64,000 nt of DNA from Nitrospinota bacterium (GTDB taxonomy: Bacteria; Nitrospinota; Nitrospinia; UBA9942). This document shows, one piece after another, positions 1 through 64,000 of the stretch. How positions within the stretch are numbered: the first letter of the stretch is position 1; each line of letters opens with the position of its first letter. Where the stretch lies: positions 7,855 to 71,854 of the forward strand of contig JACQBS010000051.1 of NCBI GenBank assembly GCA_016194325.1, in the 5' to 3' direction. The notes under the pieces were generated by a model. That model saw only the letters and a list, made by a program, of their open reading frames with translations. It did not search any database and was not told the DNA's origin. A program made the translations under genes and the position numbers.

Positions 1-1
1 T

Positions 2-1396
2 GTCGCTGTTTCTGACAAAGAGGATCAGGATGCCCTTAATGCGATAAGGATTGCAACCGGATTTGAGGTAAAGGCACTCAAGGCAAGTGATGAGGATATC
101 TTAAGGGCAATAGAACAGCACTATAAGGTAGGGCAGTCCAGTGTGGACGAGATTATTGGAGATATAGCAGCTCATGATCTTGAGGGGAGGATAAATGATG
201 AGGATATTGACCATTTAAGGGATATGGCCTCTGAGGCTCCTGTTGTGAGACTGGTTAACCATATTATAAGCAGTGCCATAGGGTGCAGGTCCAGTGATAT
301 ACACATTGAACCCTTTGAAAAAACACTGAAGGTAAGGTATAGAATAGATGACATCCTACATGAGAGAGAGATTCTTCCCAAGGCGCTTCAGTCAGCGGTT
401 GTATCCAGGGTTAAGATACTTGCTAATCTTAACATCGCCGAGAGGCGTCTCCCCCAGGATGGAAAAATCAATGCCAGATTAAGCGGTAAGGATATAGACC
501 TCAGGGTTGCCACCGTTCCTACTGTTCATGGAGAGGGGGTGGTGATAAGGATATTGGATAGGGGCGGACTTGTATTAGAACCTGGAGAGCTTGGTTTAGC
601 CGCAGAAAATAAAGAGAAATTTGAGCATATGATAACAAAGCCACATGGTATGATTCTCGTTACCGGACCCACAGGAAGCGGTAAAACTACAACACTATAT
701 GCCGCACTTGAAAAATTGAATACCACGGATAGGAAGATTATTACTATAGAAGACCCTGTAGAATATCAGCTTGAGGGTATCAATCAGATACAGGTAAAAC
801 CACAGATAGGACTGACCTTTGCTAATGGACTAAGGAATATTGTCCGGCAGGATCCGGATATCATTCTTGTTGGCGAGATAAGAGACAGGGAGACCGCTGA
901 GATAGCTATACATGCTGCATTGACAGGACATCTTGTATTCAGCACACTGCACACCAATGATGCGGCAGGCGCTATAACCCGCCTTATTGAAATGGGGCTA
1001 ACAGATTATCTTATCGCCTCTACCCTTATTGGAGTGGTGGCACAGAGATTGTTCAGGAGAATCTGCAAGAAATGCAAGAAGGCTGTTACACCGAATGAAT
1101 TGGAGATGAATGAACTCAAAGGTATTGCATGGAGTGTTAATAATATAAAAATATATAAGGGTGAAGGTTGTAATGAATGCGTATCAACAGGTTATTGGGG
1201 ACGAATAGCGGCATTTGAAATATTGGTAATAGATGATAATATAAGGTCGCTTATACTCAAAAGCCCTGGTGCAAACACGATAAGGTCTGCTGCTGTAAAT
1301 AGGGGGATGAAAACCCTTAAAGAGGATAGCCTGAGAATGGTTATGGAGGGCATTACAACTGTGGATGAGGTATTGAGGGTGATACAGGAAGATTGA
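2..1396 (+). CDS. Type II secretion / type IV pilus assembly ATPase (GspE/PilB family), 5'-truncated by window edge
   Basis: The frame is open from nt 2 (VAVSDKEDQDALNAIRIATGFEVKALKASDEDILRAIEQHY, a GspE/PilB N-terminal domain), so the listed ATG at 143 is internal. Motifs: Walker A GPTGSGKTTT, Walker B/Asp box DPDIILVGEIRD, His box TGHLVFSTLHTND, C-terminal tetracysteine CKKCKK...CNEC. Confidence 0.9.
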   Translation, partial: VAVSDKEDQDALNAIRIATGFEVKALKASDEDILRAIEQHYKVGQSSVDEIIGDIAAHDLEGRINDEDIDHLRDMASEAPVVRLVNHIISSAIGCRSSDIHIEPFEKTLKVRYRIDDILHEREILPKALQSAVVSRVKILANLNIAERRLPQDGKINARLSGKDIDLRVATVPTVHGEGVVIRILDRGGLVLEPGELGLAAENKEKFEHMITKPHGMILVTGPTGSGKTTTLYAALEKLNTTDRKIITIEDPVEYQLEGINQIQVKPQIGLTFANGLRNIVRQDPDIILVGEIRDRETAEIAIHAALTGHLVFSTLHTNDAAGAITRLIEMGLTDYLIASTLIGVVAQRLFRRICKKCKKAVTPNELEMNELKGIAWSVNNIKIYKGEGCNECVSTGYWGRIAAFEILVIDDNIRSLILKSPGANTIRSAAVNRGMKTLKEDSLRMVMEGITTVDEVLRVIQED

Positions 1397-1578
1397 TGCG
1401 TATAATATTTTATAGATTCTGTGTGAAAATACCCATCCCCTCTAAAACCCACTAATTCCTCATTTGTTAAGGTGAAATTTAAAAATGGGGTTGCAGGATA
1501 GGAGTTGATATATCAAACAGTTAGAGGTATTTAGAGTTTATAATTTTCTATGTATATATAGAGTGGAGTTTTGATTTA

Positions 1579-1594
1579 TGGCATAGAAAATGCA
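1579..1594 (+). promoter_or_regulatory. Candidate sigma-54 (-24/-12) promoter
   Basis: TGGCATagaaaATGCA has GG and GC spaced exactly as in the consensus TGGCAC-N5-TTGCA. It lies 81 nt upstream of ATG 1675. The same TGG-N9-TGCA pattern recurs at 7065. No enhancer-binding protein gene is in the window. Confidence 0.4.
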
Positions 1595-1674
1595 ATCTCA
1601 AGTTATTGATAGATAGGTTTGTTTATACTAAGTTAAATTCATTTGCTTTCACTATTTTTCTTAAAGGTTTAGCC

Positions 1675-3879
1675 ATGTTTAGAAAATACCCGAATAAAAA
1701 CCTGAATTTAACTACAGAAGCACAGAGGACACGGAGACACAGAGATTTTAAAAGCGGTTTAAACAGTTTAAACGGTTTAATCCGGTTTTTTCCTCAGTGC
1801 CTCAGTGTCTCTGTGGCTTATAACTTCCTGCTCAAAATAAAGCTGATATTACTTATTTTTTTAGTGGCAGTTGATTTTTTTCTTTTAATCCTTATCTATA
1901 CGCCGATTGTAGATGCAACAGGGGGGGCATTTCCATATACGAAACATGGAGGTGTTGCAGGGAATGGAGTGGATCGCTCTACAACAGGGAACTGGCCCCC
2001 TGCATCTGGTGCAGGCACATATCAGAAAGGTGAATGCACTCACTGTCATGAACCACATGCAAGCTTCGGTGGAGACGAACCCTATCCCAACTATACCAAT
2101 CACCCCTCCTTTATGACGCAGGAAGAAGCTCAGGGGCCAGACCCATATCTTCTATTTGCCGATGATAACGCAAATCTATGCTGGACATGCCATGAGACTT
2201 TTCAGTTTACAGGCAAACCATTAGGATGGGGGGCATATGGATTTTATCAGGGGAGGAGTGTCTATCTGTCATCAACACATGGTGACCCATTGAAAAATGC
2301 AAATATGTTATGGCCGGGTATTAGCGGTGCAACGGTTCATCCAAGAAAAGCCCGCCCATCTACACTCAATGGTGTTTCTCAAAAAGGTATATGTCTGAAC
2401 TGTCATACTCCTCATGGTATTCGCGGTAGTGAAGGGAATGCCTATGATACAGATGCAGTCCCTGAGTCAAAACAGCTTACAACGAGCAACCCTTCTGTTA
2501 CTGCGGATTATCTTATTCCCCGTCAGCTTAATGCATGGGAAGAGAAGCTATGTGAAACCTGTCATGACGCAAGTGGGCCTGCAATTAACAACATTCAGAG
2601 TGAAATTGATAAAAGAAGTCTTGGGGGAAGCGGCCACCCTGTGGATGATACAAATCTATCAGGGCGACATGTTGTCAATGAAACTTTTCCTATAACTTCA
2701 AAGCATGTGGAATGCTATGATTGTCATAACCCTCATGTCATTAAATCAAGCAGCAGGGTTGAAGGATTAAGATATGTAGATATAAGTGGTGTTCCAAAGG
2801 ATCCAGCAGCAGGTGATTCACAGCCTTATGTCTATCAAATATGTTTTAAATGCCATGGCGATGGATATGCTAATTTTATTCCTGCGAAAACCCATCCCGG
2901 TCCCGGGCTTAATCCAAATCATTCAAATCATCCACTGCGAACCAGTACTGGAAATCCTGCCTCAGGTAATACTAATGGGAGCAATAAAAGGCTTGAATTT
3001 AACCCTTCAAGCACAAGCTCTCAATCAGATTGCGGATCATACCAGGCATCTGATTGCAGGCCCAGCCCAAGTCAGAATACTGCCTATCATCCAGTAGCCT
3101 CTACTGGTAGGAATACATCGGCTGCTATACAGAGGCAATTACTGGCTGGTCTATCTCCTGACAAGACTATTATGTGCACTGATTGCCATAATTCCGAGGC
3201 AACAGGAAGCATACAGGGACCTGTAACAGAATCCAACTTAAGGGCTACAGACCTTCCATCGGGATATGCCGGAGTAAGCCCTATAGGTCCTCATGGCTCA
3301 CAACCACCTTCTGTAGGCGGTTACCAGACATATCGGATTTTAAGGGCCAATTACAATACGACATTAGGGGGGGCAACTGAGCCATTTACTTCTTACAATC
3401 GTGATAATTTTGCCCTCTGTTTTCTCTGCCATAATGAAGAGGCATTTACAAAACAGTGTGGTGACCCTTATTTTGAGTGTGGTAGCTGGACAGATGGGCC
3501 CAAGACAAACTTCTATAGCACATTATATGATATAAATCTCCATGCAACCCATATAGCCAAAAAACCTGTTTTTGCAACTACTGGAACTTCTACAACCTGT
3601 GCAAACTGTCATTATAATGTTCATTCCAATATAGAGGCTGCCAATACTATGTATAACGACAGCAATGATCCGAACTGGAAGAGACCTCTGGATGGCGGAA
3701 CTCGTCTTATTAATTTTTCTCCAATTGTTGGAGCCAGCTCATGGTGGACCTATAGCAGACCATTCTGGGGGTGCGTTAAAACGACTGGCATATGGAGGAA
3801 GGGGTGTGATTTTAACTGTCATGGCTTCGATATGGAATTATGGTATTCACCCCCTAATATTGCAGACAGCTGTTACTAA
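1675..3879 (+). CDS. Multihaem c-type cytochrome (9 CXXCH + 1 CX3CH), membrane-anchored or secreted
   Basis: Haem motifs: CTHCH, CWTCH, CLNCH, CETCH, CYDCH, CFKCH, CTDCH, CFLCH, CANCH plus CDFNCH, many in a CXXCHxPH context. Hydrophobic segment LILLIFLVAVDFFLLILIY. The C-terminal ~390 aa are paralogous to the C-terminus of 11392..16635. Start uncertain: the ORF opens at TTG 1606 and ATG 1675 was chosen. The N-terminus is read through hairpin element 1715..1816. Confidence 0.8.
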   Translation: MFRKYPNKNLNLTTEAQRTRRHRDFKSGLNSLNGLIRFFPQCLSVSVAYNFLLKIKLILLIFLVAVDFFLLILIYTPIVDATGGAFPYTKHGGVAGNGVDRSTTGNWPPASGAGTYQKGECTHCHEPHASFGGDEPYPNYTNHPSFMTQEEAQGPDPYLLFADDNANLCWTCHETFQFTGKPLGWGAYGFYQGRSVYLSSTHGDPLKNANMLWPGISGATVHPRKARPSTLNGVSQKGICLNCHTPHGIRGSEGNAYDTDAVPESKQLTTSNPSVTADYLIPRQLNAWEEKLCETCHDASGPAINNIQSEIDKRSLGGSGHPVDDTNLSGRHVVNETFPITSKHVECYDCHNPHVIKSSSRVEGLRYVDISGVPKDPAAGDSQPYVYQICFKCHGDGYANFIPAKTHPGPGLNPNHSNHPLRTSTGNPASGNTNGSNKRLEFNPSSTSSQSDCGSYQASDCRPSPSQNTAYHPVASTGRNTSAAIQRQLLAGLSPDKTIMCTDCHNSEATGSIQGPVTESNLRATDLPSGYAGVSPIGPHGSQPPSVGGYQTYRILRANYNTTLGGATEPFTSYNRDNFALCFLCHNEEAFTKQCGDPYFECGSWTDGPKTNFYSTLYDINLHATHIAKKPVFATTGTSTTCANCHYNVHSNIEAANTMYNDSNDPNWKRPLDGGTRLINFSPIVGASSWWTYSRPFWGCVKTTGIWRKGCDFNCHGFDMELWYSPPNIADSCY
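1715..1816 (+). repeat. Tandem-unit hairpin element, CACAGAG/CTCTGTG family with CGGTTTAAA-repeat loop (copy 1)
   Basis: Left arm cagaagcacagaggacacggagacacagag; right arm cctcagtgcctcagtgtctctgtgg, about 21/29 complementary. Loop aaaagcggtttaaacagtttaaacggtttaatccggtt. A near-identical element lies at 17537..17643. Confidence 0.85.
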
Positions 3880-3893
3880 TGGAAGGAAGAAAA

Positions 3894-3979
3894 AGTGCCA
3901 GTGAACAGTGTCAGTGTCAGTATAGGATAGAAGTTGAGAAGTTAAGAGGTTTTTCTCATCTTCCCATCTTCTCAACTTC
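3894..3979 (+). repeat. Heptamer block (GTGYCAG) followed by hairpin GAAGTTGAGAAG/CTTCTCAACTTC; possible terminator or RNA-processing hairpin
   Basis: agtgccagtgaacagtgtcagtgtcag occupies 3894..3920. A perfect 12-bp stem pairs gaagttgagaag (3931..3942) with cttctcaacttc (3968..3979) and is followed by cattttt. It sits between stop 3879 and start 4003. Confidence 0.6.
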
Positions 3980-4002
3980 CATTTTTAAGGGAGGTATTTA
4001 AA

Positions 4003-4290
4003 ATGAAACGAATGATTTTAATATTATGTTTCTGTATCCTGTTTTTAATTCTCCATATCCCGCTAATCCCGTTTTACAGCATAACGGGACAGGTCTATTC
4101 TGAGATAAAAAAACCTGCATTGGGGACAGAGATAAAACCTGATTGCAAGGAATGTCACAGCAGGAATGCGACGATAAGGGGGAGTGGAAAACCTGCTATA
4201 CCTGGCCAGCCTATGAAGGGGGATGGTAAACCTACCCCACCTCCAGACCACATCAGGAAAGATAAGAGGAAAAATAAAGGGCAGCAGTAA
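4003..4290 (+). CDS. Small secreted mono-haem (CXXCH) protein, hypothetical
   Basis: GGGAGG RBS 8 nt upstream of the ATG. Hydrophobic N-terminus MILILCFCILFLILHIPLI. Single CKECH motif. Lys/Pro-rich tail. Confidence 0.5.
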   Translation: MKRMILILCFCILFLILHIPLIPFYSITGQVYSEIKKPALGTEIKPDCKECHSRNATIRGSGKPAIPGQPMKGDGKPTPPPDHIRKDKRKNKGQQ

Positions 4291-4310
4291 ATAGGAAATT
4301 ATAAAAACTT

Positions 4311-4451
4311 GCCACAGAGTCACGGAGATTTCTTTAATTTATAGTACAGGAATTTAAATGTTGAGATTGCTTCACCTTCGGTTCGCAATGACAAACAAAA
4401 TTAATAGCAATCTAATTTATTTATTTCTCTGTGCCTCTGTGTCTCTGTGGC
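4311..4451 (+). repeat. Tandem-unit hairpin (CACAGAG/CTCTGTG family) spanning the start codon of the next gene
   Basis: The left arm gccacagagtcacggagat (4311..4329) is complementary in about 13/15 terminal positions to the right arm tctctgtgcctctgtgtctctgtggc (4426..4451). ATG 4388 lies in the loop. The right arm encodes LCASVSLWL of the signal peptide. Confidence 0.8.
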
Positions 4452-5122
4452 TTATTTTATTCTCAAGCATTGGTTGTAAAACAGCTACCCAAAAGGATGA
4501 AGTAAAAACAGATGTAGAAGTAATAGATAAAGAAGGGTTTGGTTCTGTCCCTTTTTTAGAAACTGGTAAACTTGCCTTCACAACAGAGGAGGCAAAGGCA
4601 AAGATGGAGGTGAGGTTGAAGAGAGAAAAAGAGGAACTTGAAAGAAAAAAAGGTGAATTTCAAGCCCAGGCAACAACCCGATGGACAACTGATTTCTGGA
4701 TACCCCCTCCAACGAATCCTCCGCTGGTATCCGCCCTTAGGGAATTTCCAAAAGATTCATTCGGTTATCCTGATTGGAGTATGGCTGTCAAAAGGGGTAT
4801 TATAAATCCGTTAGATTCAATTAAAGGGGAAAGAGTTAAAAAGGAGCAGGAAGAATTTAATCAAGATATAATATTTCAGATAAACGATAGGATGATGGCA
4901 AATGTCCGTTTCCCTCACAGTGTACATAATTACTGGCTTTCATGTAAGGTCTGTCATCCTGCTATCTTTATAGCAAAAAGAGGCGGCAATGATTTTGGAA
5001 TGACAGATATCTGGAATGGTAAATTTTGCGGGCGGTGTCATGGTAAGGTTTCGTATGCCCCTAAGGGATTTGAAAACTGCATCCGCTGTCACAGTGTGAG
5101 GAGAGAGAAGGTTGGTTTTTAG
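4388..5122 (+). CDS. Tri-haem c7-type cytochrome domain lipoprotein
   Basis: C-terminal VRFPHSVHNYWLSCKVCHPAIF...MTDIWNGKFCGRCHGKV...FENCIRCHS matches the c(7)-type tri-haem domain pattern (FPH..H....C..CH...C..CH...C..CH). The N-terminus has lipobox-like LFSSIGC. The ORF opens at 4358; ATG 4388 is preferred. Confidence 0.75.
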   Translation: MTNKINSNLIYLFLCASVSLWLILFSSIGCKTATQKDEVKTDVEVIDKEGFGSVPFLETGKLAFTTEEAKAKMEVRLKREKEELERKKGEFQAQATTRWTTDFWIPPPTNPPLVSALREFPKDSFGYPDWSMAVKRGIINPLDSIKGERVKKEQEEFNQDIIFQINDRMMANVRFPHSVHNYWLSCKVCHPAIFIAKRGGNDFGMTDIWNGKFCGRCHGKVSYAPKGFENCIRCHSVRREKVGF

Positions 5123-5151
5123 TTTGTTCATGTATAGGAAATTATAAAATT

Positions 5152-5228
5152 AACCACAGGTGAACACAGGTAAACGCTGAAAATAAAAAAAATAAAATAA
5201 CTGTGTTAATCTGTGTTTATCTGTGGTT
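5152..5228 (+). repeat. Decamer-unit hairpin element (AACCACAG-GTGAACACAG / CTGTGTTTAT-CTGTGGTT), empty loop
   Basis: Left arm aaccacaggtgaacacaggtaaac; A-rich loop; right arm ctgtgttaatctgtgtttatctgtggtt. Preceded by the TAGGAAATTATAAAA box (5135..5150). Same family as 10908/11307 and 54092..54172. Confidence 0.85.
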
Positions 5229-5249
5229 TCATTAAGTTTTTGTTCTTTT

Positions 5250-6752
5250 ATGAGAAATTTTTTTTTAAGATTAGTTCATGATAGTTGTAAGTTGTTGGTT
5301 GTCAGTTGTTGGTTATTTCTCTGTGCCTCTGTGTCTCTGTGTCTATTAGTTTTTTGTTCAATCCCTGCCTATGCGGAAAAGGGCGATGCGGTGGCAGGAA
5401 AAGAGGTTTTTGAGAAAAGATGCAGGCAGTGCCATGGTGATACAGGTGAGGGGAATGGCCGCGTAGCGGACAAGGTATATCCTCCGCCGAGAAATTTCAC
5501 ATGGGGTCTTTTCAAATACAAGACATCCCCTATGGACCAACCTCCAAGAGATGAGGATTTGTTAAGAACGATAAATGATGGATTTGGCGAGGCATCTATG
5601 CCTCCGTGGAGGGACATAATGACTGAGAAGGAAAAGCGGGATGTTATAGCCTATGAAAAGAATTTTTCGGATATTTTTGAGACAGAGAAACCGCCTGAAG
5701 AGATTGATTATGGCGAGGAGATTCTTTACTCAGAACAGAGCGCCATTAAAGGTAAGGAGCTTTTTAAAAAGGCAGGGTGCCCTGAGTGTCATGGTGAAAA
5801 TGGAAAAGGAGATGGTATAAAAAAACTGAAGGATGTATGGGGCACAAGGGAATGGCCCAGAAACCTGACAAAGCCATGGACATACAATGGCGGCAATAAA
5901 CCAAAGAATATATTTGCAAGGATAACGGTAGGCATACCGGGAACACAAATGCCATCATTTGCAGATAAAAATAGTACAAAATATTTTACTGAAGAGGAAC
6001 GTTGGCATATAGTAAATTATGTGAGGTCTCTTGCAGATGAGACGAAGAGGGTTAAGAAAGAAGAAGAGGATAAGCCTTTAAAGGCGAAATATATAAATGG
6101 GGAAATTCCTATGGATGTCCATGCTGATGAATGGAAAGGAGCACCATTTAAGGCAATTAAATTATTCCCGCAGGACCAAACAAAGGAGAAGTTTTTTAAA
6201 CCCACTAATGATGGGATTAAATGGAGGGTCCTCTTTAATGATAAGGAGATCGCATTTTTGTTAGAGTGGGATGATAGGACAAAGAGTGTCCCCGGAGATG
6301 CAGAGGCAGAGAAGCTGAGCGAGGGGGAAGTGTTTGAGGATGCAGTTGCAATTCAGTTTCCCACGGCAATATTGCCCAAGATACCAATAAAAGAACAATT
6401 ACCGTCAATTGAACATGGGGATATGGAGTTTGGTGTAAATATCTGGTATTGGAGTAGTGGAACTACCTTGAGCCCCCAGATGACAAAGGTTAAATATTCG
6501 TATGGTATTAAATCAGAAAGGGTTGAGCCAGAAATTAAAGCAGGTTTAAGCGGGAAAGGTGAATATGCAGGTGGTATATGGAAGGTGATATTAAAAAGAG
6601 GGCTCAAGACTTCAAATCCGAAGGATGACCTCCAGTTTGAAACAGATAAACTTATACCTATAGCATTTGGAAACTGGGATGGCTCAAATGGAGGGAAGGG
6701 AAATAAACATACTGCAACCCCGTGGGATTGGTTAATATTGGAAAAAGGGTAA
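5250..6752 (+). CDS. Di-haem cytochrome c fused to an EB_dh-like (ethylbenzene dehydrogenase / DMSO-reductase type II haem-b subunit-like) domain
   Basis: Two class-I cytochrome c motifs: GKEVFEKRCRQCHGDTGEGNG and GKELFKKAGCPECHGENGKGDG. The C-terminal half (WKGAP...AFLLEWDD...DAVAIQFP...NIWYWSS...WKVILKR...IAFGNWDGSNG) resembles the EB_dh haem-binding domain. The signal peptide ends AYA-EK. The ORF opens at GTG 5223 inside the hairpin; ATG 5250 is preferred. Confidence 0.75.
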   Translation: MRNFFLRLVHDSCKLLVVSCWLFLCASVSLCLLVFCSIPAYAEKGDAVAGKEVFEKRCRQCHGDTGEGNGRVADKVYPPPRNFTWGLFKYKTSPMDQPPRDEDLLRTINDGFGEASMPPWRDIMTEKEKRDVIAYEKNFSDIFETEKPPEEIDYGEEILYSEQSAIKGKELFKKAGCPECHGENGKGDGIKKLKDVWGTREWPRNLTKPWTYNGGNKPKNIFARITVGIPGTQMPSFADKNSTKYFTEEERWHIVNYVRSLADETKRVKKEEEDKPLKAKYINGEIPMDVHADEWKGAPFKAIKLFPQDQTKEKFFKPTNDGIKWRVLFNDKEIAFLLEWDDRTKSVPGDAEAEKLSEGEVFEDAVAIQFPTAILPKIPIKEQLPSIEHGDMEFGVNIWYWSSGTTLSPQMTKVKYSYGIKSERVEPEIKAGLSGKGEYAGGIWKVILKRGLKTSNPKDDLQFETDKLIPIAFGNWDGSNGGKGNKHTATPWDWLILEKG

Positions 6753-6826
6753 TTGTCCCAAAATACTGCTAAACTCACATCTATCCGAAGTAAGTAATAA
6801 ATCCATTTGATTCCCAGGAATTTTGA

Positions 6827-6851
6827 TCCCACACATAATTTATATGTGGGA
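6827..6851. promoter_or_regulatory. 25-bp palindrome TCCCACACATAA-T-TTATATGTGGGA (candidate upstream activator site or terminator stem)
   Basis: Near-perfect inverted repeat (one mismatch) ~215 bp upstream of the sigma-54-like site at 7065 and ~75 nt downstream of stop 6752. It shares the CACATAAT core with the palindrome at 6891..6903. Confidence 0.35.
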
Positions 6852-6890
6852 TTTATCATGTGTTATATTCTACAGGTATTGGGTTAAATC

Positions 6891-6912
6891 GCACATAATG
6901 TGCATTTTTTTT
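6891..6912 (+). terminator. Weak candidate intrinsic terminator
   Basis: gcacataatgtgc forms a short stem (gcaca/tgtgc) followed by atttttttt. The stem is short and AT-rich, so support is low. Confidence 0.3.
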
Positions 6913-7064
6913 CCATTTTCATAGGGTATCTGCAACCTTTTTATGGAACAAAAGACCAATAATAATGTATTAAAATACCGAATAGAGCATAATGCCGCTG
7001 ATTTTTATATAACCCATTATAAATATTAGGTTTATCCTGATTGTAAATCTTTTCTTTATATGAA

Positions 7065-7080
7065 TGGTATAAAAAATGCA
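7065..7080 (+). promoter_or_regulatory. Candidate sigma-54 (-24/-12) promoter
   Basis: TGGTATaaaaaATGCA has the same GG-N10-GC spacing as the site at 1579. It lies 51 nt upstream of ATG 7131, at the end of the largest non-coding gap in the window. Confidence 0.4.
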
Positions 7081-7130
7081 ATATTATAGAAGTGAAATTT
7101 GTAAATATAGTAGAATCTTCTTAATTTTCA

Positions 7131-10100
7131 ATGGACAACGACATGAGTAACCACAAATACACAAGCAAAAAATTAAAGCGAAATAGGGAAACTCTCTATC
7201 TTCCTCCTTTCCCTATTTTTCTTTTTGTGTTTTTGTGGTTAATTATTTTTTCTAATATAGCATTTGCAGAGATTGCTCCAACCACTGTTTATCTATCCGA
7301 TATTAAGAGTGGTCTCTCTGTCCCTGTCCACATAGCTACAGATAAATGGGCGAATATCTATGTAACCGATCCCGGCAGGCAGCAGGTTCATAAATTTAAT
7401 GCCATCGGTGACCTCAAGTTAACGATTACCGGTATTACCGCTCCACTTGGAGTAGCAGTAGATAGTCAGGGGAATATATATATAGGTGATGACAGTAATA
7501 ACAATGTCTCGGTTTTTGATTCTGCCGGTAAGTTTCTTCGCAAATTAGGCTCAGGCAATGATGAGTTTATCATGCCCAATGATATTGTCATAGAGCCATC
7601 TTCAGGACGAATATATGTCACTGATTCAAAGGCAAACATAGTCAAGGTCTACAATCCTGATGGTTCTTTATCCTTTAACATCAGCGGTATTCTTTTTCCA
7701 ACAGGTATTCATATAGATTCTAAGAAGGGGGAGCTTCTTATAGGTGACCTTATAAACTCTCAGGTAAAGGTCTTTGACCTCTCCGGAAATTTTCTAAGAA
7801 GTTTTGGCTCAAGTGGTGTGGGTGCTGGTCTTATTAGCAGTCTGCAGGGGCTGACTGTGGATAAGAGTGGAAGGATATATGTTGTTGATGCCCATAAGGG
7901 ATGGGTTCAGGTCTTTGATTCAGCAGGGAATTACCTTTCCTTTATTGGAAGTGGTAATCTATATACACCGCTGGATGTGATGATAGACCCATACAATAGA
8001 CTTATTGTCTCATCATCTTCTGATGGGAAGCTATCCATTTACGGTATTGATGGTGGTAACCTCCCATCTAATTGGAATGAAAATTACCTGCCTGATACTG
8101 ATGGAGATGGGATGCCTGATGCATGGGAGGAGGCAAACGGACTCAATCCAAATCTTAATGATGCCTCCCTTGACCCTGATAATGACGGCCTTACAAATCT
8201 CAATGAGTATCTATCCGGCTCAGACCCCCACAATCCTGATACTGATGGAGATGGTTTAAAAGACGGTGTTGACCCAAGCCCGGGAATAGCTACTAATAAT
8301 AAACCATCAGCAAATGCCGGTCCTGATATGACATATGACCCGGGTATTATTACTCTTAATGGAAACGGCAGCAGTGACCCAAATTCCCTGTCCCTTAAGT
8401 ATACATGGACAGAGAGCGGGACGAATCCTGCAAATGTAACTCTTTCAGATAATGGGACAGTAACAGCAATTAAACCAACATTTATTGCTACAAAAGCTGG
8501 AGTTTATAAATTTACTCTCAAGGTTGCGAATAACTATTTTGAAAGTAATCCCGATGATGTTCTGATTACAATCAGGAATTTTACTCCAACAGCCTATGCA
8601 GGGTTGGACCAGACTGTCAGTGGTAATACACAGGTCAATATTAGTGGAGCAGGCAGTTTAGATGCAAATGGAGATGCACTAACATATAAGTGGACACAGG
8701 TTTCAGGCACTCAGGTGAGCCTTATTGGAGGAAGCACGAGAGACGCAAATTTTACCCCACAGAGCTCAGGGGTATATATCTTCAGGCTTATCGTGAGTGA
8801 TGGTGTCAATACCAGTGCACCTGATGAGATAAACATAACAGTCAACAGTTCCAATACTGTCCCTGTGGCAGATGCAGGTGTTGACCAGGTCGTTTATTTG
8901 CCTGCTACAGTAACCTTAAACGGTAATAGAAGCAGTGATGGTGATGGAGACCCATTGACATATAGTTGGAATCTCTTATCCGGGCCAAAGGCTGTTACAT
9001 TATCCAATGCCGCTAATAAAAACCCCACATGGACAACTGATACCCCGGGTATCTATACCTTTGCCCTGACTGTCTCCGATGGAAAGGATAATAGCATCTC
9101 TGATAGTGTAAATATTACTGTAAACGGCGCAAATCAGGTTCCTGTTGCAAATGCAGGCACGGATCAGAATGTAATACTCTATTCAACTGTTACCTTAGGG
9201 GGAGGGATGAGCTACGACACGGATAATTCCCCCTCTCCTCTTACATATAAATGGACACAGGTATTTGGAACAACTGTCTCTCTTAACAATTCCACCAGCA
9301 TGACCCCGACATTTGTTCCAATCCACGAAGATGTGCTTAGATTTCAGCTCACCGTTAGTGATGGGCTGAATACCAGTCTATACGATGAGGTTGAGATAAA
9401 GGTAGCAGGCAGTAACATACCCCCTGTGGCTAATGCAGGGAATGACCAAACGGGTATAGTAGGCATATTTATCAAACTTAACGGAACAGGGAGTATGGAT
9501 AAGGATGGGGATACGCTGACCTATCAGTGGACACAGGTGAGAGGTGCATCAGTAATACTCTCCAACATATATTCAAGAGAGCCTACCTTCACACCTTCAC
9601 AACCGGGTATCTATGAATTTATGCTATTAGTGAAAGACAATATTACTTCAAGCTCCGATACAGTTATGATAACAGTTAATAGTCCGCAGAACTCCCTGCC
9701 GCTTGCCAATGCAGGAATAGACAGGATTGTGGAGGTTGATTCTACTGTCCTGCTTAATGGTGGAGGGAGTGATGCAGATGGAGACCCGCTAACCTACAGA
9801 TGGCAATTTGTAAGCGGGCCTGCCTCTATTATTTTATCCAGCACTTCAGCAGCAAATCCAGCTTTTGTGCCAAAGATTATAGGAAGCTACATATTCAGGC
9901 TTACTGTAAATGATACCAAAGGGGATAGCAGTCCTGATGATGTTCAGATTTCAGTGGCTCCTAAAGGTGCCATTGTATTCAATATTAAAAATGGGAAAGA
10001 CAATCTCCTTTCAGCAACCGATTTGACGATATATCCATGGGTTGACCTCTTGATTCCTAACGGGTCTGTAAATGGAAACATGGATATAGCAATTGCAGAA

Positions 10101-10883
10101 GAGAAGAATCCACCCCCAACACGGGTAGGAATAAAGATGATGAATACTGCAGTTGATTTTGCCCCTGATGGCGCAAAATTTAATTCAAAGGTTAAAGTAA
10201 AGATTCCATATACCCTGTCCAGATTATCTGAGGCGGGTATAAGTGACCCTAAGACACTTAAAGTATATACATATAAAAAGGAGACGCAAGTGTGGGAGGA
10301 GATTACCCCTACCAATATCAATGTAGAGAGTCAATATGTTGAATTTGAGACAGACCACTTTTCTATCTATGCACTTGGAAGCCCTGAAAAGACTGGAGGT
10401 TATGGAGATACAGGCGGGTCAGGGGGTTCAGGTGGGTCAAATGGTGGAGGTTCAGGCGGGTCAGGGGGGTCGGGTGGAACAGGTGGAACAGGTGGAACAG
10501 GCGGTGGAAATAGCAATACAGGAGGGCAGATGAGCAGTGGTTCATCTGGTGGCGGGGGCGGTGGTGGTTGTTTCATTGCCACAGCCTCATACGGCTCTTA
10601 TCTCCATCCCCATGTAAAGATATTCAGGGACTTCAGAGACCAGTATCTACTTCCCTATGCTCCGGGGAGATACTTTGTAAGCACCTATTACAAATATAGT
10701 CCTCCTATTGCTGATATAATTGCAGAGCATTGGACACTGAGGGTTTTGACAAGGATTATTCTCTTTCCATTTCTGTTAATTGCCGCATTTTTTGTGAAAG
10801 CTACAGCAATACAAAAGATATTTATTATTATAATAATTGTTGCTATAATGCACAGAAAAAAAATAATGAATTATGAATTTTGA
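7131..10883 (+). CDS. Secreted NHL-repeat beta-propeller / TSP3-like Ca-binding / 7x PKD-like Ig domain protein with Gly-rich linker and CFI-box-like C-terminal anchor
   Basis: - Six NHL-type blades ([75 protein letters not shown], ...).
- [12 protein letters not shown]...[13 protein letters not shown]...[12 protein letters not shown] repeats.
- Seven ~90-aa repeats of the form ANAG.DQ....V.L.G..S.D.DGD.LTY.W.
- A (GGS/GGT)n linker.
- C-terminal [27 protein letters not shown] plus a TM helix. Confidence 0.85.
7149..7240 (+). repeat. Nested hairpin encoding the signal peptide of the NHL/PKD protein
   Basis: Outer arms are aaccacaaatacacaagcaaaaa (7149..7171) and tttttgtgtttttgtggtt (7222..7240). 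Inner arms aaatagggaa (7181..7190) and ttccctattt (7209..7218) are perfectly complementary. The translation is [14 protein letters not shown]...[13 protein letters not shown]. Confidence 0.8.
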
Positions 10884-10907
10884 ATTAAAAGATTAAGGAA
10901 ATAATGA

Positions 10908-11335
10908 AACCACAGATAAACACAGATGAACACAGAAAAAGAATTCCTTTACAAAGAATTAACCGGGGAAATAATAGAGGCATCATATAATGTTCATAAT
11001 AGTCTGGGTTGTGGGTTACTTGAAAAGGTATATGAGAATTCACTTATATGGGAGATAGAATTAATGGGGAGAAAAGTTTCTTCACAAAGAGAGTTCAAAG
11101 TAATTTATCGTAAGAAAGAGGTTGGAATATATTATGCAGATTTAGTTGTAGAGGATAAGGTGATAGTTGAAGTGAAATCGGTAGAAAGGATAGATGATAT
11201 TCATCGTGCACAATTGTTAAACTATCTGAGAATATCTGGCTTAAGGGTTGGGTTGATTATAAACTTTGCCAGATCTAAATTAGAATATGAGAGATTGGTA
11301 GTTTAACCTGTGTTTATCTGTGTTCATCTGTGGTT
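10908..11335 (+). repeat. Inverted decamer-repeat arms bracketing the GxxExxY gene (gene-in-loop hairpin cassette)
   Basis: The left arm aaccacagataaacacagatgaacacaga (10908..10936) contains the ATG. The right arm cctgtgtttatctgtgttcatctgtggtt (11307..11335) starts 1 nt after the stop. The arms are complementary, with two decamer units swapped in order. Confidence 0.85.
10926..11306 (+). CDS. GxxExxY protein (PD-(D/E)XK nuclease superfamily)
   Basis: GLLEKVY is the eponymous G-x-x-E-x-x-Y motif. Length 126 aa, with the typical ...YYADLVVEDKVIVEVKS...HRAQLLNYL... core. Confidence 0.85.
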   Translation: MNTEKEFLYKELTGEIIEASYNVHNSLGCGLLEKVYENSLIWEIELMGRKVSSQREFKVIYRKKEVGIYYADLVVEDKVIVEVKSVERIDDIHRAQLLNYLRISGLRVGLIINFARSKLEYERLVV

Positions 11336-11391
11336 AATGCATAATTAAGGTAATTAGAAAATGGAAATTCTTAAAGGAGGAATACACAAAA

Positions 11392-14300
11392 GTGAAGAAC
11401 CTGTTCAGTAGGGACCAAGGAGAAAAAGTAAAAAGGAAGCCTGTCTGCCCAACAGGTAGAAAGGTATGGTTGGGGGTTACACTTGCACTTATACTTACAC
11501 TTACACTTACACTTTTTAAAGCACAAGGGGCAATTGACCCGCCTCATTATGACACAAGCACGACAAGCCCATTTTATTGTAGCGACTGTCATAAAGAGAG
11601 GACAGAATCAGATGTCCCGGGACTCTGTATGAGCTGCCACAACCCTGCCGGTAGGGCAAAGGCAAAGCCATTTGCCAGAACTGACCAGTCAACAATGGGG
11701 CAGGGAGTGGTTGGAGAGGACACTAAAGGGACCACTCACAGGTTTGATTCTGAAGGCTTGAAATATGTCAAGCTGTGGAAACCAAATAATAGCACGGGAA
11801 AGATAAAGATTGCAGGGGGCTCCATGTATTCAGGTGATTTTAGCACACAAAATGAAATGGAATATGAGTTTGAGATTGTTAACCCAGGGGATGTGGGTGC
11901 GGCAACCTTTAAATACCGTTGCCGCACAAGGAGTAAGCCTCAGCCAACCAGTTCTACCAACCCATTTAATACACCCGTATGGGACCGTGATGCAGACTGG
12001 AGCGGCTGGACATCTGCTTACACTACAGCAGCAAGCGTCTCATTAAACGACTCAATCTGCGGCGGCGATAAAGGTATCTCCCTATCCTTTGAGAATGGTT
12101 CAGGGAGCCCCAACTCCTTTGATGCAGGAACCGGAGGCAGGGTTTATGTAAAACTCCTAAACCAGCCGAGTAATGACAATATGAAATTAAGAGTGATGAA
12201 TAACAAAATCAACTGCTCAGTCTGCCACAATCAGCATTCTATGCAGCTTGACCGCCCCTACCTGAGGGCAGGTAATGTGGGAAATGCACTCTGCAAGCAC
12301 TGCCATGATGACAGGGATAGGAGTCATTATATGCAGGAGATGGGGACTGCTGATGATGGAACTGGGGATAGTTCCAATCAGACCACACTTCAGTTGGTGG
12401 ATATATCAAAGAACTGGACAGTAAACCAGTGGGTTGGAAAGCAAGTCTATTTCCAGAAGAACTTCAGGGGTGTGCAGGCGGCAGTAGATAATGAGGAAAA
12501 AAATCTTACAGGGACTTTGACCTTTACGCAGGGCTCTGCAACAGTAACGGGTGTAGGGACATTATTTTCAACAGAGATAAGCTCCCTGCAATTTATAAGG
12601 CTCTCATCATCCTCCAAATGGTATCCTGTAACATCTATAGGAACAAATACCTCATTAACCCTTTCAATACCATTTGAGGAAGCCACTGTTACGGGTAATG
12701 CCATGACTTCATCCTTCGCTGGTTTTTATCGTAAGATTACCTCCAATACTTCAAACACACTTGTTCTGGATGGCGCCTTAAATGCCAAAATTGATAATGG
12801 TCTCAGATACAGGATTGTAGATACTAATAATTACGGCAGTCATCCGGTTGGTATTAAATACTCACAGATGGATTTTGATACCCGCTTCAATTCTGATATA
12901 AAACCCCTGCCGCTTGATGACAATGGAACACCATCGGATACAAGTGATGACACTGTTCAGTGCATGACCTGCCATAGTCCGCATTTTACACATTCAGTAG
13001 GAACAGAAGGTGGTGCTGCAACATCAGGGACCACCACATCCCTTACAGATACAACAAAGAGTTGGACAGCAAATTCATTGGTAGGATACGAATTAAGGAT
13101 AAGAAATGAATGGACATCGGGGACATCCAATCAGAATCCGAACTGGCGAAAGAGGAGGTTTATCACCTCAAATACAGCGAATAAAGTTGAATGGCTGGAC
13201 CCACTCACCATCAGGAGTAACCCAAATGACAGTTCTGTGATGATTGACAGCCCTCCATCTGCGGGTGATGTTTATGAGATTGTTAATACCAGCGGGACCA
13301 ACCTGACCAACGGAATCGGTGATGGGTATATCTTAAGAAAGCCGAATGGTTATTCAAATGGGTATATACGGAAATATCAAAATATTGATGATGATAAAGT
13401 AATCTGTAAGACCTGCCATAAATATAAAAACCATTTTGGCGATGAAACTGCCGGTGGGTATGCCAGAAGCTGCATGGATTGTCATACACCGCATAATACA
13501 ACAAACAGATTCCTTTTGAGAGAGGTAATCAATAACCGTGAAGTCCGTATAAGACCGGGTGATAACTATGTAAACTCCTCCCGCACAGGCGTCTGTCAGG
13601 TCTGTCATACACAGACAAAACACTGGAGAAACGATGGGTCGGAGCCTCAGGCTCATTATGCCGAAGGGTGTCCTCAGTGCCACCAGCATGATAGTGAGGA
13701 GAGGAGCTGGATTTATATATGTAAAACATGTCATGGATACCCGCCTGTCCCAAAGGGAACTATTGTGGATAAAAAGGGTAATATACACACCAACATCAAT
13801 GATTCTATTTGTACCAACACCAGTGACCCTAATTATGCCGGTCCTTGTGCTGAGTATAATACCTTCAATCAAAATATACCTCATTCATCCTACCGTATTG
13901 AGGATTACGATGGCGGAGGCGGCGCACATCTTGTCCATGTGGTTGGGGCATTACAACAATTTGAATGTAAAATCTGCCACGGACATATGGGTTATGGGAA
14001 TGAGCATGGCGGCAGTGTGGGCAGAAAAACCCCGGACAGAAACAATATTACCTTTAATTTCCAGCTTGATTACAGTTTCAACGAGCGATTAGAGACAAAA
14101 CTTGGGTATCAGACAATAGACCCGCCTGTCTATCCGAAAATGATGGGTGTAGAGGTGGGGACATCGGCTACTTATATGAATCGTGCCGATGCCACAAATG
14201 GTTATGGACCCGGGAAAAAGCATATTGGTTCTGGTGCTACAAGTAACGGTGGGAACAACGAAGATGCTACTACACCGAGTATACTTGGCAGGGCGGTTAC

Positions 14301-16635
14301 TTCTTCTGACCCGCCAGAATGTTATGTAGGATGTCATAATCCGAGGAGGCTCTATATGCAGACTGAGCCTGAGTCTGATATGGTAGATACGGTGGGCTCA
14401 GGAAGAGTGGATCCGATAGAGAACGCTCAGAGAGAAGCCGATCCAACATATGGCGATTCTGGTTACGGAAACAAATTTAACTGGACATGGTATTTTAATT
14501 CATCCGGAGTGCAGGGAGGGGCAGGAGGATTACCGAGGGATGAGAACCCTGATGTGCCATGTGCAAAATGTCATGACGCTCAGGGGACCCTTGTGCAGGG
14601 GAATGAGGATAGTCCATCTAAATATAAAGGCGTCAATTATATATCAGCCCATCCGCCAGACCCAACTAAACGGACCGACTGCCTTGTCTGCCATGATTAT
14701 AATAATTCAACAAAACCGCATAAAAAGGGGACACCCTATCTGAATAATAAAGATGGCGGTGCATCTATTGAATTTGATATTACAAATCCATCATCCCTTG
14801 AGCCATTCTGTCTCTCCTGCCATGATAGTAATGGCGCTACTGATGGCAATACTGCTACAGGAAATCCAAAGAGACCCTTCAGTAAAGAGACAGATGTATC
14901 CAATGAGGTTCCAGATGTAAAAGTAAGGTGGACAGGTGCTGCACACTCTGCAAATATCTCCTGTTTCGGGGATGGAGTGTCTAATGGCTGTCACGGCAAT
15001 CCGCACGGCTCTGGAAAACGGGCACTCCTTGCACCGTATAGTGAATCAGTAGGTGAAGACCAGAAATACTTCTGCTTCAACTGTCATGGAAATAATCGTG
15101 ACAGACTTGTCCTTGCACCGAATATACAGGACCAGATAGAGAAAAGGTCAGTTATCTATGGGAGTGATGGAAATCAATATCGTTGTATTTTAAGCCATAC
15201 ATCGGCAGCAAGTAATAAACCTATAACAGGGGCAAGCTGGGCGACTTATTGGGTGGCAACAGGTGTAGCAACAGGAAGTGATAACTGGGTTAGCGGAAAA
15301 AATTATACAGGTGGCAGCGGTCATCCGATACCTGCTGCCGGTGAGCCGTGGCTCCACAAGCGGAAAGAGTCCATAATCGTGTCTAATAGGCATTCAGAAT
15401 GTATTGACTGCCATGACCCTATGGGTGATAGGAGCACCCACAGGCTGCATTCGCGGAGATATGTGGATATAGATGGAAACCCATGGAATCCTAATAAAAA
15501 TTCAGTGGCATCAACACATCCTATGTGGGGAGGGGATTCAACTACAAACTATGTCCGACAGCCATATGTATATGAAGTGTGCTTCCGCTGTCATGGACCA
15601 AATTATGGAACATTCTTTAAAGATTATATGCCTTTCCCTCAAGTTGCAAAAGACAGGGTCGGGATGGATGGGCATTTCAGTGACAAGAGGAAGGAGTTTG
15701 ACCCTCGGTCTAACCAGTTTGCAGATTATCCCGCAAGCGGGAACCTCGGCGCAAATACAGCCTATCATCCTGTAGCTGCCCCGGGCAGAAATGCAACAGA
15801 CCCGCTTTACAGACAATTACAGGAGGCATTTGATTTAACATCTGCGAATGATTTAAAGTCACTCACTATCCAGTGTCCGGACTGCCATAATAATAATGTG
15901 TTGGGAACTGCTTCCACAGGCTTAAGGGGACCTGTAACCTACTCCAACCGTCGTATTACTGATAAAACACCTGCGATTGTAAATACTCCCAATACCTTCA
16001 GTAATACAGATAACAGGCAGGATGACAATAGGATAGGGCCACATGGCTCAACAAACAGAAGAATCTTAAGGGCGCCTTATAATACCAATGTTTATAACAC
16101 AAGAACGGAAAGAGGCAGTTATGGAACGGTAGGGGCAACATTTGGCAGCGGCGGTGCGAGAGATAACTTACAACTCTGTTTCCTCTGTCATAAAGAGTCT
16201 GTTTTATTAGAAACGGATGGCGGGGCAGCAGGGACAAACTTTGGAGGCACAGGTAATGGGTGGTGGACGGCAAACCTCCATGCAGAACATCTTTCTGCGT
16301 CAACTTACTCAGGCAGTGAAGGGGGACAGGCTGTCTGCCATGAGTGTCATCATAATGTCCATAGCAATGTAGAGGCACAGAATACCATTTATGGAGATGG
16401 GCTCGGCGGTATGCTCCCGCCTGATAATGAGGATGGAATCCTTGATGGCGTCTCATCCACACATCTATTGAACTTTGCCCCTTCAGTTCAGGGTGCTACT
16501 GCACTCAAGCCGAGGTGGTATTACGACGGACAGTATTACAGATGTGATATGTATTGTCACGGTGCGAATATGAATTATTGCTGGTATAAACATGGACAGG
16601 CAGGAAGCATATCACAGTGGTGTGAGGATGACTAA
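11392..16635 (+). CDS. Giant multihaem c-type cytochrome (20 canonical CXXCH + 2-3 CX3CH variants), secreted
   Basis: GTG start 9 nt after AGGAGG. The (LT)n-containing signal region is LGVTLALILTLTLTLFKAQGA. I counted 20 CXXCH: CSDCH, CMSCH, CSVCH, CKHCH, CMTCH, CKTCH x2, CMDCH, CQVCH, CPQCH, CKICH, CAKCH, CLVCH, CLSCH, CFNCH, CIDCH, CFRCH, CPDCH, CFLCH, CHECH. CYVGCH and CDMYCH are additional variants. Long haem-free beta-rich inserts occur between haem clusters. Confidence 0.85.
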   Translation: MKNLFSRDQGEKVKRKPVCPTGRKVWLGVTLALILTLTLTLFKAQGAIDPPHYDTSTTSPFYCSDCHKERTESDVPGLCMSCHNPAGRAKAKPFARTDQSTMGQGVVGEDTKGTTHRFDSEGLKYVKLWKPNNSTGKIKIAGGSMYSGDFSTQNEMEYEFEIVNPGDVGAATFKYRCRTRSKPQPTSSTNPFNTPVWDRDADWSGWTSAYTTAASVSLNDSICGGDKGISLSFENGSGSPNSFDAGTGGRVYVKLLNQPSNDNMKLRVMNNKINCSVCHNQHSMQLDRPYLRAGNVGNALCKHCHDDRDRSHYMQEMGTADDGTGDSSNQTTLQLVDISKNWTVNQWVGKQVYFQKNFRGVQAAVDNEEKNLTGTLTFTQGSATVTGVGTLFSTEISSLQFIRLSSSSKWYPVTSIGTNTSLTLSIPFEEATVTGNAMTSSFAGFYRKITSNTSNTLVLDGALNAKIDNGLRYRIVDTNNYGSHPVGIKYSQMDFDTRFNSDIKPLPLDDNGTPSDTSDDTVQCMTCHSPHFTHSVGTEGGAATSGTTTSLTDTTKSWTANSLVGYELRIRNEWTSGTSNQNPNWRKRRFITSNTANKVEWLDPLTIRSNPNDSSVMIDSPPSAGDVYEIVNTSGTNLTNGIGDGYILRKPNGYSNGYIRKYQNIDDDKVICKTCHKYKNHFGDETAGGYARSCMDCHTPHNTTNRFLLREVINNREVRIRPGDNYVNSSRTGVCQVCHTQTKHWRNDGSEPQAHYAEGCPQCHQHDSEERSWIYICKTCHGYPPVPKGTIVDKKGNIHTNINDSICTNTSDPNYAGPCAEYNTFNQNIPHSSYRIEDYDGGGGAHLVHVVGALQQFECKICHGHMGYGNEHGGSVGRKTPDRNNITFNFQLDYSFNERLETKLGYQTIDPPVYPKMMGVEVGTSATYMNRADATNGYGPGKKHIGSGATSNGGNNEDATTPSILGRAVTSSDPPECYVGCHNPRRLYMQTEPESDMVDTVGSGRVDPIENAQREADPTYGDSGYGNKFNWTWYFNSSGVQGGAGGLPRDENPDVPCAKCHDAQGTLVQGNEDSPSKYKGVNYISAHPPDPTKRTDCLVCHDYNNSTKPHKKGTPYLNNKDGGASIEFDITNPSSLEPFCLSCHDSNGATDGNTATGNPKRPFSKETDVSNEVPDVKVRWTGAAHSANISCFGDGVSNGCHGNPHGSGKRALLAPYSESVGEDQKYFCFNCHGNNRDRLVLAPNIQDQIEKRSVIYGSDGNQYRCILSHTSAASNKPITGASWATYWVATGVATGSDNWVSGKNYTGGSGHPIPAAGEPWLHKRKESIIVSNRHSECIDCHDPMGDRSTHRLHSRRYVDIDGNPWNPNKNSVASTHPMWGGDSTTNYVRQPYVYEVCFRCHGPNYGTFFKDYMPFPQVAKDRVGMDGHFSDKRKEFDPRSNQFADYPASGNLGANTAYHPVAAPGRNATDPLYRQLQEAFDLTSANDLKSLTIQCPDCHNNNVLGTASTGLRGPVTYSNRRITDKTPAIVNTPNTFSNTDNRQDDNRIGPHGSTNRRILRAPYNTNVYNTRTERGSYGTVGATFGSGGARDNLQLCFLCHKESVLLETDGGAAGTNFGGTGNGWWTANLHAEHLSASTYSGSEGGQAVCHECHHNVHSNVEAQNTIYGDGLGGMLPPDNEDGILDGVSSTHLLNFAPSVQGATALKPRWYYDGQYYRCDMYCHGANMNYCWYKHGQAGSISQWCEDD

Positions 16636-16639
16636 ATTT

Positions 16640-16761
16640 AGCAATGAGCAATGAGTGCTAAGCGATGAGTAAAAACTTATTGCTAATCACACATTATGAA
16701 ATTATGATTCGCAATTTATTATTTACATTGCTCATTGCTCATTGCTTATCACTCATTGCTT
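16640..16761 (+). repeat. Octamer-unit hairpin (GCAATGAG/CTCATTGC) with the gene start codon in its loop
   Basis: The left arm agcaatgagcaatgagtgctaagcgatgagt pairs with the 3' part of the right arm (ctcattgcttatcactcattgct) in about 21/23 positions. The loop contains gaaattATGATTCGCAATTT (ATG 16704). The right arm encodes LLIAHCLSLIAYA. Confidence 0.8.
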
Positions 16762-17531
16762 ATGCAAGTGAGATGGTTCTTATACCGGAGGGTAAGTTTA
16801 TAATGGGAAGTCGTGGAGACGGCGGAGATGAAGGTGTCTTAGGGGTGGATGTTGGGGTTGACCAGATTCCGCAAAGGGAGGTCTTCTTGAAGGCTTTTTA
16901 TATGGACAAATATGAGGTTACTGTCCAAGAGTATAAGGAGTTTGCAAAGGCAACAGGTCATCCCCTTCCCGGTCTTTTGACAGGTGAAGACAACCCCCTA
17001 ACCCCCTTTATTAAGGGGGAATTTAATGTGAAGGAGTGGGCAGTTAAATATCCTCCCATAGAGGATGATTTTCCAATCAATGATGTAACTTATATGGATG
17101 CGGAGGCTTATTGTTCATGGGCAGGTAAAAGGCTGCCTACTGAAGAGGAATGGGAGAAGGCTGCGAGGGGGAAAGATGGGAGGTTATACCCATGGGGAAA
17201 TGATAAAACAATTGGAAAGGCGAATACAATAGAGTGGTCAAAGGAAAAGGTGGCAGCGGTTGCTGTCGGGAGTTTTCCGACAGATATAAGCCCTTATGGA
17301 GTTTACGATATGGCTGGAAATATCATGGAATGGACATCTTCATGGTATGAGGCATATCCGGGGAGCAAACTAAAACGAGCACAATTTGGAAAAAAGTATA
17401 AGGTGATGAAAGGCGGGGCATGGATGGGACCAATGACACCCTTTGCACGGGGAGCACATCGGTATGCAGCAGGTGTTACAGAGAGAAACCATCATCCCCA
17501 TTTTGGATTTAGATGTGCAAAGGATATATAA
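16704..17531 (+). CDS. Secreted FGE-sulfatase-fold (SUMF1/formylglycine-generating-enzyme family) protein, catalytic Cys pair absent
   Basis: MVLIPEGKFIMGS...YMDKYEVTVQEYKEF...VTYMDAEAYCSWAGKRLPTEEEWEKAARG.DGRLYPWGN...YGVYDMAGNIMEWT...GFRCAKD. No GGS(Y/F)LCH.SYC motif. The ORF opens at ATG 16665 within the repeat arm. ATG 16704 (MIRNLL...) is preferred by analogy with 17660 and 19169. Confidence 0.8.
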   Translation: MIRNLLFTLLIAHCLSLIAYASEMVLIPEGKFIMGSRGDGGDEGVLGVDVGVDQIPQREVFLKAFYMDKYEVTVQEYKEFAKATGHPLPGLLTGEDNPLTPFIKGEFNVKEWAVKYPPIEDDFPINDVTYMDAEAYCSWAGKRLPTEEEWEKAARGKDGRLYPWGNDKTIGKANTIEWSKEKVAAVAVGSFPTDISPYGVYDMAGNIMEWTSSWYEAYPGSKLKRAQFGKKYKVMKGGAWMGPMTPFARGAHRYAAGVTERNHHPHFGFRCAKDI

Positions 17532-17536
17532 AATTA

Positions 17537-17643
17537 GCCACGGAGACACGGAGGCACAGAGTTTTTAAAAGCGGTTTACACGGTTTGAACAGTTTAAACG
17601 GTTTAATCTGGTTTATATCTCTGTGTCTCTGTGACTCTGTGGC
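17537..17643 (+). repeat. Tandem-unit hairpin element, CACAGAG/CTCTGTG family with CGGTTTAAA-repeat loop (copy 2)
   Basis: Left arm gccacggagacacggaggcacagag; right arm tctctgtgtctctgtgactctgtggc, about 21/25 complementary. The loop aaaagcggtttacacggtttgaacagtttaaacggtttaatctggtt is homologous to the loop of 1715..1816. Confidence 0.85.
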
Positions 17644-17659
17644 AAGAAAGGGTGAAATT

Positions 17660-18697
17660 ATGATTCGTAAATTATTACTTAAAACAGTGTCAGTGAATAG
17701 TGTCAGTGACAGGAAAAAAATACTAACATTGATACTTACACTTACACTTACACTGACACTGTCACTTGCATCAGCAAGTGATATGCTCCTCATCCCTGCC
17801 GGAGAATTTATTATGGGGAGCGGGGCTGTTCAGGGAACAGACCCTTACACTGACACTCACACTTTTAAAGAGGGGATTGACTATGGAGTGGATGAGATTC
17901 CACAGAGGAAGGTTTTTGTCAAAGACTTTTATATTGACAGATTTGAAGTAACAAATGCCGAATACAAAGAATATCTTAAATATCTCATTAAGAACAGGGT
18001 GAGGCTTCCATTTTATGAGGATATAGGTATCCCTATCCCGGAGGATTGGAGATATCTAAGAAGCAGTGTCAAAGAGTCAGAGAGTCAAAGTGTCAAAGTA
18101 AAAAATACTGATACTGACACTGACACTTATACTTTTAAAGAAGGCATGGAATATCATCCTGTAAGTGATGTGGATTGGTATATGGCAAATAGTTATTGTC
18201 AATGGAAAGGCAAGAGATTACCTACAGAAAATGAGTGGGAGAAGGCTGCAAGGGGGACAGACGGCAGGCTCTATCCATGGGGGAATGAAGAGAATAAAGG
18301 ATATGCGAATACCAGAAAAAGCAGTGTCAAAGAGTCAGAGAGTCAAAGTGTCAAAGTAAAAAATACTGACACTGACACTAACACTGACACTGGCACTGTG
18401 GCGGCAGGCTTTTTTAAAAAAGATGTTAGTCCTTATGGTGTCCATGATATGGGGGGGAATGTGGCTGAATGGACATCATCTTTATATCGTCCATATCCGG
18501 GAAGTCCTGTGGCAGAAAGAGAGGCATTTAAGAGAGAGTTCTATGTTGTCAGGGGCGGGTCCTATTTAATTAATGCCCATGAATCGGCAAGGGCATCGGC
18601 GAGATACTATATGCTCCCGACCCGTATGCCAAGGGCAGCAGATGCCTGGCATGGTGACGGGATGGTGGGGTTCAGATGTGCAAAAGATAAAGAATAG
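17660..18697 (+). CDS. Secreted FGE-sulfatase-fold protein carrying two in-frame hairpin-repeat insertions
   Basis: The leader is MIRKLLLKTVSVNSVSDRKKILTLILTLTLTLTLSLASA. FGE-family motifs: LLIPAGEFIMGS, RFEVTNAEYKEY, WYMANSYCQWKGKRLPTENEWEKAARGTDGRLYPWGN, YGVHDMGGNVAEWT, GFRCAKD. GGSYLINAHESARASARYY replaces the FGE motif GGS.LCH.SYC..YR, so both Cys are lost. The listed ORF start at 17513 is read-through of element 17537..17643. Confidence 0.8.
   Translation: MIRKLLLKTVSVNSVSDRKKILTLILTLTLTLTLSLASASDMLLIPAGEFIMGSGAVQGTDPYTDTHTFKEGIDYGVDEIPQRKVFVKDFYIDRFEVTNAEYKEYLKYLIKNRVRLPFYEDIGIPIPEDWRYLRSSVKESESQSVKVKNTDTDTDTYTFKEGMEYHPVSDVDWYMANSYCQWKGKRLPTENEWEKAARGTDGRLYPWGNEENKGYANTRKSSVKESESQSVKVKNTDTDTNTDTGTVAAGFFKKDVSPYGVHDMGGNVAEWTSSLYRPYPGSPVAEREAFKREFYVVRGGSYLINAHESARASARYYMLPTRMPRAADAWHGDGMVGFRCAKDKE
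18065..18136 (+). repeat. In-frame hairpin insertion 1 in FGE-like CDS (AGTCAAAG arm / A-loop / CTGACAC arm)
   Basis: Sequence: agtgtcaaagagtcagagagtcaaagtgtcaaag-taaaaaat-actgatactgacactgacacttatactttt. It is 72 nt (24 codons) and encodes SVKESESQSVKVKNTDTDTDTYTF. Confidence 0.85.
18323..18398 (+). repeat. In-frame hairpin insertion 2 in FGE-like CDS
   Basis: The left arm and loop (agcagtgtcaaagagtcagagagtcaaagtgtcaaagtaaaaaatactga) are identical to insertion 1, which lies 258 nt upstream. The right arm is actgacactgacactaacactgacactggcactg. It encodes SVKESESQSVKVKNTDTDTNTDTGT. Confidence 0.85.
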
Positions 18698-19160
18698 TAT
18701 CAAAGTGTCAGAGTATCAGAGTGTCAGAGTTTTTTACTTTGACACTATATAAAAGTGTCAGAGGTAATATGGAAGAGAAAAAGGGTTACAAAAAACTGAG
18801 GGTATGGGAAAAGGCACATCAACTTGCAATGGAAATTTATAATACTACTAAAATATTTCCAAAAGAAGAGTTGTATGGATTAACTTCACAGATTAGAAGA
18901 GCAGCGTTTTCAGTTCCTTTAAATATAGTAGAGGGACATGCAAGTATTAGCAAGAAAGAATTTTTGAATTTTCTTAATATGGCAAATAGGTCCCTTGTTG
19001 AGACAGAATATCTGTTAGAGATAGTGAGAGAATTAAGCTTTTTAAATGAACCCGAGTATCAAAGGTTAGAGAAAATACGCAGTGAAGTTGCAGTTATATT
19101 AAACGCTTTTCGAAAAAGTATCAAACTTTGATACTTTGACACTCTGACACTTTGACACTT
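18696..19160 (+). repeat. Inverted octamer-repeat arms bracketing the four-helix-bundle gene (gene-in-loop hairpin cassette)
   Basis: The left arm is agtatcaaagtgtcagagtatcagagtgtcagag (18696..18729), followed by the mini-hairpin ctttgacact/aagtgtcagag (18737..18762). The right arm ctttgatactttgacactctgacactttgacactt (19126..19160) overlaps the stop codon. Confidence 0.85.
18769..19131 (+). CDS. Four-helix-bundle protein (23S rRNA intervening-sequence protein family; Avd-like fold)
   Basis: MEEKKGYKKLRVWEKAHQLAMEIYNTTKIFPKEELYGLTSQIRRAAFSVPLNIVEGHASISKKEFLNFLNMANRSLVETEYLLEI matches the family pattern (L.VW.KA....iY..t..FPk.E.ygL.sQirRAa.S...NI.EG). The ORF opens at GTG 18721 in the repeat; ATG 18769 after GAGGT is preferred. 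Confidence 0.85.
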   Translation: MEEKKGYKKLRVWEKAHQLAMEIYNTTKIFPKEELYGLTSQIRRAAFSVPLNIVEGHASISKKEFLNFLNMANRSLVETEYLLEIVRELSFLNEPEYQRLEKIRSEVAVILNAFRKSIKL

Positions 19161-19168
19161 TAAAACTT

Positions 19169-22100
19169 ATGATTCGCAAATTGCTGCAAATATTACTATT
19201 TACACTGACACTGACACTGTCACTTTCCCCTGTGTTTGCTACGATCTCTACTGTTGACTCACAGGGTGGTGCGTATAGCTCTATTAAGCTCCAATCTGAT
19301 GGTAAGCCTGCGGTTGCCTACTTTGACCATAAAACCGGGGAGTTGAGGTATTCTTACTGGACAGCGAATGGGACAGTGAATCAATGGATTCGCACTGTCG
19401 TGGAAGAAAAAGGTGTAACAGGGTATGTCTCCCTATGGTTAGGCAGCGGAAATAAGCCCTACATAAGCTACTATCACAACATAAGTAAGAATAACAGCAC
19501 AGGCTCAGATATAAACGGTAAATACGGCAACCACATGGTAGGTGCACTCAAATATGCCTATTGTTCTACTACAACCTGTCTTACACCTGAGGACTGGACA
19601 AAGGTAACTGTGGCAGAGATTGGTCAATCACAAAACGGGCATACTGGAGGGTTTACATCCCTTGCCTTTGATTCGTCAGGAAATCCGAGGATAGCCTATT
19701 ATGACTTTTCTCATAAGATAGATGCCAATGACATAAAGAAAGGTGCATTAAAACTTGCCTATTGTGACAGTAATTGCAGCAGTAGTAGTAGCTGGTCAAT
19801 AAGCACAGTTGATACTGATGGCGGCAGGTCTGCCTCTATGGTTATAAATTCCAGCAATAAGGTGATGTTCAGCTATGATGCTGATGAAGTGCAGACAGTA
19901 AGGTATGCGGAAGGCTCACCCCCATTTTCATCATGGACTAAAGCGGATATAGATACAATTGTAAACACGAGTAATTTATTCAGGGATACATCAATAGCAA
20001 TTCATCCAACCACGGGGAAGCCGAGGCTTATATATCAATATCAAGGGCAGGCTGACTATGGAACAGGCGGTACTTGTAGTTCTTGTACCCGGTCTGTCAG
20101 CGATCGATATTATGGTTACAATACTCCCGGGATTATAACCCGTCGTGATGCATACTATGCCTATTGTGATGCTGCTGATTGCACAGTTTCTACAAACTGG
20201 ACAAAAAATGTTGTTTTAGAGAGTAATGAGAGATATTTGAGGGGATATACATCTTCAATTAAGGTTGGGAGTGACGGTCCAAAGATTGCGTATCATTACT
20301 GGGGGCATAGGGCAAATAGTGCTTATTCTATTGGGCTTACTCAGAACCTCCAATATGTTAACTGTACTACCGCGAATTGTTCAAGTAAGAACATCTCCAC
20401 TATTGATTCAACAGAGAACACAGGGCTTTATTCTTCCATTGCACTTGATTCCTCTAACAATCCTTTGATTTCTTATTACGATTATGATTCAAACCAATTA
20501 AAGCTTTACCATCCGACAAACTCTTATACTGATGCTGGTATTACAGCAGATACCCGTGCAAGCGATACATCCAATGGAGGCACAGGACTACAGAGTGGGG
20601 ATAGCTTCAAAATCCTCTTTTCAGGTGCTACTAATGGAGCAGCATGCTCTATTACTACTGCTAATATAGACAGTATCCTCAAACTCTCAAATGGTCATTC
20701 CTGGGTATGCTCGGGGAGCAGTATAACAGCTACATGGAGTAACACCTACAATACAAACGATACACTAACAATCACGGTTACTTCCGGCACAGGTGGCTGT
20801 GTGCCTACAGTGGAGGTTGGGGATAGGGTATCTCTGAATGGAACCTGTATATTAGATGGGAGTGGTAATCCTATTATTTTACAGACAGAGATAAGGGGTA
20901 GCACCGGAGTCAAGGTTCCAACCGGCGCTGTAGCATATTGGAAGATGGATGAAGGTGCGAAGCTTACTGCCTGGGACAGTGTAGGTCCACATAATGCATC
21001 TTTGAACAATGGTGTTACATGGACAACAGGTCTTAGTGGCTCTGGACTCTCTCTTGATGGCAGTGATGACTATCTGATTGTCCCCGGAAACCCTGTTGAT
21101 TTAGATATTAAAGGGGGGAAGATTACCATTGAGGCATGGCTCAAGCCGAATAATTTATTTAGCACAAATTATACTGTCCTCAGTAAAGAGAATAGTTATG
21201 CAATGACATCAAATGGTCAGTGTGCCATAGAAACATCCGATACAGGAACAACATGGGCATGGTATGGGGGAGCGAGTATGAGCAGATTGCAAAGAAATTA
21301 TTCAGGAAATAAGGATATATGGAGACAGGTTGTCTGCACATACGATGGAACAACACAGAAGGTTTATATAGATGGCATCTTTGATGGAAGTCTATCACGG
21401 ACAGGAACTGTAAGCGCCTCAAATTATCCTTTTGTAATGGGGAGGAGGGAACTGTCAACATGGCCTACGAACAGAGGATATGATAGTAATGGTTGTCCTG
21501 GTACCGTCAGCGGTTGCAGTGGTGAAAACTACTGGGGGACAAATTATTACAATGGGAAAATGGATGAGGTTGTTATATATAATACTGCACTTTCACAGAC
21601 TGAAATTTTAAATCGTTTCAGCTCATTACCTGCCCAGTTTGAGAGGGCAGATGCAAATGATACATCTATGAGTGGCTATGGGCTTCAGGCAGGGGATACT
21701 ATAGCAATAAGGTTCACGAATGAGACAAATGCCCCTACAATAAATGCAGGAAATATAAATACAGTCCTCTCAGTTACTGGAAAGACATGGAAGGATGGGA
21801 GTGGAAATATAGGTAGTGCAGTATGGAGTCAAACAAGATTCACTAATGATACACTATTAATCACATTAAGCACAGCAACCAGTGCCCCCACAGTTGCAAC
21901 AGGAGATATAATAACCCTATCGGGAGGAATAATAAAAGAGAAAACCGGGATCAACTCTATTACAGGCTCCACTAAAATCAGGGGAAGTTATGATTTGAAT
22001 GGTGCTGTTGCATACTGGAATCTTGACGAGAGCAGCGGGGATCCATCAGACAGTGTCGGGCAGTATAATACCGGGACACTTGCTTGTGTTGGTACGGGTT

Positions 22101-25100
22101 GCACTAATCCAACCTATGCCGCAGGTAAATATGGCAATGCTATGACATTTGCCAGCGCCTCATCTCAATATGTTTCTGTCTCAAACTACCCTGATTTAAA
22201 CCCATCTACCTCTATCACAGTAGAGGCATGGGTTAGCCTTAGTGATACAGGGGCTGAGCATGTTATATTATCAAAGAATAATCAGTATCTTCTTAGATAT
22301 TCTACAAACAACAAATTCTCCTTTTATTTGTATGATGGGACCGATTGGGAACCAGGTGTTCATAGCGCTACATTACCAAGCTCCAATACATGGTATCATG
22401 TTGTAGGAACATGGGATGGGACAAATCAAAAAATTTATGTAAATGGAGTATTGGAAAATACTGTTACCCATAACTTCACGTCTGCCTCTACTACAAATGC
22501 AGTAGAAATTGGAAAATGGTCTGCATATATGAACGGTCTTATTGACGAAGTTGTGATTTACAATCGTGCCATTACGGATGATGAGGTTCGGAAGCGGAAT
22601 AGTTCAAGGCTTAAGACTGCTGTGGCTAAAGATGCCTCAGGCTTATCAGGTATTCAGGCGGGGGATAAGGTTATAATTACATTTGATGCACCCACAGGCG
22701 CCACTTCAATAACAAGCGCCAATATAGGTACCGCCCTATCCCTCTCCAGCAGTCATTCATGGAAGGATGGTGCTGGAAATATAGGAAGTGCTGTATGGAG
22801 CACAACAACCTATACAAATGATACACTTACAATAACTTTAAGTACAGGGACAAGTGTTCCAACTGTTGCTGTCGGGGATACGATTACACTCGGTACCACA
22901 ATAAAAGATACATTTAATAGAACAATAACAGGCTCGCTAACTATAGGTGGAACATTCGGGACTGCACTTCCATCCGGGAGTGTAGCATACTATAACTTTG
23001 ATGAGCAGAGTGGAGGGACAGCACACGATTCAATAGGAAACAATCATGGAACGCTAAATAATTCCTTCTGGAAGACTGAGCGGCTCTTCAAGGGACTCTA
23101 CTTTGATGGCAGCAGATATGTTGATGTCCCGGATAGTTCTGACTTTGACCTCTCATCCTATACAATAGATGCGTGGGTGAAGGTGCCTGATGGATTAACT
23201 ACTACTACCCAATACAGACAAATTATCTCACAGGATGATGGTGCAAACTACTGGAGGATGAGGCTGAATAATAACACACTTGAGCTCTGTGACAGCAGGC
23301 TCACAATGAGCGACTCAACTACATGCTTTAAAACAGCCACAACTATTAATGATGGAGAATGGCATCATGTAGCAGTTGTCCGGGATGGGACAAATAATCA
23401 GGTTTTACTATATATAGATGGTGTCCCCCTCGCAACAGATAATACTACAGGTGGAGGGACCGCCCACAATATCTCGGCTGCGGTTCAGCTCGGCAGGAAA
23501 TATGATAGCACAGGATATTTTTATGGAATGATAGATGAGGTTGTCCTCTATAACAGGGCACTAACGGCTACGGATATACAGAGTAGATACCGTGCACCAT
23601 TAAAATCAGCCTTCACAAGTGATATATACTTTAATTCAGGAAAACAGGCAGGTGATAAGGTTATTATCAGGTTCCATGGGAAGACGAATGGCTCTACTCC
23701 TGCGATTGATGCTACCAATATCAATACAATCCTTCAACTCTCAAGCGGTTCATGGAAAGATGGTGCAAATCAGATTGGCAGTGCGGTATGGTCAACATAT
23801 AAATGGACAAATGATACATTAACCATAACATTGAGTGCAGGAACAAGCGCCCCTACAATAGCATCAGGTGCTACCATAACAGTGAATGGGACATATATAA
23901 AAGACACATTTAATAATGCCATATCCGATTCAATAACATTAAGTAAAGACTTTGACTTTAACCTGCCAGAGGGTGCAGTGGCGTACTATAAGATGGAGAA
24001 TAATAATGACAGCTTTGGCACGAATAATATAACAACTAACACTGGCACAGGAGGTGCATGTAAGTTTGGCAATTGCTACACCTATGGTGCAAATCAATAT
24101 GCCTCTATTACTAACTCCTACACTCTAAACCCTGAGAGGATTACAGTAGAGGCATGGGTTAATCCCGGCACCTCAACTGCAACATGGGCTACCGGAAATG
24201 CATACTTCTTCTATGGAGCCAATTCTGTTCAGTTCTATGGTGCAGCCGGTGCAGCCACAGTTCGTTTCAGTGTATATGTAAATGGTGCATGGACGAATAT
24301 GAATTATACGCCCTCAAGTATCTCCGGATGGCATCACTATGTTGGGACATATGATGGTGCAAACTTAAGACTCTATATGGATGGTGTGGCAGTGGGGACC
24401 CCTGTTACATTATCGGGAGTTATAAATCAATTTGATACTGGCACTTTCTACCTTACTCAACCTGCAACCGCAAATAATCCATCTGTTTCTATAGATGATG
24501 TCGCTGTCTATAACCGTGCATTGACAGCAGAAGAGGTTCTTGGCCGTTATGGAGATTATACAGTTACTGCCATTGCAAGGGATACATCTGGAGGAGGACC
24601 TGGTATTCAGGCAGGGGATACAGTTACATTCAAGTTCTCAGGACCAACAAATGGTGCTGTTATTGATGCTGCCAATATAGATAATGCCCTTGCCATTTAT
24701 GAGCTAAACACATGGAAGGATGGGAGTGGGAATATAGGGAGTGCAGTATGGAGTTCTCCTACCTATTCAAACGATACACTGACAATTACATTAAGCACAG
24801 GGACGAGTGTCCCCACTGTTGCACCACTGAATAATATTACAATAGGCTCGCCAATAGGCTCAAAATACAGGGCATTCACAAAGAGTGCAAAAATCGGAGG
24901 ATTATTTGGGGATAATCTTCCTGCTTCGGGTAACAAGGTAGTCTACTATAACTTTAATGAGCAGAATGGAACTACTGCCTATGATTCAATTGGAAGCAAT
25001 CATGGGACGCTAAATAATTCCTTCTGGAGGACGGAGCAGACATTCAAAGGACTTTATTTTGATGGCAGCAGATATGTTGATATTCCTGATAGTGATGATT

Positions 25101-28100
25101 TTAACCTCTCATCTTATACAATAGATGCATGGGTGAAGGTGCCAGATGGCTTGACTACAGGCATTAGACAAATTATCTCACAGGATAATGGAACGAGCTA
25201 CTGGAGGATGAGGCTAAATAATAACACACTTGAGCTTTGTGACAGCAGGCTCACAAGTCCGTGTAATAATACAGCCACAACTATTAATGATGGAGAATGG
25301 CATCATATAGCAGTTGTTCGTGATGATGCATTGGATAAGGTTTTATTTTATATAGATGGTGTGAATATCTGGACAGTCTCATCACTTACAGAAACAGGGA
25401 CACATGCTATAAATGCTAATATTCAAATAGGCAGGAAGTATAATGGCACAGAATATTTTTATGGAATGATAGATGAGGTTGTCCTCTATAACAGGGTGCT
25501 GACAGATGCAGAAATACAGACCAGATACCGTGCCCCTGTAAAATCTGCCTTCACAAGTGATTCATATTTTAGCTCAGGAATAGTCTCAGGGAAAGATAAG
25601 GTTGTTATAAGATTCCATGGAAAGACGAATGTGGCGACGGCAATAGATAGCACTAATATCAATACAATTCTTCCAATAACAGGAAAGACGACAGGATGGG
25701 GAACTGTCCAGGGTGCAGTATGGTCAACATATCCTACTGGTGGAACTATGACAAATAATACACTGACCATAACATTAGGCACAGGGGCAACAATAGCAAA
25801 GGGGGATACAATAACAACAAACGGCACATATATCAAAGATTTATATCTCAATTCCATATCCGATTTAATAACATTGAGCGGAGATTTTAACCTTAATCTG
25901 CCTGAAGGTGCAGGAGCATACTGGAGATTTGATGAGACTACCGGGACTACTGCATCCGACAGTTTCAATGGTAATAGCGGGACACTTATAAATTCCACAT
26001 GGACTACTGGAAAAATCAATAATGCCCTCCAGTTTGGTGGACCCTTGACTTATACTAAACTTTCAGCAGGCACAGCCACTGCCATCAGCACCAGTGCTAA
26101 TTATAGACTGAATGGACCACAAGATGGTCAGGGGAGTACCGTTGGAACTTGCACCTCCACTACCAGTACCTGTTATACCTGGCGTGCTAATACCGCTGTT
26201 AACAATGAGTGGTGGCAGGTAAACTTCGGAAGTTCTCAAACAATTTCAAGGGTAAAAGTGTATGCATATACAACAGGCACAACTGCAACTTATAAAGTGC
26301 AGACATCACCAGATGGCTCAACATGGACAGATAGGGGGAGCACAACAACGAACGGATGGACTACTTTTGATTTCTCTCCGATAACATCGCAATATGTCCG
26401 GGTGTATGAGACCGCTAATGCCGGCGATGGCTTTCTCTATATATCAGAAGTAGAGGTTTATAATGATAATAGTGGTAATAATTATGCTCAAGTCAATAAC
26501 TCCTACTCCCTGAACCCTGAAAGGCTCACAGTAGAGGCGTGGGCAAAGAGTGGTGCAGCTTCATGGAATGTTACTGATGCACTTGTAACTAAGGCTTCTG
26601 CTTACAAACTCTCTACAACTTCCGGTTCCAAAAATATGTCCTTCTACATATATGCAGGCGGGGCATGGCGGGGTCCTGCTACATTTACTGCTGATGGGAG
26701 CTTTGACATCACACAGTGGCACCATTATGCAGGGACCTATGATGGGGCAAATTTAAAAATTTATGTTGATGGTGTGCTTAAGAATACTACTGCCTATACA
26801 GGAGTGATAAATATCACTGATACAACGGGTCTTTACATAGGCAGTGATAATGGAACAACAAACTATTTGAATGCCAATATAGATGAGGTTGCAATTTATA
26901 ACCGTGCATTGACATTAGAAGAGGTGATTGGTCGTTACGGAGATTATAGCCCAATTACAGCCTTTGCAAATGACCCTGCACCTGATGTTTCGGGTATTCA
27001 GGCTGGGGATACAGTTGAAATAAGGTTCCCTGGACCAACAAATGGCGCTTTCATTGATGCAAGTAATATAGATAATTTCCTTACCCTATCAAATACCCAT
27101 TCATGGAAGGATGGGAGTCTTGCAATAGGTAGTGCAGTATGGAGCACAAGGGTATATGAGAATGATACATTGACAATTACATTAAGTGCAACTACAAGTG
27201 CACCTACTGTTGCACCACAGGATACAATCTCAATAGGCGGTGCCGGAGAGATAAATGCGAAATACAGGGCAGCCGCATGGAACCCGAAAATCAGCGGGAC
27301 ATTTGGAGAGCCGTTACCCGGGACACCCGCAGCATTTTGGAAGATGGATGAGAATACCGGCAATATTGCCTTTGACACTGTAGGGACGAATGATGGAACC
27401 CTTTCTGGCACAACTATCCCGGCATGGGGGACAGGCTTCTTCAACTATGGGCTGGACTTTAACAGCAGCACTGCCTATATGAATGTCGGTAGTATAATAT
27501 TAATTGGTGATTGGTCTATAGAGGGATGGTTCAAGTATCCTCTACCTATTGTTACAGGTACATATAATTCTCTTACAGGAGACCGCCGTGTTGTAGTCCA
27601 GAGAACAACAATGAAACTTGGGACATATAATGGTGCATTTGTTGATCTGGATACTCCTTATTTGATGAGTGGACTCGTATCAGGCTGGCATCATATTGCA
27701 GCAGTAGGTGATTCTACTGTTGGTGGATGTTCGCCCTTGCCCGACGGATGTACAAAGTTTTATATTGATAGTGTCCTTGTAGGAACAGCAAATTATAAGA
27801 CCACTGCTGCATTGACGACTATAGGTAATACAACTGCAGGTAATGAGCAGTTCGGTCTTATAGATGAGCTCGCTGTTTACTCAAGCGCCCTCACAGCAGA
27901 TGAGGTAGCCTCCCGCTATCTTGTCTTCTTTAAGGAAATCTATGCAAAAGATACGAGTAATGGTGGTGCTAATGTCCAGAATGGGGACCAGGTCATTGTC
28001 AGATTTGATGGACCTACAGGTGCAACATTTATAGATGGTAATAATATAGCTAATGCCCTGCAGTTATCTGCCGGCAGTTGGGGGACTATAACCTCTGCTA

Positions 28101-36403: not shown

Positions 36404-36439
36404 GAGAAGAAAATTGGAAATTCTTATAGGAGGATTACC

Positions 36440-39400
36440 ATGAACAGAAAAGAAATAGTGTTAGTGAATAGTGTCAGTGTCAGAAAGAAAATGCTTACAC
36501 TTACACTTACACTTACACTTACACTAATGCTTTCAGTTTATGCCTTTCCATGGAGTGAGCCGGTTATTATAGACTCAGGACCTTTCAATGCCTACAGGAC
36601 TGATATTGCATTTGACTCCAGGGGTAATGCCATAAGTGTATTTGAACAGAAGAGTGGTGATTTCTATAGAATATTTGCTAACAGATATGTCAATGGCAAG
36701 GGTTGGCAGGGGACGGTTACAATAGATGCTAATAGCGGTGATGCCTATAGGGCTCAGGTGGCATTAGATAAAGAAGGGAATGCTATGGCAGTATTCAAAC
36801 AAGCAAACAGGGTCTTTGCCAACCGATATATTTATAATGAGGGTTGGCAGGGGACTGTCCCTATTGATAATGGCACAGGTAATGTCGATGGGCAGGATAT
36901 AGTCTTTGACAGTGAGGGGAATGCTGCTGCAGTCTTTGAGGAGTATAATGGTAAGGAATTTGGAATATATGTAAATCTCTATTCTTCTACTGACACTAAT
37001 ACTAACACTGACACTTCTAAAAGTAGCTGGTCTGGGGCTTTCCGGATAGATACTGGTCATGGTAATGCCTTTTTCCCATATCCACTATTTGATGACAAAG
37101 GTAATCTTTATGTAATTTATTATAAGGAAGAGTCCAGTGGGCTGGAGGTTTATGTCAGCCGGTTACAGAAGCCAGAAGTTAGAAGCCAGAAGTTAGAAGC
37201 CAGAAGTCAGAAGATAACTTATGGAAACATAGTACACAAGAAAGAGAAATGGGTTGAAAAGAAAAGTGAAATAGGGAGAGGAATTAAGTCTGTATATAAT
37301 CCCATGTTTTTAAGTGAGCTCAAAAAGAGGATATATTCGGGGAACTACTCCTACTCCCGCTGGGAGACCCCTTCAAAAATAGATTCAAGGTTCAGAGATG
37401 CATACAGACCAACCCTTCTTGCTAATGGGAATGGAGAGGTAACTGCACTATTTGTAAAATGGGATGGCGAATATTTAAGTGGCTATATGGTTAGCCACAG
37501 AAATGGTAAATGGGGCAAAATAGAGGAGATTGATGCAGGGAAGGGTGATGTGGAGCATATAAGAGGTGCAGTAAATTTCAAAGGTGAAATGGCAGTCGTA
37601 TTTACACAGTGGGTGGATGATAAACAAGGGGCAAGGGGCAAGGGGCAAGGGGCAAGGGGTAATGAAAATTTAAGGATACATGCAAGGATATATTCCCCCT
37701 TAACAAAGGGGGATAGGGGGTTGTCTGGCTGGGGGGAGGCTAAAATCATAGACGGAGGTAAAAAAGATGCCTACAATCCAAGTATTATATTTACCAATAG
37801 TGGTGAAATTATTGCTGTCTGGTGTCAGTGGGAGAAAGCGAATGTTAAGTCATATACAAATATTTACAGAAATGGAATAGGGTGGGGAAATGCAGAACGG
37901 CTTGAGAATAAAGAGGGTGAGACCTGTGGTGTAAGGATTGCATCAGGATCGGATGGTAAGGTCATTGCTATATTTGAGCAGGATGGTGTTAATTCAGAAG
38001 CCAGAAGCCAGAAGATAGAAGTAGTAGCCGTTTCTGACGGCGATAAAGCAAGAAGCCTGCCCCTGCATGATGTAAGCAGGGGAATAAACAGGATATTTGC
38101 AGTGGAATTTAAAAACACTGACACTGTCACTAACACGGACACTTATACCGTAAGAAAGCTTACCAGTGGAGATAGGGAGGATTATTATGCGGAGTTCAGT
38201 CCTGATGGAAAAATGATTGTCTTTGTTTCAAAACATGGAAAATATTCTAATCTCTATATTATGGATGCGGATGGAAAGAACATGAGACAATTAACTTCCG
38301 GTGATGTAACTGATACAGCCCCTGTTTTTACACCTGATGGAGGAAAGATTATCTTTGCCTCAAACAGGATTGCTGAAGGATGGGATATCTGGTCTGTCCG
38401 CCCCGATGGCTCTGAGCTTACCCGTATTACAAAATGGAGCAGAAACGAATACTCTCCACATCCCACATCTGATGGTAAAGGTGTGCTCTATGTCTCTACT
38501 GCAGGTGGTGACCATGCCATCTGGAGTATGGATATAAATGGAGATAATCCGAGACGATTAACCTCAGGAGGAACAGGTGATTGGTTCCCTGCAATGAATC
38601 CGAATGGTAGAGAAATTGTCTTTGTAAGCACGAGGCTGGGATATGGCGATATATGGACGATAGATCCGGTGGAAAAGAAATATCATAGATTGACCTATTC
38701 TGACCTGCCAGAGTTTTCACCGGCATGGAGCCCTGATGGCTCAAAGATTGCCTATGTGACTAACAAAGGTGGGGAATTTGATATCTGGATTATGGATAGA
38801 GACGGAAAAAATAAGAAGAGGCTGACAAAAGGGATATCAGATAGAAATTGGGGAAATAGGTTCTCGGCGATTAAGATAATGGAGACCGCCGGGTATTATC
38901 ATCTCTCATGGCATCCTGACGGGACAAAAATCCTTTTTACAGAATGGGGGGATAATGAAAAAGAGAGCTGCATTTCAATACTTGATTTTGATAAGGCTAT
39001 TATAGATAGATTGGAAGCAGATGGAACATCTATCCCAGAGTATACCTTGATTGGAGAGGGGGAACTGACAAAAGGCGAATGGGAGGATTTTGCTCCCTCA
39101 TTTAGTCCTGATGGTATATCCCTCACCTTTTCATCCAACAGGAGCGGTAACTGGAATATATGGAGTATGGAATTTAATGGAGAAAACTTAAGGCAGCTTA
39201 CGGATGAGAAGGCTGATGCTCTTGCCCCTGTCTTCAGTCCCGACGGCAAAGAAATAGCCTTTTTGAGAAGCCAGAAGCCAGAAGTCAGAAGCCAGAAGGA
39301 TGAAACAAATTTTGAAAATCGTCAATCTTCAATCGTCAATCTTCAATATGATTTGTGGCTAATGAAAAGTGATGGGAGTGGTGCGAGGCAGGTTACAAAA

Positions 39401-39985
39401 GATATTCAGGTTATATCTTATCCTGCATGGAATCCGAATGGTAAAGAAATAGCCTTTGTCGCTCAAGGGAAGGATGTTCCTGAAATATGGACATACAACT
39501 TTGAAAACTCTAAAGTGCGAAGACTTATCACGGCTTACAACTCACAACTCAAGACTCAAGATTCATTAAGCTATCCCTTCATAAAGTTCTTGTATCGTAT
39601 AGGGTATAATCCTGCTGGTGATAAAATTACCTTTGAATCTAATCGTTCAGGAAATGTAGAGATATGGACAATGAGGAGTGATGGGACTAATCTTGCCCGT
39701 ATTACAAATGGGGATAGTCCGCACTGGAATCCTATCTGGAGTCCTGATGGGAAGATGATAGCCTATACAACCGATAAGTTAGGGGAAAAAGCAGGACATC
39801 ATAACTGGCGTAATTACAATATTTGGGTAGCTGATCCAGAGACACATGAAGAGATGCTCATTACAGGTGAAGAGCAGATAGACTGGAATCCTGTATGGAG
39901 CCCCGATGGTAAAAAAATCGTCTATGTTACAAACCGTTCAGGTGATTTTAAACATTTCAACCTGTGGGTGCTGTATTTGAAGTGA
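36440..39985 (+). CDS. Secreted two-part beta-propeller protein: novel N-terminal repeat region + TolB-like PD40 repeats; carries at least 10 repeat-derived in-frame segments
   Basis: The leader is MNRKEIVLVNSVSVRKKMLTLTLTLTLTLMLSVYA. The N-terminal half has ~45-aa repeats (W.G...ID.G...AY....A.D..GNA.AVF.Q......IFANRY). The C-terminal half has PD40 blades (FSPDGK.I.F.S...G..NIW.M..DG.N.RQLT). The conserved tail is NRSGDFKHFNLWVLYLK. Confidence 0.8.
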   Translation: MNRKEIVLVNSVSVRKKMLTLTLTLTLTLMLSVYAFPWSEPVIIDSGPFNAYRTDIAFDSRGNAISVFEQKSGDFYRIFANRYVNGKGWQGTVTIDANSGDAYRAQVALDKEGNAMAVFKQANRVFANRYIYNEGWQGTVPIDNGTGNVDGQDIVFDSEGNAAAVFEEYNGKEFGIYVNLYSSTDTNTNTDTSKSSWSGAFRIDTGHGNAFFPYPLFDDKGNLYVIYYKEESSGLEVYVSRLQKPEVRSQKLEARSQKITYGNIVHKKEKWVEKKSEIGRGIKSVYNPMFLSELKKRIYSGNYSYSRWETPSKIDSRFRDAYRPTLLANGNGEVTALFVKWDGEYLSGYMVSHRNGKWGKIEEIDAGKGDVEHIRGAVNFKGEMAVVFTQWVDDKQGARGKGQGARGNENLRIHARIYSPLTKGDRGLSGWGEAKIIDGGKKDAYNPSIIFTNSGEIIAVWCQWEKANVKSYTNIYRNGIGWGNAERLENKEGETCGVRIASGSDGKVIAIFEQDGVNSEARSQKIEVVAVSDGDKARSLPLHDVSRGINRIFAVEFKNTDTVTNTDTYTVRKLTSGDREDYYAEFSPDGKMIVFVSKHGKYSNLYIMDADGKNMRQLTSGDVTDTAPVFTPDGGKIIFASNRIAEGWDIWSVRPDGSELTRITKWSRNEYSPHPTSDGKGVLYVSTAGGDHAIWSMDINGDNPRRLTSGGTGDWFPAMNPNGREIVFVSTRLGYGDIWTIDPVEKKYHRLTYSDLPEFSPAWSPDGSKIAYVTNKGGEFDIWIMDRDGKNKKRLTKGISDRNWGNRFSAIKIMETAGYYHLSWHPDGTKILFTEWGDNEKESCISILDFDKAIIDRLEADGTSIPEYTLIGEGELTKGEWEDFAPSFSPDGISLTFSSNRSGNWNIWSMEFNGENLRQLTDEKADALAPVFSPDGKEIAFLRSQKPEVRSQKDETNFENRQSSIVNLQYDLWLMKSDGSGARQVTKDIQVISYPAWNPNGKEIAFVAQGKDVPEIWTYNFENSKVRRLITAYNSQLKTQDSLSYPFIKFLYRIGYNPAGDKITFESNRSGNVEIWTMRSDGTNLARITNGDSPHWNPIWSPDGKMIAYTTDKLGEKAGHHNWRNYNIWVADPETHEEMLITGEEQIDWNPVWSPDGKKIVYVTNRSGDFKHFNLWVLYLK
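37166..37214 (+). repeat. In-frame (YAGAAGN)7 heptamer tandem repeat
   Basis: cagaagc cagaagt tagaagc cagaagt tagaagc cagaagt cagaaga encodes QKPEVRSQKLEARSQK. Related blocks lie at 37995..38022, 39265..39299, 46664..46691 and 60542..60569. Confidence 0.9.
37625..37659 (+). repeat. In-frame perfect (CAAGGGG)5 heptamer tandem repeat
   Basis: caagggg x5 (35 nt, not a multiple of 3) encodes QGARGKGQGARG within the TolB-like 1 CDS. Confidence 0.95.
39265..39344 (+). repeat. In-frame composite repeat (SAGAAGY)5 + (AATCKTC)4 at the variable loop of TolB-like paralogue 1
   Basis: gagaagc cagaagc cagaagt cagaagc cagaagg ... aatcgtc aatcttc aatcgtc aatcttc encodes RSQKPEVRSQKDETNFENRQSSIVNLQ. Confidence 0.9.
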
Positions 39986-39990
39986 TAATT

Positions 39991-40073
39991 AGTGCAGAGT
40001 ATCAAAGTATCAAAGAGTCAAAGTATCATAGATTAAAGACTTTGACACTCTGACACTTTGACACTTTGACTCT
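39991..40073 (+). repeat. Intergenic octamer-unit hairpin (AGTCAAAG/CTTTGACA) between TolB-like genes 1 and 2
   Basis: Left arm agtgcagagtatcaaagtatcaaagagtcaaagtatca; 9-nt loop; right arm gactttgacactctgacactttgacactttgactct. It starts 6 nt after stop 39985 and ends 16 nt before ATG 40089. No T-tract. Confidence 0.85.
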
Positions 40074-40088
40074 ATAAGGGGGTTTACT

Positions 40089-42122
40089 ATGAATATAAAA
40101 AAACTGACACTCACACTCACACTGACACTCACACTCACACTGACACTCACACTGGCATATGCGCAGGAGCTTCCCTATACTGTCAGGAATATTACCGATG
40201 GAGAGAGAATAGATTTTCATCCGGAATTCAGCCCTGATGGGAATGAGCTCGTATTTGCCTCTAAAACAGAGATAAGCGAAGATGATAAAAAGAAAGAGTT
40301 TTGGGGTACCAGTCCCTATTATGTGAACTTATGGCTCATGAACTCAGACGGAAGGAACAAACGGCAGTTGACCACTGATAAAGCAATAGATTGTTATCCA
40401 TCGTTTACCACTGATGGAGAAAAGGTTCTTTTTGTCTCCAACAGGGGTGGGCAGTGGGATATCTGGTCTATAAAAAAAGATGGCTCAGGACTTACCCGTC
40501 TTACAAATAATACTGATAAAGATTACTCGCCAAAGGTAACACCGGATGGTAAACATATTCTATTCTTCAGCACACCAACATCAAGTGAAGTTGGTTATAT
40601 TACAGAAAGTGTATGGATTATGGATATGGATGGAAAGAATGCAAAGAGATTGACCTCCGGAGGCAAGGGGGATTGGTATCCCTCTATGAACCCTGATGGT
40701 AAGGAAATTATATTTGCAAGCATGCGGCTTATAGGTGGCAGTCTCTGGACAATAGATAGGGAAGGAAAGAATTACAGGAGATTGACCTATGGAAAGGTGC
40801 TGGAGTTTTTTCCCAACTGGAGTCCTGATGGGGAAAAAATCGCCTATGTTTCAAGAAGGGAGCATGCCTCCTTTGATACTGTAGGCGATACCGAGAAAGA
40901 CCCGCTTGAAATCTGGATTATGGACAGAGACGGAAATAATAAAAGGCAATTAACAAAAAATATATCAGGGGGTATATGGGATTCAAGATTCAACTTAAGA
41001 AAACCCCTTGATTTTATCAGTTATTATCATTTGTCATGGCACCCTGACGGCACAAAGATTGCTCTTACTACATGGGATAGAGGACAAAAGGGTAGCTATA
41101 TCAGTGTAATTGAGTTCGGCAGAGATACTTTAAATAAATTGCCTGCCTTAAAAAACGATACACTTCCTCAATATACTTTGATTGGAGAAAGGGAGCTTAC
41201 TGCCGGTGAGTGGGAGGATTTCGGTCCCTCCTTCAGTCCTGATGGTAATACGATAGCCTTTTCATCAAACAGGTCGGGTAATTGGGATATCTGGAGTATA
41301 GGGGCTGATGGTGAGGGAGTGAAGCAACTTACAAAAAATCCATCCACAGAAATTGCCCCTGTCTTCAGTCCTGATGGTAAAGAGATAGCCTACCTCAAAG
41401 AGGCAAATCCAAAATCCGAAATCAGAAATCCGAAATATAATATGTGGATAATGAAAAGCAACGGGGAGGAGGCACGAGAGGTTACAGGAGCGATTCCTGT
41501 TCTATCTTATCCTGCATGGCATCCTGCTGGTAATGAGATTGCCTTTATATCAAAAGGGGATGAGGGAATTGGAATATGGGTTTACAATGTCATTCAACAA
41601 AAGAGCAAAAAGGTAGCTACTATATGGAATAGCGAAAGAGAACAAGAGGCAAGAATACGTGCAGGGGAGGCTTTAGCCTCCCAAAGAGGCAAAAGGTATT
41701 ATCCCTTTAATGAGCTATTCCTCTACCGAATAGATTATAATAATAAAGGAGATAAAATTACCTTTGAGTCAAATCTTTCTGGTAATGTAGAAATATGGGT
41801 AATGAACAGTGATGGAAGGGATATGAGTAAGGTTACAACAGGGAGTAGTCCGCACTGGAATCCTGTATGGAGTCCTGATGGAAATAGAATAGCTTATGCA
41901 ACAGAGAAACTTGCTTCAAACTTAGGGCCTCCTTTTTGGCCAGATAATAATTATAATATCTGGCTGGCTGATATGAGTACAGGAAAAGAAGAGGCACTTA
42001 CAGCAGAGGAGCAAACCGATTGGAATCCTGCATGGAGCCCGGACGGAAAAAGAATCGCATATGTAACCAACAGGTCAGGTGATTTTAAACATTTCAGTAT
42101 ATGGCTGTTGTATTTGAAATAG
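40089..42122 (+). CDS. Secreted TolB-like PD40 beta-propeller repeat protein (about 12 blades)
   Basis: The signal peptide MNIKKLTLTLTLTLTLTLTLTLAYA is encoded by (CTGACACTCACACTCACA)3. It has about 12 blades with FSPDG/WSPDG...I.F.SNRSG.WDIW. The tail is NRSGDFKHFSIWLLYLK. Confidence 0.85.
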   Translation: MNIKKLTLTLTLTLTLTLTLTLAYAQELPYTVRNITDGERIDFHPEFSPDGNELVFASKTEISEDDKKKEFWGTSPYYVNLWLMNSDGRNKRQLTTDKAIDCYPSFTTDGEKVLFVSNRGGQWDIWSIKKDGSGLTRLTNNTDKDYSPKVTPDGKHILFFSTPTSSEVGYITESVWIMDMDGKNAKRLTSGGKGDWYPSMNPDGKEIIFASMRLIGGSLWTIDREGKNYRRLTYGKVLEFFPNWSPDGEKIAYVSRREHASFDTVGDTEKDPLEIWIMDRDGNNKRQLTKNISGGIWDSRFNLRKPLDFISYYHLSWHPDGTKIALTTWDRGQKGSYISVIEFGRDTLNKLPALKNDTLPQYTLIGERELTAGEWEDFGPSFSPDGNTIAFSSNRSGNWDIWSIGADGEGVKQLTKNPSTEIAPVFSPDGKEIAYLKEANPKSEIRNPKYNMWIMKSNGEEAREVTGAIPVLSYPAWHPAGNEIAFISKGDEGIGIWVYNVIQQKSKKVATIWNSEREQEARIRAGEALASQRGKRYYPFNELFLYRIDYNNKGDKITFESNLSGNVEIWVMNSDGRDMSKVTTGSSPHWNPVWSPDGNRIAYATEKLASNLGPPFWPDNNYNIWLADMSTGKEEALTAEEQTDWNPAWSPDGKRIAYVTNRSGDFKHFSIWLLYLK

Positions 42123-42135
42123 GGGAGGATTTACC

Positions 42136-44403
42136 ATGAACAGAAAAAAAATAGTGTCAGTGAACAGTGTCAGTGTCAGTAAAAAAAACAGTGTTAGCAA
42201 AAGGATACTAATACTGATACTAATACTGACACTAACACTGACACTTGAAGATGCCTTTGCGGACTCAAAGGGGAGACCCGACCACATGTCAAAGGAGATA
42301 ATAAAGACTAAAGAAGTAGTCCCTGTTCCTCCCGATATTCAGGTGCCTTACTCGGTCAAGAGGATTAGTGACGGCAGTTCCATTGATTACCATCCGGAGT
42401 TTAGCCATGATGGAAAACAGATTGTATTTATTAGAAAAATAGATAATGATGAAAATATGAAAAAGGGGGAATTCTGGCACAAGACACCTTATTCCCTGAA
42501 TCTATGGCTCATGGATTCAGATGGCAATAACAGAAGACAGTTAACATCAGGGGATGTGATGGACTTTGCTCCAAGGTTTACACCTGATGGAAAAAGGGTC
42601 ATTTTTGTCTCCAATCGCAGGGATGGCAGATGGGATATATGGTCAATAGATATTGATGGTTCAAACCTTAACAGAATTACAGAGACAGAAGGGAATACAG
42701 GGCTATGGGAAAGGTCACACTATCCTTTCCCTACGCCAGATGGTAAGGAGATGATTTTCGTAATCTATAAAAAATCCCACGGAAGTGTATGGCTTATGGA
42801 TATGAAAAGCAGAAATATAAGAAGAATAACTTCAGGGGGATTTGGAGATGACTTTCCGATGATGTCCCCTGATGGTAAAGAGATTGTCTTCAAAAGCACG
42901 AGACAGGGAAATGGAGATGTATGGTCAATAGATAGAACAGGAAAAAATTACAAAAGATTGACCTATGAGGATTACCCGGAATTTTACCCTGCATGGAGTC
43001 CGGATGGGACTAAAATATCCTATGTCACCAACAAAGGGGGTATCTTTGATATATGGATAATGAATAGGGATGGTAAACACAAAAAGAAGCTGACAAAATT
43101 CCTCTCGCAGGGGGCATGGGGAAAAAGGTTTGATTATAACGACCTTGTAGAGACCGGATATTATCATGTCTCATGGCATCCGGATGGAACAAAGCTTGCC
43201 CTGACCATCTGGGATCCTGATAAAAAAGAAAGTTATTTGACAACACTCGACTTTGGAAAGGATATTGGCAGGGTAATGGATAGCCTGCCTGATGAAAAGG
43301 AGACCCTTCCTGATTACACCCTTATTGGAGAGAAAGATATTACCGGCGGTGGAAGCTGGGATGATTTTGGACCATCTTTCAGCCCCGATGGAAAAACAAT
43401 AGCCTTTGCTTCTAATAGAAAGGGGAACTGGGATATCTGGAGTATCAGCGCAGAGGGTGAGGGATTGAAACAGATGACGGAGGACACTGGTAGTGAGCTT
43501 GCCCCCGTATTCAGTCCTGATGGTAAAGAGATAGCATTTTTAAAAGAAATTGGACAGGATATACAGGATGGACAGGAAAAAAATATAAATCCAGTAAATC
43601 CTGTTAATCCTGTCAAAAAATACTATTCATTATGGCTCATGAATAGTGATGGGAGTGGTGCAAGGCAGATTACTGAGGGTATTAAGGCTATATCTTATCC
43701 TGCATGGAATCCAGATAGTAAAGAGATTGCCTTTGTAGCAAAAGGAGATAAAGGTCCTGAGATACAATTAATCCCCCTTAATAAAGGGGGGCAGGAGGTT
43801 GTTACTGTGAGCCGTGTTATTTCTATATGGGACACAGAGAAGCCTAATCCTTCTATGTTTCCTTTTGCAAAGGATACAAAGGATGAGGAGTTTACTCCTG
43901 AGGAAATGGCAAAGATGAAAAAACTATTCCCGAATGCAAAAGTCGGGATGGGTGGATTGACCCCCTTTACAAAGGGTGAAACCATAGATGTTCCTTATCC
44001 ATTGAAAGAGTTTCTCTACCGTGTAGATTATAATGCCGCAGGTGACAAAATCATATTTGAGTCTAATAAAAGCGGGAATATAGATATATGGTCGGTAAAA
44101 AAAGATGGGACAGAGATGACTCGTATTACAAAAGAAAGTGGACCGCATCTAAATCCTGTCTTTAGCCCTGATAATAAAAGAATCGCCTATGCCCGCAGAA
44201 AATTGGAGTTAAGCTCATATAATGAAGTAAATTATAACATCTGGGTTGCCGATGCGCATACCGGTGAAGAAATGCCTATTAACGGTGAGGAGCAGACAGA
44301 CTGGAATCCTGCATGGAGTCCGGATGGAAAAAAAATCGCCTATGTTACTAATCGTTCAGGGGAATTTAAGCATTATAATATATGGATGCTGTATTTAAAA
44401 TAG
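42136..44403 (+). CDS. Secreted TolB-like PD40 beta-propeller repeat protein
   Basis: The leader is MNRKKIVSVNSVSVSKKNSVSKRILILILILTLTLTLEDAFA, followed by PD40 blades throughout. The tail is NRSGEFKHYNIWMLYLK. Confidence 0.85.
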   Translation: MNRKKIVSVNSVSVSKKNSVSKRILILILILTLTLTLEDAFADSKGRPDHMSKEIIKTKEVVPVPPDIQVPYSVKRISDGSSIDYHPEFSHDGKQIVFIRKIDNDENMKKGEFWHKTPYSLNLWLMDSDGNNRRQLTSGDVMDFAPRFTPDGKRVIFVSNRRDGRWDIWSIDIDGSNLNRITETEGNTGLWERSHYPFPTPDGKEMIFVIYKKSHGSVWLMDMKSRNIRRITSGGFGDDFPMMSPDGKEIVFKSTRQGNGDVWSIDRTGKNYKRLTYEDYPEFYPAWSPDGTKISYVTNKGGIFDIWIMNRDGKHKKKLTKFLSQGAWGKRFDYNDLVETGYYHVSWHPDGTKLALTIWDPDKKESYLTTLDFGKDIGRVMDSLPDEKETLPDYTLIGEKDITGGGSWDDFGPSFSPDGKTIAFASNRKGNWDIWSISAEGEGLKQMTEDTGSELAPVFSPDGKEIAFLKEIGQDIQDGQEKNINPVNPVNPVKKYYSLWLMNSDGSGARQITEGIKAISYPAWNPDSKEIAFVAKGDKGPEIQLIPLNKGGQEVVTVSRVISIWDTEKPNPSMFPFAKDTKDEEFTPEEMAKMKKLFPNAKVGMGGLTPFTKGETIDVPYPLKEFLYRVDYNAAGDKIIFESNKSGNIDIWSVKKDGTEMTRITKESGPHLNPVFSPDNKRIAYARRKLELSSYNEVNYNIWVADAHTGEEMPINGEEQTDWNPAWSPDGKKIAYVTNRSGEFKHYNIWMLYLK
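43552..43615 (+). repeat. Complete hairpin element inserted in frame in TolB-like paralogue 3 (GGACAGGAT / AATCCTGT units)
   Basis: Sequence: ggacaggatatacaggatggacagga-aaaaaatat-aaatccagtaaatcctgttaatcctgtc. The arms are reverse-complementary. It encodes GQDIQDGQEKNINPVNPVNPV at the same loop that carries other repeats in the three paralogues. Confidence 0.9.
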
Positions 44404-44460
44404 TGAAAGTGTAAGTGAAAGTGTAAGTGAAAAGAGTTAACTTACACTTACACTTGCACT
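44402..44460 (+). repeat. Intergenic hexamer/heptamer hairpin (AGTGTAAGTGAAAG / CTTACACTTACA) between TolB-like genes 3 and 4
   Basis: Sequence: agtgaaagtgtaagtgaaagtgtaagtgaaaag-agttaa-cttacacttacacttgcact. It overlaps stop codon 44401..44403 and ends 13 nt before ATG 44474. Confidence 0.85.
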
Positions 44461-44473
44461 ATAAGGAGGAGCC

Positions 44474-46636
44474 ATGAATAGAAAAAAAATAGTGAGGGGG
44501 TTAGTCCCCCTTAATAAAGGGGGATTGAGGGGGTTGTTGATTTCACTTACACTTTCACTTACACTTACACATGCACTTGCACAGGAGCTTCCATATACTG
44601 TCACTGATATCACTAATGGAGATACTGTAGATTTTCACCCTGAGTTCAGTCCGGATGGGAAGTATATTGTTTTTTCCTCCATGGCAGTGGACGGCAGCTA
44701 TTTCACTGATATGCACTTATGGATTATGGATGCTGATGGAAAGAACAGGCGGCGGATAACATCAAAGAGTGCGATGTATCTTCAGCCGACCTTCACTCCT
44801 GATGGGGAAAGGATTGTTTTTATTTCCAATATAGAGGGCGGCTCATGGGATATCTGGTCAATTAAAATTAACGGTTCAGGGCTTACTCGCCTGACGAGAG
44901 ATAATCAGAAAGAATACTTCCCTATTGTAACATCCGATAGTAAAAGTCTTGTTTTTATAAGAAGATATGGTGGAACAGACAGCGTGTGGACCATGGATAT
45001 TGATGGAAACAACATGAGGAGATTGAGTTCCGGAGGGAATGGAGACTCCTTTCCGGCGATTTGCCATGATGGAAAGGAGATTATTTTTTCTACCACTCGG
45101 CTTGGTAACAGCAATCTCTGGACGATAGACAGAGAAGGGAAAGAGTATAAGAGACTTACCTTTGAAGATACAATAGAGTTTTCACCCTCATGCAGCCCAG
45201 ATGGAGCTAAGATTGCTTATGTTGCTATAGAGGGAGGGGCAAAGACTTACAGTAAGGCACGGAAGGGGTTTGAGTTCAAAGAGATATCCTACAGGGAAAG
45301 GTCCTTTGATATATGGCTAATCAACAGAGATGGAAGTGGCAGAAGGCAGATTGCCAGAAATATATTTGAGGTAGGTCCAGGTATGAAGCTATTCAAGTCT
45401 GTAGATATTATAGAAGGAATCAACTACTACCACATCTCATGGCATCCCAGTGGTAAGAAGATTGCGTTGACCAGGTGGAATAAGGATAGACCGGGGAGTC
45501 GTATTAGCACTCTTGAATTTGATATGGACATTATTGAGAGACTGCCGGTTACAGAAACACCCGTTCCAGAGTATTCACTGCTCAGGGAAAAAGACCTCAC
45601 CGGTGGAAGTTGGGATGACCTTGCCCCGAGCTTTGCCCCTGATGGCAAAAGCATAGCCTTTGCCTCCAACAGGAGCGGCAACTGGGATATATGGAGACTT
45701 AGGATTGCGGATTGCGGATTGCGGATTGCGGATTGCAAATCAGAGTTTGATGATGCAAAGCTGGAACAGCTTACAAAAGGGGATGACTATGAGTTAGCAC
45801 CTGCATACAGCCCGGATGGGAAAGAGATAGCATTTTTGAGAAGACAGAAGCCTGCCCTGAGCAGAGCCGAAGGGACAGAAGACAGACTTCAATACGATAT
45901 ATGGCTCATGAATAGTGATGGGAGCAACGCAAGGCAAATTACAAAAGGTGTACCTGTTCTTTCCTATCCTGCATGGAATCCTGATGGGAAAGAGATTGTT
46001 TTTATATCGGAAGGGAATGGATATGCTCCAGAGATATGGGGATACAGCATCGCTGAAAGCAGCCTTAAAAAGATTACGGTCATAAAGGATGCTTCTGTCC
46101 TCGCCTCCAGATTAAACTTGTCCCCGCAAGCTTTAAGCGGGGATAATAAAACGAAGATTGGCCTCATCGCCGACCAGCGATATCCGGATGCCTCCAATCC
46201 TCTATCAATCGGTGCAGGCGGTATTTATCCTTATAATGAATTCCTTTATCGTATAAATTATAGCCCTCGCGGTGACAGAATCATCTTTGAATTGGATAGA
46301 AATGGCAGTGTAGGTATCTGGAATGTCAATAGTGATGGCAATAGTCTCGCCCGTGTTCTGACAGATGATTTACTCCGCTGGACTCCGACATTCAGTCCTG
46401 ACGGCAGAAAGATAGCCTATTCTAAAAAGGCTGATAAACAGTTTGCCCCGATATACTGGACAGATTACAATATCTGGATAACCGATGCTGAGAGCGGTGA
46501 AGAGATGAGGATTAACGGTGAAGAACAGATAGACTGGTTTCCCTCATGGAGTCCAGATGGAAGAAAAATCGCCTATGTTACTAATCGCTCAGGAGATTTT
46601 AAGCATTTTAATATATGGCTGCTGTATTTGAAATAG
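44474..46636 (+). CDS. Secreted TolB-like PD40 beta-propeller repeat protein
   Basis: The leader MNRKKIVRGLVPLNKGGLRGLLISLTLSLTLTHALA contains the G5/C5 palindrome element. PD40 blades follow. The tail is NRSGDFKHFNIWLLYLK. Confidence 0.85.
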   Translation: MNRKKIVRGLVPLNKGGLRGLLISLTLSLTLTHALAQELPYTVTDITNGDTVDFHPEFSPDGKYIVFSSMAVDGSYFTDMHLWIMDADGKNRRRITSKSAMYLQPTFTPDGERIVFISNIEGGSWDIWSIKINGSGLTRLTRDNQKEYFPIVTSDSKSLVFIRRYGGTDSVWTMDIDGNNMRRLSSGGNGDSFPAICHDGKEIIFSTTRLGNSNLWTIDREGKEYKRLTFEDTIEFSPSCSPDGAKIAYVAIEGGAKTYSKARKGFEFKEISYRERSFDIWLINRDGSGRRQIARNIFEVGPGMKLFKSVDIIEGINYYHISWHPSGKKIALTRWNKDRPGSRISTLEFDMDIIERLPVTETPVPEYSLLREKDLTGGSWDDLAPSFAPDGKSIAFASNRSGNWDIWRLRIADCGLRIADCKSEFDDAKLEQLTKGDDYELAPAYSPDGKEIAFLRRQKPALSRAEGTEDRLQYDIWLMNSDGSNARQITKGVPVLSYPAWNPDGKEIVFISEGNGYAPEIWGYSIAESSLKKITVIKDASVLASRLNLSPQALSGDNKTKIGLIADQRYPDASNPLSIGAGGIYPYNEFLYRINYSPRGDRIIFELDRNGSVGIWNVNSDGNSLARVLTDDLLRWTPTFSPDGRKIAYSKKADKQFAPIYWTDYNIWITDAESGEEMRINGEEQIDWFPSWSPDGRKIAYVTNRSGDFKHFNIWLLYLK
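45702..45736 (+). repeat. In-frame perfect (GGATTGC)5 heptamer tandem repeat
   Basis: ggattgc x5 (35 nt) encodes LRIADCGLRIADC. It replaces the SxxxDGEG turn that is conserved in the other three paralogues (NWDIWSIGADGEGVKQLT). Confidence 0.95.
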
Positions 46637-46649
46637 TGGAGGGTTTACT

Positions 46650-47607
<958 letters not shown>

Positions 47608-47618
<11 letters not shown>

Positions 47619-48510
47619 CAAAAGTGTCAGTGACAGTGTCAGGAAAAAAATACTTACAGTTGTATTGACACTTACACTTACACTACCAATTGTTGTTAAT
47701 GCGGAAGAGGGAAAGGATGCAGAAGCACCTATAGAAATGGTCTTCGTTAAAGGGGGTTGTTTCCAGATGGGTGACCCCTTTGGAGATGGGGAGAATGATG
47801 AAGTGCCAGTCCATGAGGTTTGCGTGAATGATTTTTATATCGGCAAGTATGAAGTGACAGTAGAAGAGTTTGGAAAGTTTGTGAAAGAGACAGGTTACAG
47901 CACTGATGCAGAAAAAATGGGCGGTTGTTTTGGAAAGGTTGGTTACAAGTGGAGAAAAAGAAAGGATTTTAACTGGAGTAAGGTGGATTTCCCTCAGACA
48001 GATAGACACCCCGCAGTTTGTATAAGCTATAATGATGCAAATGAATTTATGAAATGGCTGAATAAAAAATTTGTGGTGAGCAAAACGAATTCATCGGGTG
48101 GTAAATACCGTCTGCCTACAGAGGCTGAATGGGAATATGCAGAGAGGAGCGGCGGTAAGGCGGAAAAATGGGCAGGGACAAATAACGAGTCGGAGGTTTC
48201 GGATTATGTATGGTATGATAAAAATTCCGGAGGTAAAACGCATCCTGTGGGTCAGAAAAAACCCAACGGCTTGGGTTTATACGATATGAGCGGCAATGTA
48301 TGGGAGTGGGTAGAGGATTGGTATGAAGTTGATTATTATGATAAAACTCCTAAAACCAATCCGTTAAATGCGAAGCCCAGCCATGCAAAGTCAATGCGCA
48401 GTGGTCCATGGAGCGTTCCTTTGCATGCAGTAAGGGTCTTTTATCGCGGCAGCGATATACCATATAGTATATGCGACGGACTCGGTTTTCGGGTTGCAAA
48501 GACCCCTTGA
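47608..48510 (+). CDS. Secreted FGE-sulfatase-fold protein (second subfamily)
   Basis: The leader is MQDDKSVSDSVRKKILTVVLTLTLTLPIVVNA. Motifs: MVFVKGGCFQMGD, FYIGKYEVTVEEFGKFVKETGY, HPAVCISYNDANEFMKWLN, YRLPTEAEWEYAERSGG, GLYDMSGNVWEWVEDWY, GFRVAKTP. The start overlaps the upstream stop by 11 nt; the listed ORF start at 47497 is out-of-frame read-through of the upstream gene. Confidence 0.8.
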
Positions 48511-48627
48511 AGGATTATAAAAATAATGGAACACGAATTACACGAAAAAGGTGTCAGTGAACAGTGTCAGTGTCAGAAAAAATACTTACATATTCCCCCC
48601 TTAATAAAGGGGGTGAGGGGGTTGTTA

Positions 48628-49491
48628 ATGAGAAGGGTTGCACTCATACTTACACTCACACTTACACTTATTTCAGATAGTGTAAACGCTAAGGAATGCA
48701 CACTGCTGGAGCCTGAGGCACTGAAAAGGGCTATAGAAAATAAATCTATATATGAGATGATTATATTTGATGTTCGTCCGCGGTATACTCCTGACTCGAA
48801 GCGTAGGTTTGATCTTGAGACTAATGTGAAGCGTATCCCGTCGAGTCTCTGGGCGCCTCTTGAAAAGATTGAACTGGACCTGGTTGGTAAGGTGGAGGAA
48901 CTTATTGATAGGAATGTTATTCTGGTGGGGGAGAATACAGAGTCCGCAGAAAGTGTATGCAGGTTTATGATGAAAAAAGATTATGGAATTCGTAATATAT
49001 ATGTCTTAAAAGGGGGTATGGAGAAATGGGATGGTCCTATTAAAGATGATATTACAAAAGTTGAATGTGCGATGATTACCTCCAGAGAGTTGATGAATAT
49101 GATGAAATCTGGAAAAAATGTTGAGATAGTTGACAAACGTTTAGCAGATGAATATCATGAGGGACATATACCAGGTGCAGTATTACGACCTGGCGAAATG
49201 AGACAGCCTTCACTAAAATATCTTATAACAAAACGGGAATTGCGTATAAAAAGGGCGCGGGAGAATACTATCGTCGTCTATGTGTATGATAATGAAGTTC
49301 AAACCATGCTGGATTGTAAGTATGAAAAATATTTCTCACATCCTGCATGGTATCCTGATGGTAATAATGATAATAAGAAAGCAAAAAAAGATGTTTATGT
49401 GCTTAGAGGCGGAATGAAGGTATGGGAAGGAGAAGTAAAAAAAGATTATCTGGAAATATTGAAAAAGAGAGTTAAGGAGAAACTGAAATGA
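48628..49491 (+). CDS. Secreted tandem rhodanese-homology-domain protein lacking the active-site Cys
   Basis: The signal peptide is MRRVALILTLTLTLISDSVNA. There are two rhodanese-like units: IIFDVRP...ILVGENTESAES...VLKGGMEKW and VEIVDKRLADEYHEGHIPGAV...VVYVYDNEVQT...VLRGGMKVW. The positions of the catalytic C-x5-R loop carry no Cys. The ORF-track start at 48526 translates repeat elements. Confidence 0.7.
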   Translation: MRRVALILTLTLTLISDSVNAKECTLLEPEALKRAIENKSIYEMIIFDVRPRYTPDSKRRFDLETNVKRIPSSLWAPLEKIELDLVGKVEELIDRNVILVGENTESAESVCRFMMKKDYGIRNIYVLKGGMEKWDGPIKDDITKVECAMITSRELMNMMKSGKNVEIVDKRLADEYHEGHIPGAVLRPGEMRQPSLKYLITKRELRIKRARENTIVVYVYDNEVQTMLDCKYEKYFSHPAWYPDGNNDNKKAKKDVYVLRGGMKVWEGEVKKDYLEILKKRVKEKLK

Positions 49492-49494
49492 ATT

Positions 49495-49563
49495 AAGTGT
49501 AAGTGAACAGTGACAGTGTCAGTTAAAGGTCTTTTGCTGACACTAACACTAATCACTGACACT
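49495..49563 (+). repeat. Intergenic heptamer hairpin (GTGTCAG/CTGACAC) between the two rhodanese-like genes
   Basis: Sequence: aagtgtaagtgaacagtgacagtgtcagt-taaaggtcttttg-ctgacactaacactaatcactgacact. It starts 4 nt after stop 49491, and RBS AGGAGG follows at 49570. Confidence 0.85.
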
Positions 49564-49580
49564 TTATTAGGAGGTGCAAT

Positions 49581-50378
49581 ATGAAAAAATTATTATATAT
49601 AATTTCAGCCTTTTTCTTTGTGTCCTTCGTGTTCTTCGTGGTTAATCAGGTTTTTATCCCTTCATCATCGGAGGCATCGGAATGTATCCTTATTGAGCCT
49701 GAAGATATGAAGATGAGATATGAAGATAGAGCAATTCTTTTAAATGATATGTTCATATTTGATGTTCGCCCTTATCTGATAGCCAATAAGGGGAAACGTA
49801 TTCCGATGTCTATGGCTATTACTTATGAGTCTCTTGAAAATGAGCTTACTTATGAGATAGAAGTGTGGAAAGGGAAAGATATCTATCTGGTAGGTGAAGA
49901 TACTGAATCAACAGAGAATTTTTGCAAAGTCATGCTGAAGAAAAATTATCCAATTGATGATATTTATGTTTTAAAGGGCGGAATGAAGTCATGGAATGGA
50001 CCTGTTATTGCGGGGAAGTTTGAGGATGTGATATGTGAAGAGATAGATTTGCAGGATGTATTGAACTTGAAAGATTCGGAAAGAAAAGTTGAATTTGTTG
50101 ATATGCGTTCACTAAAAGATTATGAGAATGGGCATATACCCGGTGCAGTAGGTGAGGGTGCATTCAGCCGGGAAAATCTATGCTTAACAGGTGTATTCTC
50201 AAGGGCGGTACGGGAGGATGGTCTTGTGGTTTTTGTAGGATATACCGAGCCAGAAACTTTGCATAGATGCAGGGTGCTGAAATGGGCAGTTGGATATAAC
50301 AATATGCATGCCCTTAAAGGAAACATGAAGGCATGGAAAGGGTTGCTGGAAAAGGGTAGATTCGCAGGTCGTTATTAA
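49581..50378 (+). CDS. Secreted tandem rhodanese-homology-domain protein lacking the active-site Cys (paralogue)
   Basis: AGGAGG RBS. The signal peptide is MKKLLYIISAFFFVSFVFFVVNQVFIPSSSEA. Motifs: FIFDVRP...IYLVGEDTESTEN...VLKGGMKSW and VEFVDMRSLKDYENGHIPGAV...VVFVGYTEPET...ALKGNMKAW. Confidence 0.7.
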   Translation: MKKLLYIISAFFFVSFVFFVVNQVFIPSSSEASECILIEPEDMKMRYEDRAILLNDMFIFDVRPYLIANKGKRIPMSMAITYESLENELTYEIEVWKGKDIYLVGEDTESTENFCKVMLKKNYPIDDIYVLKGGMKSWNGPVIAGKFEDVICEEIDLQDVLNLKDSERKVEFVDMRSLKDYENGHIPGAVGEGAFSRENLCLTGVFSRAVREDGLVVFVGYTEPETLHRCRVLKWAVGYNNMHALKGNMKAWKGLLEKGRFAGRY

Positions 50379-50440
50379 GAGAGTCAAAGAGAGACTGAAT
50401 TGGTTAAGGTTTTGACTATTTGATATTTATTCTTTCGGCT

Positions 50441-51355
50441 ATGAAGAAATATGGAATACTTTTAGTGATATTTTTTTTCTACTCCATTTCCCCGCAGGTT
50501 GTAAGCGGAGAAGATATGGTTTTTGTCAAAGGCGGGTGTTTTCAGATGGGAGATACTTTTGGAGATGCAGAGAGTAAAAATAGAGAGAGCAAAGAAAAAC
50601 CTGTGCATAAGGAAGGTGACGAAAAGCCTGTGCATGAGGTATGTGTGGATGATTTTTATATAGGGAAGTATGAAGTAACAGTGGGTGAGTTCAGGGAATT
50701 TTTAAATACTACAGGATACATGACGGAAGATGAAATTGGAGATGGCTGTTTTGTCTTTGTAGGAAGAGAATGGAAAAAGGACAAAAGCAGGAATTGGCGT
50801 AATCCTGGTTTTTTACAGGATGATACTCATCCAGTATGCTGTGTATCATGGAATGATGCTGTAGCTTATGCTGAGTGGTTTTCAGGTAAGCTTGCCCCTG
50901 CAGGCAGTAAGCAGGGGACAGGCTTGTCCTCGCAAGCTATAAGCGGGGAAAAGAGGTATCGTCTGCCAACAGAGGCGGAGTGGGAGTATGCGGCAAGGAG
51001 CGGAGGGAAAAGGGAGAAATATTCTGGTGGTAACGATTTAGACAGTGTAGCGTGGTATGCTAACAACTCAGGCAGTAAAACCCATCCGGTAGGACAGAAA
51101 AATCCAAATGTATTGGGATTATATGACATGACAGGGAATCTATGGGAATGGTGTTCAGACTGGTATGATGAGAAATATTACAGTAATAGTCCAAAGGATA
51201 ATCCTAAAGGTGCTGTTAGCGGAATTTATCATGTTTTGCGCGGCGGTTCATGGTACAATGTTTCGCATCGCTTAGGAACTTTTGTCCGCGCCCAGCGCGA
51301 GCCTGAGAAGCGGGCTGACGGCAGTGGGTTTCGGCTTGCAGCCTCCGTGAAATAA
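50441..51355 (+). CDS. Secreted FGE-sulfatase-fold protein (second subfamily) with tandem stem-loop insertion
   Basis: The signal peptide is MKKYGILLVIFFFYSISPQVVSG. Motifs: MVFVKGGCFQMGD, FYIGKYEVTVGEFREFLNTTGY, HPVCCVSWNDAVAYAEWFS, YRLPTEAEWEYAARSGG, GLYDMTGNLWEWCSDWY, LRGGSW, GFRLA. Relative to the paralogue at 47608, the insert GKLAPAGSKQGTGLSSQAISGEK is extra. Confidence 0.8.
   Translation: MKKYGILLVIFFFYSISPQVVSGEDMVFVKGGCFQMGDTFGDAESKNRESKEKPVHKEGDEKPVHEVCVDDFYIGKYEVTVGEFREFLNTTGYMTEDEIGDGCFVFVGREWKKDKSRNWRNPGFLQDDTHPVCCVSWNDAVAYAEWFSGKLAPAGSKQGTGLSSQAISGEKRYRLPTEAEWEYAARSGGKREKYSGGNDLDSVAWYANNSGSKTHPVGQKNPNVLGLYDMTGNLWEWCSDWYDEKYYSNSPKDNPKGAVSGIYHVLRGGSWYNVSHRLGTFVRAQREPEKRADGSGFRLAASVK
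50891..50949 (+). repeat. Two adjacent copies of the 27-nt stem-loop element CTTGYCCYYGCA-N7-GCRGGGA, in frame in the CDS
   Basis: The two copies are cttgcccctgcaggcagtaagcagggga (50891..50918) and cttgtcctcgcaagctataagcgggga (50923..50949), with stems cccctgc/gcagggg and tcctcgc/gcgggga. Other copies lie at 38056..38083, 46117..46143, 53578..53604 and 54839..54865. Confidence 0.9.
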
Positions 51356-51422
51356 GAGTCAAAGAGTTAAAGTGTCAGAGAGTCAGGGCTTTGATACTTT
51401 GATACTCTGATACTTTGACACT
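51355..51422 (+). repeat. Intergenic octamer hairpin (AGTCAAAG/CTTTGATA) downstream of FGE-like gene
   Basis: Sequence: agagtcaaagagttaaagtgtcagagagtcag-gg-ctttgatactttgatactctgatactttgacact. It starts at the stop codon of 50441..51355. Confidence 0.85.
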
Positions 51423-51445
51423 ATTATATATCCCCACAAAATTCC

Positions 51446-53947
51446 ATGCAAAAGTTTCCGGACACTTATAAAATACATGTCCTCGAATGTTTTTATCTGG
51501 GATTGGTGCTGTTTTTTGCTATTACGATTATCTCAAGCCCTCTCCTTGCCTCTGAAATGCCTGCCCCTGAACGATTTAATCAGGGGGCTGAAATATTTGT
51601 ACAGATGGGGCATTCAGGTTCGGTTCTCTCTGTAGCATTTTCTCCTGATGGACAATATGTATTATCCGGTGGTAAGGATAAAATCCTCATACTATGGGAA
51701 GCATCCACAGGCAGGGAGATACGTAAATTTGAAGGACATACTAATAATGATATCAATTCAGTTGCCTTCAGCCCTGATGGAAGAACTCTGGCTTCAGGAA
51801 GCAGGGATAAAACCATAATCCTCTGGGATATTGAAACAGGAAATGCCATAAAGATACTCAAAGGACATATTGCTTCTGTAAGATCAGTCGCCTTTAGTCC
51901 TGATGGAAAACTTCTCGCATCAGGCAGTTGGGATAAGACTATAATCTTGTGGGATATTGAAACCGGCAGCGCCATAAAAACACTTACAGGACATAATGAC
52001 TATATTGATTCGGTTGCCTTTAGTCCCGATGGAAAGACTCTCGCATCGGGAAGTCAGGATAAAACTATCAGACTATGGGAAGTATCTACAGGTAAGGAGC
52101 TCCGGAGATTTGAAGGACATACCGGTCATGTCAAATCAGTTGCCTTCAGTCATGATGGAAAGATTCTCGCATCAGGGATTGATAAAACCGTAACTCTCTG
52201 GGATATTGAAACAGGCAGTGCTATAAAGACACTTAAAGGACATACTGATATAGTTTTGTCGGTTGCCCTTAGTCCTGATGGAAAAGTTCTCGCATCGGGA
52301 AGTTTTGATAAAACCATAATCCTCTGGGATATTGAAACAGGCAGTGCCATAAAGACACTCAAAGGACATACTGACTATATCGGTTCAGTTGCCTTAAATC
52401 CTGATGGAAAGACTCTGGCGTCAGGGGGGTTTGATGATGCCATAATCCTCTGGGATGTGGAAACAGGCAGTGCCAAAAAGACACTAAAAGGGTATACTTT
52501 TTATGCCAAATCAATAGCCTTCAGTCATGATGGAAGGATTCTGGCATCAGAGAGCTATGACACTATAATCCTCTGGGATATAGCAGCAGGGAGTGCCATA
52601 AAAACACTAAAAGGACATAATGAATGGGTCTCTGCAATAACCTTTAGTCCTGATGGAAGGGTTCTCGCATCAGGGGGCTGGGATAACACCATAATCCTCT
52701 GGGATGTGGCAAAAGGGAGTGCCATAAAGACGTTCAAGGGACATACTTCATGGGTCAAATCAGTTGCTTTTAGTCCTGATGGAAAGACTCTGGTATCTGT
52801 TGGTCAGGATAATGCTATAATCTTGTGGGATGTGGCAGCAGGCAATGCTATAAAAACACTAAAAGGACATTGGGTCAAATCAGTTGCTTTTAATCCTGAT
52901 GGAAGAAGCATAGCAACAGGGGGTGATTACAATGTAACCCTCTGGGATATTGCAACAGGTAATGTGATAAAGACTTTCACAGGACATACTGATTGGGTTG
53001 TACCTGTTACCTTTAGCCCTGATGGAAAGACTCTGGCATCAGGGAGTGTTGATAAAAACGTAATCCTATGGGATGTGGCAGCAGGGAGTGCCATAAAGAC
53101 ACTAAAAGGACATACAAGTAATGTCGTAACAGTTACCTTTAGCCCTGATGGAAAGACTCTGGCATCAGGGAGTGTTGATAAAAACGTAATCCTATGGGAT
53201 GTGGCAGCAGGCAGAGCCTTGAAAACACTTATAGGACATAATGATATACTCCTGTCAGTTGCCTTCAGTCCTGATGGAAAATTTCTGGTATCAGGGAGTG
53301 GCGATGGCACGAGCAGATGCTGGGATATAAATAGAGGCAGGGAGATTGCACAGTTTATAAGTTTCAGAGATGCTGAGTGGATTGTGATTACGCCTGAAGG
53401 CTATTACAATTCCTCTGCAAATGGTGATAAGCTTCTGAATGTAAGGATTGGCAATAATGTGCATGGAATGGACCGGTTTCGCTCGGTATTCTATAAACCT
53501 CAGATTGTGGAGACTGCATTAAGACTTGGCGATACACAGAAAGCTATTTCAGAAGTTATTGGAGAACAAAAAGCGGACTTGTCCTCGCATGTATTAAGCG
53601 GGGAATTGCCCGCTATTTCTACTATTCAGAATATAGAGCCTCCGTTTATTACAATTAAATCCCCTGAAGATGGGAAAAAGATTGTCTCAACAGATGCTGA
53701 AATCTCTATTTATATTGAGGAGAGGAATAAGACAATAAAAAGCGTAAAGGTCTTTATAAATAGAAAACTTGTAACATCTTCTGATGAAGGGATTGGTGTT
53801 AAGATTGCAGGTGTTATCCCTGAAAAGGAAAAGACTCTAAATTTAAAAATCCCTGTCCATTTGGATATTGGAGAGAATTTAATTGAGGTAACAGCATTTA
53901 ATGGTTTTTCAGAGGGGAGAAAATCTATACGCATTTATGTTGAATAA
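51446..53947 (+). CDS. WD40-repeat protein (about 14 blades) with N-terminal hydrophobic signal/anchor and C-terminal non-WD domain
   Basis: About 14 canonical WD40 units (GH...V.SVAFSPDGK.LASGS.DKTIILWD...G..IKTLKGH). The N-terminus is YLGLVLFFAITIISSPLLA. The C-terminal ~220 aa (EWIVITPEGYYNSSANGDKLLNVRIGN...) is non-WD. An 80-bp perfect internal repeat lies at 53006..53085 and 53132..53211. Confidence 0.9.
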   Translation: MQKFPDTYKIHVLECFYLGLVLFFAITIISSPLLASEMPAPERFNQGAEIFVQMGHSGSVLSVAFSPDGQYVLSGGKDKILILWEASTGREIRKFEGHTNNDINSVAFSPDGRTLASGSRDKTIILWDIETGNAIKILKGHIASVRSVAFSPDGKLLASGSWDKTIILWDIETGSAIKTLTGHNDYIDSVAFSPDGKTLASGSQDKTIRLWEVSTGKELRRFEGHTGHVKSVAFSHDGKILASGIDKTVTLWDIETGSAIKTLKGHTDIVLSVALSPDGKVLASGSFDKTIILWDIETGSAIKTLKGHTDYIGSVALNPDGKTLASGGFDDAIILWDVETGSAKKTLKGYTFYAKSIAFSHDGRILASESYDTIILWDIAAGSAIKTLKGHNEWVSAITFSPDGRVLASGGWDNTIILWDVAKGSAIKTFKGHTSWVKSVAFSPDGKTLVSVGQDNAIILWDVAAGNAIKTLKGHWVKSVAFNPDGRSIATGGDYNVTLWDIATGNVIKTFTGHTDWVVPVTFSPDGKTLASGSVDKNVILWDVAAGSAIKTLKGHTSNVVTVTFSPDGKTLASGSVDKNVILWDVAAGRALKTLIGHNDILLSVAFSPDGKFLVSGSGDGTSRCWDINRGREIAQFISFRDAEWIVITPEGYYNSSANGDKLLNVRIGNNVHGMDRFRSVFYKPQIVETALRLGDTQKAISEVIGEQKADLSSHVLSGELPAISTIQNIEPPFITIKSPEDGKKIVSTDAEISIYIEERNKTIKSVKVFINRKLVTSSDEGIGVKIAGVIPEKEKTLNLKIPVHLDIGENLIEVTAFNGFSEGRKSIRIYVE

Positions 53948-54091
53948 CTTATAAGTGTCCAATTTTACGAATATACAATGTTCTAATACCTATAGCGGAA
54001 TAGTTCTTGCTTAATTACGGGGTTATTTATAAAATATCCATTTTTGGGTATTTTTGCACATGCAATTTTAAAAAGAACAAAAACCTGATGA

Positions 54092-54172
54092 AACCACAGA
54101 TAAACACAGATGGACGCAGATATTTTTTAAAATCTTTTTTCTATCTGTGTTTATCCGTGTTCATCTGTGGTT
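54092..54172 (+). repeat. Decamer-unit hairpin element (AACCACAGATAAACACAG family), empty loop
   Basis: The left arm aaccacagataaacacagatggacgcagata and the right arm tatctgtgtttatccgtgttcatctgtggtt are 26/31 complementary, with a 19-nt AT loop. It is followed by the reverse complement of the AGGAAATTATAAAA box (54175..54189). Confidence 0.9.
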
Positions 54173-54191
54173 GCTTTTATAATTTCCTACA

Positions 54192-54725
54192 ATGAGAAAA
54201 ATTATAATTATAGTAAATATAATAATAACCTTTTTAAGTTGTAATTGTTTTGCAGAGGTAAACTCTCAGAAAATGGAAGAACCTATAAGGGAGTTAATAA
54301 TCAGGTTAAATAATGAATATATTTCTCTTGAGGAGTCATTAAGAAAATTTGAGAAGAACATTTGGGATTTCCCTACCACAATTTTAAATCTATCCATCAT
54401 AAAACGTAGCAGTGATATAAATATAACTTCTATAGAAATTTATGATAATAGTAAATTGTTAGAGGGGCATATTTATACACCTATTGAAAACGAGGCGATT
54501 AATTCGGGTGGCCGCCATCAGCTTTACAATAAGGAGATAGCAGGAGGGAACCGCAATCTCGGAATAATATATTTCTGGACAGAAAAAGATAAACCTCAAC
54601 AAAAAGGGGAGTTATCTATCCCTCTGAATATATCGCGAGGTAAGGATGTTTATATAGAACTGTCTCTTGAAAAGAGGAAAGATAAAGTAGAGTTGCGGGT
54701 ATCTAAGTTTGAATTTGATGGATGA
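54192..54725 (+). CDS. Hypothetical small secreted protein or lipoprotein
   Basis: The hydrophobic N-terminus IIIIVNIIITFLSCNC is lipobox-like. No recognisable domain and no clear RBS. Confidence 0.5.
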   Translation: MRKIIIIVNIIITFLSCNCFAEVNSQKMEEPIRELIIRLNNEYISLEESLRKFEKNIWDFPTTILNLSIIKRSSDINITSIEIYDNSKLLEGHIYTPIENEAINSGGRHQLYNKEIAGGNRNLGIIYFWTEKDKPQQKGELSIPLNISRGKDVYIELSLEKRKDKVELRVSKFEFDG

Positions 54726-54787
54726 CTAATAGCTAAAGTGTGATTTTAAGAAATATCTTATAACTATTTGATATGTCAATGTAATAC

Positions 54788-56686
54788 ATGATTTACTACC
54801 TACAGATATTTTTTCTTTTATTGTTTCCGCAGATATTACTTGTCCCTGCAAGTTTTAGGCAGGGAAATGCGGCAGAACTTCTGCCATCACTAAAGGCTTC
54901 ATCTCATGCTGAAATTGAAGAGGTTCGGATTCCTTTGAGTGAATATCAGTATCAAAATGCCCTCTATCTTTATCTTACAGGTGACTATCTCTCATCATCA
55001 ATATTGAGCAGTAACATTATAAATAATCCCTCTAAAATTAAGGATAAGGCAATTCTTCTCCTGAAGCAATCAGATATAAACAGATTGTCTAAAATGAGAG
55101 AGTATCCCATGTTTTCATTTCAATCCTTTCCTAAGGAAATATCTGAGAGAGTGAAATTATTGGATGTTATTTACGAAATGAGTGAATATGAGAGGTTGTT
55201 TTTGAGTAAAGAGCTGGATAATTTAGAGACTGCAAACTATTTTGAGGGAATTAGCCTTTTAAGGCTGAATAGGTTAACTGATTCAAAAAGACTTCTATTG
55301 CAGATTTCAAGAGATAATAAGCTTTATCCATATGCCAGAATTTCCATTGCCCAGATAGAGGTAATGAAACAGAATTATGAAGAGGCAGAGAATATATTAA
55401 GAGATATCCTCAATCATCCTGTCATAGAAAAAGAGAATCTCTCCGAAAGAATTCATCTCTTGCTCGGGCAGGTTTTATTTGAAATGGGGTCTTACTCCAA
55501 TGCCTTGAATGAGTTTTTATCGGTATCACAAAAGAGTCAATTTTATAGGGAAGCCATTATCGGACAGGCATGGAGTCTTATAAAGCTGGGTTATTATGAA
55601 AATGCAATCCCCATCCTTAAGGTAATAAAACCTCTCCCTCCGTATAATCATGAAGATCAGGAGATTCAGATAGTCTTAGGCTACTGTTATCTTAAGACAG
55701 GCATGATTAAGGAAGCTGCTGAACATTTCCAATTTTTATCAAATGTATATTCAGAGACAGAGGGCAGATTGAAACAGATAATCAGTGATAAAACTATAAG
55801 AAGACAGTATATTTCCAATCTTATTGAGAGAAACTCAGTATCTTTGAGTGATGAGGAACGTTACTACCTTTCGGAGTTACACAGAAATCCGAATCTATCT
55901 GACATTGTAGAGGAATACAAGCTTCTGAATATATTAAGGAACGGCTTTTTAAGAAAAAAAGAAAAGGTTATTAATAAAGAGATTTATGTTGATAACATAA
56001 TAAGATGGATGGAGGATATGCAGAGGAAGATAGGGGAAGATATAGAGTATGTTAAAAACAGTCTGCTTACTATAAGTGGAACGGAAGGAAAAAATAAAGA
56101 GATACTCTTGTTAAAAGGGGTTGAGATAGCCAAAAATCAAATACTAAATGACTACTGGCAGAAAACAGTAAAACACCAGATGACTGAGACTGAAAAAAAG
56201 ATTGTTGAAGCTATTCTCCATGAAGCTGTAGAGGGAATGGGATGTCTTGATTCTCCTGTAACATGCCCTATTTATAGCCATGTAATAGACAGGGGAGTTA
56301 AAATGGTTAAATATGATAAATTAGAAGATTTAAAGAGGATAGTGCTGGTAATTGAGAAGTTTGGAAGGGATATAGATAAGATAAAGAAGAAAGATAAGAT
56401 AGAATTTGAGAATGCTTTATCAAGGGTGATGCCAATCTTTGAGAAGAGGATAGGTAAGGGACGAGAAGACCTGAAGGAACTGGGAATGATAAAGGAGAGG
56501 CTCAATAAGGATATAATAGATACAGAGAGGGCATTGGATGAGACGATGAATAGACTGGATAACCATGTGGCAGAAAGGCTTGCAAAAATAAAATTTGAGC
56601 TTGCAGATTTTAAGGGTGATATTATTGCAGGAATGGATAGTGCAAAAATGAGTGCTGAAAAGGCGGCAAAAGATAAAGGAAAGTAA
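54788..56686 (+). CDS. Secreted TPR-like / coiled-coil protein
   Basis: The signal-like N-terminus is MIYYLQIFFLLLFPQILLVPA. There are several TPR-like helical pairs (YFEGISLLRLNRLTDSKRLL, LLLGQVLFEMGSYSNALNEFLSV, AIIGQAWSLIKLGYYENAIPIL, LGYCYLKTGMIKEAAEHF). The C-terminal third is K/E-rich and coiled-coil-like. Confidence 0.6.
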   Translation: MIYYLQIFFLLLFPQILLVPASFRQGNAAELLPSLKASSHAEIEEVRIPLSEYQYQNALYLYLTGDYLSSSILSSNIINNPSKIKDKAILLLKQSDINRLSKMREYPMFSFQSFPKEISERVKLLDVIYEMSEYERLFLSKELDNLETANYFEGISLLRLNRLTDSKRLLLQISRDNKLYPYARISIAQIEVMKQNYEEAENILRDILNHPVIEKENLSERIHLLLGQVLFEMGSYSNALNEFLSVSQKSQFYREAIIGQAWSLIKLGYYENAIPILKVIKPLPPYNHEDQEIQIVLGYCYLKTGMIKEAAEHFQFLSNVYSETEGRLKQIISDKTIRRQYISNLIERNSVSLSDEERYYLSELHRNPNLSDIVEEYKLLNILRNGFLRKKEKVINKEIYVDNIIRWMEDMQRKIGEDIEYVKNSLLTISGTEGKNKEILLLKGVEIAKNQILNDYWQKTVKHQMTETEKKIVEAILHEAVEGMGCLDSPVTCPIYSHVIDRGVKMVKYDKLEDLKRIVLVIEKFGRDIDKIKKKDKIEFENALSRVMPIFEKRIGKGREDLKELGMIKERLNKDIIDTERALDETMNRLDNHVAERLAKIKFELADFKGDIIAGMDSAKMSAEKAAKDKGK

Positions 56687-56698
56687 TCCCAAAAAAAA

Positions 56699-56762
56699 GT
56701 GTAAGTGTAAGTGTAAGTTAAAGGAATCGTTTTTTTCTGACACTGACACTGACACTGACACT
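56699..56762 (+). repeat. Intergenic hexamer hairpin (GTGTAA)n / (CTGACA)n
   Basis: Sequence: agtgtaagtgtaagtgtaagt-taaaggaatcgttttttt-ctgacactgacactgacactgacact. The arms are complementary in 5 of 6 positions per unit. Confidence 0.9.
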
Positions 56763-56770
56763 ATATAGAA

Positions 56771-59560
56771 ATGTGTATAAAGTTTATTTACATATTAATT
56801 CTCATATTTCTTATCTCCTCCTGTAAAACAATGGAAGGGAGAAAGACAGAGAAATCTGCTATTAATCTTAATGAGACTTCTTCAGAAAAGAGATTTTTAA
56901 AGGAACGGATAAAAGAGTGGGAAGATTATATGAATCTTACAGGGCATAAAGACCTTTCACTTGATACAATTTTAAGGCTTACAGAAGGTTATCTTGAGGC
57001 AAAAGATATTTTGTATAAAAAAGATATGGAGGAATATGAGAAGGCACTGGCTGCTGAGAAAGGTTCGTTAAAAGAAGAGATTCGGCAGCCTGAACAGGAT
57101 TATAGCTCCATTATAAGACATTTCAGGATTCTATCGGATGAGTACCGCTACAGAAAGGGTGCGGATGCAGTCCACTATGCCCTTGGTTATGCCCTCTACG
57201 AGCAGGGGGAAAGGGATGAGGCTGTAAAGGTATTTGAGGGGATTATAAAAAACTATCCCCAGAGTATCTATCTGCCAGAGGTAAATTTCAGGCTTGGTGA
57301 GTTTTATTTTGAGACGGGACAGATGGGGGAAGCAAGAGACTCATATAGGAGGGTGTTAAATTACCCTCAGTCTATATTTTATGACAAGGCAGTATATAAA
57401 CTTGGCTGGGTCTATTATAAAATTGATGATTTTAAAAATGCATCGGATTTATTCATGTCACTAATAGATAGGACATGGGAAGGTAAGTTTAAGGAAGCAG
57501 GGTTAACTGATGATTCTGTCTCTTGTCTTGTAATGAGCTTAACCCATTTTAATAAGATAGATGAGGCTGTGGAATATCTGCAATCTAAGGGGGTAAGGGG
57601 ATATGCAACATTAGTATTAGAAAAGATTGGCGAGGTGCTTACACAGGAGACAAGATATGAAAATGCCATATATGTTTACGATTCTCTGATAAAAAATTTC
57701 CCTGACAATCCAAATATCCCGTTTATGTATGAAAAAATGGCTGCTCTCCTTGAAGTTAATGGGGATAAAGAAACCGCTATTGCTAAAAGGGAGATACTGG
57801 CACACCAGTATAATTACACAACAGCATGGTACAAGAAAAACCATCCGGACGGTTCAGAGAAGATTGATAGTCTCATTTTCAGAACGATTGTTGATGTGTC
57901 TAAGGAATATCATTTGAAAGGGAAAAGTGAGGCTAACATAAAGTATCTGCAGAGTGCAATTGATGGTTATCGTAATTTTTTATTGCTCTTTCCTAAGTCT
58001 CAAAATTATAAGGAGATAAATCTTTTGCTTGCAGAGGCACTGTTTGATGCCGGGACATATAATGAGGCAGCTATGGAATATGAAAAAACTGCCAAACTCT
58101 ATCAGGAAACTTTAAAAAGAGGGGATATAGCCTATTCCGCCTTCTTGACTCATGCAGTAATCTTTAATAAGTCTGAAGGTGACAGGAGGGCGGTTATAAA
58201 CAATGCAGCTCGTATATTGGAGGCATACGAAAAAGATTTTTCTTTGAGCGGTAAGCTGGAGAAGGCACACTACACAATATCTGATATGTATGCCCGGATA
58301 AAGGCATACGATAAGGCAAGGGATATCATTATGCCACTGACAAAGGGGAAGGATTTTGCCAATGCCTATAAGAGGATTGCTGAACTTTATCTTGAAGAGG
58401 GCAACCTTGGTTCCTCTGAAGATATATATTCAAAGTTGTTCTCTACATCAAAAGACCCCGAGCTGCAGGAAATTCTTGCAAAACTCCGCTACAGGCTTGG
58501 TGATGAATATCTGAAGGCTGGCAAGCTGAATGAGGCGGTTGAGAAATTTAATTCAGCATTTACAGTTTATCCTGATTCCGATATTGGAGAGGGTTCCCTG
58601 ATGAAGATAGGACATATTCATATTCAGAGAAAAAACATAAGTGGCATTAGAGATGTGGTTGGACGAATGGCGAAGGCATATCCAAACTCATCCGGGTCTC
58701 TATCCCTCCTTGTAGAGGCAGGACAGCAGATAGAAAATGATGAGCCCTTGAAGGCTGCAATGCTTTATGAGGAGGCATCCTCTATAACATCTGATTCTAA
58801 AAATATTCAGAAACTATTATTTGCGGCAGGTATAATATATGAAAAAAACAAGGAATACAATAAGGCGGTAGAGGTATTTAAAAAATGTTTATTAAAAAAT
58901 GAAATACCACCTGATAGAGAGGCGGAAGCGAGATACAGGTTAGGTTATTCACAAATTAAATTGGGTAAAAAAGAAGAGGGTATGGAAACCTTTAGCAGGT
59001 TAAAAGAGCGGAGCGGGCAAACAGACAATATTTTTGTTGCAAAGGCAGAGTTTTTAATTTTAAAGGAGAGGATAAATGTGTATTTAGATATGAAGATTAC
59101 ACAGCCCTTTGAAGAAACACTAAGTAAAAAGACCGAACTTTTAAATCACCTTATTAAAGACTATTCTGATATGGCAAGGTATAAAATGCCGGAGCTTCTG
59201 ACCGAGATGTTTTTTTCAATGGGGATTGCCCTTGAGAATTTCAGGGATTCCATCCTTCATTCTGAAAGACCATCAGATTTAACAAAAGAAGAACTTGAGG
59301 AGTATAGCTTCCTGCTGGAAGAAAAGGCATATCCCTATGATGAAAAGGCTGTCAGGGTATATGAAAACAGCCTGCAGATTAGCAGGGAATATAAGGTGTA
59401 TAACGAATGGATGCGAAAGGGTCTGGAAAGACTCGTAAATCTTAGACCCGCACTATATAAAAGGGGATTTGCATTTAAAGATGTAAAACCTGTTTTTATA
59501 TATCCCGAGCCTGTAATGATGGAGGCAGGTCATGCTGAGCAGAGATACAGTAAAAATTAG
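56771..59560 (+). CDS. Large TPR-repeat outer-envelope lipoprotein (YbgF/BamD-like TPR units)
   Basis: Lipobox LILIFLISSC. There are multiple TPR units, for example AVHYALGYALYEQGERDEAVKVFEGIIKNYPQSIYLPEVNFRLGEFYFETGQMGEARDSYRRVLNYPQSIFYDKAVYKLGWVYYKIDDFKNA. Confidence 0.75.
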   Translation: MCIKFIYILILIFLISSCKTMEGRKTEKSAINLNETSSEKRFLKERIKEWEDYMNLTGHKDLSLDTILRLTEGYLEAKDILYKKDMEEYEKALAAEKGSLKEEIRQPEQDYSSIIRHFRILSDEYRYRKGADAVHYALGYALYEQGERDEAVKVFEGIIKNYPQSIYLPEVNFRLGEFYFETGQMGEARDSYRRVLNYPQSIFYDKAVYKLGWVYYKIDDFKNASDLFMSLIDRTWEGKFKEAGLTDDSVSCLVMSLTHFNKIDEAVEYLQSKGVRGYATLVLEKIGEVLTQETRYENAIYVYDSLIKNFPDNPNIPFMYEKMAALLEVNGDKETAIAKREILAHQYNYTTAWYKKNHPDGSEKIDSLIFRTIVDVSKEYHLKGKSEANIKYLQSAIDGYRNFLLLFPKSQNYKEINLLLAEALFDAGTYNEAAMEYEKTAKLYQETLKRGDIAYSAFLTHAVIFNKSEGDRRAVINNAARILEAYEKDFSLSGKLEKAHYTISDMYARIKAYDKARDIIMPLTKGKDFANAYKRIAELYLEEGNLGSSEDIYSKLFSTSKDPELQEILAKLRYRLGDEYLKAGKLNEAVEKFNSAFTVYPDSDIGEGSLMKIGHIHIQRKNISGIRDVVGRMAKAYPNSSGSLSLLVEAGQQIENDEPLKAAMLYEEASSITSDSKNIQKLLFAAGIIYEKNKEYNKAVEVFKKCLLKNEIPPDREAEARYRLGYSQIKLGKKEEGMETFSRLKERSGQTDNIFVAKAEFLILKERINVYLDMKITQPFEETLSKKTELLNHLIKDYSDMARYKMPELLTEMFFSMGIALENFRDSILHSERPSDLTKEELEEYSFLLEEKAYPYDEKAVRVYENSLQISREYKVYNEWMRKGLERLVNLRPALYKRGFAFKDVKPVFIYPEPVMMEAGHAEQRYSKN

Positions 59561-60533
59561 TCAAGTTGGCTCAGCCAAGAAACTTGTCCCGTTATGTCTT
59601 AAAACGGGATGGGCATGCGGCACTCTTTTCTTTATTCTATTATTTTTAACAGGATGTGTAACTAATCAGAAGGAGGGATATTCGCTAAAAAATAGGATTC
59701 GTGCTGAATCAGAGGCATTGGTAAAAAAACAGCAGGATGATGAAAGGCAAAGGAAGGCAATAGTACTATTCAATAACGGATTTCAGCTTATAAATAATGA
59801 TCCGATAGGTGCAAATGCACTTTATCGTGAGGGCATAATACTTATGCCGGAGAGATGGGAGGCTTATTATAATCTCGGCATTACTTATATGAAGCTTTAC
59901 GACCACGAGAGGGCAATAAAGGAATTCTCTAATGCGTTAAAATACAATGCACCACAATCTAAGGTGTATAATGCCATTGGAGTAACATACCAATCTATGG
60001 GAAGAAACGGAGATGCAATAAAGTATTTTAAAAAGGCACTCTCTTTAGAAAAGTCGCCAATTGTAATTATGAATATTGCAAACATTTATCAGGATATGGG
60101 GCAGAAAGAGGAATCAATAAAGCTCTATCATCAGATTGAGTTTGTAGATATTTCAAAATTACCCCTTCATAATAACATAGGCAGTCTGAAATATAAGATG
60201 GGCGATTTTAAAGGTGCCAGGGATGAGTTTAATATGGCGTTAGAAAAAGAAGGGGAAAATATACAGGTGCTTTATTATCAGGCACAGACTCTTCTGATGC
60301 TTGAAGAATATGAGAATGCCTTGAATGTTTATAAGAAAATAGCAGCCAAAAACTCTGCTGACCCTGAGCCTTACAGAAATATGGGTATAATATATGAGAT
60401 TTATCTTGGAGATATGGCAAGTGCATATGAGAATTATACTGCGTATATAAAAAACGGAGGAGAGAAGACTAAGGATATGGAATCATGGATAGAGGTGGTA
60501 AAGGTGAAAATGGTAAAGAAGGAGGGGCAATGA
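59532..60533 (+). CDS. TPR-repeat lipoprotein
   Basis: Lipobox LLFLTGC. TPR units: AYYNLGITYMKLYDHERAIKEFSNALKYNP.., VYNAIGVTYQSMGRNGDAIKYFKKALSLE, NIANIYQDMGQKEESIKLY, and others. It overlaps the upstream gene by 29 nt and the downstream start by ATGA. Confidence 0.7.
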   Translation: MLSRDTVKISQVGSAKKLVPLCLKTGWACGTLFFILLFLTGCVTNQKEGYSLKNRIRAESEALVKKQQDDERQRKAIVLFNNGFQLINNDPIGANALYREGIILMPERWEAYYNLGITYMKLYDHERAIKEFSNALKYNAPQSKVYNAIGVTYQSMGRNGDAIKYFKKALSLEKSPIVIMNIANIYQDMGQKEESIKLYHQIEFVDISKLPLHNNIGSLKYKMGDFKGARDEFNMALEKEGENIQVLYYQAQTLLMLEEYENALNVYKKIAAKNSADPEPYRNMGIIYEIYLGDMASAYENYTAYIKNGGEKTKDMESWIEVVKVKMVKKEGQ

Positions 60534-60868
60534 ACAGGAGACAGAAGTCAGAAGTCAGAAGTCAGAAGTCAGATTTTATGTTCTCTGTCCTCTGTCTTCT
60601 GTCCTCTGTCTTCTGTCTCCTGTTAATTATTACCCCTGCATATAGTGCCAATAAGGGGATAATGAGAGGAGATGAACCTGCAGTGGTTGAGCATATGATA
60701 AAGATAGAGGGGAGTGTTGAAAGGCCGAGGGTTATTTTTATTGTGCCGAGGTCAAAATTATGGAGAGACGATATTTTTAAAAAGAGTTTTATTGCGGATA
60801 TATTGAGACCTGTATATCCAAAACTTTCAATAAAGGAAGGGGGTCCCGATAAGGATTCAAGGAGGTAA
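60530..60868 (+). CDS. Small secreted hypothetical protein whose signal peptide is encoded by a 38-bp-stem hairpin
   Basis: AGGAGG RBS and an ATGA overlap with the upstream stop. The leader is MNRRQKSEVRSQKSDFMFSVLCLLSSVFCLLLIITPAYSA. The mature part has no recognisable domain. The ORF-track start at 60485 is inside the upstream gene. Confidence 0.55.
   Translation: MNRRQKSEVRSQKSDFMFSVLCLLSSVFCLLLIITPAYSANKGIMRGDEPAVVEHMIKIEGSVERPRVIFIVPRSKLWRDDIFKKSFIADILRPVYPKLSIKEGGPDKDSRR
60535..60622 (+). repeat. Hairpin (CAGAAGT)4 / (TCTGTCY)5 covering codons 2-31 of the CDS
   Basis: The left arm is caggagacagaagtcagaagtcagaagtcagaagtcag (60535..60572). The reverse complement of the right arm (60585..60622) is caggagacagaagacagaggacagaagacagaggacag. 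About 32/38 positions are complementary, and the loop is 12 nt. Confidence 0.9.
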
Positions 60869-60873
60869 ATTAT

Positions 60874-61512
60874 ATGGAGATATTAGCAAGTTTTTTTAAG
60901 GATGGTGGATTATTCATGTATTTTATACTAATGGCATCTGTTATTGGAATAGCCATAGTGGTGGAGCGTGGTATTACTTTACTATTCAGATATAATGTAG
61001 ATGCCCGCATTCTATGGGAGAGGGTCAGCAAATTTATAGCGGATGGAGATATAGAAAAGGCAAGGTTACTATGCAAAGATTCCAACGCACCTCTTTTCAA
61101 GATATTATATGCCGGTCTTTTAGTATCTGATAGGACGGAAAGGGAAATTCAAAATTCCATAGATGAGGTTGCTCTGGAAATAGTACCTGCAATAGATAAG
61201 AGGGTTTCTTATCTCTCTACCCTTGCCAATATTGCAACCCTTTTAGGTCTGCTTGGCACTATTCAGGGATTGATCCAGGCCTTTGCTGCAGTTGGAGTTG
61301 CAGACCCTTCTCAAAAAGCATCACTCCTTGCTAATGGTATTTCCGTAGCCCTATATACAACCGCCTTTGGTCTTATTGTAGCCATACCGTTACTTGCTAT
61401 GTATACAGTTCTTCAGGCAAAGGCACATAGATTAATAGATGAAATAGATGAGTTTTCCGTAAAATTTATCAATCTGTTGAACAGGAGGAAGAGTGGCATA
61501 CAGACCCAGTAA
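60874..61512 (+). CDS. MotA/TolQ/ExbB proton-channel family protein
   Basis: Three TM segments and the family signature LSTLANIATLLGLLGTIQGLIQAF. Confidence 0.9.
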   Translation: MEILASFFKDGGLFMYFILMASVIGIAIVVERGITLLFRYNVDARILWERVSKFIADGDIEKARLLCKDSNAPLFKILYAGLLVSDRTEREIQNSIDEVALEIVPAIDKRVSYLSTLANIATLLGLLGTIQGLIQAFAAVGVADPSQKASLLANGISVALYTTAFGLIVAIPLLAMYTVLQAKAHRLIDEIDEFSVKFINLLNRRKSGIQTQ

Positions 61513-61975
61513 GAGAAGGCGTCATTCTATATCAGATACTGATCTCAATCTGACCCCTGTAATGAATCTCTTTATGGTTATTATACCCTTTCTCCTCCTT
61601 ACAGCAGTCTTTGCAAAGACTGCAATAATTGATGCATATCTACCACAAGAGAGTGGAAATGGGGGAGGGAGCCAAACTGCTGCCCCCAAAATACTTATTG
61701 TAAAAGCAACAGAGAAGGGGATTGAACTTGGAGGAATAGGGGAAGGAATTTTTATTCCGATGCTTGAAGGAAATTTGAATTATAAACAGCTTTCTATAGA
61801 ACTGGCGAGGCTTAAAAATTCGCATCCTGATAAAGAAGATGCGGTTCTTTTGTTTCCCCCGCAGATAGCTTATGACCATGTAGTTCAGATAATGGATGCA
61901 GCGAGGGAAACAACCGGTGAAAATGGTATAAAAAAGACACTCTTTCCAATAATCTCGCTTGGAGAAAATAAATAA
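61493..61975 (+). CDS. ExbD/TolR biopolymer transport protein
   Basis: GTG start after AGGAGG, overlapping the upstream gene by 20 nt. The N-terminus is RRRHSISDTDLNLTPVMNLFMVIIPFLLL (ExbD/TolR TM signature) and is followed by a periplasmic domain. Confidence 0.85.
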   Translation: MAYRPSKRRRHSISDTDLNLTPVMNLFMVIIPFLLLTAVFAKTAIIDAYLPQESGNGGGSQTAAPKILIVKATEKGIELGGIGEGIFIPMLEGNLNYKQLSIELARLKNSHPDKEDAVLLFPPQIAYDHVVQIMDAARETTGENGIKKTLFPIISLGENK

Positions 61976-61976
61976 T

Positions 61977-62052
61977 GTGTCAGAGAGTTAAAGTATCAAA
62001 GAGTCAAAATTTTTTTACTATGATACTTTGAACTCTGAGATACTTTGACTCT
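61977..62052 (+). repeat. Intergenic octamer hairpin between the two ExbD/TolR genes
   Basis: Left gtgtcagagagttaaagtatcaaagagtcaaaa; loop tttttttacta; right tgatactttgaactctgagatactttgactct. In the best register about 20/23 positions pair, and alternative registers are possible. Confidence 0.8.
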
Positions 62053-62062
62053 AAAAATAGCT

Positions 62063-62557
62063 ATGCCCTTTCAACCATCTAAAAAAAAGAAGAGAAGATC
62101 AAGGCTTACTGAGGCAACATTGACACTCACCTCGATGATGGATATGTTTACCATCATCCTGCTTTTCCTTTTGGTCAACTATTCTGCTGAAGGTATTGTA
62201 GTTACCGACCCTAAAAAGCTGAGCCTGCCAATCTCTACATCGCAGAAGATGCCGACAAGGAAACTTGATATTCAGATTACTACTGAAGATATTATAGTGG
62301 AAGGGGCAAAGATTATGGGTGTAAAAGAGGCGGCGGATAACCATGACTACATTATAAAACCGCTGCTTGATGCATTAGACGAAAACACGAAGAAGGTAAA
62401 ATTTATTGAAAAAAATAATCCTTCCTTTAAGTTTACTGGGGGGGTCATGATTCAAGGTGATAAGGGAATACCCTTTATCCTTCTCGAGAAGGTTATGTAT
62501 ACCTGCGGACAGGCAGGTTACAGCGGTATATCTCTGACAGTTATATCTCGTGGTTAA
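62063..62557 (+). CDS. ExbD/TolR biopolymer transport protein (second copy)
   Basis: MPFQPSKKKKRRSRLTEATLTLTSMMDMFTIILLFLLV is an ExbD/TolR N-terminus. The ORF opens at TTG 62045 inside the hairpin; ATG 62063 is preferred. Confidence 0.85.
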   Translation: MPFQPSKKKKRRSRLTEATLTLTSMMDMFTIILLFLLVNYSAEGIVVTDPKKLSLPISTSQKMPTRKLDIQITTEDIIVEGAKIMGVKEAADNHDYIIKPLLDALDENTKKVKFIEKNNPSFKFTGGVMIQGDKGIPFILLEKVMYTCGQAGYSGISLTVISRG

Positions 62558-63980
62558 AAAAAGAAAGGTTTTTTTTGTATCTCTTCATAAAACAGGTAAA
62601 GGGGTTAAAGAGTTTTTTCCCGAACAGTTTCTGAGTATCGGGAAAAAACCTGACTGTGAAATTAATCCCGTACCAGGATTTTCAGAAGGACATAAACTAA
62701 TTGAAAAATCTAAAATAGGGTATAACCTTATAATCCCTGCAGATTTAGAGGGAACTATTGCCAGAGGGGAGATTATCCTTCCCCTTAAAGGGATTATCGG
62801 GTTTGGTTTTTTAAAGAAAAAGGGCAATTCCTATATCTTTCCATTAACCACAGAAGAATGTATTTTTAAGTTAGCAGGCCACACTTTTACCTTTGGCTAT
62901 AAAGAAATAGTCCCTTCCGAGAAGAAGCCTGCAAAAATTGATAAATTATTAAAGAGGCCATGGATAACAAGAGAGGATTATTCTTTTCTGGTAATCTTTT
63001 TACTCTCCACTATTATCAATTTCTCAACAGTTGGTTATTTAAACTCTTTAGAAATAAAAAAAGAGAAGCCGATAGACGCTATTAAGAAGATACCCCAGAG
63101 GTTTGCAAAGCTCATACTTCAACCGCCTCAAAAGAAGGTTTTAAAGACTGCTATAGACAAAATGCCGATAGAAAAAAAGGAAGAAAAGGTTGAGAATAAG
63201 AAAGAAGATGAGAACAAAAAGGAAGAAATAAAACCGTCGGACGAAGTCAAAGAGATTGATACTGTAAAAAAAGGTAAAGAGGAGATACAAGATATAGAGA
63301 ATCATGAGAAAGAAGTTGCCATGCTTAACCCTCCGGAGAAACTTACATCATCAATAAATAGAGAGGCGGTGAGGGAAAAAGTGAAAACTAAGGGGCTTCT
63401 GGGCGTCATAATGGCAAAGGCGCTGCCGGATGAAGTCTCAAGTGATATTGTCTTTAGGGATATTGACAAGATAGTAAAGGGTATTGAGAAAGGGAGTGGT
63501 GATAAAGAGGGAGAGGGTTTACTTGATATAAGGGGTTCAGGAAAGACTGATGATTTGTCAAAGAAGATTAATGAGACCACTCGAAAAATAAAACAAAGGG
63601 ATACCAGTGAAATAATAGCTGAAAAAAGAGAAATAATAAAAGAAGAATTGAATAAAAATAAGGAGGGTCTTTCTTCTGCCGAAAGGAAGAGGAATGAGGC
63701 AGAGGTATATAGGACAGTCAGTACATATATAGGGGGACTTAAGTATTTATATAACAATACACTCAGAAAAAATCCATCCTTGAAAGGAAAAATAACTGTA
63801 AAGATAGTTATTTCTCAGGATGGCAAGGTTGTTAAATCGGAGGTTGTATCATCAACACTTGGCTTTCCTGAATTGGAAGAGGCAATTATTAACAGAATAT
63901 ATAGGTGGAGGTTTTCTGAGTTAGACGATGTAGAAGATTTTACAATAGATTATACATTTGATTTTGCCCCTGTTGGCTGA
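62550..63980 (+). CDS. TonB C-terminal-domain protein with cytoplasmic N-domain, one TM and a long K/E-rich spacer (TonB/GltG-like energy transducer)
   Basis: TM segment FLVIFLLSTIINFSTVGYL. The K/E-rich spacer is EKKEEKVENKKEDENKKEEIKPSDE. The C-terminal LKGKITVKIVISQDGKVVKSEVVSSTLGFPELEEAIINRIYRWRF resembles TonB_C. It overlaps the upstream gene by 8 nt. Confidence 0.75.
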   Translation: MVKKRKVFFVSLHKTGKGVKEFFPEQFLSIGKKPDCEINPVPGFSEGHKLIEKSKIGYNLIIPADLEGTIARGEIILPLKGIIGFGFLKKKGNSYIFPLTTEECIFKLAGHTFTFGYKEIVPSEKKPAKIDKLLKRPWITREDYSFLVIFLLSTIINFSTVGYLNSLEIKKEKPIDAIKKIPQRFAKLILQPPQKKVLKTAIDKMPIEKKEEKVENKKEDENKKEEIKPSDEVKEIDTVKKGKEEIQDIENHEKEVAMLNPPEKLTSSINREAVREKVKTKGLLGVIMAKALPDEVSSDIVFRDIDKIVKGIEKGSGDKEGEGLLDIRGSGKTDDLSKKINETTRKIKQRDTSEIIAEKREIIKEELNKNKEGLSSAERKRNEAEVYRTVSTYIGGLKYLYNNTLRKNPSLKGKITVKIVISQDGKVVKSEVVSSTLGFPELEEAIINRIYRWRFSELDDVEDFTIDYTFDFAPVG

Positions 63981-64000
63981 ATAAATTTAACAAGATAGAT

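Follow-up and report, generated by a model that had tools for sequence, protein, structure and literature searches.

The tandem-repeat hairpins in this DNA are, on balance, probably several families of small palindromic elements that spread horizontally and have tandem arrays as arms, and were not made on the spot. The window, meaning the whole stretch of 64,000 nucleotides that was analysed, came from an uncultured groundwater 'Nitrospinae/Nitrospinota' MAG. The host is no heterocystous cyanobacterium, the group with whose STRR sequences the first-pass annotation had compared the repeats. The window held 47-51 non-overlapping tandem arrays with units of 5-11 nt (51 in our own scan), and ten Markov shuffles gave 3-7. 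There were 14 ungapped hairpins whose arms reach 14 nt or more, compared with 0-2 in the shuffles, and approximately 30 hairpins consisted of an arm, a loop and a complementary arm. Folding was performed on 32 candidate regions, including two that overlap and two that consist of just one arm of an ORF-bearing cassette. Against mononucleotide shuffles, z was -3 or lower in 26 of the 32, the majority of these at -5 to -13. The tandem-repeat hairpins were confirmed to be real and non-random. Array density was 0.73 per kb in the window, 0.5-1.2 in relatives and about 0-0.2 in 45 loci from other taxa. This high density is lineage-specific and no general property. Roughly half of the hairpins and arrays are read in frame, either forming the signal peptides of about 16 of the 31 ORFs or inserted into loops of FGE-sulfatase and PD40 paralogues, and the rest are intergenic.

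All ten unit pairs of the first-pass annotation were found where it had placed them or nearby, using TRF, an inverted-repeat search and reading of the sequence; the CAGAAGT/TCTGTCT pair was present with a complementarity of just 84%. Its description of one architecture with many sequences was correct, as the architecture was conserved and the sequence was not. The nine or ten sequence-distinct families, however, were reduced to about three superfamilies and a few singletons: CAC[AG][AG]A[GT]-type units, hexamers and octamers of the AGTNTCA(AR) type, and purine-rich CAGAAGN/GCAAGAG heptamers. The loops had been described as A-T, which failed for two of them, since these are genes (PDDEXK_3/GxxExxY ORF 10926-11306 and 23S_rRNA_IVP ORF 18769-19131).

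A nuclease gene cassette, GxxExxY (PDDEXK_3), has CACAGAT-type arms as its terminal inverted repeats. CAC(A/G)G(A/G)T-type arms carry the GxxExxY / PD-(D/E)XK gene, with the start codon within the left arm and the stop codon adjoining the right arm. The cassette and the CAC-type hairpins were as follows.

10886..11340 (+), GxxExxY (PDDEXK_3) cassette (Pfam 3e-38; TIGR04256), arms 93% complementary; SD-like AAGGAAAT, left arm 10908-10935 including the ATG, ORF 10926-11306, right arm 11308-11335 abutting the stop codon
1712..1822 (+), CACAGAG/CACGGAG-type hairpin whose loop contains (CGGTTTAAA)n, sister copy of 17533-17647 (TRF; fold -40.6 kcal/mol, z -5.1; blastn 85% to L002 15768-15839)
17533..17647, also given as 17537..17643 (+), intergenic CACGGAG/CTCTGTG hairpin whose loop likewise contains (CGGTTTAAA)n (fold -56.3 kcal/mol, z -8.8; 87% match to L002 15768-15849)
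4293..4458 (+), CAC-type element with end motif AGGAAATTATAAAA at 4293-4306 and CACAGAG arms 4304-4327 and 4435-4458 surrounding the start of gene 4358, the right arm read as signal-peptide h-region LCASVSLW (inverted repeats, fold, motif search)
5136..5228 (+), solo (ORF-less) CACAGGT/CACAGAT decamer hairpin, A-rich loop, end motif 5136-5149 (fold -34.3 kcal/mol, z -10.3)
7143..7246 (+), CACAAAT-type hairpin forming the signal peptide of a PKD/NHL protein, 11 residues per arm (inverted repeats, fold, translation)
35684..35828 (+), CACGAAT/ATTCGTG hairpin, end motif 35684-35697, upstream of Uma2 endonuclease gene 35873-36403 (fold -49.8 kcal/mol, z -9.8)
54092..54188 (-), reverse-oriented solo CACAGAT decamer hairpin at 54092-54172, end motif 54175-54188 adjoining the start of gene 54192 (inverted repeats, fold, motif search); identical in L002, CACGAAG type instead in L056-58

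The D72/E82/K84 nuclease motif of the GxxExxY protein was invariant in 120 homologues, and homologue N-termini are translated arms, such as 'PQVNTDKH'. CACAGAT-type arms were found in Nitrospinota, Elusimicrobiota and Nitrospirota MAGs and in viral contigs. An Elusimicrobiota MAG had a GxxExxY cassette with the same arms as the window's. The identical protein with identical arms occurred in two or more genomic contexts, including the site of the window's IVP cassette. In the Nitrospirota copy, located between gspL and gspM, both arms carried compensatory changes, so that CACGGAT is paired with ATCCGTG, compared with CACAGAT/ATCTGTG in the others. In the case of the Omnitrophica copy between birA and coaX, the right arm was present and a search for the left arm found none. 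The permuted unit order noted earlier was borne out: the order in the left arm at 10908 is ..AT-A-AA..AT-G-AA.., and the right arm at 11308, reverse-complemented, gives ..AT-G-AA..AT-A-AA.. This order was retained by copies in other genomes. The exact arm 18-mer was also present in viral contigs of 55-62% GC, in some cases within solo hairpins that have this permuted order too.

The second cassette type has AGTCAAAG-type octamer arms, which flank the gene of a four-helix-bundle, Avd-like '23S rRNA intervening-sequence protein' (IVP).

18696..19167 (+), four-helix-bundle (23S rRNA IVS protein, bAvd-like) cassette, octamer arms 18696-18746 and 19117-19167 (78-84% complementary), ORF 18769-19131 (Pfam 3e-36; TIGR02436; PDB 2gsc relative)
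39996..40153 (+), intergenic octamer hairpin 39996-40071, then (ACTSAC)8.5 array 40101-40153 read as signal peptide KKLTLTLTLTLTLTLTLTLAYA (TRF, fold, translation)
51354..51422 (+), intergenic octamer hairpin (TRF, fold); at this site L055 carries a CGCAGAT-type element plus end motif, and remnants are left in L056 and L060
61977..62052 (+), octamer hairpin in the intergenic space of the two ExbD genes, recovered unchanged in the independent assemblies L053 and L054; L002 has a CACAGAG element here, L001 a CTAACAA hairpin, and L004 is empty

Octamer arms also flank IVP homologues in L081-L083, L139 and L140; homologues flanked in this way include those of Thermodesulfovibrionales (between carA and carB) and Omnitrophota. 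The octamer arms that carry the IVP gene read (A/G)G(T/A)GTCA(A/G)AG. Full-length members are promoterless one-gene cassettes between co-oriented host genes, and every cargo ORF is co-oriented with its neighbours.

The majority of window copies are ORF-less 'solo' hairpins. Those of the CAC type retain the SD-like end motif AGGAAATTATAAAA of the cassette. This motif had four exact matches against 0.09 expected, every one adjoining CAC-type arms, with 10 more in relatives. Solo CAC-type hairpins may be deletion derivatives of cassettes, because the end motif resembles the SD-and-start region AAGGAAATAATGAAA of the cassette. This one motif similarity is what supports the direction, and the reverse, in which an ORF was captured by a pre-existing hairpin, could also have occurred. 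Several families had no cargo-bearing relative in the data: GCAATGAG, GAAGTTGAG, GGACAGGAT and the purine-rich heptamers. The other hairpins and arrays of the window were as follows.

3925..3985 (+), intergenic GAAGTTGAG/CTCAACTTC hairpin following an (AGTGTC)4.5 array, which lies at 3894-3921 (TRF, fold)
16640..16763 (+), GCAATGAG/CTCATTGC hairpin across an FGE-sulfatase gene start, right arm read as LLIAHCLSLIA (TRF, inverted repeats, fold)
17686..17770 (+), signal-peptide hairpin AGTGTCAG..AAAAAAATA..CTTACAC read as TVSVNSVSDRKK-ILTLILTLTLTL (fold, translation)
18060..18402 (+), two in-frame hairpins in an FGE-sulfatase gene (18060-18137 and 18318-18402), each read as SVKESESQSVKVKN-TDTDT, insertions relative to paralogues; other families in their place in orthologue L068
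36454..36525 (+), signal-peptide hairpin (AGTGTY)n..(CTTACA)5 read as IVLVNSVSVRKK-MLTLTLTLTL (TRF, fold)
36989..39347 (+), unpaired in-frame arrays in ORF 36440-39985, ACTGAC-type, (CAGAAGC)7, (CAAGGGG)5, (CAGAAGC)3, (ACACTG)5, (AGAAGCC)5 and (AATCGTC)4 (TRF), at indel positions of the paralogue alignment
41405..41436 (+), in-frame (AAATCCG)4.6 array (KSEIRNP) in a PD40 loop, complement family of GGATTGC (TRF); units recur in Nitrospirota L079 and viral contigs
42153..42245 (+), signal-peptide hairpin (AGTGTC)n..A8..(GATACT/GACACT)n (fold -41.4 kcal/mol, z -13.2)
43553..43613 (+), in-frame GGACAGGAT/AATCCTGT hairpin in a PD40 loop after SPDGKEIAFL (TRF, fold, paralogue alignment)
44400..44582 (+), nested set with the intergenic GTGAAAGTGTAA hairpin at 44400-44462, a CCCCC palindrome within the n-region at 44497-44540 and a signal-peptide array of (CACTTA)n at 44541-44582 (fold -70.3 kcal/mol)
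45702..45736 (+), (GGATTGC)5 array read in frame within a PD40 gene (TRF, paralogue alignment)
46664..46771 (+), signal-peptide arrays (CAGAAGA)4.4, GCTTCTT-type and CACTYA-type in order (TRF); L056 has (CTCATTG)n in place of the h-region part
47623..47684 (+), signal-peptide hairpin AGTGTCAG..GAAAAAAATA..CACTTACAC (fold); L056 has a truncated PDDEXK_3 gene between CACGAAG arms here
48551..48670 (+), signal-peptide hairpin whose loop contains a nested CCCCC palindrome (fold)
49491..49568 (+), intergenic GTGTAAG/GTGTCAG hairpin (fold), conserved in L056-58; beside it L056 has an extra 1 kb with DUF2442-like and Uma2 genes
56697..56762 (+), intergenic (AAGTGT)3.7/(CTGACA)4.3 hairpin, an insertion polymorphism, the site being empty (21-22 nt) in L002 and L056-58
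60529..60628 (+), signal-peptide hairpin (CAGAAGT)4.6/(TCTGTCY)n read as MNRRQKSEVRSQKSD-FMFSVLCLLSSVFCLLL, a cassette-like polymorphic site (fold -53.1 kcal/mol; site comparison)

Strains 98-99.5% identical had unrelated hairpins or none at corresponding sites. When the window was aligned with L002, 395 of 539 differences fell in six blocks, four of which are hairpin sites. Between L057 and L058, two hairpin sites accounted for 246 of 300 differences, and the sequence to either side was 0.47% diverged. The L058 allele matched that of L003 at 78 of 78 nt, and the flanks were approximately 81% identical. Elements were often nested one within another, and no target-site duplication was found. 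These comparisons showed elements arriving and being exchanged at fixed permissive sites, namely operon stop-to-SD spacers, the 5' signal-peptide segment and surface loops. Alleles are swapped among 99.5% identical strains and are common to lineages about 20% diverged. Part of this allele sharing could be chimeric metagenome assembly at repeats; however, independent assemblies agreed on alleles, and the window's own allele was reproduced by L053 and L054. Ordinary gene conversion could account for some of the replacements seen among tandem paralogues. The proposal of the first-pass annotation that each hairpin was generated locally rather than transposed was not supported and was contradicted for the two largest families. 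Copies of these two, with arms, loops and end motifs that are nearly the same, are scattered over unrelated loci and other phyla and are linked to specific cargo genes. Further points against the proposal were the exact 18-nt arm string in viral contigs, identical alleles in diverged lineages, and empty sites of 7-22 nt with no seed from which inserted units could grow. The repeats were also not traced to a single REP/RAYT- or IS-linked consensus. There were several consensus families, and the window yielded no transposase, RAYT, reverse transcriptase or integrase.

The covariation and slippage suggested earlier were both observed. In divergent CAC-type elements, 19-22 of 26 left-arm positions matched the element's own right arm, whereas 9-16 matched the right arms of other elements. 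Orthologous copies differed in having two or three decamers in the right arm, and (TGTCTTC)n and (CAGAAGA)n varied in unit number. Unit number and unit order drift via slippage. Since arms stay complementary through two-sided changes, the hairpin, as ssDNA or RNA, is the maintained entity. Strong selection for structure, the alternative raised earlier, fits the conserved architecture and the covarying arms. Slippage and this selection therefore shape the arms secondarily. Single stem mismatches showed no RNA-strand bias (G:U 15, A:C 9, other 41), and any function of the stems at the RNA level would thus be putative.

In the in-frame hairpins, the A/purine-rich 5' arm gave a polar or charged stretch (the signal-peptide n-region), the A-rich loop gave Lys-Lys, and the pyrimidine-rich 3' arm gave a hydrophobic stretch (the h-region), as in SVSV-KK-ILTLTLTL. 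Some hairpins lay in protein loops. Since the arms encode the Sec n-region and h-region, the elements would be tolerated, and perhaps exapted, as signal peptides, a function suggested by the coding.

Judged by their build, the closest known relative of these elements is the RNase III-excised 23S rRNA IVS. In Coxiella, terminal inverted repeats form the 28-bp stem of this IVS, an SD-like AGAAGA comes before 2-3 tandem GACAGAT heptamers in strain-variable number, and the loop contains the S23p ORF, which that study suggests is not expressed there; RNase III cuts mid-stem, and horizontal mobility is suspected (PMC4990558). The window elements have a similar build, with short tandem arrays as arms and, in full-length forms, an ORF in the loop. 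IVS stems are cleaved by RNase III; in transcripts, the 20-45 bp stems of the window elements would probably be cut or tolerated in the same way, and this would explain their harmlessness between cistrons. The conserved PD-(D/E)XK nuclease cargo might, very tentatively, make the break for mobility, being the best candidate for this step, and the cassette might then copy itself, homing-like, into hairpin or loop targets. PDDEXK_3 and the four-helix-bundle protein are not known to act as mobility enzymes. At least two of the hairpin types are the arms of small gene cassettes that occur in several phyla.

All 31 of the 31 large ORFs of the window were on the + strand, and a profile search indicated that their products were secreted or envelope proteins. 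The gene content comprised multihaem cytochromes, six FGE-sulfatase (FGE) paralogues, four PD40 beta-propeller paralogues, rhodaneses, one WD40 protein, TPR proteins and ExbB/ExbD/TonB. The nearest genomes were groundwater MAGs labelled Nitrospinae/Nitrospinota, with nucleotide identities to the window of 98% for L002, a near-identical relative, and ~75% for L001 (L numbers denote loci or contigs fetched for comparison). The cyanobacterial STRR frame of reference, which the first-pass annotation had brought in for the heptamers, was therefore not applicable, and STRR identity was ruled out. Every unit pair named in that annotation was found in the window by TRF, inverted-repeat search and sequence reading. 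TRF returned 133 rows of 5-21 nt arrays, in addition to 126-nt WD40 protein repeats. Our own detector gave 51 non-overlapping arrays, compared with 3-7 in shuffles, and 14 ungapped hairpins (tandem-unit arm, loop, complementary arm), compared with 0-2 in shuffles. The folding z-score was -3 or lower in 26 of the 32 candidate regions of the window. Array density was 0.5-1.2 per kb in the window lineage, whereas it was ~0-0.2 per kb in 45 other-taxon loci fetched by the same ExbB query. This contrast meant that hairpin arrays were a lineage feature and not a general property of operons.

Several observations were made on the host segment itself. The long-period TRF rows at 51732-53300 (126, 249 and 375 nt) were ordinary WD40 protein repeats by Pfam and had no relation to the hairpins. 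The FGE-sulfatase and WD40 pair at 50512-53572 had the opposite orientation in all six related metagenome contigs (L055-L060), and compared with these contigs all genes of the segment were co-directional only in the window. Hairpin arms were sought at the ends of this inversion, and no clear inverted pair was found. One ORF of 5498 aa with an (LT)n signal peptide covered 19169-35665; an orthologue fragment of 3890 aa was present in L065. Three adjacent, otherwise unrelated genes (16704, 17660 and 19169) opened with GAAATTATGATTCGyAAA (MIRK/MIRN), which suggested that a 5' module was shared upstream of the hairpin-encoded signal peptide.

Arms enclosed an ORF in the following cassettes.

Parts of the cassettes in the window (forward-strand coordinates)
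10908-10935, left arm of the GxxExxY cassette (CAC-type)
between these arms, GxxExxY/PDDEXK_3 ORF, co-oriented with the neighbouring genes
11308-11335, right arm of the GxxExxY cassette
18696-18746, left arm of the IVP cassette (octamer)
18769-19131, 23S_rRNA_IVP/four-helix-bundle ORF, co-oriented with the neighbouring genes
19117-19167, right arm of the IVP cassette

The ORF of the first cassette matched PDDEXK_3 (Pfam 3e-38, TIGR04256). The D...ExK nuclease triad (D72, E82, K84), together with E33/Y36, was invariant in 120 GxxExxY homologues, which indicated that the protein was under selection. Homologues at 70-100% identity were found in MAGs of Nitrospinota, Elusimicrobiota, Omnitrophica and Nitrospirota. 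The cassette had a conserved unit, GATTAARGGAAAnAATGAAACCACAGATAAACACAG/ATGAACACAG...TAA/CCTGTGTTTATCTGTGTTCATCTGTGGTT, in which the left arm contained the start codon and the right arm directly abutted the stop codon. The Elusimicrobiota copy had the same arms as the window. In the case of the Nitrospirota copy, located between gspL and gspM, both arms were changed (CACGGAT...ATCCGTG), and in the Omnitrophica copy, between birA and coaX, the right arm alone was identified. Many homologues carried N-terminal extensions that were translated arm, such as PQVNTDKH. An identical GxxExxY protein (P0003) occurred in at least two genomic contexts, one of which was the spot upstream of the giant gene that the IVP cassette occupies in the window. 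Five IMG/VR contigs contained the exact 18-nt arm string, and the GC content was 55-62% in four. Two of the five were solo hairpins (ORF-less copies) with the same permuted unit order, so the permutation between arms noticed at the first pass exists and recurs in viral contigs. A tblastn search with three small proteins against all loci added only a truncated PDDEXK_3 in L056.

The ORF of the second cassette matched PF05635 (3e-36, Pfam), TIGR02436 and the PDB relative 2gsc. Its octamer arms, (A/G)G(T/A)GTCA(A/G)AG, also bordered IVP homologues at the loci L081, L082 and L083, between carA and carB of a Thermodesulfovibrionales MAG, and in an Omnitrophota MAG. The association between cargo and arms extended across phyla. 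Every cargo ORF was co-oriented with the neighbouring genes, which suggested promoterless cassettes riding on host transcription. Identity with a diversity-generating retroelement was rejected: the match of the IVP ORF to the Avd model was weak (27.6 bits, cut-off 80), and no reverse transcriptase was found among the window ORFs.

CAC-type hairpins were also related through their ends. The window contained four exact copies of the 14-mer AGGAAATTATAAAA, where 0.09 would be expected. All four lay 2-6 nt from a CAC-type arm, in either orientation, and ten further copies were found in relatives. The 14-mer was similar to the SD-and-start region of the cassette, AAGGAAATAATGAAA. In addition, a looser second motif, approximately AGGTTTTTGTTCT, was located 3' of the right arm. 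These shared end motifs indicated that the CACAGAG, CACGGAG, CACAGAT, CACAGGT, CACGAAT, CACGAAG and CGCAGAT hairpins belonged to one superfamily, in which the ends were conserved and the arms varied. The hairpins formed dispersed families, and their arms covaried. In this check, which had been proposed at the first pass, divergent CAC-type members matched their own arm at 19-22 of 26 positions, compared with 9-16 of 26 for cross pairings. The values came from a position-anchored matrix of own-arm and cross-arm pairs; the MAFFT alignment was distorted by one member with a 7-nt period.

Related sequences were met elsewhere. An extra methyltransferase-like gene was present at the 48510 site in L060 (3992-4967), a related contig, and its N-terminus, MQEIIKLTTNEHELK, was the translated AGGAAATTATAAAA motif and CACGAAT arm. 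(GGATTGC)n and its complement (peptides RIADCGL and SAIRNPQ) were found at phage structural-gene boundaries in 42 viral-contig stretches (L097-L138), some of which had 58-69% GC. A pseudopilin gene of a Nitrospirota MAG had a (GGATTGC)n hairpin at its 5' end (L079 558-636; also L082 249-282). The unit vocabulary is common to lineages far beyond that of the window.

The content of hairpin sites changed between closely related genomes, as listed below.

Alleles at hairpin sites (window coordinates)
56687, hairpin in the window only; empty, 21-22 nt, in L002 and L056-58
61977, octamer hairpin in the window and in L053 and L054 (independent assemblies, Logan contigs); 213-nt CACAGAG element in L002; CTAACAA hairpin in L001; empty, 7 nt (TAAAAAT), in L004
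59565, hairpin different in every genome
51355, octamer hairpin, CGCAGAT element or remnants
60530, signal peptide, at least four alleles

At site 60530, the allele of L058 was identical to that of L003 at 78 of 78 nt, in flanks that were ~81% identical. L057 had an L001-like allele there, and L002 had the L058 allele with a nested in-frame 24-nt element; nested elements were common among the hairpins. Of the 539 differences in the full alignment of the window with L002, 395 fell in six blocks; hairpin sites made up four of these blocks, and the remainder of the alignment diverged by 1.35%. In the case of L057 and L058, two hairpin sites held 246 of 300 differences. The remainder diverged by 0.47% on both sides, which ruled out the recombination breakpoint that blast had indicated for this pair at site 59565. 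The L068 orthologue of the FGE-sulfatase gene 17660-18697, at ~90% identity, had other families in the signal peptide and at both internal sites. No target-site duplication was present at the filled/empty junctions of 61977 (AATAAT^TAAAAAT) and 56687. The polymorphism consisted of insertion or absence and of swaps, without target duplication. An exact-protein look-up of ExbB found only two short contigs, identical to the window, and independently confirmed one allele.

Tandem-arm hairpins fragment metagenome assemblies. The Logan contigs L053 and L054, from the same population, broke inside the signal-peptide hairpin at about 60.59 kb. Among L056-L058, which were 99.5% identical, L056 alone had an extra ~350 nt at 5607-6685 (octamer left arm and a DUF2442-like gene), bounded by a ~23-nt direct repeat of the 3' end of the upstream gene, GTTAAGGrGArACTTAAATAGAG. 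A Uma2 gene at the same site was present in L056, L057 and L058 and lacking in the window.

The hairpins occupied three settings, namely spacers between a stop codon and a Shine-Dalgarno (SD) sequence, the first ~60 codons of ORFs, and in-frame positions within mature domains. The spacer hairpins were as follows.

Stop-to-Shine-Dalgarno hairpins in the window (forward-strand coordinates)
5152-5228
17537-17643
35695-35828
39996-40071
44400-44462
49491-49568
51354-51422
56697-56762
61977-62052

About 16 of the 31 window ORFs had a hairpin within the first ~60 codons. In these hairpins, the purine-rich 5' arm gave a polar/charged n-region, the A-run loop gave Lys-Lys, and the pyrimidine-rich 3' arm gave a hydrophobic h-region, with an AxA-type cleavage site next. 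Examples were MNRKEIVLVNSVSVRKK-MLTLTLTLTLTLMLSVYA, MNRRQKSEVRSQKSD-FMFSVLCLLSSVFCLLLIITPAYSA and MNIKKLTLTLTLTLTLTLTLTLAYA. The h-regions of ten proteins were (Leu-Thr)n, spelled by CTGACA or CTTACA hexamers. The order of polar and then hydrophobic residues would follow from the genetic code, because NAN and NUN codons are complementary; the hairpin-encoded N-termini are predicted signal peptides. The right arm that gave h-regions at 5' ends read TDTDT, in the other frame, in mature domains. Hairpins within mature domains were translated in frame and fell at indel positions in the paralogue alignment. The four PD40 paralogues all differed in the element carried by the loop after SPDGKEIAFL, and KNTDTVTNTDT of ORF 36440 aligned with the LTLTL signal peptides of its paralogues.

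A further palindromic family, absent from the first-pass list, had the form ..CCCCCTT-loop-AAGGGGGAYTRAGGGGGTTGT.., with two GGGGG units as arms.

CCCCC palindromes in the window, always read in frame
16992-17007
43773-43790
44497-44540
47028-47075
48594-48630

They gave peptides such as PLNKGGLRGL and SPSILLIGGLTGE, and nested in the loops of other hairpins. A 24-nt mini-element, CCTTCGGCTTCGCTCAGGGCAGGC, was found in both orientations as in-frame coding insertions (window ~45848-45878; L002 7598-7625 and ~11880). In L002 it was nested within a signal-peptide hairpin and added PSASLRAG. The small dispersed repeats (SDR) of Nostoc (Elhai et al. 2008) are reportedly also very small, 21-27 nt, and insert inside other repeats; organism and sequences differ. 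GCCTCCGCAGGCTAAAGCCTACGGC was a different mini-element, found in L056 in three paralogous signal peptides.

Among known systems, the 23S rRNA intervening sequence (IVS) was the best match. In Coxiella, the IVS is a 428-nt 'selfish' element with a 28-bp stem of terminal inverted repeats and a loop that carries an S23p ORF; its 5' arm consists of an SD-like AGAAGA and then 2-3 tandem heptamers GACAGAT, whose number is strain-variable. RNase III cuts mid-stem, and horizontal acquisition is suspected (Warrier et al., PMC4990558). Across the IVSs of Coxiella, Leptospira, Xanthomonas and Salmonella, the common anatomy is a stem of terminal inverted repeats around a loop, with an S23p/four-helix-bundle ORF in some. 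The window arms were likewise 28-51 nt and 78-93% complementary, in an arrangement that recurred in homologous loci. The cassette 18696-19167 encoded the same protein family (PF05635), and the ACAGAT core of the Coxiella heptamer recurred in the CACAGAT arms. However, IVSs are located in helix 9, 25 or 45 of 23S rRNA, whereas the window elements lay between or inside protein-coding genes. Most of them were without any ORF. The GxxExxY nuclease was a second kind of cargo, arm families were numerous, and strains exchanged alleles. Because the window elements shared IVS anatomy but were not in rRNA, they were filed as a variant working like an IVS and not as members of the class.

Other systems resembled the elements in part. 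TAACTGA repeats of Beggiatoaceae, Cyanobacteria and Bacteroidetes are tandem heptamers at gene boundaries that are common to distant phyla, with suspected horizontal spread and post-transcriptional roles; the sets are direct repeats, inverted in 1 of 170 (PMC4679880). The window elements shared with STRR and TAACTGA repeats the tandem heptamers at gene boundaries. In contrast to these, which have one unit per family, no complement pairing and no cargo genes, the window units were 6-10 nt and paired with their complement, and the host belongs neither to the cyanobacteria nor to the Beggiatoaceae. Rickettsia palindromic elements (RPE) are non-autonomous palindromic repeats tolerated in frame at permissive sites inside protein-coding genes. 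The window elements were likewise inserted in frame at permissive sites, and they had the terminal inverted repeats and many dispersed copies of MITEs. They differed from MITEs and RPE in being without target-site duplication, in having tandem arrays as arms and in systematically forming the n-region and h-region of predicted signal peptides. The host is a free-living groundwater organism, and there was no sequence relationship to RPE. ORF-bearing relatives with the same arms existed, and their ORFs encoded a PD-(D/E)XK nuclease and a four-helix bundle, which to our knowledge are not known transposases. Integron attC sites are recombination sites defined by hairpin architecture and not by sequence, and they follow promoterless co-oriented cassettes. 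The window elements were similar in both respects. However, their stem bases (ATGAAAC...GTTAATG or GTTTCAT) did not fit the R''/R' core sites (RYYYAAC / GTTRRRY), their neighbours were conserved syntenic operons including the 5498-aa gene and not cassettes, and no integrase domain was found among the window ORFs. The attC identity was rejected.

We favour, with moderate confidence, a picture of mobile hairpin-armed families built like IVSs. Solo hairpins would derive from cassettes, and the recognised or maintained entity would be the hairpin itself, as ssDNA or RNA. By analogy with IVSs, RNase III may process transcripts at the stems, whose 20-45 bp would be a suitable length. The three settings may be explained by permissive-site filtering. 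A homing-like break could conceivably be supplied by the PD-(D/E)XK cargo, and homing with cargo as the machinery is a tentative part of the picture.

The first-pass annotation had offered selection for structure as one origin. The hairpins would then be immobile RNA structures selected by the host as RNase III sites, 3' stabilisers or modulators of translation at 5' coding ends, with compensatory drift and incidental small ORFs. Sites, and not sequences, were kept across species of 70-90% identity, and the covariation of the arms fits such selection. The A/purine-rich arm was 5' on the sense strand in every hairpin, and the SD and start codon of the following gene stayed free. Fold energies summed to a slightly lower value for the + strand (-985 kcal/mol) than for the - strand (-913 kcal/mol). 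These energies were nevertheless similar, and single stem mismatches (15 G:U, 9 A:C, 41 other) gave no significant enrichment of G:U over A:C, which meant that the maintained structure may be RNA or DNA. Rfam gave no match in the window at gathering thresholds, and the window contained no rRNA. In 35-55 kb, a terminator scan made 20 calls where 14.3 were expected. The calls close to hairpins fell on CCCCC palindromes, and no tandem-arm hairpin was called; U-tracts were absent after the stems, and intrinsic-terminator identity was rejected. In addition, orthologous sites were empty (L004 at 61977; L002 and L056-58 at 56687), which shows that the structure is dispensable, and drift can give neither total replacement at 99.5% flank identity nor identity in other phyla. 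Purely host-selected RNA structure is unlikely.

The annotation had leaned towards local generation, in which a short unit at the site was amplified by slippage and then copied into the complementary arm through template switching within the molecule, by quasipalindrome correction or snap-back synthesis. Orthologous copies did differ in unit copy number, and arms were often internally homogeneous yet imperfectly complementary, as for (AAGTGT)n and (CTGACA)n at 56697-56762. The permuted unit order suggests arm-to-arm copying out of register, the lack of RNA-strand bias of mismatches fits a DNA-level process, and one CTGACA unit was present in the empty L002 allele of site 56687. However, near-identical arms, loops and end motifs occurred at unrelated loci, in other phyla and in viral contigs, and the permuted order was inherited and not re-created. 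The empty TAAAAAT of L004 at site 61977 has nothing to amplify, diverged lineages carried identical alleles, and full replacement at 0.5-1.4% strain divergence is too fast for mutation and slippage. These results contradicted local generation as the primary origin of the CAC-type and octamer families, and we regard it as quite unlikely. Slippage clearly retained a part as a modifier of existing copies, and arm copying out of register probably did so too: unit number varies, and the permuted order exists.

REP/BIME/REPIN sequences of Enterobacteria and Pseudomonas are short multi-copy intergenic palindromes of operons, with hairpin-forming doublets and strain-variable occupancy; REPs have one consensus per family and a conserved GTAG, and are tied to a RAYT gene. 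The window elements could similarly be non-autonomous elements of the REP/REPIN-RAYT or IS200/IS605-PATE kind, mobilised in trans by a Y1 (HUH) transposase whose gene lies elsewhere in the genome. They shared with these the short multi-copy operon palindromes, intergenic position and site occupancy varying between strains, as well as insertion without target-site duplication, a central hairpin with a short conserved motif beside the stem, strong orientation bias, and structure more conserved than sequence. This origin is improbable, because no match to Y1_Tnp, RAYT or TnpB was found among the window's 31 ORFs of 100 aa or more, no GTAG-like tetranucleotide was conserved across the hairpin families, more than one enzyme would be needed for the several unrelated kinds of arm, and the cargo ORFs exactly between the arms were not Y1 transposases. 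REP arms, moreover, are neither tandem arrays nor translated as signal peptides. A metagenome assembly artefact, with strain differences as chimeric or mis-assembled joins at repeats, is scarcely credible: Logan contigs do break within the hairpin at 60.6 kb and the GxxExxY cassette is joined to different, possibly chimeric, flanks in different contigs, but alleles were recovered independently (window = L053, L054; L056/L057/L058 agree at most sites; L058 = L003; L057 close to L001), flanks of swapped segments were collinear and 99.5% identical on both sides, and open reading frames were preserved.

Mobile hairpin-armed families thus remain the favoured reading, and a wider form of it can be put forward as a doubtful but possible proposal. 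The very abundant families GxxExxY (TIGR04256) and four-helix-bundle/IVS protein (TIGR02436) would be carried as cargo by a single class of hairpin-armed promoterless cassettes that has not been recognised before, and might also serve these cassettes for mobility or maintenance. The cassettes would insert by homing at hairpin or loop targets, without duplicating the target, and the rRNA IVSs would be copies that landed in rRNA. ORF-less derivatives would lie in operon spacers of several phyla and would have been recruited as signal peptides, since a purine-rich arm and its complement encode polar and then hydrophobic residues. Our literature searches turned up no description of these hairpins and no link between GxxExxY genes and such arms.

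Fixed-site swaps of 60-200 nt made up about three quarters of the nucleotide differences between near-identical strains, and such cassette-like swaps are micro-variation that current pangenome methods ignore. The repeats break metagenome assemblies, and MAGs of groundwater phyla would be of better quality if such repeats were recognised. If the proposal is true, two of the largest bacterial 'hypothetical protein' families would be placed in a genomic context and, as cargo, given a role that can be tested. It would also become possible to test where 23S rRNA IVSs came from, a matter unexplained since about 1990, with IVSs as one landing site of a broader class. In addition, palindromes that encode an n-region and an h-region suggest a simple route by which secretion signals may be created and exchanged.

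Follow-up and report, generated by a model that had tools for sequence, protein, structure and literature searches.

We analysed a window of 64,000 nucleotides from the genome of an uncultured groundwater bacterium (assembly about 90% complete, 175 contigs), in which a type II secretion system (T2SS) operon is followed by genes for c-type cytochromes. A prior sequence-only reading had treated positions 1675-16635 as one cytochrome cluster. This stretch is instead a composite of two modules, A and B, and is not one operon. The features of the locus are as follows.

2..1396, + strand: GspE ATPase, last gene of a complete T2SS operon (PF00437, 2e-138; TIGR02533, 628.6 bits against a cut-off of 630.25, scored on a gene truncated at the window edge)
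1813..3879, + strand: predicted secreted decahaem cytochrome, 688 aa, 9 CXXCH and a terminal CX3CH
2611..3876, + strand: C-terminal module of the decahaem cytochrome (long-ORF residues 336-757), a paralogue of the C-terminal end of the 1747-aa protein
4003..4290, + strand: mini monohaem cytochrome, 95 aa, basic tail, 1 CXXCH
4358..5122, + strand: c7-type trihaem cytochrome, 254 aa, 3 CXXCH (TIGR04257, 56 bits, cut-off 40; PF14522, 1e-11)
5137..5228: left edge of the 49-kb block, box AGGAAATTATAAAA, then a hairpin repeat
5223..6752, + strand: putative periplasmic carrier, 509 aa, 2 CXXCH, two class I cytochrome c domains and an EB_dh-type haem-b domain
7131..10883, + strand: NHL/PKD protein, 1250 aa, NHL beta-propeller, about six PKD/Ig domains, Gly-rich linker, CFI-box, C-terminal membrane helix
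10926..11306, + strand: small GxxExxY / PD-(D/E)XK gene in a hairpin cassette (TIGR04256, 1e-40)
11392..16635, + strand: predicted secreted large cytochrome, 1747 aa, 20 CXXCH, 2 CX3CH and an invariant CX8CH, up to 23 haems
16665..17531, + strand: FGE-fold (C-type-lectin-like) protein 1, predicted secreted, 288 aa (PF03781, 1e-54)
17513..18697, + strand: FGE-fold protein 2, predicted secreted (PF03781, 3e-51)
19169..35665, + strand: giant predicted secreted protein, 5498 aa, 13 or more Laminin_G_3 lectin-fold domains, plus DUF2341 and an F5/8 type C domain
54092..54190: right edge of the 49-kb block, hairpin repeat, then inverted box TTTTATAATTTCCT

Module A comprises, in order, the full T2SS operon, the decahaem, the mini monohaem and the c7-type trihaem cytochrome, and module B the dihaem-c/EB_dh cytochrome, the NHL/PKD protein, the cytochrome of about 23 haems, the two FGE-like proteins and the lectin-domain giant. 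The genes of 757, 95 and 254 aa are the T2SS-linked members of module A, and from 5223 on the sequence is part of a 49-kb block, which module B opens. This block is absent at this site in a close relative (locus L001), where colinearity stops at 5121 and picks up at 54247; the relative carries the block at another junction, that of locus L007. There it follows another NHL/hexahaem cytochrome cluster, which in this genome is part of the same super-locus. Most of the 49 kb encodes repeat-rich surface proteins (PKD, the lectin-fold giant, PD40, WD40), with rhodanese genes and several FGE-like genes also present. In locus L006, a unit of NHL/PKD protein, cytochrome, FGE-like proteins and giant sits among sulfatase genes, with no other cytochromes nearby. 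Module B thus adjoins module A in some loci and not in all, and the two modules may therefore differ in function.

The five c-type cytochrome genes contain, in order, 9, 1, 3, 2 and 20 CXXCH motifs, far more than residue shuffling of each protein yields (mean 0.05, maximum 1-2), and our recount matched exactly the haem numbers initially given, 9(+1), 1, 3, 2 and 20(+2-3). Inspection of the sequences identified an N-terminal hydrophobic signal or anchor on every protein, in agreement with the earlier proposal that all the products are secreted or anchored, and profile searches upheld the domains then called (Paired_CXXCH_1, Cytochrome_C7/TIGR04257, EB_dh, NHL, PKD and GspE). Across the genes, dN/dS lies between 0.12 and 0.26, indicating purifying selection. 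The haem-rich secreted gene set is real and selectively maintained.

We identified the cytochrome c maturation system, on whose presence the initial proposal of an electron conduit depended, in the same genome, as CcmABC and CcmEF. PF01578 recovered a 648-aa CcmF-type and a 236-aa CcmC-type frame, and NCBIfam models matched CcmE (100 bits), CcmA, CcmB and CcmC, with each of the four scoring under its curated cut-off (CcmA by about 1 bit) and hence being a family-level match, not an equivalog; ResB is absent from the genome. The cluster itself contains no outer-membrane porin or barrel and no inner-membrane quinol-linked cytochrome. A NapC/NrfH-type quinol cytochrome and haem-copper oxidases are encoded elsewhere in the genome; the porin partner that might have been expected there was not found, as PF11854 (MtrB/PioB) had no match at E <= 0.01 in this approximately 90% complete assembly.

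The 5' end of the GspE gene and the remaining T2SS operon lie upstream on the contig, beyond the window, and include pseudopilins, a PilM/N-type GspL, GspM and a 706-aa secretin, such that GspD, GspE, GspF, major and minor pseudopilins and GspL/M-type proteins are all encoded in one operon. The region is colinear with L001 at 70-85% nucleotide identity, and the L001 operon matches the Pfam families T2SSF, T2SSG, GspH, T2SSK, PilM_2/PilN, T2SSM_b, Secretin and T2SSE. In the window and in L001, L005, L012 and L013, the cytochrome is immediately preceded by a complete, co-oriented T2SS, and T2SS genes occur within 10 kb in L016 and L030. This adjacency is found in only 5 of 79 related genome loci, indicating that export by type II secretion is no rule for the family as a whole.

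The longest ORF of the decahaem cytochrome spans 1606-3879 (757 aa); the database gene call starts at 1813, the likely start, and gives a protein of 688 aa with a predicted AxA cleavage site before TGGAFPYTKHGG. All nine CXXCH motifs and the terminal CX3CH are invariant across 78 homologues, and dN/dS is 0.12. Searches of the PDB with this protein, including its family profile, identified no relative, the profile's match to 9yuq_N, a 218-aa "putative multiheme cytochrome" chain (E = 0.007), being at the level of motifs. Across the same 78 homologues, the C-terminal half contains nine candidate invariant His against the six needed for six bis-His haems, a surplus of about three that could mean a catalytic or metal site instead.

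A comparable small monohaem ORF is found after the cytochrome at 6 of 76 loci, each of them in the clade of the 757-aa protein, and the pairing of mini monohaem and decahaem is confined to this closest subfamily. The trihaem protein, possibly a lipoprotein judging by its sequence (...SSIGC/K), is kept beside the decahaem in L001, L005, L014 and L015, and a paralogue lies just outside the window. Directly upstream of the T2SS, the adjoining contig C13 encodes three c7 trihaems, two hexahaems and two NHL propellers (hexahaem 403 aa, NHL 340 aa, NHL 292 aa, hexahaem 391 aa), as well as a 530-aa protein with weak matches to lipoprotein families (GNA1162/LpoB-like).

Within module B, the 509-aa protein matches PF13442 and PF00034 each in two stretches and PF09459 (EB_dh) at 75.6 bits against a cut-off of 33.3, and is one of four paralogues in the genome, given as 515-581 aa. 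We rejected its assignment as a gamma subunit of the type II DMSO-reductase family, as its match to TIGR03477 (92 bits, 3e-26) does not reach the cut-off of 169.85 and there is no molybdopterin gene beside it or on its contig, molybdopterin subunits being encoded on other contigs. A terminator-like hairpin follows at 6891-6911. The NHL/PKD protein has profile matches to NHL, six PKD domains and a CFI-box-CTERM domain, and shows a dN/dS of 0.21-0.25; in L005, L006 and L007 its orthologues immediately precede the large cytochrome. The GxxExxY gene that follows was rejected as a part of the system; it is an inserted passenger, and the same cassette, 83% identical, occupies another intergenic slot in L007.

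The 1747-aa cytochrome contains four haem-poor, beta-rich inserts, and its dN/dS is 0.14-0.20. Only about ten full-length homologues were identified. Across the family of 11 members, 16 of the 20 CXXCH motifs are listed as invariant, as are the CX3CH at C977-H982 and the C1191-X8-C1200-H1201 motif, and the C-terminal CXXCH motifs at 1495, 1596 and 1649 are nearly invariant. The haem-free, beta-rich inserts noted from the sequence agree with the secondary structure of the AlphaFold model, whose confidence in these inserts is local only (pLDDT 70-89).

True formylglycine-generating enzymes carry a copper-binding Cys pair in the RGGS..C....C.RYR region. Both FGE-fold proteins have the fold and lack this pair (KGGAWMGPMTPFARGAHRY and RGGSYLINAHESARASARY), and we therefore rejected them as true enzymes of this type. 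L005, L006 and L007 also encode a pair, in which the second protein, probably starting here near 17657, is conserved in its place. Downstream of the pair, L006 and L007 encode a giant of 4.9-6.2 thousand aa, and L005 one that the contig end cuts at 2007 aa.

The two large cytochromes are related through their C-termini, as had been noticed from the sequence alone: BLASTP aligned residues 336-747 of the 757-aa protein with residues 1303-1732 of the 1747-aa protein (1e-51, 32% identity). The paralogous module spans about 420 aa, and in the larger protein lies at about 15298-16587. With phmmer, it found 235 matches among 1.84 billion representative proteins, in which query residues 154-410 recur at the C-terminal end of proteins of 470-2269 aa; the widely shared core is the last approximately 260 aa of the module (about nt 3070-3840). 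No relative of solved structure was found for it. By its sequence, this uncharacterised five-haem C-terminal module, which belongs to no named family, is the defining feature of both cytochromes. The paired CXXCH pattern earlier linked to Geobacter-type genomes is present in both proteins (PF09699, 63.3 and 39.6 bits against a cut-off of 20.6), and TIGR01905 matches the 757-aa protein at 51 bits and the 1747-aa protein at 20.1, below its cut-off of 25.2; however, these are motif-level families that say little on function, and it is the module that defines the family. We additionally rejected the decahaem as a member of the OmcA/MtrC family, since a search of the window proteins with the NCBIfam OmcA/MtrC models gave no match. 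The Pfam MtrC/MtrF domain II/IV (PF22113) matches the 1747-aa protein at 44.4 bits, and has a precomputed match to the 688-aa protein. Haem density is one per 76-87 aa, against about 26 aa per haem in the far denser 26- and 36-haem proteins of this genome. The structure models are weak (pLDDT 62 and 41) and fold searches with them gave no match; a linear wire of haems is accordingly an assumption.

This cytochrome family has a conserved gene neighbourhood. In 36 of the 54 loci with enough flanking sequence, the cytochrome has an NHL gene at most 3 kb upstream on its own strand. The sequence-only reading had correctly placed the NHL/PKD protein between cytochromes, yet in describing it as interleaved understated its position, as the NHL propeller is by this evidence the conserved upstream partner of the family, across phyla. 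An FGE-like gene is likewise conserved directly downstream within the clade of the 1747-aa protein (20 of 23 rows, the window's own included), and the order of NHL/PKD protein, big cytochrome, two FGE-like proteins and giant is kept in three different genomic contexts. These conserved neighbours indicate that the functional unit does not end at 16635 but takes in the FGE-like genes and the 5498-aa giant. The order of NHL, module-bearing cytochrome and FGE-fold gene occurs in metagenome-assembled genomes labelled Nitrospinota, Nitrospirota and Thermodesulfobacteriota/"Deltaproteobacteria". In a sister clade, from Myxococcota and Gemmatimonadota, the cytochrome is preceded by NHL and followed by a dihaem cytochrome c. 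We identified fusions as well, one an uninterrupted ORF of NHL and 11 haems, and one in L003 a single polypeptide of 4743 aa with at least 15 CXXCH motifs, Laminin_G and NHL domains. The fusion proteins suggest that the cytochrome has physical partners in the NHL and FGE-fold proteins.

By comparison with described systems, the locus is most likely an uncharacterised variant of gene sets known from iron-oxidising and metal-reducing bacteria, with Uet and omcE the closest. Clusters of NHL, multihaem and c7 genes have precedents in extracellular electron transfer in Uet (bioRxiv 10.1101/2022.05.06.490989; PMC10734462), omcE (PMC13712944) and Desulfovibrio ferrophilus (PMC9769857). Uet, the undecahaem electron transfer cluster of "Ca. 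Tenderia electrophaga" and some Gallionella (bioRxiv 10.1101/2022.05.06.490989; PMC10734462), resembles the locus in its secreted "doubled CXXCH" cytochrome of about 10-11 haems with no other named domain (UetJ, likened by description), in its adjacent NHL beta-propeller genes (UetH/I; here the NHL/PKD gene directly upstream of the 1747-aa cytochrome), in its c7-type trihaems matching TIGR04257 (UetD/E/G; here the 254-aa protein), in TPR genes nearby, and in hosts that are putative lithotrophs on extracellular donors. It differs in having a porin where a T2SS operon is found here, and in having no 23-haem cytochrome, PKD stalk, FGE-fold partners or lectin giant. The tetrahaem UetA, the PPIase UetB, the 28-strand barrel UetC and the cupredoxin UetF were not found among the window genes or in C13 at 20-40 kb.

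The omcE nanowire cluster of Geobacter and Desulfuromonas soudanensis (PMC13712944) similarly co-encodes multihaem cytochromes and beta-propeller proteins, to which the two hexahaems and two NHL propellers of C13 are likened by gene content, and in many genomes its core is followed by a large accessory island of surface and glycan-type genes, as the core is followed by a surface-gene island here. No OmcE-like tetrahaem filament subunit or large beta-barrel was found in the window or in C13 at 20-40 kb, and nothing here indicates filament polymerisation, in which the locus differs from omcE. In D. ferrophilus IS5, the outer-membrane cytochrome clusters DFE_0448-0451 and DFE_0461-0465 (PMC9769857) interleave large multihaem cytochromes with NHL-repeat propeller genes and have no obvious Mtr-type porin, a likeness drawn by description; pseudopilin and T2SS genes have also been discussed for that organism. 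It belongs to another phylum, has other cytochrome families, and lacks FGE-fold, EB_dh or lectin-giant partners.

The decahaem also resembles MtrC and OmcA, having about 690 aa, ten haems at a similarly sparse density, probable secretion, a neighbouring T2SS and, shared with the 1747-aa protein, the match to MtrC/MtrF domain II/IV (PF22113). Shi et al. in 2008 reportedly found that Shewanella MtrC and OmcA are exported by type II secretion. The decahaem differs in its predicted signal-peptidase I site with no lipobox, in having no MtrA or MtrB partners at the locus (with PF11854 absent from the genome), and in a model that appears to contain no MtrC-like beta-barrel domains.

Taken together, these features make it probable that the locus encodes a cell-surface, extracellular electron-transfer apparatus. 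Of the conduit originally proposed, the general idea still gives the best reading, yet as a conduit the cluster is incomplete, having neither porin nor inner-membrane quinol-linked cytochrome. The reading is strengthened by the upstream T2SS operon, the adjacency of NHL and cytochrome genes across phyla, the fusions and the purifying selection. On gene content we likewise favour, to much the same degree, the view that modules A and B, which merely abut in this genome, would jointly serve one such apparatus. Cytochromes would be matured in the periplasm by the Ccm system, and the adjacent T2SS would carry the folded decahaem over the outer membrane, in place of an Mtr-, Pcc- or Uet-type porin. 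The dihaem-c/haem-b protein would act as the periplasmic carrier, and the NHL/PKD protein as a stalk anchored by its C-terminal helix. The NHL and FGE-fold proteins, the latter lectin-like and presumably non-catalytic, would dock and hold the cytochrome, a role suggested by the gene order conserved across phyla and by the fusions. The PKD stalk, long haem chain and giant adhesin may then project a redox chain tens of nanometres towards a solid, with the five-haem C-terminal module of both large cytochromes as a docking or terminal "head". As to the direction of electron flow, the class I (CcoP-like) dihaem carrier and the haem-copper oxidases of the genome slightly favour uptake, with solid Fe(II) among the possible donors.

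Other explanations account for parts of these data. A periplasmic multihaem redox enzyme system acting on soluble N, S or metal(loid) species is improbable, although several features would suit it. The module would then be a catalytic head with a five-coordinate haem or an extra metal site, for which the nine invariant His candidates for six haems in the C-terminal half and the unusual conserved CX3CH and CX8CH motifs would speak; the NHL and FGE-fold proteins would serve as subunits for catalysis or substrate binding; and the dihaem-c/EB_dh protein would be the electron partner to the respiratory chain, EB_dh domains normally being haem-b subunits of periplasmic molybdoenzymes (TIGR03477, 3e-26). 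The rhodanese and several FGE-like genes of the block, and the cluster's want of a porin, would fit also. However, the profile search against the PDB matched no catalytic family, the TIGR03477 score of 92 bits compares with a cut-off of 170, molybdopterin subunits are found on other contigs and not beside the EB_dh gene, and the FGE-fold proteins lack the catalytic Cys pair. The T2SS linkage, PKD stalk, C-terminal anchor and lectin giant moreover point outside the periplasm.

We regard it as similarly doubtful that two unrelated systems have met here, a T2SS-linked decahaem electron-transfer unit and a 49-kb island for adhesion or biofilm matrix, in which the big cytochrome would be a matrix-embedded electron store or a scavenger of peroxide or oxidants, and no conduit. 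The absence of the block from this site in L001 and its other junction in L007, its content of mostly repeat-rich surface proteins, and the L006 unit among sulfatase genes and away from other cytochromes are what this would predict. Against it, the genome of L003/L016, whose decahaem is 55% identical, again combines comparable components (a decahaem, a mini monohaem and one more cytochrome, NHL, a lectin giant and T2SS genes), the L007 block follows the NHL/hexahaem cluster of this genome's super-locus, and both big cytochromes have the terminal module in common. Least probable is a divergent true member of the Uet/omcE nanowire type, with its tetrahaem filament subunit, PPIase and barrel encoded elsewhere in the assembly: the C13 trihaems, hexahaems, NHL propellers and 530-aa lipoprotein-like protein upstream of the T2SS do resemble the omcE core of "two cytochromes + two propeller lipoproteins" (PMC13712944), but neither the window nor C13 at 20-40 kb encodes a tetrahaem OmcE/UetA-like protein, a PPIase or a large barrel.

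A wider form of the surface electron-transfer reading is speculative, and we hold it to be unlikely as a whole. The order of NHL, five-haem-module cytochrome and FGE-fold gene would represent an undescribed, multi-phylum surface redox machine, in which the FGE-fold subunit binds a substrate or matrix outside the cell, the module acts as the head for terminal electron exchange and the T2SS replaces the porin of all described conduits; in this Nitrospinota lineage it would have been stretched, through a wire of about 23 haems, a PKD stalk and a 5498-aa adhesin, to solids tens of nanometres away.

The locus bears on the open question of how minerals exchange electrons with cells that lack porin conduits of the Mtr, Pcc or Cyc2 type, which is relevant to subsurface cycling of iron, manganese and carbon. 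It offers a testable cytochrome family, in which ten haems form an invariant core, the C-terminal module is distinctive and no relative has been solved, together with conserved partners in the NHL propeller and the FGE-fold protein, and the T2SS as a likely export route. Confirmation would place a porin-independent design among the known means by which Gram-negative cells are wired to their surroundings, and would assign a function to the many orphan genes of NHL and FGE-like type that neighbour cytochromes in genomes from groundwater and soil. Even as a mere Uet/omcE-like variant, the locus would extend Uet/omcE to Nitrospinota-labelled groundwater bacteria.

We identified five c-type cytochrome genes on the forward strand of the window, between positions 1606 and 16635, and the haem-motif counts of the earlier, sequence-only reading agreed exactly for all five.

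Cytochrome genes of the window (coordinates, strand, product and haem motifs)
1606-3879, +, 757-aa cytochrome (688 aa from the likely start at 1813), 9 CXXCH and 1 CX3CH
4003-4290, +, mini monohaem cytochrome of 95 aa, 1 CXXCH
4358-5122, +, c7-type trihaem cytochrome of 254 aa, 3 CXXCH
5223-6752, +, dihaem-c/EB_dh cytochrome of 509 aa, 2 CXXCH
11392-16635, +, 1747-aa cytochrome, 20 CXXCH and 2 CX3CH

A chance origin of these motifs is excluded because proteins shuffled by permuting their own residues averaged only about 0.05 CXXCH. All nine CXXCH motifs and the terminal CX3CH of the 757-aa protein were invariant across 78 homologues. For the 1747-aa protein, 16 of the 20 CXXCH motifs and the CX3CH at C977-H982 were listed as invariant in an 11-member family, and the CXXCH motifs at residues 1495, 1596 and 1649, all C-terminal, were nearly so. 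A further motif, C1191-X8-C1200-H1201 (CFGDGVSNGCH, window 14962-14994), was invariant in 11/11 members, including those of 37-48% identity, and may be an unusual haem-attachment site. With these motifs, as many as 23 haems may be attached to the 1747-aa protein. Haem spacing is sparse, at 76-87 aa per haem versus about 26 aa per haem in the 26- and 36-haem proteins of the same genome.

Profile matches bore out the domains previously proposed, including EB_dh, NHL/PKD and GspE. The families found were Paired_CXXCH_1, Cytochrome_C7/TIGR04257, two class I cytochrome c domains with EB_dh, NHL with about six PKD domains and CFI-box-CTERM, and GspE. Every product carries a hydrophobic N-terminal signal or anchor, in line with the earlier description of the set as secreted or anchored, and at the C-terminus of the NHL/PKD protein come a Gly-rich linker, a ten-residue box and a membrane helix. 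Four dihaem-c/EB_dh paralogues (515-581 aa), of which the 509-aa protein of the window is counted as one, are found on contigs C44, C140, C9 and C69 of the 3.1-Mb genome, with no molybdopterin enzyme adjoining these genes on the contig of the window; this set suggests a lineage-specific family of periplasmic carriers. AlphaFold2 of the 688-aa protein with 78 homologues gave an uninformative model (pLDDT 62, pTM 0.58), for which Foldseek found no match in the PDB below E = 3, and residues 44-1050 of the 1747-aa protein, modelled with 11 sequences, reached pLDDT 41, usable solely for the secondary structure of the inserts. The predicted models are too weak to display a haem wire.

The five-haem modules that end the 757-aa and 1747-aa proteins had been read as paralogous, and BLASTP confirmed this, aligning residues 336-747 with residues 1303-1732 (1e-51, 32% identity). 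The module is rare, with 235 matches at E <= 1e-3 and 92 at E <= 1e-10 in a phmmer search of 1.84 billion representative proteins, and its last ~260 aa recur at the C-terminal end of proteins that range from 470 to 2269 aa. Among named Pfam and NCBIfam families, only CXXCH-level models match the module, and PDB searches with a single sequence and with the family profile returned motif-level matches only, and no related solved structure. Only about ten full-length homologues of the 1747-aa architecture were found.

The window corresponds to C69:7855-71854. The source assembly comprises 3.1 Mb in 175 contigs at 39% GC, and its nearest public records are groundwater MAGs labelled Nitrospinota, e.g. 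NC_groundwater_1752_Pr3_B-0.1um_39_30 (99% identity). Upstream on the contig lies a complete type II secretion system (T2SS) operon of minor pseudopilins, PilM/N-type GspL, GspM, a 706-aa secretin and GspE, which extends onto the end of contig C13 with GspF, G and H, as judged from colinearity with the related locus L001, whose genes have T2SS Pfam families. In L001, the T2SS is followed by a 699-aa cytochrome (77% identical to the 757-aa protein), a small ORF and a c7 trihaem, and then directly by a 177-aa gene, three TPR genes and ExbB/ExbD, which in the window lie within 54192-63980. Colinearity by blastn between the window and L001 ends at 5121 and restarts at 54247, so that 49 kb (window 5122-54190) are absent from L001 at this site. 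The edges of this block (5137-5228 and 54092-54190) carry inverted copies of a 14-nt box and hairpin repeat, and it begins with the 509-aa EB_dh cytochrome, the NHL/PKD protein and the 1747-aa cytochrome. Genes of the block are found elsewhere in other genomes: in L007, from the same metagenome as L001, they come after an NHL - NHL - hexahaem - 530-aa cluster matching C13:23657-28056, and in L006 a unit of NHL/PKD, cytochrome, two FGE-fold (C-type-lectin-like) proteins and a giant protein stands amid sulfatase genes. L005 has the same arrangement as the window. The proposed cluster therefore divides into two modules. Module A consists of the T2SS and the 757-, 95- and 254-aa genes; module B consists of the EB_dh cytochrome, the NHL/PKD protein, the big cytochrome, two FGE-fold proteins and a giant of 5-6 thousand aa, which in the window has at least 13 Laminin_G_3 domains.

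The right part of the block (rhodanese, FGE-like and WD40 genes) is paralogous to C13:28-38 kb at about 50% amino-acid identity, which suggests recombination between duplicated segments of one super-locus. A GxxExxY (PD-(D/E)XK) gene at 10926-11306 is a passenger within a hairpin cassette (10887-11338), an 83% identical copy of which is present at 16445-16895 of L007. The cassette sits between the two FGE-like genes in L007 and between the NHL/PKD and cytochrome genes in the window, a change of slot that is consistent with a mobile cassette.

The conserved operon at 54192-63980 is shared with L001. Besides the 177-aa protein it encodes TPR proteins of 632, 929 and 333 aa, a protein of 127 aa, ExbB, two ExbD proteins and a 476-aa protein whose C-terminus is TonB-like. 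It always comes after the T2SS and cytochrome genes, and could supply energy to a step at the outer membrane. Just beyond the window, at C69:71902-74014, lies a further cytochrome and propeller pair, made up of a 202-aa trihaem protein, paralogous to the c7-type protein of 254 aa, and, after it, a beta-propeller-like repeat protein of 503 aa. Two FGE-fold genes and then a 23S-rRNA-IVP/Avd-like four-helix-bundle gene occupy 16665-19131. FGE-fold targets beside an Avd-like gene suggested a diversity-generating retroelement, and this was rejected, as the window ORFs scanned gave no reverse-transcriptase family match. Sigma-54 promoters (TGGCAC-N5-TTGCW, up to two mismatches) were not above chance, with 39 matches against 28 ± 6 expected, and the sigma-54-like site at 1579-1594 is a candidate only.

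We surveyed gene neighbours across 79 related genome loci. Of the 54 loci with sufficient flanking sequence, 36 had a same-strand NHL propeller gene no more than 3 kb upstream, and a subset of the 79 loci had an FGE-fold gene directly downstream. A tree of the last 300 residues resolved three clades. The first (7 rows, SH-aLRT 100) contains the 757-aa protein of the window, is often T2SS-adjacent, and is the only clade with the mini monohaem partner. The second (23 rows, SH-aLRT 98) contains the 1747-aa protein. An FGE-fold gene lies directly downstream in 20 of these 23 rows, a count that includes the row of the window, and several also have an NHL gene upstream; as a member of this FGE-linked clade, the 1747-aa protein is extended at its N-terminus. 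The third, of Myxococcota and Gemmatimonadota, has an NHL gene upstream and, some 3 kb downstream, a dihaem class I cytochrome c. Two other candidates for family-wide partners were rejected: the mini monohaem was found after the cytochrome in just 6 of 76 loci, which belong to a single clade, and for EB_dh, the Pfam match in one Myxococcota locus (L059) covers the dihaem class I part only, with no EB_dh domain.

Some of the parts also occur fused. An uninterrupted ORF at L080 8564-11458 combines NHL with 11 haem motifs, and L003 encodes a 4743-aa protein in which at least 15 CXXCH motifs precede Laminin_G and NHL domains. Beside this protein lie a decahaem of 55% identity, a mini monohaem, T2SS genes and an NHL gene. 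From these neighbourhoods and fusions, the NHL/PKD protein, previously described as interleaved with the cytochromes, is thus the conserved partner of the big cytochrome. One surveyed locus (L048), in a bin labelled as a Thermoplasmata archaeon, is a bacterial-type NHL-cytochrome locus whose tree neighbour is L058, from a Nitrospinae MAG; the L048 contig is probably mis-binned.

Across the genome, PF01578 finds CcmF- and CcmC-type frames, and NCBIfam models match CcmA, B, C and E; all four matches fall short of the curated cut-offs, that of CcmA by about 1 bit, and the genome lacks ResB. Cytochrome c maturation system I is present, and the lack of such a system, which the sequence-only reading had named as evidence against itself, therefore does not apply. 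Pairwise dN/dS values against the L001, L005, L006 and L007 orthologues were 0.12-0.26 for all genes tested, so these genes are maintained by selection, which we take as a weak proxy for expression. MtrB/PioB (PF11854) had no match in the genome, and unassigned ORFs of the window were either too small for a barrel or looked TonB-like. Elsewhere, the genome encodes haem-copper oxidases and a NapC/NrfH-type cytochrome with an octahaem partner. At C79:5724-10293 (locus L110), adjacent monohaem proteins of 424 and 423 aa, with no NCBIfam match, precede a class I monohaem cytochrome and a 427-aa DmsE-like cytochrome (9 CXXCH, NrfH-like N-terminus); the 424- and 423-aa proteins may be Cyc2-like.

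We set the window beside the closest known cytochrome/NHL clusters by gene content. In 'Ca. Tenderia electrophaga' and some Gallionella, the Uet cluster combines an undecahaem with two NHL proteins, three c7 trihaems, a tetrahaem, a PPIase, a cupredoxin and a barrel of 28 strands (bioRxiv 10.1101/2022.05.06.490989; PMC10734462). The minimal omcE nanowire cluster has a pair of cytochromes and a pair of propeller lipoproteins along with OmcE and a large barrel (PMC13712944), and D. ferrophilus has cytochrome clusters with NHL genes (PMC9769857). The window shares NHL and a c7 trihaem with Uet. In contrast, it has no counterpart of the tetrahaem, PPIase and barrel, and we therefore do not file it as a member of Uet/omcE. 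By analogy, it looks like an outer-surface cytochrome-like system, in a T2SS-linked, porin-less variant. Cytochrome/NHL clusters are known as a class. The literature searched contains no description of this family, of its C-terminal module or of the conserved gene order NHL - cytochrome - FGE-fold.

Immediately upstream of the T2SS, at C13:20145-38240 (L095), a stretch that adjoins the C69 start, lies a second cytochrome/propeller cluster. It encodes three c7 trihaems, a 403-aa hexahaem, NHL proteins of 340 and 292 aa and a 391-aa hexahaem, then a 530-aa protein with weak lipoprotein-family (LpoB/GNA1162-like) matches, rhodanese, FGE-like proteins and a WD40 protein. This stretch is closer to the omcE/Uet core than the window cluster is, and suggests one super-locus of about 100 kb serving the same function as the window cluster.

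The interpretation of the set as an extracellular or periplasmic electron conduit is reasonable in general, but its anatomy differs from, and exceeds, that first described. By analogy with Shewanella, which exports MtrC and OmcA by type II secretion, the T2SS would export the folded holo-decahaem, and perhaps the 23-haem protein too, taking the place of a porin. The c7 trihaem and dihaem-c/EB_dh proteins would act as periplasmic relays. The FGE-fold proteins, which on inspection lack the Cys pair of true FGEs, may with the NHL propeller be docking or scaffold subunits, and the PKD stalk, long haem chain and lectin giant would reach out with a redox chain to solids. As for the direction of flow, the c7-type trihaem points to reducers, of which it is typical; the CcoP-like class I dihaem and the oxidases point to oxidisers, of which they are typical. 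Though the host is uncultured, these hypotheses are testable.

Follow-up and report, generated by a model that had tools for sequence, protein, structure and literature searches.

Cyanobacterial STRR sequences are tandem heptamer repeats located at gene borders, and the CTCTT coding repeats of the Neisseria opa genes form long, length-variable tracts in the leader peptide that act as phase switches. REP/BIME elements are palindromes carrying GTAG and CGTC tags (PMC3733652). The Correia/NEMIS elements of Neisseria are co-transcribed hairpin repeats at gene borders that can contain promoter-like motifs, and their cleavage by RNase III can change the expression of the adjacent gene (PMC2229807). 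RU-2/YPAL and RU-1 are small palindromic repeats dispersed in enterobacterial genomes, mostly intergenic and sometimes fused to genes in frame (Delihas 2007, PMC2759123, PMC2229807), and the predicted signal peptide of one Yersinia protein consists in part of RU-2 (Delihas, PMC2759123, PMC2229807). The in-frame palindromic repeats already known are RPE, RU-1/2/3 and the 107-bp Correia form (PMC2229807). As relayed in that source, the Rickettsia palindromic elements (RPE) are in-frame repeats tolerated inside proteins (Ogata et al. 2000, via PMC2229807).

Here we analyze a stretch of 64,000 nucleotides (the window) of a Nitrospinota genome in which genes for a tri-haem and a di-haem cytochrome lie side by side. 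A first-pass annotation of the window had drawn attention to a repeat arm shared by the signal peptides of the two genes and to a start codon placed in a hairpin loop. We find that the leader of the tri-haem gene (4291-4477) is very probably a mosaic of two dispersed palindromic repeat families, and judging from the sequence such selfish repeats appear to serve as working secretion signals here. Coordinates are those of the window unless a contig is named, and the cytochrome genes, the repeat features of their leaders, the element between them and the 16640-16761 hairpin are all on the forward (+) strand.

Organization of the cytochrome leaders

The tri-haem gene (4358-5122) encodes a c7-type lipoprotein cytochrome with three CxxCH motifs (Pfam Cytochrome_C7, E = 9e-12). 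Its leader opens with a 16-nt left motif, ATAGGAAATTATAAAA (4291-4306), directly after the TAA stop codon of a small haem gene (4003-4290). This is followed by the 5′ arm of a hairpin, GCCACAGAGTCACGGAG (4311-4327), which is purine-rich and untranslated and contains two CACAGAGN-type units compared with three in the family consensus. BLAST against the genome showed that the loop contains a second palindromic repeat in truncated form (approximately 4335-4420). The nested copy contributes AGGA (4348-4351), an ATG at 4358 with the AGGA 6 nt upstream, and another ATG at 4388. Both ATGs lie between the arms, as expected from the earlier proposal of a start codon in the loop; the one at 4358 had gone unlisted in that annotation, and the alternative start at 4388 has no Shine-Dalgarno sequence.

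The 3′ arm (4425-4450) is translated as FLCASVSLW, and the segment pairing with the 5′ arm spans 4435-4451. Compared with canonical copies, the sequence that follows, CTTATTTTATTCTCA (4451-4465, translated LILFS), may be a decayed, degenerate right motif. The canonical right motif, CTTATTAGGTTTTTGTTC, would be translated LIRFLF in the frame used, and both translated copies are without the arginine codon. The lipobox SIGC (4466-4477), with a GC that is conserved in all orthologues, closes the signal peptide. By heuristic inspection, the complete signal peptide (MLRLLHLRFAMTNKINSNLIYLFLCASVSLWLILFSSIGC, with K as the next residue) consists of a charged n-region, an uncharged hydrophobic core and the lipobox. 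A scan of 3850-5450 found no terminator-like sites and no excess of promoter-like sites (4 vs 4.7 in shuffles). A further intergenic hairpin with GAGAAGTT-type arms (3880-4000) sits between a multi-haem gene and the small haem gene.

The di-haem gene (5250-6752) encodes a cytochrome c with two Pfam Cytochrom_C domains, an EB_dh domain and two CxxCH motifs. Orthologue alignment and heuristic inspection give a signal peptide of 42 residues that ends in ...LLVFCSIPAYA before E. Two solo arms are translated within it. The arm AGTTGTAAGTTGTTGGTTGTCAGTTGTTGGTT (5283-5314, translated SCKLLVVSCW) belongs to another repeat family, a heptamer family that forms a hairpin on contig C80. The CTCTGTG arm (5317-5342) is a 3′ arm without a pairing partner that continues into a right motif, CTATTAGTTTTTTGTTC (5343-5359, translated LLVFCS), the two together being translated as FLCASVSLCLLVFCS. 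A complete, untranslated element occupies the space between the cytochrome genes (5123-5245) and ends 4 nt before ATG 5250. It consists of an exact copy of the left motif that precedes the 4311 arm (5134-5149), two arms (5152-5175 and 5205-5228) and a right motif (5231-5245), and is bounded by TTTGTTC direct repeats (5123-5129 and 5239-5245).

A third gene, located 6.7 kb upstream of the tri-haem gene and outside the window (contig C69, position 5451), also contains FLCASVSLW. Its leader translates the whole CACAGAG/CTCTGTG hairpin, with the purine arm encoding the charged n-region and the other arm FLCASVSLW. The product of this gene is a 707-residue protein with the leader MINKDMIQPHISHKGTETRSKEIRKRFLLFLCASVSLWLFLLIPAWLYA followed by QE (contig C69, 5355-5620, about 2.3 kb before the window start), and AATCCCTGC after the arm is common to the leaders of this gene and the di-haem gene.

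The start-in-loop arrangement is repeated elsewhere in the window, at the second site for which it had been claimed: the arms of a GCAATGA-type heptamer hairpin (16640-16761; −49 kcal/mol, z = −5.9) flank ATG 16704, which lies in the loop. The 3′ arm of this hairpin is translated as LLIAHCLSLIAYA and forms the core of a signal peptide, and an FGE-sulfatase domain begins at residue 22.

Repeat families in the genome

The 26-mer TTCTCTGTGCCTCTGTGTCTCTGTGG at 4425-4450 recurs at 5317-5342 with one mismatch (0 matches expected from shuffles). The near-identity of the two copies that the first-pass annotation had reported is thus upheld, with the first arm at 4425-4450 instead of 4426-4451 and the second at 5317-5342. 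The genome-wide search for the 26-mer that it had suggested (3.1 Mb, 39% G+C, 175 contigs) identified 88 copies at ≤4 mismatches, 63 of them intergenic. The 3′ arm of the tri-haem leader is the exact 26-nt consensus of this family, which consists of three tandem 8-nt units, a unit length that is not a multiple of three; among the matches listed, all match the full three-unit 26-mer. Being the consensus of a large and mostly intergenic family, the arm does not support the special link between the two cytochromes that its sharing had implied.

Repeats of this general form are abundant. The genome contains 4877 short tandem arrays, compared with 1566 in a Markov simulation, and 500 hairpins (inverted repeats with arms of at least 16 nt), compared with 67 in a simulated genome; hairpins with periodic arms of tandem 6-12-mers number 234 vs 2. 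The first (5′) arm is A-rich or purine-rich in 79-82% of the inverted repeats, and as the structures are palindromic this order of arms holds on both strands. When translated, first arms are hydrophilic (mean hydropathy −1.06; R, T, K, S, E, Q) and second arms hydrophobic (+0.84; L, S, V, F, I, C), each averaged over three frames. Hairpin families show no significant local clustering across the genome (21 sharing pairs vs 16.7 expected, p = 0.17), and we discarded the idea that adjacent genes share an arm because arm families spread locally.

The outer element of the tri-haem leader is a composite of the 16-nt left motif, a hairpin with tandem-repeat arms, purine-rich and then pyrimidine-rich, and a T-rich right motif. 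The left motif occurs in 56 exact copies in the genome and in 192 copies at ≤2 mismatches. For the 56 exact copies listed, the hairpin that starts 0-10 nt downstream comes from one of many arm families; a strictly called hairpin lies within 60 nt after 72 of the 192 copies. The right motif, AATCAGGTTTTTGTTC, is found within 320 nt of the left motif in 107/192 cases (15 expected), about 85-130 nt later. The element at 4291-4465 is ~175 nt long, and elements generally measure about 130-170 nt. The two outermost motifs, ATAGGAAATTATAAAA and AATCAGGTTTTTGTTC, are not complementary to one another; it is the arms that form the inverted repeat. Only 2 convergent pairs occur among the 192 left-motif copies, and we rejected a terminal inverted repeat as the identity of this motif. 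At ≤1 mismatch, each of 8 genomes from one bacterial family (f1) has 11-110 copies of it, compared with 0-3 in each of 33 further genomes from the class; it is abundant in this family only.

Genes flanking the left motif are nearly balanced in orientation (103 vs 74 on one side, 95 vs 87 on the other), which speaks against a general role as promoter or terminator for a fixed side. Thirty-six copies immediately precede real-looking gene starts. The reverse complement of the motif, TTTTATAATTTCCTAT, contains a perfect TATAAT (e.g. in 4291-4306 and 5134-5149), and in 36 of the 192 copies an ATG 0-11 nt past the reversed motif (mostly AC-ATG) opens a long, real-looking gene, for example for a response regulator, an epimerase or a shikimate-kinase-like protein. 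The products often begin with MNK, encoded by the reversed right motif. In sequence terms the reversed left motif looks like a repeat-borne promoter and start module, which would be leaderless because a Shine-Dalgarno sequence would not fit in. The consensus right motif in reverse complement contains ACAAAAACC (e.g. 5236-5245, 5349-5359), and CACAG is present in the arms; the two recall the V(D)J recombination-signal nonamer and heptamer in a different order and spacing; this resemblance is most likely a coincidence.

By BLAST, the genome contains about 25 partial and 5 long copies of the second palindromic repeat, TTAATTTAATGTACAGGAATTTCAATGTTGAGATTGCTTCGCC...GAAGCAATCTAATTTAT in its full form. 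Every long copy carries AGGA-N6/7-ATG. This repeat occurs in all four genera of family f1, and both repeat families were found in 8/8 sampled genomes of this uncultured groundwater family. The nesting recurs on contig C140 (~44120-44420), where a CACGAAT-type hairpin immediately before a lipoprotein gene (…LLLAIVLIFSGC, then KKEEE) has the second repeat in its loop.

Hairpin loops also house nuclease genes: 4 of the 5 genes for PD-(D/E)XK nucleases (PF13366) are located in loops of tandem-repeat hairpins (10908-11335 in the window, and contigs C20, C24 and C116). The arms of these four hairpins are of different families (CACAGAT, CAGGAT, CACGAAT and CACAAGAT), and CACAGAG arms are not among them. 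The hairpin-borne nucleases are candidates for an autonomous form of the empty hairpins. No transposase was found linked to the element, and the nuclease-loop hairpins belong to sister arm families.

Repeat DNA in signal peptides

Both arm copies are read at the same frame offset, giving FLCASVSLWL in the 4358/4388 ORF and FLCASVSLCL in the 5250 ORF. The shared peptide FLCASVSL(W/C)L noted previously in the two signal peptides is therefore real, and in both the arm forms the hydrophobic core. The c-type cytochromes require export, and neither gene has an in-frame start downstream of the arm that would leave an export signal; judged from the sequence, the arm must be translated. In alignments of orthologues, a conserved lipobox (GC) or AYA cleavage site before E comes directly after the repeat-derived stretch.

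The enrichment of repeat DNA in signal peptides is large. With a home-made heuristic applied to crude gene calls, which makes the genome-wide fractions approximate, 117 of 656 signal-peptide-like N-termini (~18%) contain an array or arm of at least 15 nt, and arrays and arms cover 8.7% of such N-termini vs 0.9% of gene interiors. Coverage measured by 14-mer multiplicity, approximate for the same reason, amounts to 7.1% for the cores of signal peptides, compared with 1.8% for interiors and 0.8% for internal membrane-like segments; intergenic DNA reaches 22.7%.

Variation among related genomes

The mature part of the tri-haem protein is conserved among orthologues from the G-C of the lipobox onward, and the N-terminus varies by lineage. 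Orthologues with 78-81% identity (G003/P0004) have a TTTCACC array at the N-terminus; those with 68-74% identity (G006, P0006, P0008) translate a GCAAGAA/TTCTTGC hairpin in its entirety; one with 73% identity (P0007) has other inserts; and the remainder, with 40-73% identity (P0005, P0009-P0013, G011, G015), have plain lipoprotein signal peptides. Orthologues of the di-haem protein follow the same pattern, with a variable N-terminus before a conserved (A/V)YA site and E-Q-G-D. The two G006 orthologues have a repeat family in common, which we considered as a special link and set aside as uninformative; it has dozens of copies in G006.

Two close relatives reveal turnover of individual elements. 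Genome G002 is 99.4-99.9% identical to the source genome (G000) across both cytochrome genes and has a different hairpin between them as well as a different sequence at 7143-7241. The latter interval is the signal-peptide region of an NHL/PKD protein, replaced in G002 and poorly alignable in L041; the surrounding identity is 94-99% (G002) and 87% (L041). L041, a contig from a groundwater metagenome, carries the same operon, with a tri-haem protein 82% identical to that of G000; the public record with the same protein is Deltaproteobacteria bacterium RIFCSPLOWO2_01_FULL_42_9. Where G000 has a 116-nt element flanked by TTTGTTC, L041 has an empty site, TAG-TTTGTTC-TTTT-ATG. The copy at 5123-5245 thus shows both a target-site duplication and, with the single TTTGTTC of L041, an empty site in a relative, and the tri-/di-haem junction exists in three alleles, one of them empty. 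L041 is also longer by a 114-nt unit inserted at the left motif; as the 16-nt motif is duplicated by this insertion, a homology-driven insertion is equally possible. The intergenic hairpin of G000 at 3880-4000 is replaced in L041 by an unrelated ATTGAAA-type hairpin, with the GGGAGG ribosome-binding site and start kept.

Conservation and predicted fold of the tri-haem leader

The tri-haem leader (4291-4477) differs from that of L041 at 3 of 187 positions (98.4% identity, binomial 4e-10), compared with an identity of 84.4% in the small haem gene and 85.4% in the mature tri-haem part. Identity is 98-100% throughout 4290-4489, 70-78% just to the left and 84% beyond 4540. Not one of the 40 signal-peptide codons has a synonymous change (0/26.5 sites vs 0.30 in the mature part), and the 67 untranslated bases of the leader contain one difference (p = 6e-6). 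The effect is weaker in the di-haem signal peptide, with a synonymous difference of 0.075 vs 0.27.

Positions 4311-4327 pair with 4435-4451 through 15 Watson-Crick pairs and one G-U, with one T-T mismatch. The complementary arm described earlier upstream of the ribosome-binding site and ATG is consequently a true inverted repeat, pairing at 16/17 positions. The fold of 4300-4465 has a predicted energy of −51 kcal/mol (z = −6.7), which 0/200 shuffles equalled. The minimum-energy structure pairs AGGA 4348-4351 and AUG 4358 with 4418-4429, a stretch that reaches into the first unit of the 3′ arm, and leaves AUG 4388 unpaired. All three differences from L041 fall at unpaired positions of the predicted fold, a placement with a chance of 0.07. 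The hairpin itself is inherited from the repeat element; from the modelled pairing we infer that it may also throttle tri-haem translation.

Since tolerated selfish DNA is not expected to produce such conservation of a leader, the conserved island appears to point to a nucleotide-level function of the leader or to the whole cassette having been exchanged recently. We rejected conversion towards the family consensus as the cause of the island because G000 and L041 share copy-specific variants of the nested repeat.

Discussion

The tri-haem leader is best explained as a mosaic of the two dispersed repeat families. The truncated repeat nested in the loop would supply the AGGA ribosome-binding site and both candidate ATGs. 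Translation would start in the loop and run through the pyrimidine-rich 3′ arm, whose hydrophobic or small residues alone (FLCASVSLW) would make up the core of the lipoprotein signal peptide, and the stretch that follows this arm may be what is left of a right motif. The di-haem gene would employ a solo copy of the same arm, with a right motif, in the same frame, and the third gene, 6.7 kb upstream of the tri-haem gene, would translate an entire hairpin of the CACAGAG/CTCTGTG family.

Shared ancestry would make the repeat family irrelevant: one cytochrome signal peptide would have been duplicated or gene-converted from the other. The two genes are adjacent, the third gene with FLCASVSLW is nearby, and the 74-kb contig holds 6 of the 88 arm copies where ~2 are expected, all of which would fit such a history. 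The census of copies largely refutes it, with 63 of 88 sites intergenic, the sequences flanking the arm in the two leaders are unrelated, and hairpin families are not locally clustered; we regard this history as very improbable. Still harder to credit is a phase-variable simple-sequence repeat in the manner of the Neisseria opa CTCTT tracts, in which slippage of the 8-nt units would switch the genes on and off. The arm is indeed a tandem repeat in a signal-peptide coding region, with a unit length that is not a multiple of three. Against slippage stand the small number of units, the equal number (three) in G000, G002 and L041 despite 15% divergence of the flanks, and the full three-unit match of the family copies listed.

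The conserved island calls for its own account, and both of the explanations that we weighed for it can stand beside the repeat mosaic. Recent recombination of the whole cassette, from the left motif to ~4500, between the populations of the G000 and L041 lineages without selection on the RNA concerns the island alone, and we give it close to an even chance. It would account for uniformly high identity that drops sharply on both sides, with a left edge at the very 16-nt motif where L041 has an extra unit; elsewhere in the operon, hairpins are swapped or missing when these genomes are compared, and the shared variants of the nested repeat indicate common descent of this copy. Exchange across 15% divergence is nevertheless expected to be rare, and no donor or intermediate was seen, the leader being present in two lineages only. 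The other explanation is a dedicated, riboswitch-like translational hairpin that hides the ribosome-binding site and AUG of the tri-haem gene, such that expression would need melting or processing of the stem. The stable fold, the predicted pairing of AGGA and AUG 4358, the near-absence of change even in the untranslated left motif, 5′ arm and loop next to flanks differing by ~15%, the lack of synonymous change and the location of the three differences at unpaired positions are all compatible with it. Yet stability is built into every palindromic element, as the ~500 hairpins vs 67 simulated attest, and the unpaired loop is as strongly conserved as the paired positions, a pattern that structure by itself does not account for. 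Among orthologues, those at 72-78% identity contain different repeats: in G006 the start precedes both arms, and in G003 complementary arms are missing. More distant ones have plain signal peptides; in the di-haem region synonymous change is lowered as well, without any partner arm. We consider a dedicated hairpin rather unlikely. The uniform conservation of the unpaired loop and an edge placed exactly at the insertion-prone left motif make us lean towards exchange, and the predicted pairing of the start region keeps regulation alive as a reading of the island.

A broader and more tentative idea, which we think may well be wrong, is that the hairpin repeats are portable leader cassettes, usable in either orientation, that are inserted, swapped and passed between related strains at short junction motifs. 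An element landing in frame at the front of a gene would offer a charged n-region followed by a hydrophobic core on either strand, because on both strands the purine arm of every element comes before its pyrimidine arm. Nested repeats would add a ribosome-binding site and a start codon, and the 16-nt left motif and TTTGTTC would be the junction motifs. On this view the tri-haem leader, with its 98.4% identity, would be either a cassette exchanged not long ago or one that has gained a function at the nucleic-acid level. If true, this would amount to a natural shuffling system for the signal peptides and translation starts of the secreted proteome.

The tri-haem locus is a concrete example, open to checking, of a conserved respiratory protein whose start codons and export signal come from selfish palindromic DNA; the previous evidence for this was one hypothetical Yersinia protein. 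It suggests a route by which new secretion signals can arise and be replaced quickly, and its conserved island poses the question of a hairpin regulating translation versus leader cassettes exchanged between strains. For annotation, the repeats easily mislead the calling of start codons in such genomes, and signal-peptide predictions may be affected.

With a length of ~175 nt, 88 arm copies and 192 left-motif copies, the element falls within the size and copy range of bacterial MITEs in general (~100-200 bp, many copies). REP and STRR resemble it as abundant short extragenic palindromes and as tandem heptamers at gene borders, respectively, whereas the present elements, at about 130-170 nt, exceed them in length and join tandem-repeat arms to conserved flank motifs. 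Identity with REP was rejected: read from the sequence, the arms begin with GCCACAGAG, end with CTCTGTGGC and have no GTAG or CGTC tag. A search of published work on STRR and heptamer hairpins found nothing related. Correia/NEMIS elements are likewise hairpin-forming repeats at gene borders, but they have no sequence relation to those described here, in which the TA target duplication and IHF site are not seen. As in the opa CTCTT tracts, pyrimidine-rich tandem repeats encode the hydrophobic core of a signal peptide; the opa tracts are long and variable, in contrast to the three fixed units of a dispersed hairpin element in this genome.

The closest parallels are palindromic repeats that enter reading frames. 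Like RPE, the present element is a palindromic repeat in frame within protein-coding genes. RPE, as far as described in the source cited above, lie in surface loops of mature proteins and form Rickettsia-specific families, whereas the signal peptide and translation start region are preferred here; the host lineage is unrelated to Rickettsia, and the left motif is confined to one bacterial family. RU-2 and RU-1 share with it the form of small dispersed palindromes, mostly intergenic and sometimes fused in frame, but differ from its arms of tandem 6-10-mers in fixed purine-then-pyrimidine order and from its asymmetric conserved flank motifs. The RU-2 signal peptide, which arises in the same manner, is a single anecdotal locus in a hypothetical protein, compared with a conserved respiratory cytochrome here and, by our heuristic, ~18% of signal-peptide-like N-termini. 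Unlike in that case, a nested repeat in the tri-haem leader supplies the start codons.

Follow-up and report, generated by a model that had tools for sequence, protein, structure and literature searches.

Stem-loop repeats that lie inside an ORF, are read through and are tolerated have been described as in-frame palindromic MITEs, among them RPE and the enterobacterial/Yersinia RU-1/RU-2 and YPAL elements. In YPO1552, a MITE is fused in-frame and forms part of the predicted signal peptide (Delihas 2008, PMC2229807). The leader of the NHL/PKD gene in the window (the whole stretch of 64,000 nucleotides, on whose + strand all features below are placed) is like these elements in that a stem-loop repeat is read through and its hydrophobic stretch gives signal-peptide or transmembrane character, and in that filled and empty, or differently filled, sites with the same flanks occur among relatives. 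As in MITEs, the terminal inverted repeats fold into a long stem-loop (24-33-nt arms). Several points set the present case apart from RPE and YPAL. Its arms are composed of tandem units of 6-10 nt; the same small number of sites is used by many unrelated families, which replace one another at one site; the entire n- and h-region of an exported protein that is conserved in its other parts, and plainly functional, comes from the palindrome; and a large fraction of the neighbouring genes is affected. A TA target duplication and a transposase partner are not seen here, and the allele of the window is single-copy. The locus is best read as a new variant of the in-frame MITE/RPE insertion, one in which the palindrome supplies the signal peptide.

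A second related group is that of the 23S rRNA intervening sequences (IVS), such as the one in Coxiella burnetii, whose ORF codes for an S23p / four-helix-bundle protein (PMC4990558). Two inverted repeats of the window carry cargo typical of 23S rRNA IVS, and most of the others are cargo-less. These two, at 18696-19167 and 10908-11335, are similar to the IVS in having terminal inverted repeats of about 28 nt around an ORF (23S_rRNA_IVP, roughly 120 aa, and GxxExxY, respectively), and the cargo-bearing elements are likewise sporadic and horizontally mobile in their distribution. Unlike IVS, however, these two elements are located between or before protein-coding genes and not in 23S rRNA helices (25 or 45), and the leader hairpin is cargo-free and translated; RNase III excision there would destroy the message.

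In Neisseria opa, CTCTT pentamer repeats are located in the leader-peptide coding region (PMC3745409). There as here, short pyrimidine-rich tandem repeats code for the hydrophobic core of a signal peptide and a change in unit number shifts the frame, of which one case (L175, described below) was found. The opa repeats are non-palindromic and lack a complementary purine arm, whereas the units of the window's leader are degenerate and the alleles differ by replacement of a whole cassette. REP/BIME elements, which have RAYT transposases (PMC3733652), are likewise high-copy extragenic palindromes found between genes of the same direction; they are biased in orientation, and a role in mRNA stability has been proposed for them. 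Unlike those, the present arms start with AACC/TAAC, the GTAG/CGTC head is absent, and the elements extend into leader coding regions and have PD-(D/E)XK or four-helix-bundle proteins as cargo.

The NHL/PKD ORF (7131-10883) codes for 1250 amino acids. Its signal-peptide coding region comprises 46 codons (7131-7268), with predicted cleavage before E47 (AFA/E, the stroke marking the site), and the mature protein (7269-10883) consists of an NHL beta-propeller and six PKD domains, a GS-linker, a 13-residue motif and a hydrophobic tail. The predicted signal peptide was called by rules (charge, h-length, AXA): residues 1-20 have a net charge of +3, the h-core is 12 residues long, the c-region reads A-F-A/E, and the maximum 11-residue Kyte-Doolittle value is 3.3. 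By these rules it agrees with a Sec-type (SPase I) signal, which has a positive n-region, an h-region of at least 10 residues and small residues at -3/-1. In-frame ATGs are present at 7131 and 7143, and no Shine-Dalgarno motif was found upstream of the start. Translation from within or beyond the hairpin was rejected: GTG 7227 and TTG 7233, the sole candidates in frame, both lack an n-region and a Shine-Dalgarno motif. A terminator-like hairpin at 6891-6903 suggests that the gene begins a new transcription unit. In a promoter and terminator scan of 6700-7350, promoter-like sites were rarer than in shuffles, so that the promoter scan is uninformative; by the same scan the leader hairpin is not terminator-like, though a T-run follows it. 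Exact-product look-ups with the NHL/PKD, GxxExxY and 23S_rRNA_IVP proteins of the window and with P0001 returned no record.

The earlier note had described a nested hairpin at 7149-7240, spanning codons 7-37, as the leader of this protein, with 14 basic residues followed by 13 hydrophobic ones. Arms and translations proved correct on re-examination, and both the basic n-region and the hydrophobic h-region are encoded by the hairpin, with the AFA/E cleavage site outside it. The outer 5' arm (7149-7172) is AACCACAAATACACAAGCAAAAA(A), with the octamers AACCACAA, ATACACAA and GCAAAAAA, and the outer 3' arm (7217-7240) is TTTTCTTTTTGTGTTTTTGTGGTT, with the octamers TTTTCTTT, TTGTGTTT and TTGTGGTT. 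In octamer register, the 5' arm pairs with a 3' arm whose reverse complement reads AACCACAA, AAACACAA, AAAGAAAA, so that 20/24 positions are complementary with no gaps; an inverted-repeat search gave 33-nt arms that are 79% complementary. The octamers are degenerate (AAMCACAA), and no two units are identical. A second small palindrome of 10 bp, without mismatch, is nested inside the loop of the outer one: its 5' arm AAATAGGGAA (7181-7190), the helix of which reaches 7180-7191 in the MFE structure, is perfectly complemented by TTCCCTATTT (7209-7218). The apical loop CTCTCTATCTTCCTCC (7192-7207) codes for part of TLYLPPFP, and the hairpin loop as a whole, of 16-44 nt, contains no ORF. The A-rich 5' arm is polar/basic and stop-free in all three frames (NHKYTSKK in the used frame) and the T-rich 3' arm hydrophobic and stop-free in all three (FLFVFLW, the core of the h-region); because of the genetic code, a purine 5' arm gives polar/basic and a pyrimidine 3' arm hydrophobic residues in any frame.

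As RNA, the hairpin is more stable than the mean of each of three nulls. Its MFE is -33.9 kcal/mol compared with -14.1 +/- 3.0 for dinucleotide shuffles (z -6.6; 0/200). With the peptide kept and synonymous codons resampled by window usage, the observed -34.7 compares with -21.9 +/- 4.9 (z -2.6; 4/500, p about 0.008), and codon-order shuffles gave z -4.7 (0/300). Since the dinucleotide, synonymous-codon and codon-order nulls are all beaten, the pairing goes beyond a composition effect of Lys(AAA)/Phe(TTT). An Rfam gathering scan of the whole window returned zero families, and no rRNA was found.

Comparison with close relatives (loci denoted L) showed that the hairpin belongs to a strain-variable cassette (7147-7252) that contains it entirely. 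The window and L003 are 97% identical over 11 kb, and 97.2% identical over 10.2 kb outside low-identity segments. There are four such segments, three of which are inverted-repeat sites (5113-5223, 7150-7256 and 10849-11527) and the fourth a Gly/Ser-linker indel. Segment 7150-7256, the sole low-identity segment at the 5' end of the NHL/PKD gene, is only 49% identical, and in L003 an unrelated palindrome, (GAAGACA)5/(TCTCTGT)n, lies between the shared flanks ATGGACAAMGAYATGA ... GCATTTGCAGAG. Overall, at least five distinct leader forms, every one open and in-frame, precede a common mature N-terminus (APT...). Allele A is the leader-hairpin cassette of the window, which includes AACCACAAATACACAAGC...TTGTGTTTTTGTGGTT; allele B is the GAAGACA x5 palindrome of L003; alleles C and C' are the repeat cassettes of L083/84 and L088, the latter TTGCTCA x11; allele D (L004/85/86/87) is an ordinary leader without a hairpin; and allele E (L001 and L170-178) is again a repeat cassette. 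The prediction that the leader would be replaced or absent in orthologues therefore held among near-identical genomes, and a conserved leader peptide with pairing-breaking synonymous changes was not seen in any orthologue.

The conserved c-region, S-N/D-I/V-A-F-A ahead of the glutamate, lies outside the cassette, and its AFA is common to the window, L003, L083/84 and L088. The AFA/E site is kept together with the ATGGACAAMGAYATGA flank in L003 and L083/84, and in L088 the motif is kept and the upstream flank is different. Hairpin strength is not conserved across the leader alleles: codon-aware z values are significant for A (-2.6), B (-3.9) and E (-2.9), not for C and C' (-0.7, -0.8), and +0.6 for D. 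The leaders of neighbouring genes are likewise swapped among relatives, with the lipobox or AXA site retained. No target-site duplication or transposase was identified; a possible TGA, of 3 nt only, is found on both sides of the cassette in L003 and L083 (caTGA...TGAtgtt), with TGA and TAA in the window. Assembly artefact was rejected for the leader alleles, which are identical in independent assemblies (L083=L084; L004=L085=L086; L170-L174 and L176-L178); some of the combinations of flanks that border the GxxExxY repeat of 428 nt may be assembly chimeras. Within L170-178, L175 differs by exactly one 7-nt unit, and its start codon is an ATG of the hairpin loop, preceded by a GAGG motif; the resulting leader is still hydrophobic.

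Allele A had been called unique sequence, and no second copy was found in the 64-kb window or in about 180 fetched loci. The pattern AACCACAAANACACAA had zero matches in all fetched loci, and a protein search with the leader and first NHL blade matched only the allele-C protein P0241. The repeat-element status of allele A is therefore derived from architecture, position and terminal motif rather than from copy number. The replacing cassettes, on the other hand, belong to repeat families found elsewhere in the window, both intergenic and in other leaders. Allele B is 87% identical to 60539-60609 over 71 nt that include the loop and both arms, and it matches 46664-46694 at 31/31 positions; alleles C and C' match 16726-16761.

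The outer termini AACCACA...TGTGGTT had also been said to match those of decamer elements at 5152, 10908 and 54092, and they were indeed found at the ends of all of them (5152-5228, 10908-11335 and 54092-54172). The terminal 7-mer of the leader hairpin falls on the stem end, and of 17 occurrences of AACCACA in the window, 8 are ends of these four hairpins. In the decamer family an arm repeats ACACAGATNA about three times, at a period of 10 nt, whereas the leader hairpin has octamers. An nhmmer profile of the six decamer arms recovers those six and places the leader at only E=700 (7150-7158). A local alignment of the leader with a decamer arm scores 20 (shuffle p about 0.01), a score also reached by 21 of 31,776 24-mers of the window. 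The AACCACA terminus and an ACACA core, the only likeness of allele A to the decamer family, are thus suggestive of kinship at p about 1e-3 to 1e-2. Membership in that family was rejected on the negative profile in favour of the same class with a shared terminal unit. The proposed link between coding leaders and an element family consequently stands for the inverted-repeat class, where it is solid since the replacing cassettes are true repeat-family members; for the decamer family specifically it is suggestive, through the terminal AACCACA(A) and the ACACA core.

The decamer family itself occurs in cargo-bearing, internally deleted and cargo-less forms. The 428-nt element at 10908-11335, with 28-nt arms that are 93% complementary, carries a GxxExxY / PDDEXK_3 gene (10926-11306; TIGR04256, 1e-40), so that its cargo is a nuclease-fold protein and not a known transposase. 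This element is absent in L003, internally deleted at the same site in L087 and multicopy in relatives, in which it is found at other sites with 97-98% identity. Cargo elements decay to short hairpins through internal deletion. Cargo-less hairpins with decamer arms are found at 5152-5228 (termini AACCACAG...CTGTGGTT), 21 nt upstream of the start of a cytochrome c/EB_dh gene, where L003 has a different decamer-type inverted repeat, and at 54092-54172, 19 nt upstream of gene 54192.

The explanation preferred here, to which a probability of roughly 0.7 is given, is that the hairpin is a tolerated or exapted mobile or recombining palindromic cassette that keeps the frame of the signal-peptide coding sequence, after the start codon and before the cleavage site. 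In the window it is translated through, and between close relatives it is exchanged for other palindromes or missing. Because the palindrome at precisely this position differs between sister genomes or is missing, selfish hairpin repeats appear to serve as exchangeable signal-peptide modules. The cassette is best explained as one of a diverse inverted-repeat class in an uncultured Nitrospinota lineage. Cassettes may be acquired through an insertion that resembles transposition, or repeat copies may recombine or undergo gene conversion with one another. Leaders may retain them since a peptide needs only to be charged at first and hydrophobic afterwards to act as a Sec signal, in which case the hairpin would be tolerated or exapted selfish sequence rather than a structure that the gene needs. 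With its degenerate units and single copy, allele A may be an old or diverged copy; to judge by its terminal unit AACCACA, it is probably kin to the decamer family. An mRNA stem of -34 kcal/mol 12-18 nt past ATG 7131 probably slows early elongation or gives an RNase III site, which would be a side effect.

It could be argued that the RNA structure is itself what is mainly selected, as a cis-regulatory element (translational brake, 5' stabiliser, RNase III site or alternative-pairing switch for exported-protein mRNAs), with the codons of the h-region recruited to pair upstream. At this one position, three alleles of unrelated sequence are far more stable as RNA than codon-aware nulls; all 15 inverted repeats of the window, the non-coding ones included, are co-oriented relative to transcription with the purine-rich arm first; IVS stems of like architecture are RNase III substrates (PMC4990558); and at several switch-like loci a single 5' arm is followed by two alternative 3' arms that flank the RBS and start codon (44403/44437/44541, 18696/19132/19199 and L003 6667/6701/6825). 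However, this account seems distinctly unlikely, given that the leader of L004/85/86/87 is ordinary and unstructured, that alleles C and C' are without significant structure, that arms are replaced wholesale with no co-variation, that start codon 7131 is outside the stem, and that there is no Rfam match. At the other extreme, the complementarity may be a by-product of amino-acid composition, with AAA/AAC for Lys/Asn facing TTT/TTG for Phe/Leu at an A+T-rich gene start, and the likeness of AACCACA to the decamer elements may be chance. The codon-resampled mean is indeed still low, with 4/500 samples reaching the observed value, and the decamer-arm profile misses the leader arms. The p value of that same codon-aware null, the 10-bp inner palindrome and in-register octamer arms, which are no A/T runs, and the coincidence of the terminal 7-mer with the stem end make this reading barely credible, as does the fact that in sister genomes true palindromic repeats stand in place of precisely this segment.

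A contingency locus similar to the Neisseria opa CTCTT repeats, in which slippage of 7-10-nt units would change the frame and with it expression or the choice of start codon, palindromy being secondary, also has a precedent (PMC3745409). Sister alleles with perfect non-triplet tandem units (L003, L088) would be suited to it, and the one-unit change of L175 moves the start to the in-loop ATG with the hydrophobic leader kept. It is nevertheless highly improbable: hexamer (LT)n repeats are unable to shift the frame, every assembled allele is in-frame, and slippage variants were seen once. At the leader of the window, the degenerate octamers make slippage unlikely. Somewhat bolder, and unlikely, is the idea that the cassettes are mobile leader modules: IVS-like elements that left rRNA, specialised in the 5' junctions of exported-protein genes and are spread by nuclease or four-helix-bundle cargo, with switching of the surface proteome as a result. 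Such modules would spread by hairpin- or cruciform-targeted homing or gene conversion, driven by loop-encoded GxxExxY PD-(D/E)XK nuclease or four-helix-bundle (Avd-like) proteins. Arm asymmetry in every frame would let palindromes replace signal peptides with export retained, and unit slippage and in-loop starts might lead to start-switching or phase variation of the cell-surface proteome.

Signal peptides are usually regarded as parts of a gene that change by slow drift. Here, interchangeable palindromes that differ between genomes 97% identical elsewhere provide the n- and h-regions for a conserved surface protein as well as for many exported neighbours. If general, this would mean that selfish hairpin DNA is predisposed to become a secretion signal by a simple property of the genetic code, and the range of the poorly understood IVS-type elements, with their GxxExxY and 23S_rRNA_IVP cargo, would reach beyond rRNA to the 5' ends of mRNAs. 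Gene callers, signal-peptide predictors and metagenome assemblers would then be expected to misbehave at such sites. The set of leader forms on one mature protein is a natural one for studying the effects of mRNA structure and leader on export.

Across the window, h-regions are built of repeat units in at least 13 of 31 genes. In many of the inverted repeats, the 3' arm codes for the h-region of a leader, and 3' arms of the decamer and heptamer families are, as in the leader hairpin, stop-free and hydrophobic in all three frames. A complete heptamer-arm hairpin, (GAAGTCA)n/(TCTGTCY)n, at 60529-60628 is inside the leader of ORF 60530 (MNRRQKSEVRSQKSDFMFSVLCLLSSVFCLL...), and another complete hairpin (42165-42240) is in the leader of ORF 42136 (...SVNSVSVSKKNSVSKRILILILILTLTLTL...). 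The element at 18696-19167, with (AGTGTCAGAGT)-type arms, carries the 23S_rRNA_IVP gene (four-helix-bundle, Avd-like; 18769-19131, 2e-36), and an extra copy of its 3' arm codes for the h-region of the next gene (19169).

The NHL/PKD gene (7131..10883, + strand) encodes a protein of 1250 aa in which an NHL beta-propeller is followed by six K319L-like PKD domains, and its N-terminus is a 46-residue leader followed by |EIAPT. According to the ORF coordinates and translation, the nested hairpin at 7149-7240 (AACCACAAATACACAAGCAAAAAATTAAAGCGAAATAGGGAAACTCTCTATCTTCCTCCTTTCCCTATTTTTCTTTTTGTGTTTTTGTGGTT) corresponds to codons 7-37, as the earlier note had it. The RNA-folding check proposed there supports the structure: RNA 7140-7250 forms a nested single stem-loop with an MFE of -33.9 kcal/mol, compared with -14.1 +/- 3.0 kcal/mol for dinucleotide shuffles (z -6.6, 0/200). 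The outer helix is formed by 7148-7164 and 7225-7241, and the perfect inner one by 7180-7191 and 7208-7219 (arms AAATAGGGAA/TTCCCTATTT). The 5' outer arm consists of three in-register octamers, AACCACAA ATACACAA GCAAAAAA, and the reverse complement of the 3' arm reads AACCACAA AAACACAA AAAGAAAA, a 20/24 match. Because codons for Lys/Asn can pair with those for Phe/Leu, a stricter null was used, in which the peptide was kept and synonymous codons were resampled by window usage; the observed MFE of -34.7 kcal/mol lies below -21.9 +/- 4.9 kcal/mol (z -2.6, 4/500), and a codon-order shuffle gave z -4.7. The leader pairing is genuine, beyond what composition alone yields. The mRNA stem starts 12-18 nt past ATG 7131, and no Shine-Dalgarno motif was found upstream of this ATG or of that at 7143 (window 7100-7145); AGGAGG-type sites are present at the neighbouring genes 11392, 42136, 44474, and 60530. 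At 6891-6903 there is a terminator-like hairpin with a T-run, which suggests that a separate transcription unit begins with the NHL/PKD gene.

Orthologue DNA of 96% to 74% amino-acid identity was obtained from genome and metagenome scans and contig look-ups. The locus L003 (Nitrospinota bacterium NC_groundwater_1752, JACRGN010000206) aligns to window 4249-15442 with 97.2% identity over 10,227 columns, four low-identity segments excluded. Three of the four are exactly sites of inverted repeats (IRs), 5113-5223, 7150-7256 (the leader hairpin), and 10849-11527, and the fourth is an indel of the Gly/Ser linker. This linker, in the C-terminus (10380-10883), is Gly/Ser/Thr-rich, consists of 9-nt repeats that are indel-variable relative to L003, and precedes a 13-residue motif and hydrophobic tail that by sequence resemble a C-terminal sorting or anchor signal.

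At the leader, the window and L003 have common flanks, ...TTCTTAATTTTCAATGGACAAMGACATGA on the left and GCATTTGCAGAG (AFA|E, the predicted cleavage site) on the right, between which the palindrome of L003 differs from that of the window and is of similar length (~110 nt vs 106). With the window form as allele A, allele B (L003) comprises (GAAGACA)x5, TTTTCCGT, and then (TCTCTGTY)n, encoding MDKDMKNMNEDRRQKTEDRRQIFRSLSSVLCSLFSVLCLLSSDVAFA|E; allele C (L083/L084) has a nested GATTAAAC/GTTTAATC palindrome, TTGCTCA x3, and TTGCTTCTTGTTTCTTGCTTC; allele C' (L088) has TTGCTCA x11; allele E (L001, L170-178) has ACAAGAAGTCAGAG x2 against CTTCTTG-type repeats; and allele D (L004/85/86/87) is an ordinary leader, MKLLSLSFIFLLFSAATVTG, after a Shine-Dalgarno-like AGGA. 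Every allele is open and in-frame and ends in a small-residue cleavage motif. The earlier note had asked whether the leader is replaced in orthologues, and indeed the charged n-region and hydrophobic h-region of the signal peptide are swapped wholesale among alleles A-E; the contrary outcome that it named, a conserved leader peptide with synonymous changes breaking the pairing, was not found in the orthologues. Under the codon-aware null, alleles B and E gave z of -3.9 and -2.9, alleles C and C' -0.7 and -0.8, and allele D +0.6. Within the allele E lineage, L175 (1854), compared with L170-L178 (1767), has lost one 7-nt unit of the 3' arm, with a shift of frame; its gene call starts at a hairpin-loop ATG behind GAGG, giving MLSCLFVFASCFLLLSSSAVAG|E and a protein of 1205 aa vs the 1234-aa form of its relatives. 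This is natural slippage plus alternative start use.

Allele A has no second copy in the window or the fetched relatives, in agreement with its earlier description as unique sequence. Allele B matches window 60539-60609 (87% over 71 nt, both arms and loop) and 46664-46694 (31/31), and alleles C and C' match 16726-16761. Therefore, the leader site in sister genomes is held by true members of multicopy families that the window's genome contains as well.

The earlier note had also tied the leader to the decamer IRs (unit AACCACAGATAAACACAGATGAACACAG...) through its termini. The terminal unit AACCACA(A) and an ACACA core are indeed common to both, the terminal unit being set apart by the same CC-for-AC difference, and 8 of the 17 AACCACA sites in the window are ends of the four hairpins. 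However, a profile of six decamer arms did not detect the leader arms, and the local alignment scores 20 (shuffle p ~0.01), equalled by 21/31,776 window 24-mers. From sequence, the two are probably related and of a common class, though the hairpin is not a decamer-family member, failing on unit structure.

At least 15 IRs with arms of 6-10-nt tandem units were found in the window by IR scan and inspection, and in 15/15 the purine-rich arm comes first on the coding strand. Two carry cargo: a GxxExxY/PDDEXK_3 gene at 10908-11335 (428 nt, 28-nt decamer arms) and a 23S_rRNA_IVP four-helix-bundle (Avd-like) gene at 18696-19167. At the orthologous site in L087, the GxxExxY element is internally deleted between short direct repeats, TATATGRGAGAT, which provides a route by which cargo-less hairpins can arise. 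Copies of this element (window 10887-11352; L154-L161) with 97-98% identity lie beside other flanks in related metagenome contigs. Certain combinations of flanks resemble cross-joins made through this repeat and could reflect real recombination or assembly chimeras. Conserved sequence reaches ~20 nt left of the element's arm (GATTAAGGAAANAATGA). Just upstream of the 5498-aa gene (19169), the window has the 23S_rRNA_IVP element and L155/L157/L158 have a GxxExxY/decamer element; thus different cargo elements occupy the same site.

Two other leaders contain complete hairpins (42165-42240 and 60529-60628). At further loci, the 5' arm precedes the RBS, and the h-region is encoded by a copy of the 3' arm (4310/4435, 16640/16728, 44403/44541, 19199-19225). 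In at least 13 of 31 genes the h-region consists of repeat units, e.g. LTLTLT..., LFLCASVSL, and FSVLCLLSSVF, and cassettes (exchangeable leader segments) are swapped between relatives in neighbouring genes' leaders as well, with the lipobox or AXA site kept. The LTLTLT... type derives from (ACTGAC/ACTTAC)n hexamers (leaders 36440, 40089, 42136, 44474, 46650, 48526, 11392, 19169), whose number varies among relatives, from 3 to 5 in orthologues of multihaem cytochrome 11392.

The second codon position tends to be U or C on a pyrimidine- or U-rich strand, so that the residues are hydrophobic or small, and A or G on its purine-rich complement, so that they are charged or polar. When arms were translated in every frame, the 3' arm of the leader hairpin was stop-free and hydrophobic in all (including FFLCFCG) and the 5' arm polar or basic (including PQIHKQK); arms of the decamer and heptamer families behaved likewise. 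This follows from the genetic code, and with the purine arm first an IR is a ready-made n-region plus h-region in any frame.

Overall, the leader cassette is translated in-frame and read through, cassettes are exchanged at one fixed site, sister cassettes belong to multicopy families, and cargo elements decay via deletion. A cassette may arrive through insertion or through exchange between repeat copies (recombination or gene conversion), and may persist because Sec signals tolerate nearly any charged-then-hydrophobic sequence; the mRNA stem may, as a side effect, slow early elongation or attract RNase III. Compositional coincidence is disfavoured by the codon-aware null, by the low-identity segment against L003 at 7150-7256, and by the multicopy matches of the sister cassettes. 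A hairpin selected for regulation would agree with three independent strong hairpins, the uniform IR orientation, and the alternative 3' arms of some loci, but it appears unlikely given that alleles C and C' are weak and allele D is structure-free; since D has none, the hairpin is not required at the leader. Less plausible still is an opa-like contingency locus (PMC3745409), for which L175 could be cited, but the repeat units of the window allele are degenerate.

The leader hairpin has its nearest precedent in MITEs and RPEs inserted in-frame, among them a MITE of Yersinia within which part of a predicted signal peptide is encoded (PMC2229807). In comparison, the leader hairpin differs in its arms of tandem units, in the competition of several families for one site, in replacement of the whole n+h region of a conserved exported protein, in how often neighbouring genes show it, and in the tie to IVS-type cargo elements. 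The window allele fails as a MITE on copy number, and as an intervening sequence (IVS) on location and cargo. The cargo IRs (10908-11335, 18696-19167) resemble in anatomy the IVSs of 23S rRNA, which are bounded by ~28-bp terminal repeats, contain an S23p ORF, and are excised by RNase III (PMC4990558); unlike these, they sit between protein-coding genes.

At several loci (window 44403-44582 and 18696-19225; L003 6667-6862), a single purine-rich 5' arm is followed by two 3' arm copies: the first comes directly after it and makes a compact hairpin ahead of the RBS, and the second lies 60-130 nt beyond the first, within the coding h-region. Judged from the arms, this architecture would allow alternative pairings in which the RBS and start codon are either enclosed or left free. 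A second small palindrome type, CCCCCTTAATAAAGGGGG / GGGGGTT...AACCCCC (peptide ...PLNKGGLRGL...), occurs at 44496-44535, 47028-47075, and in the leader of 48526, nested in loops and leaders of other elements, which parallels the inner hairpin of the NHL/PKD leader. A nested IR of ACGAAT-type units (35695-35828) lies directly upstream of a Uma2-family gene (35873-36403) with a putative restriction endonuclease fold, another small nuclease-fold gene adjoining a repeat palindrome. The neighbourhood (4358-16635 and beyond) encodes many exported multihaem cytochromes, a cytochrome c/EB_dh protein, PD40/DPPIV beta-propeller proteins, an FGE-sulfatase, and the 5498-aa protein. All of these are + strand genes, GC skew is positive over the whole neighbourhood, and groundwater MAGs labelled 'Nitrospinae/Nitrospinota bacterium' are the closest genomes.
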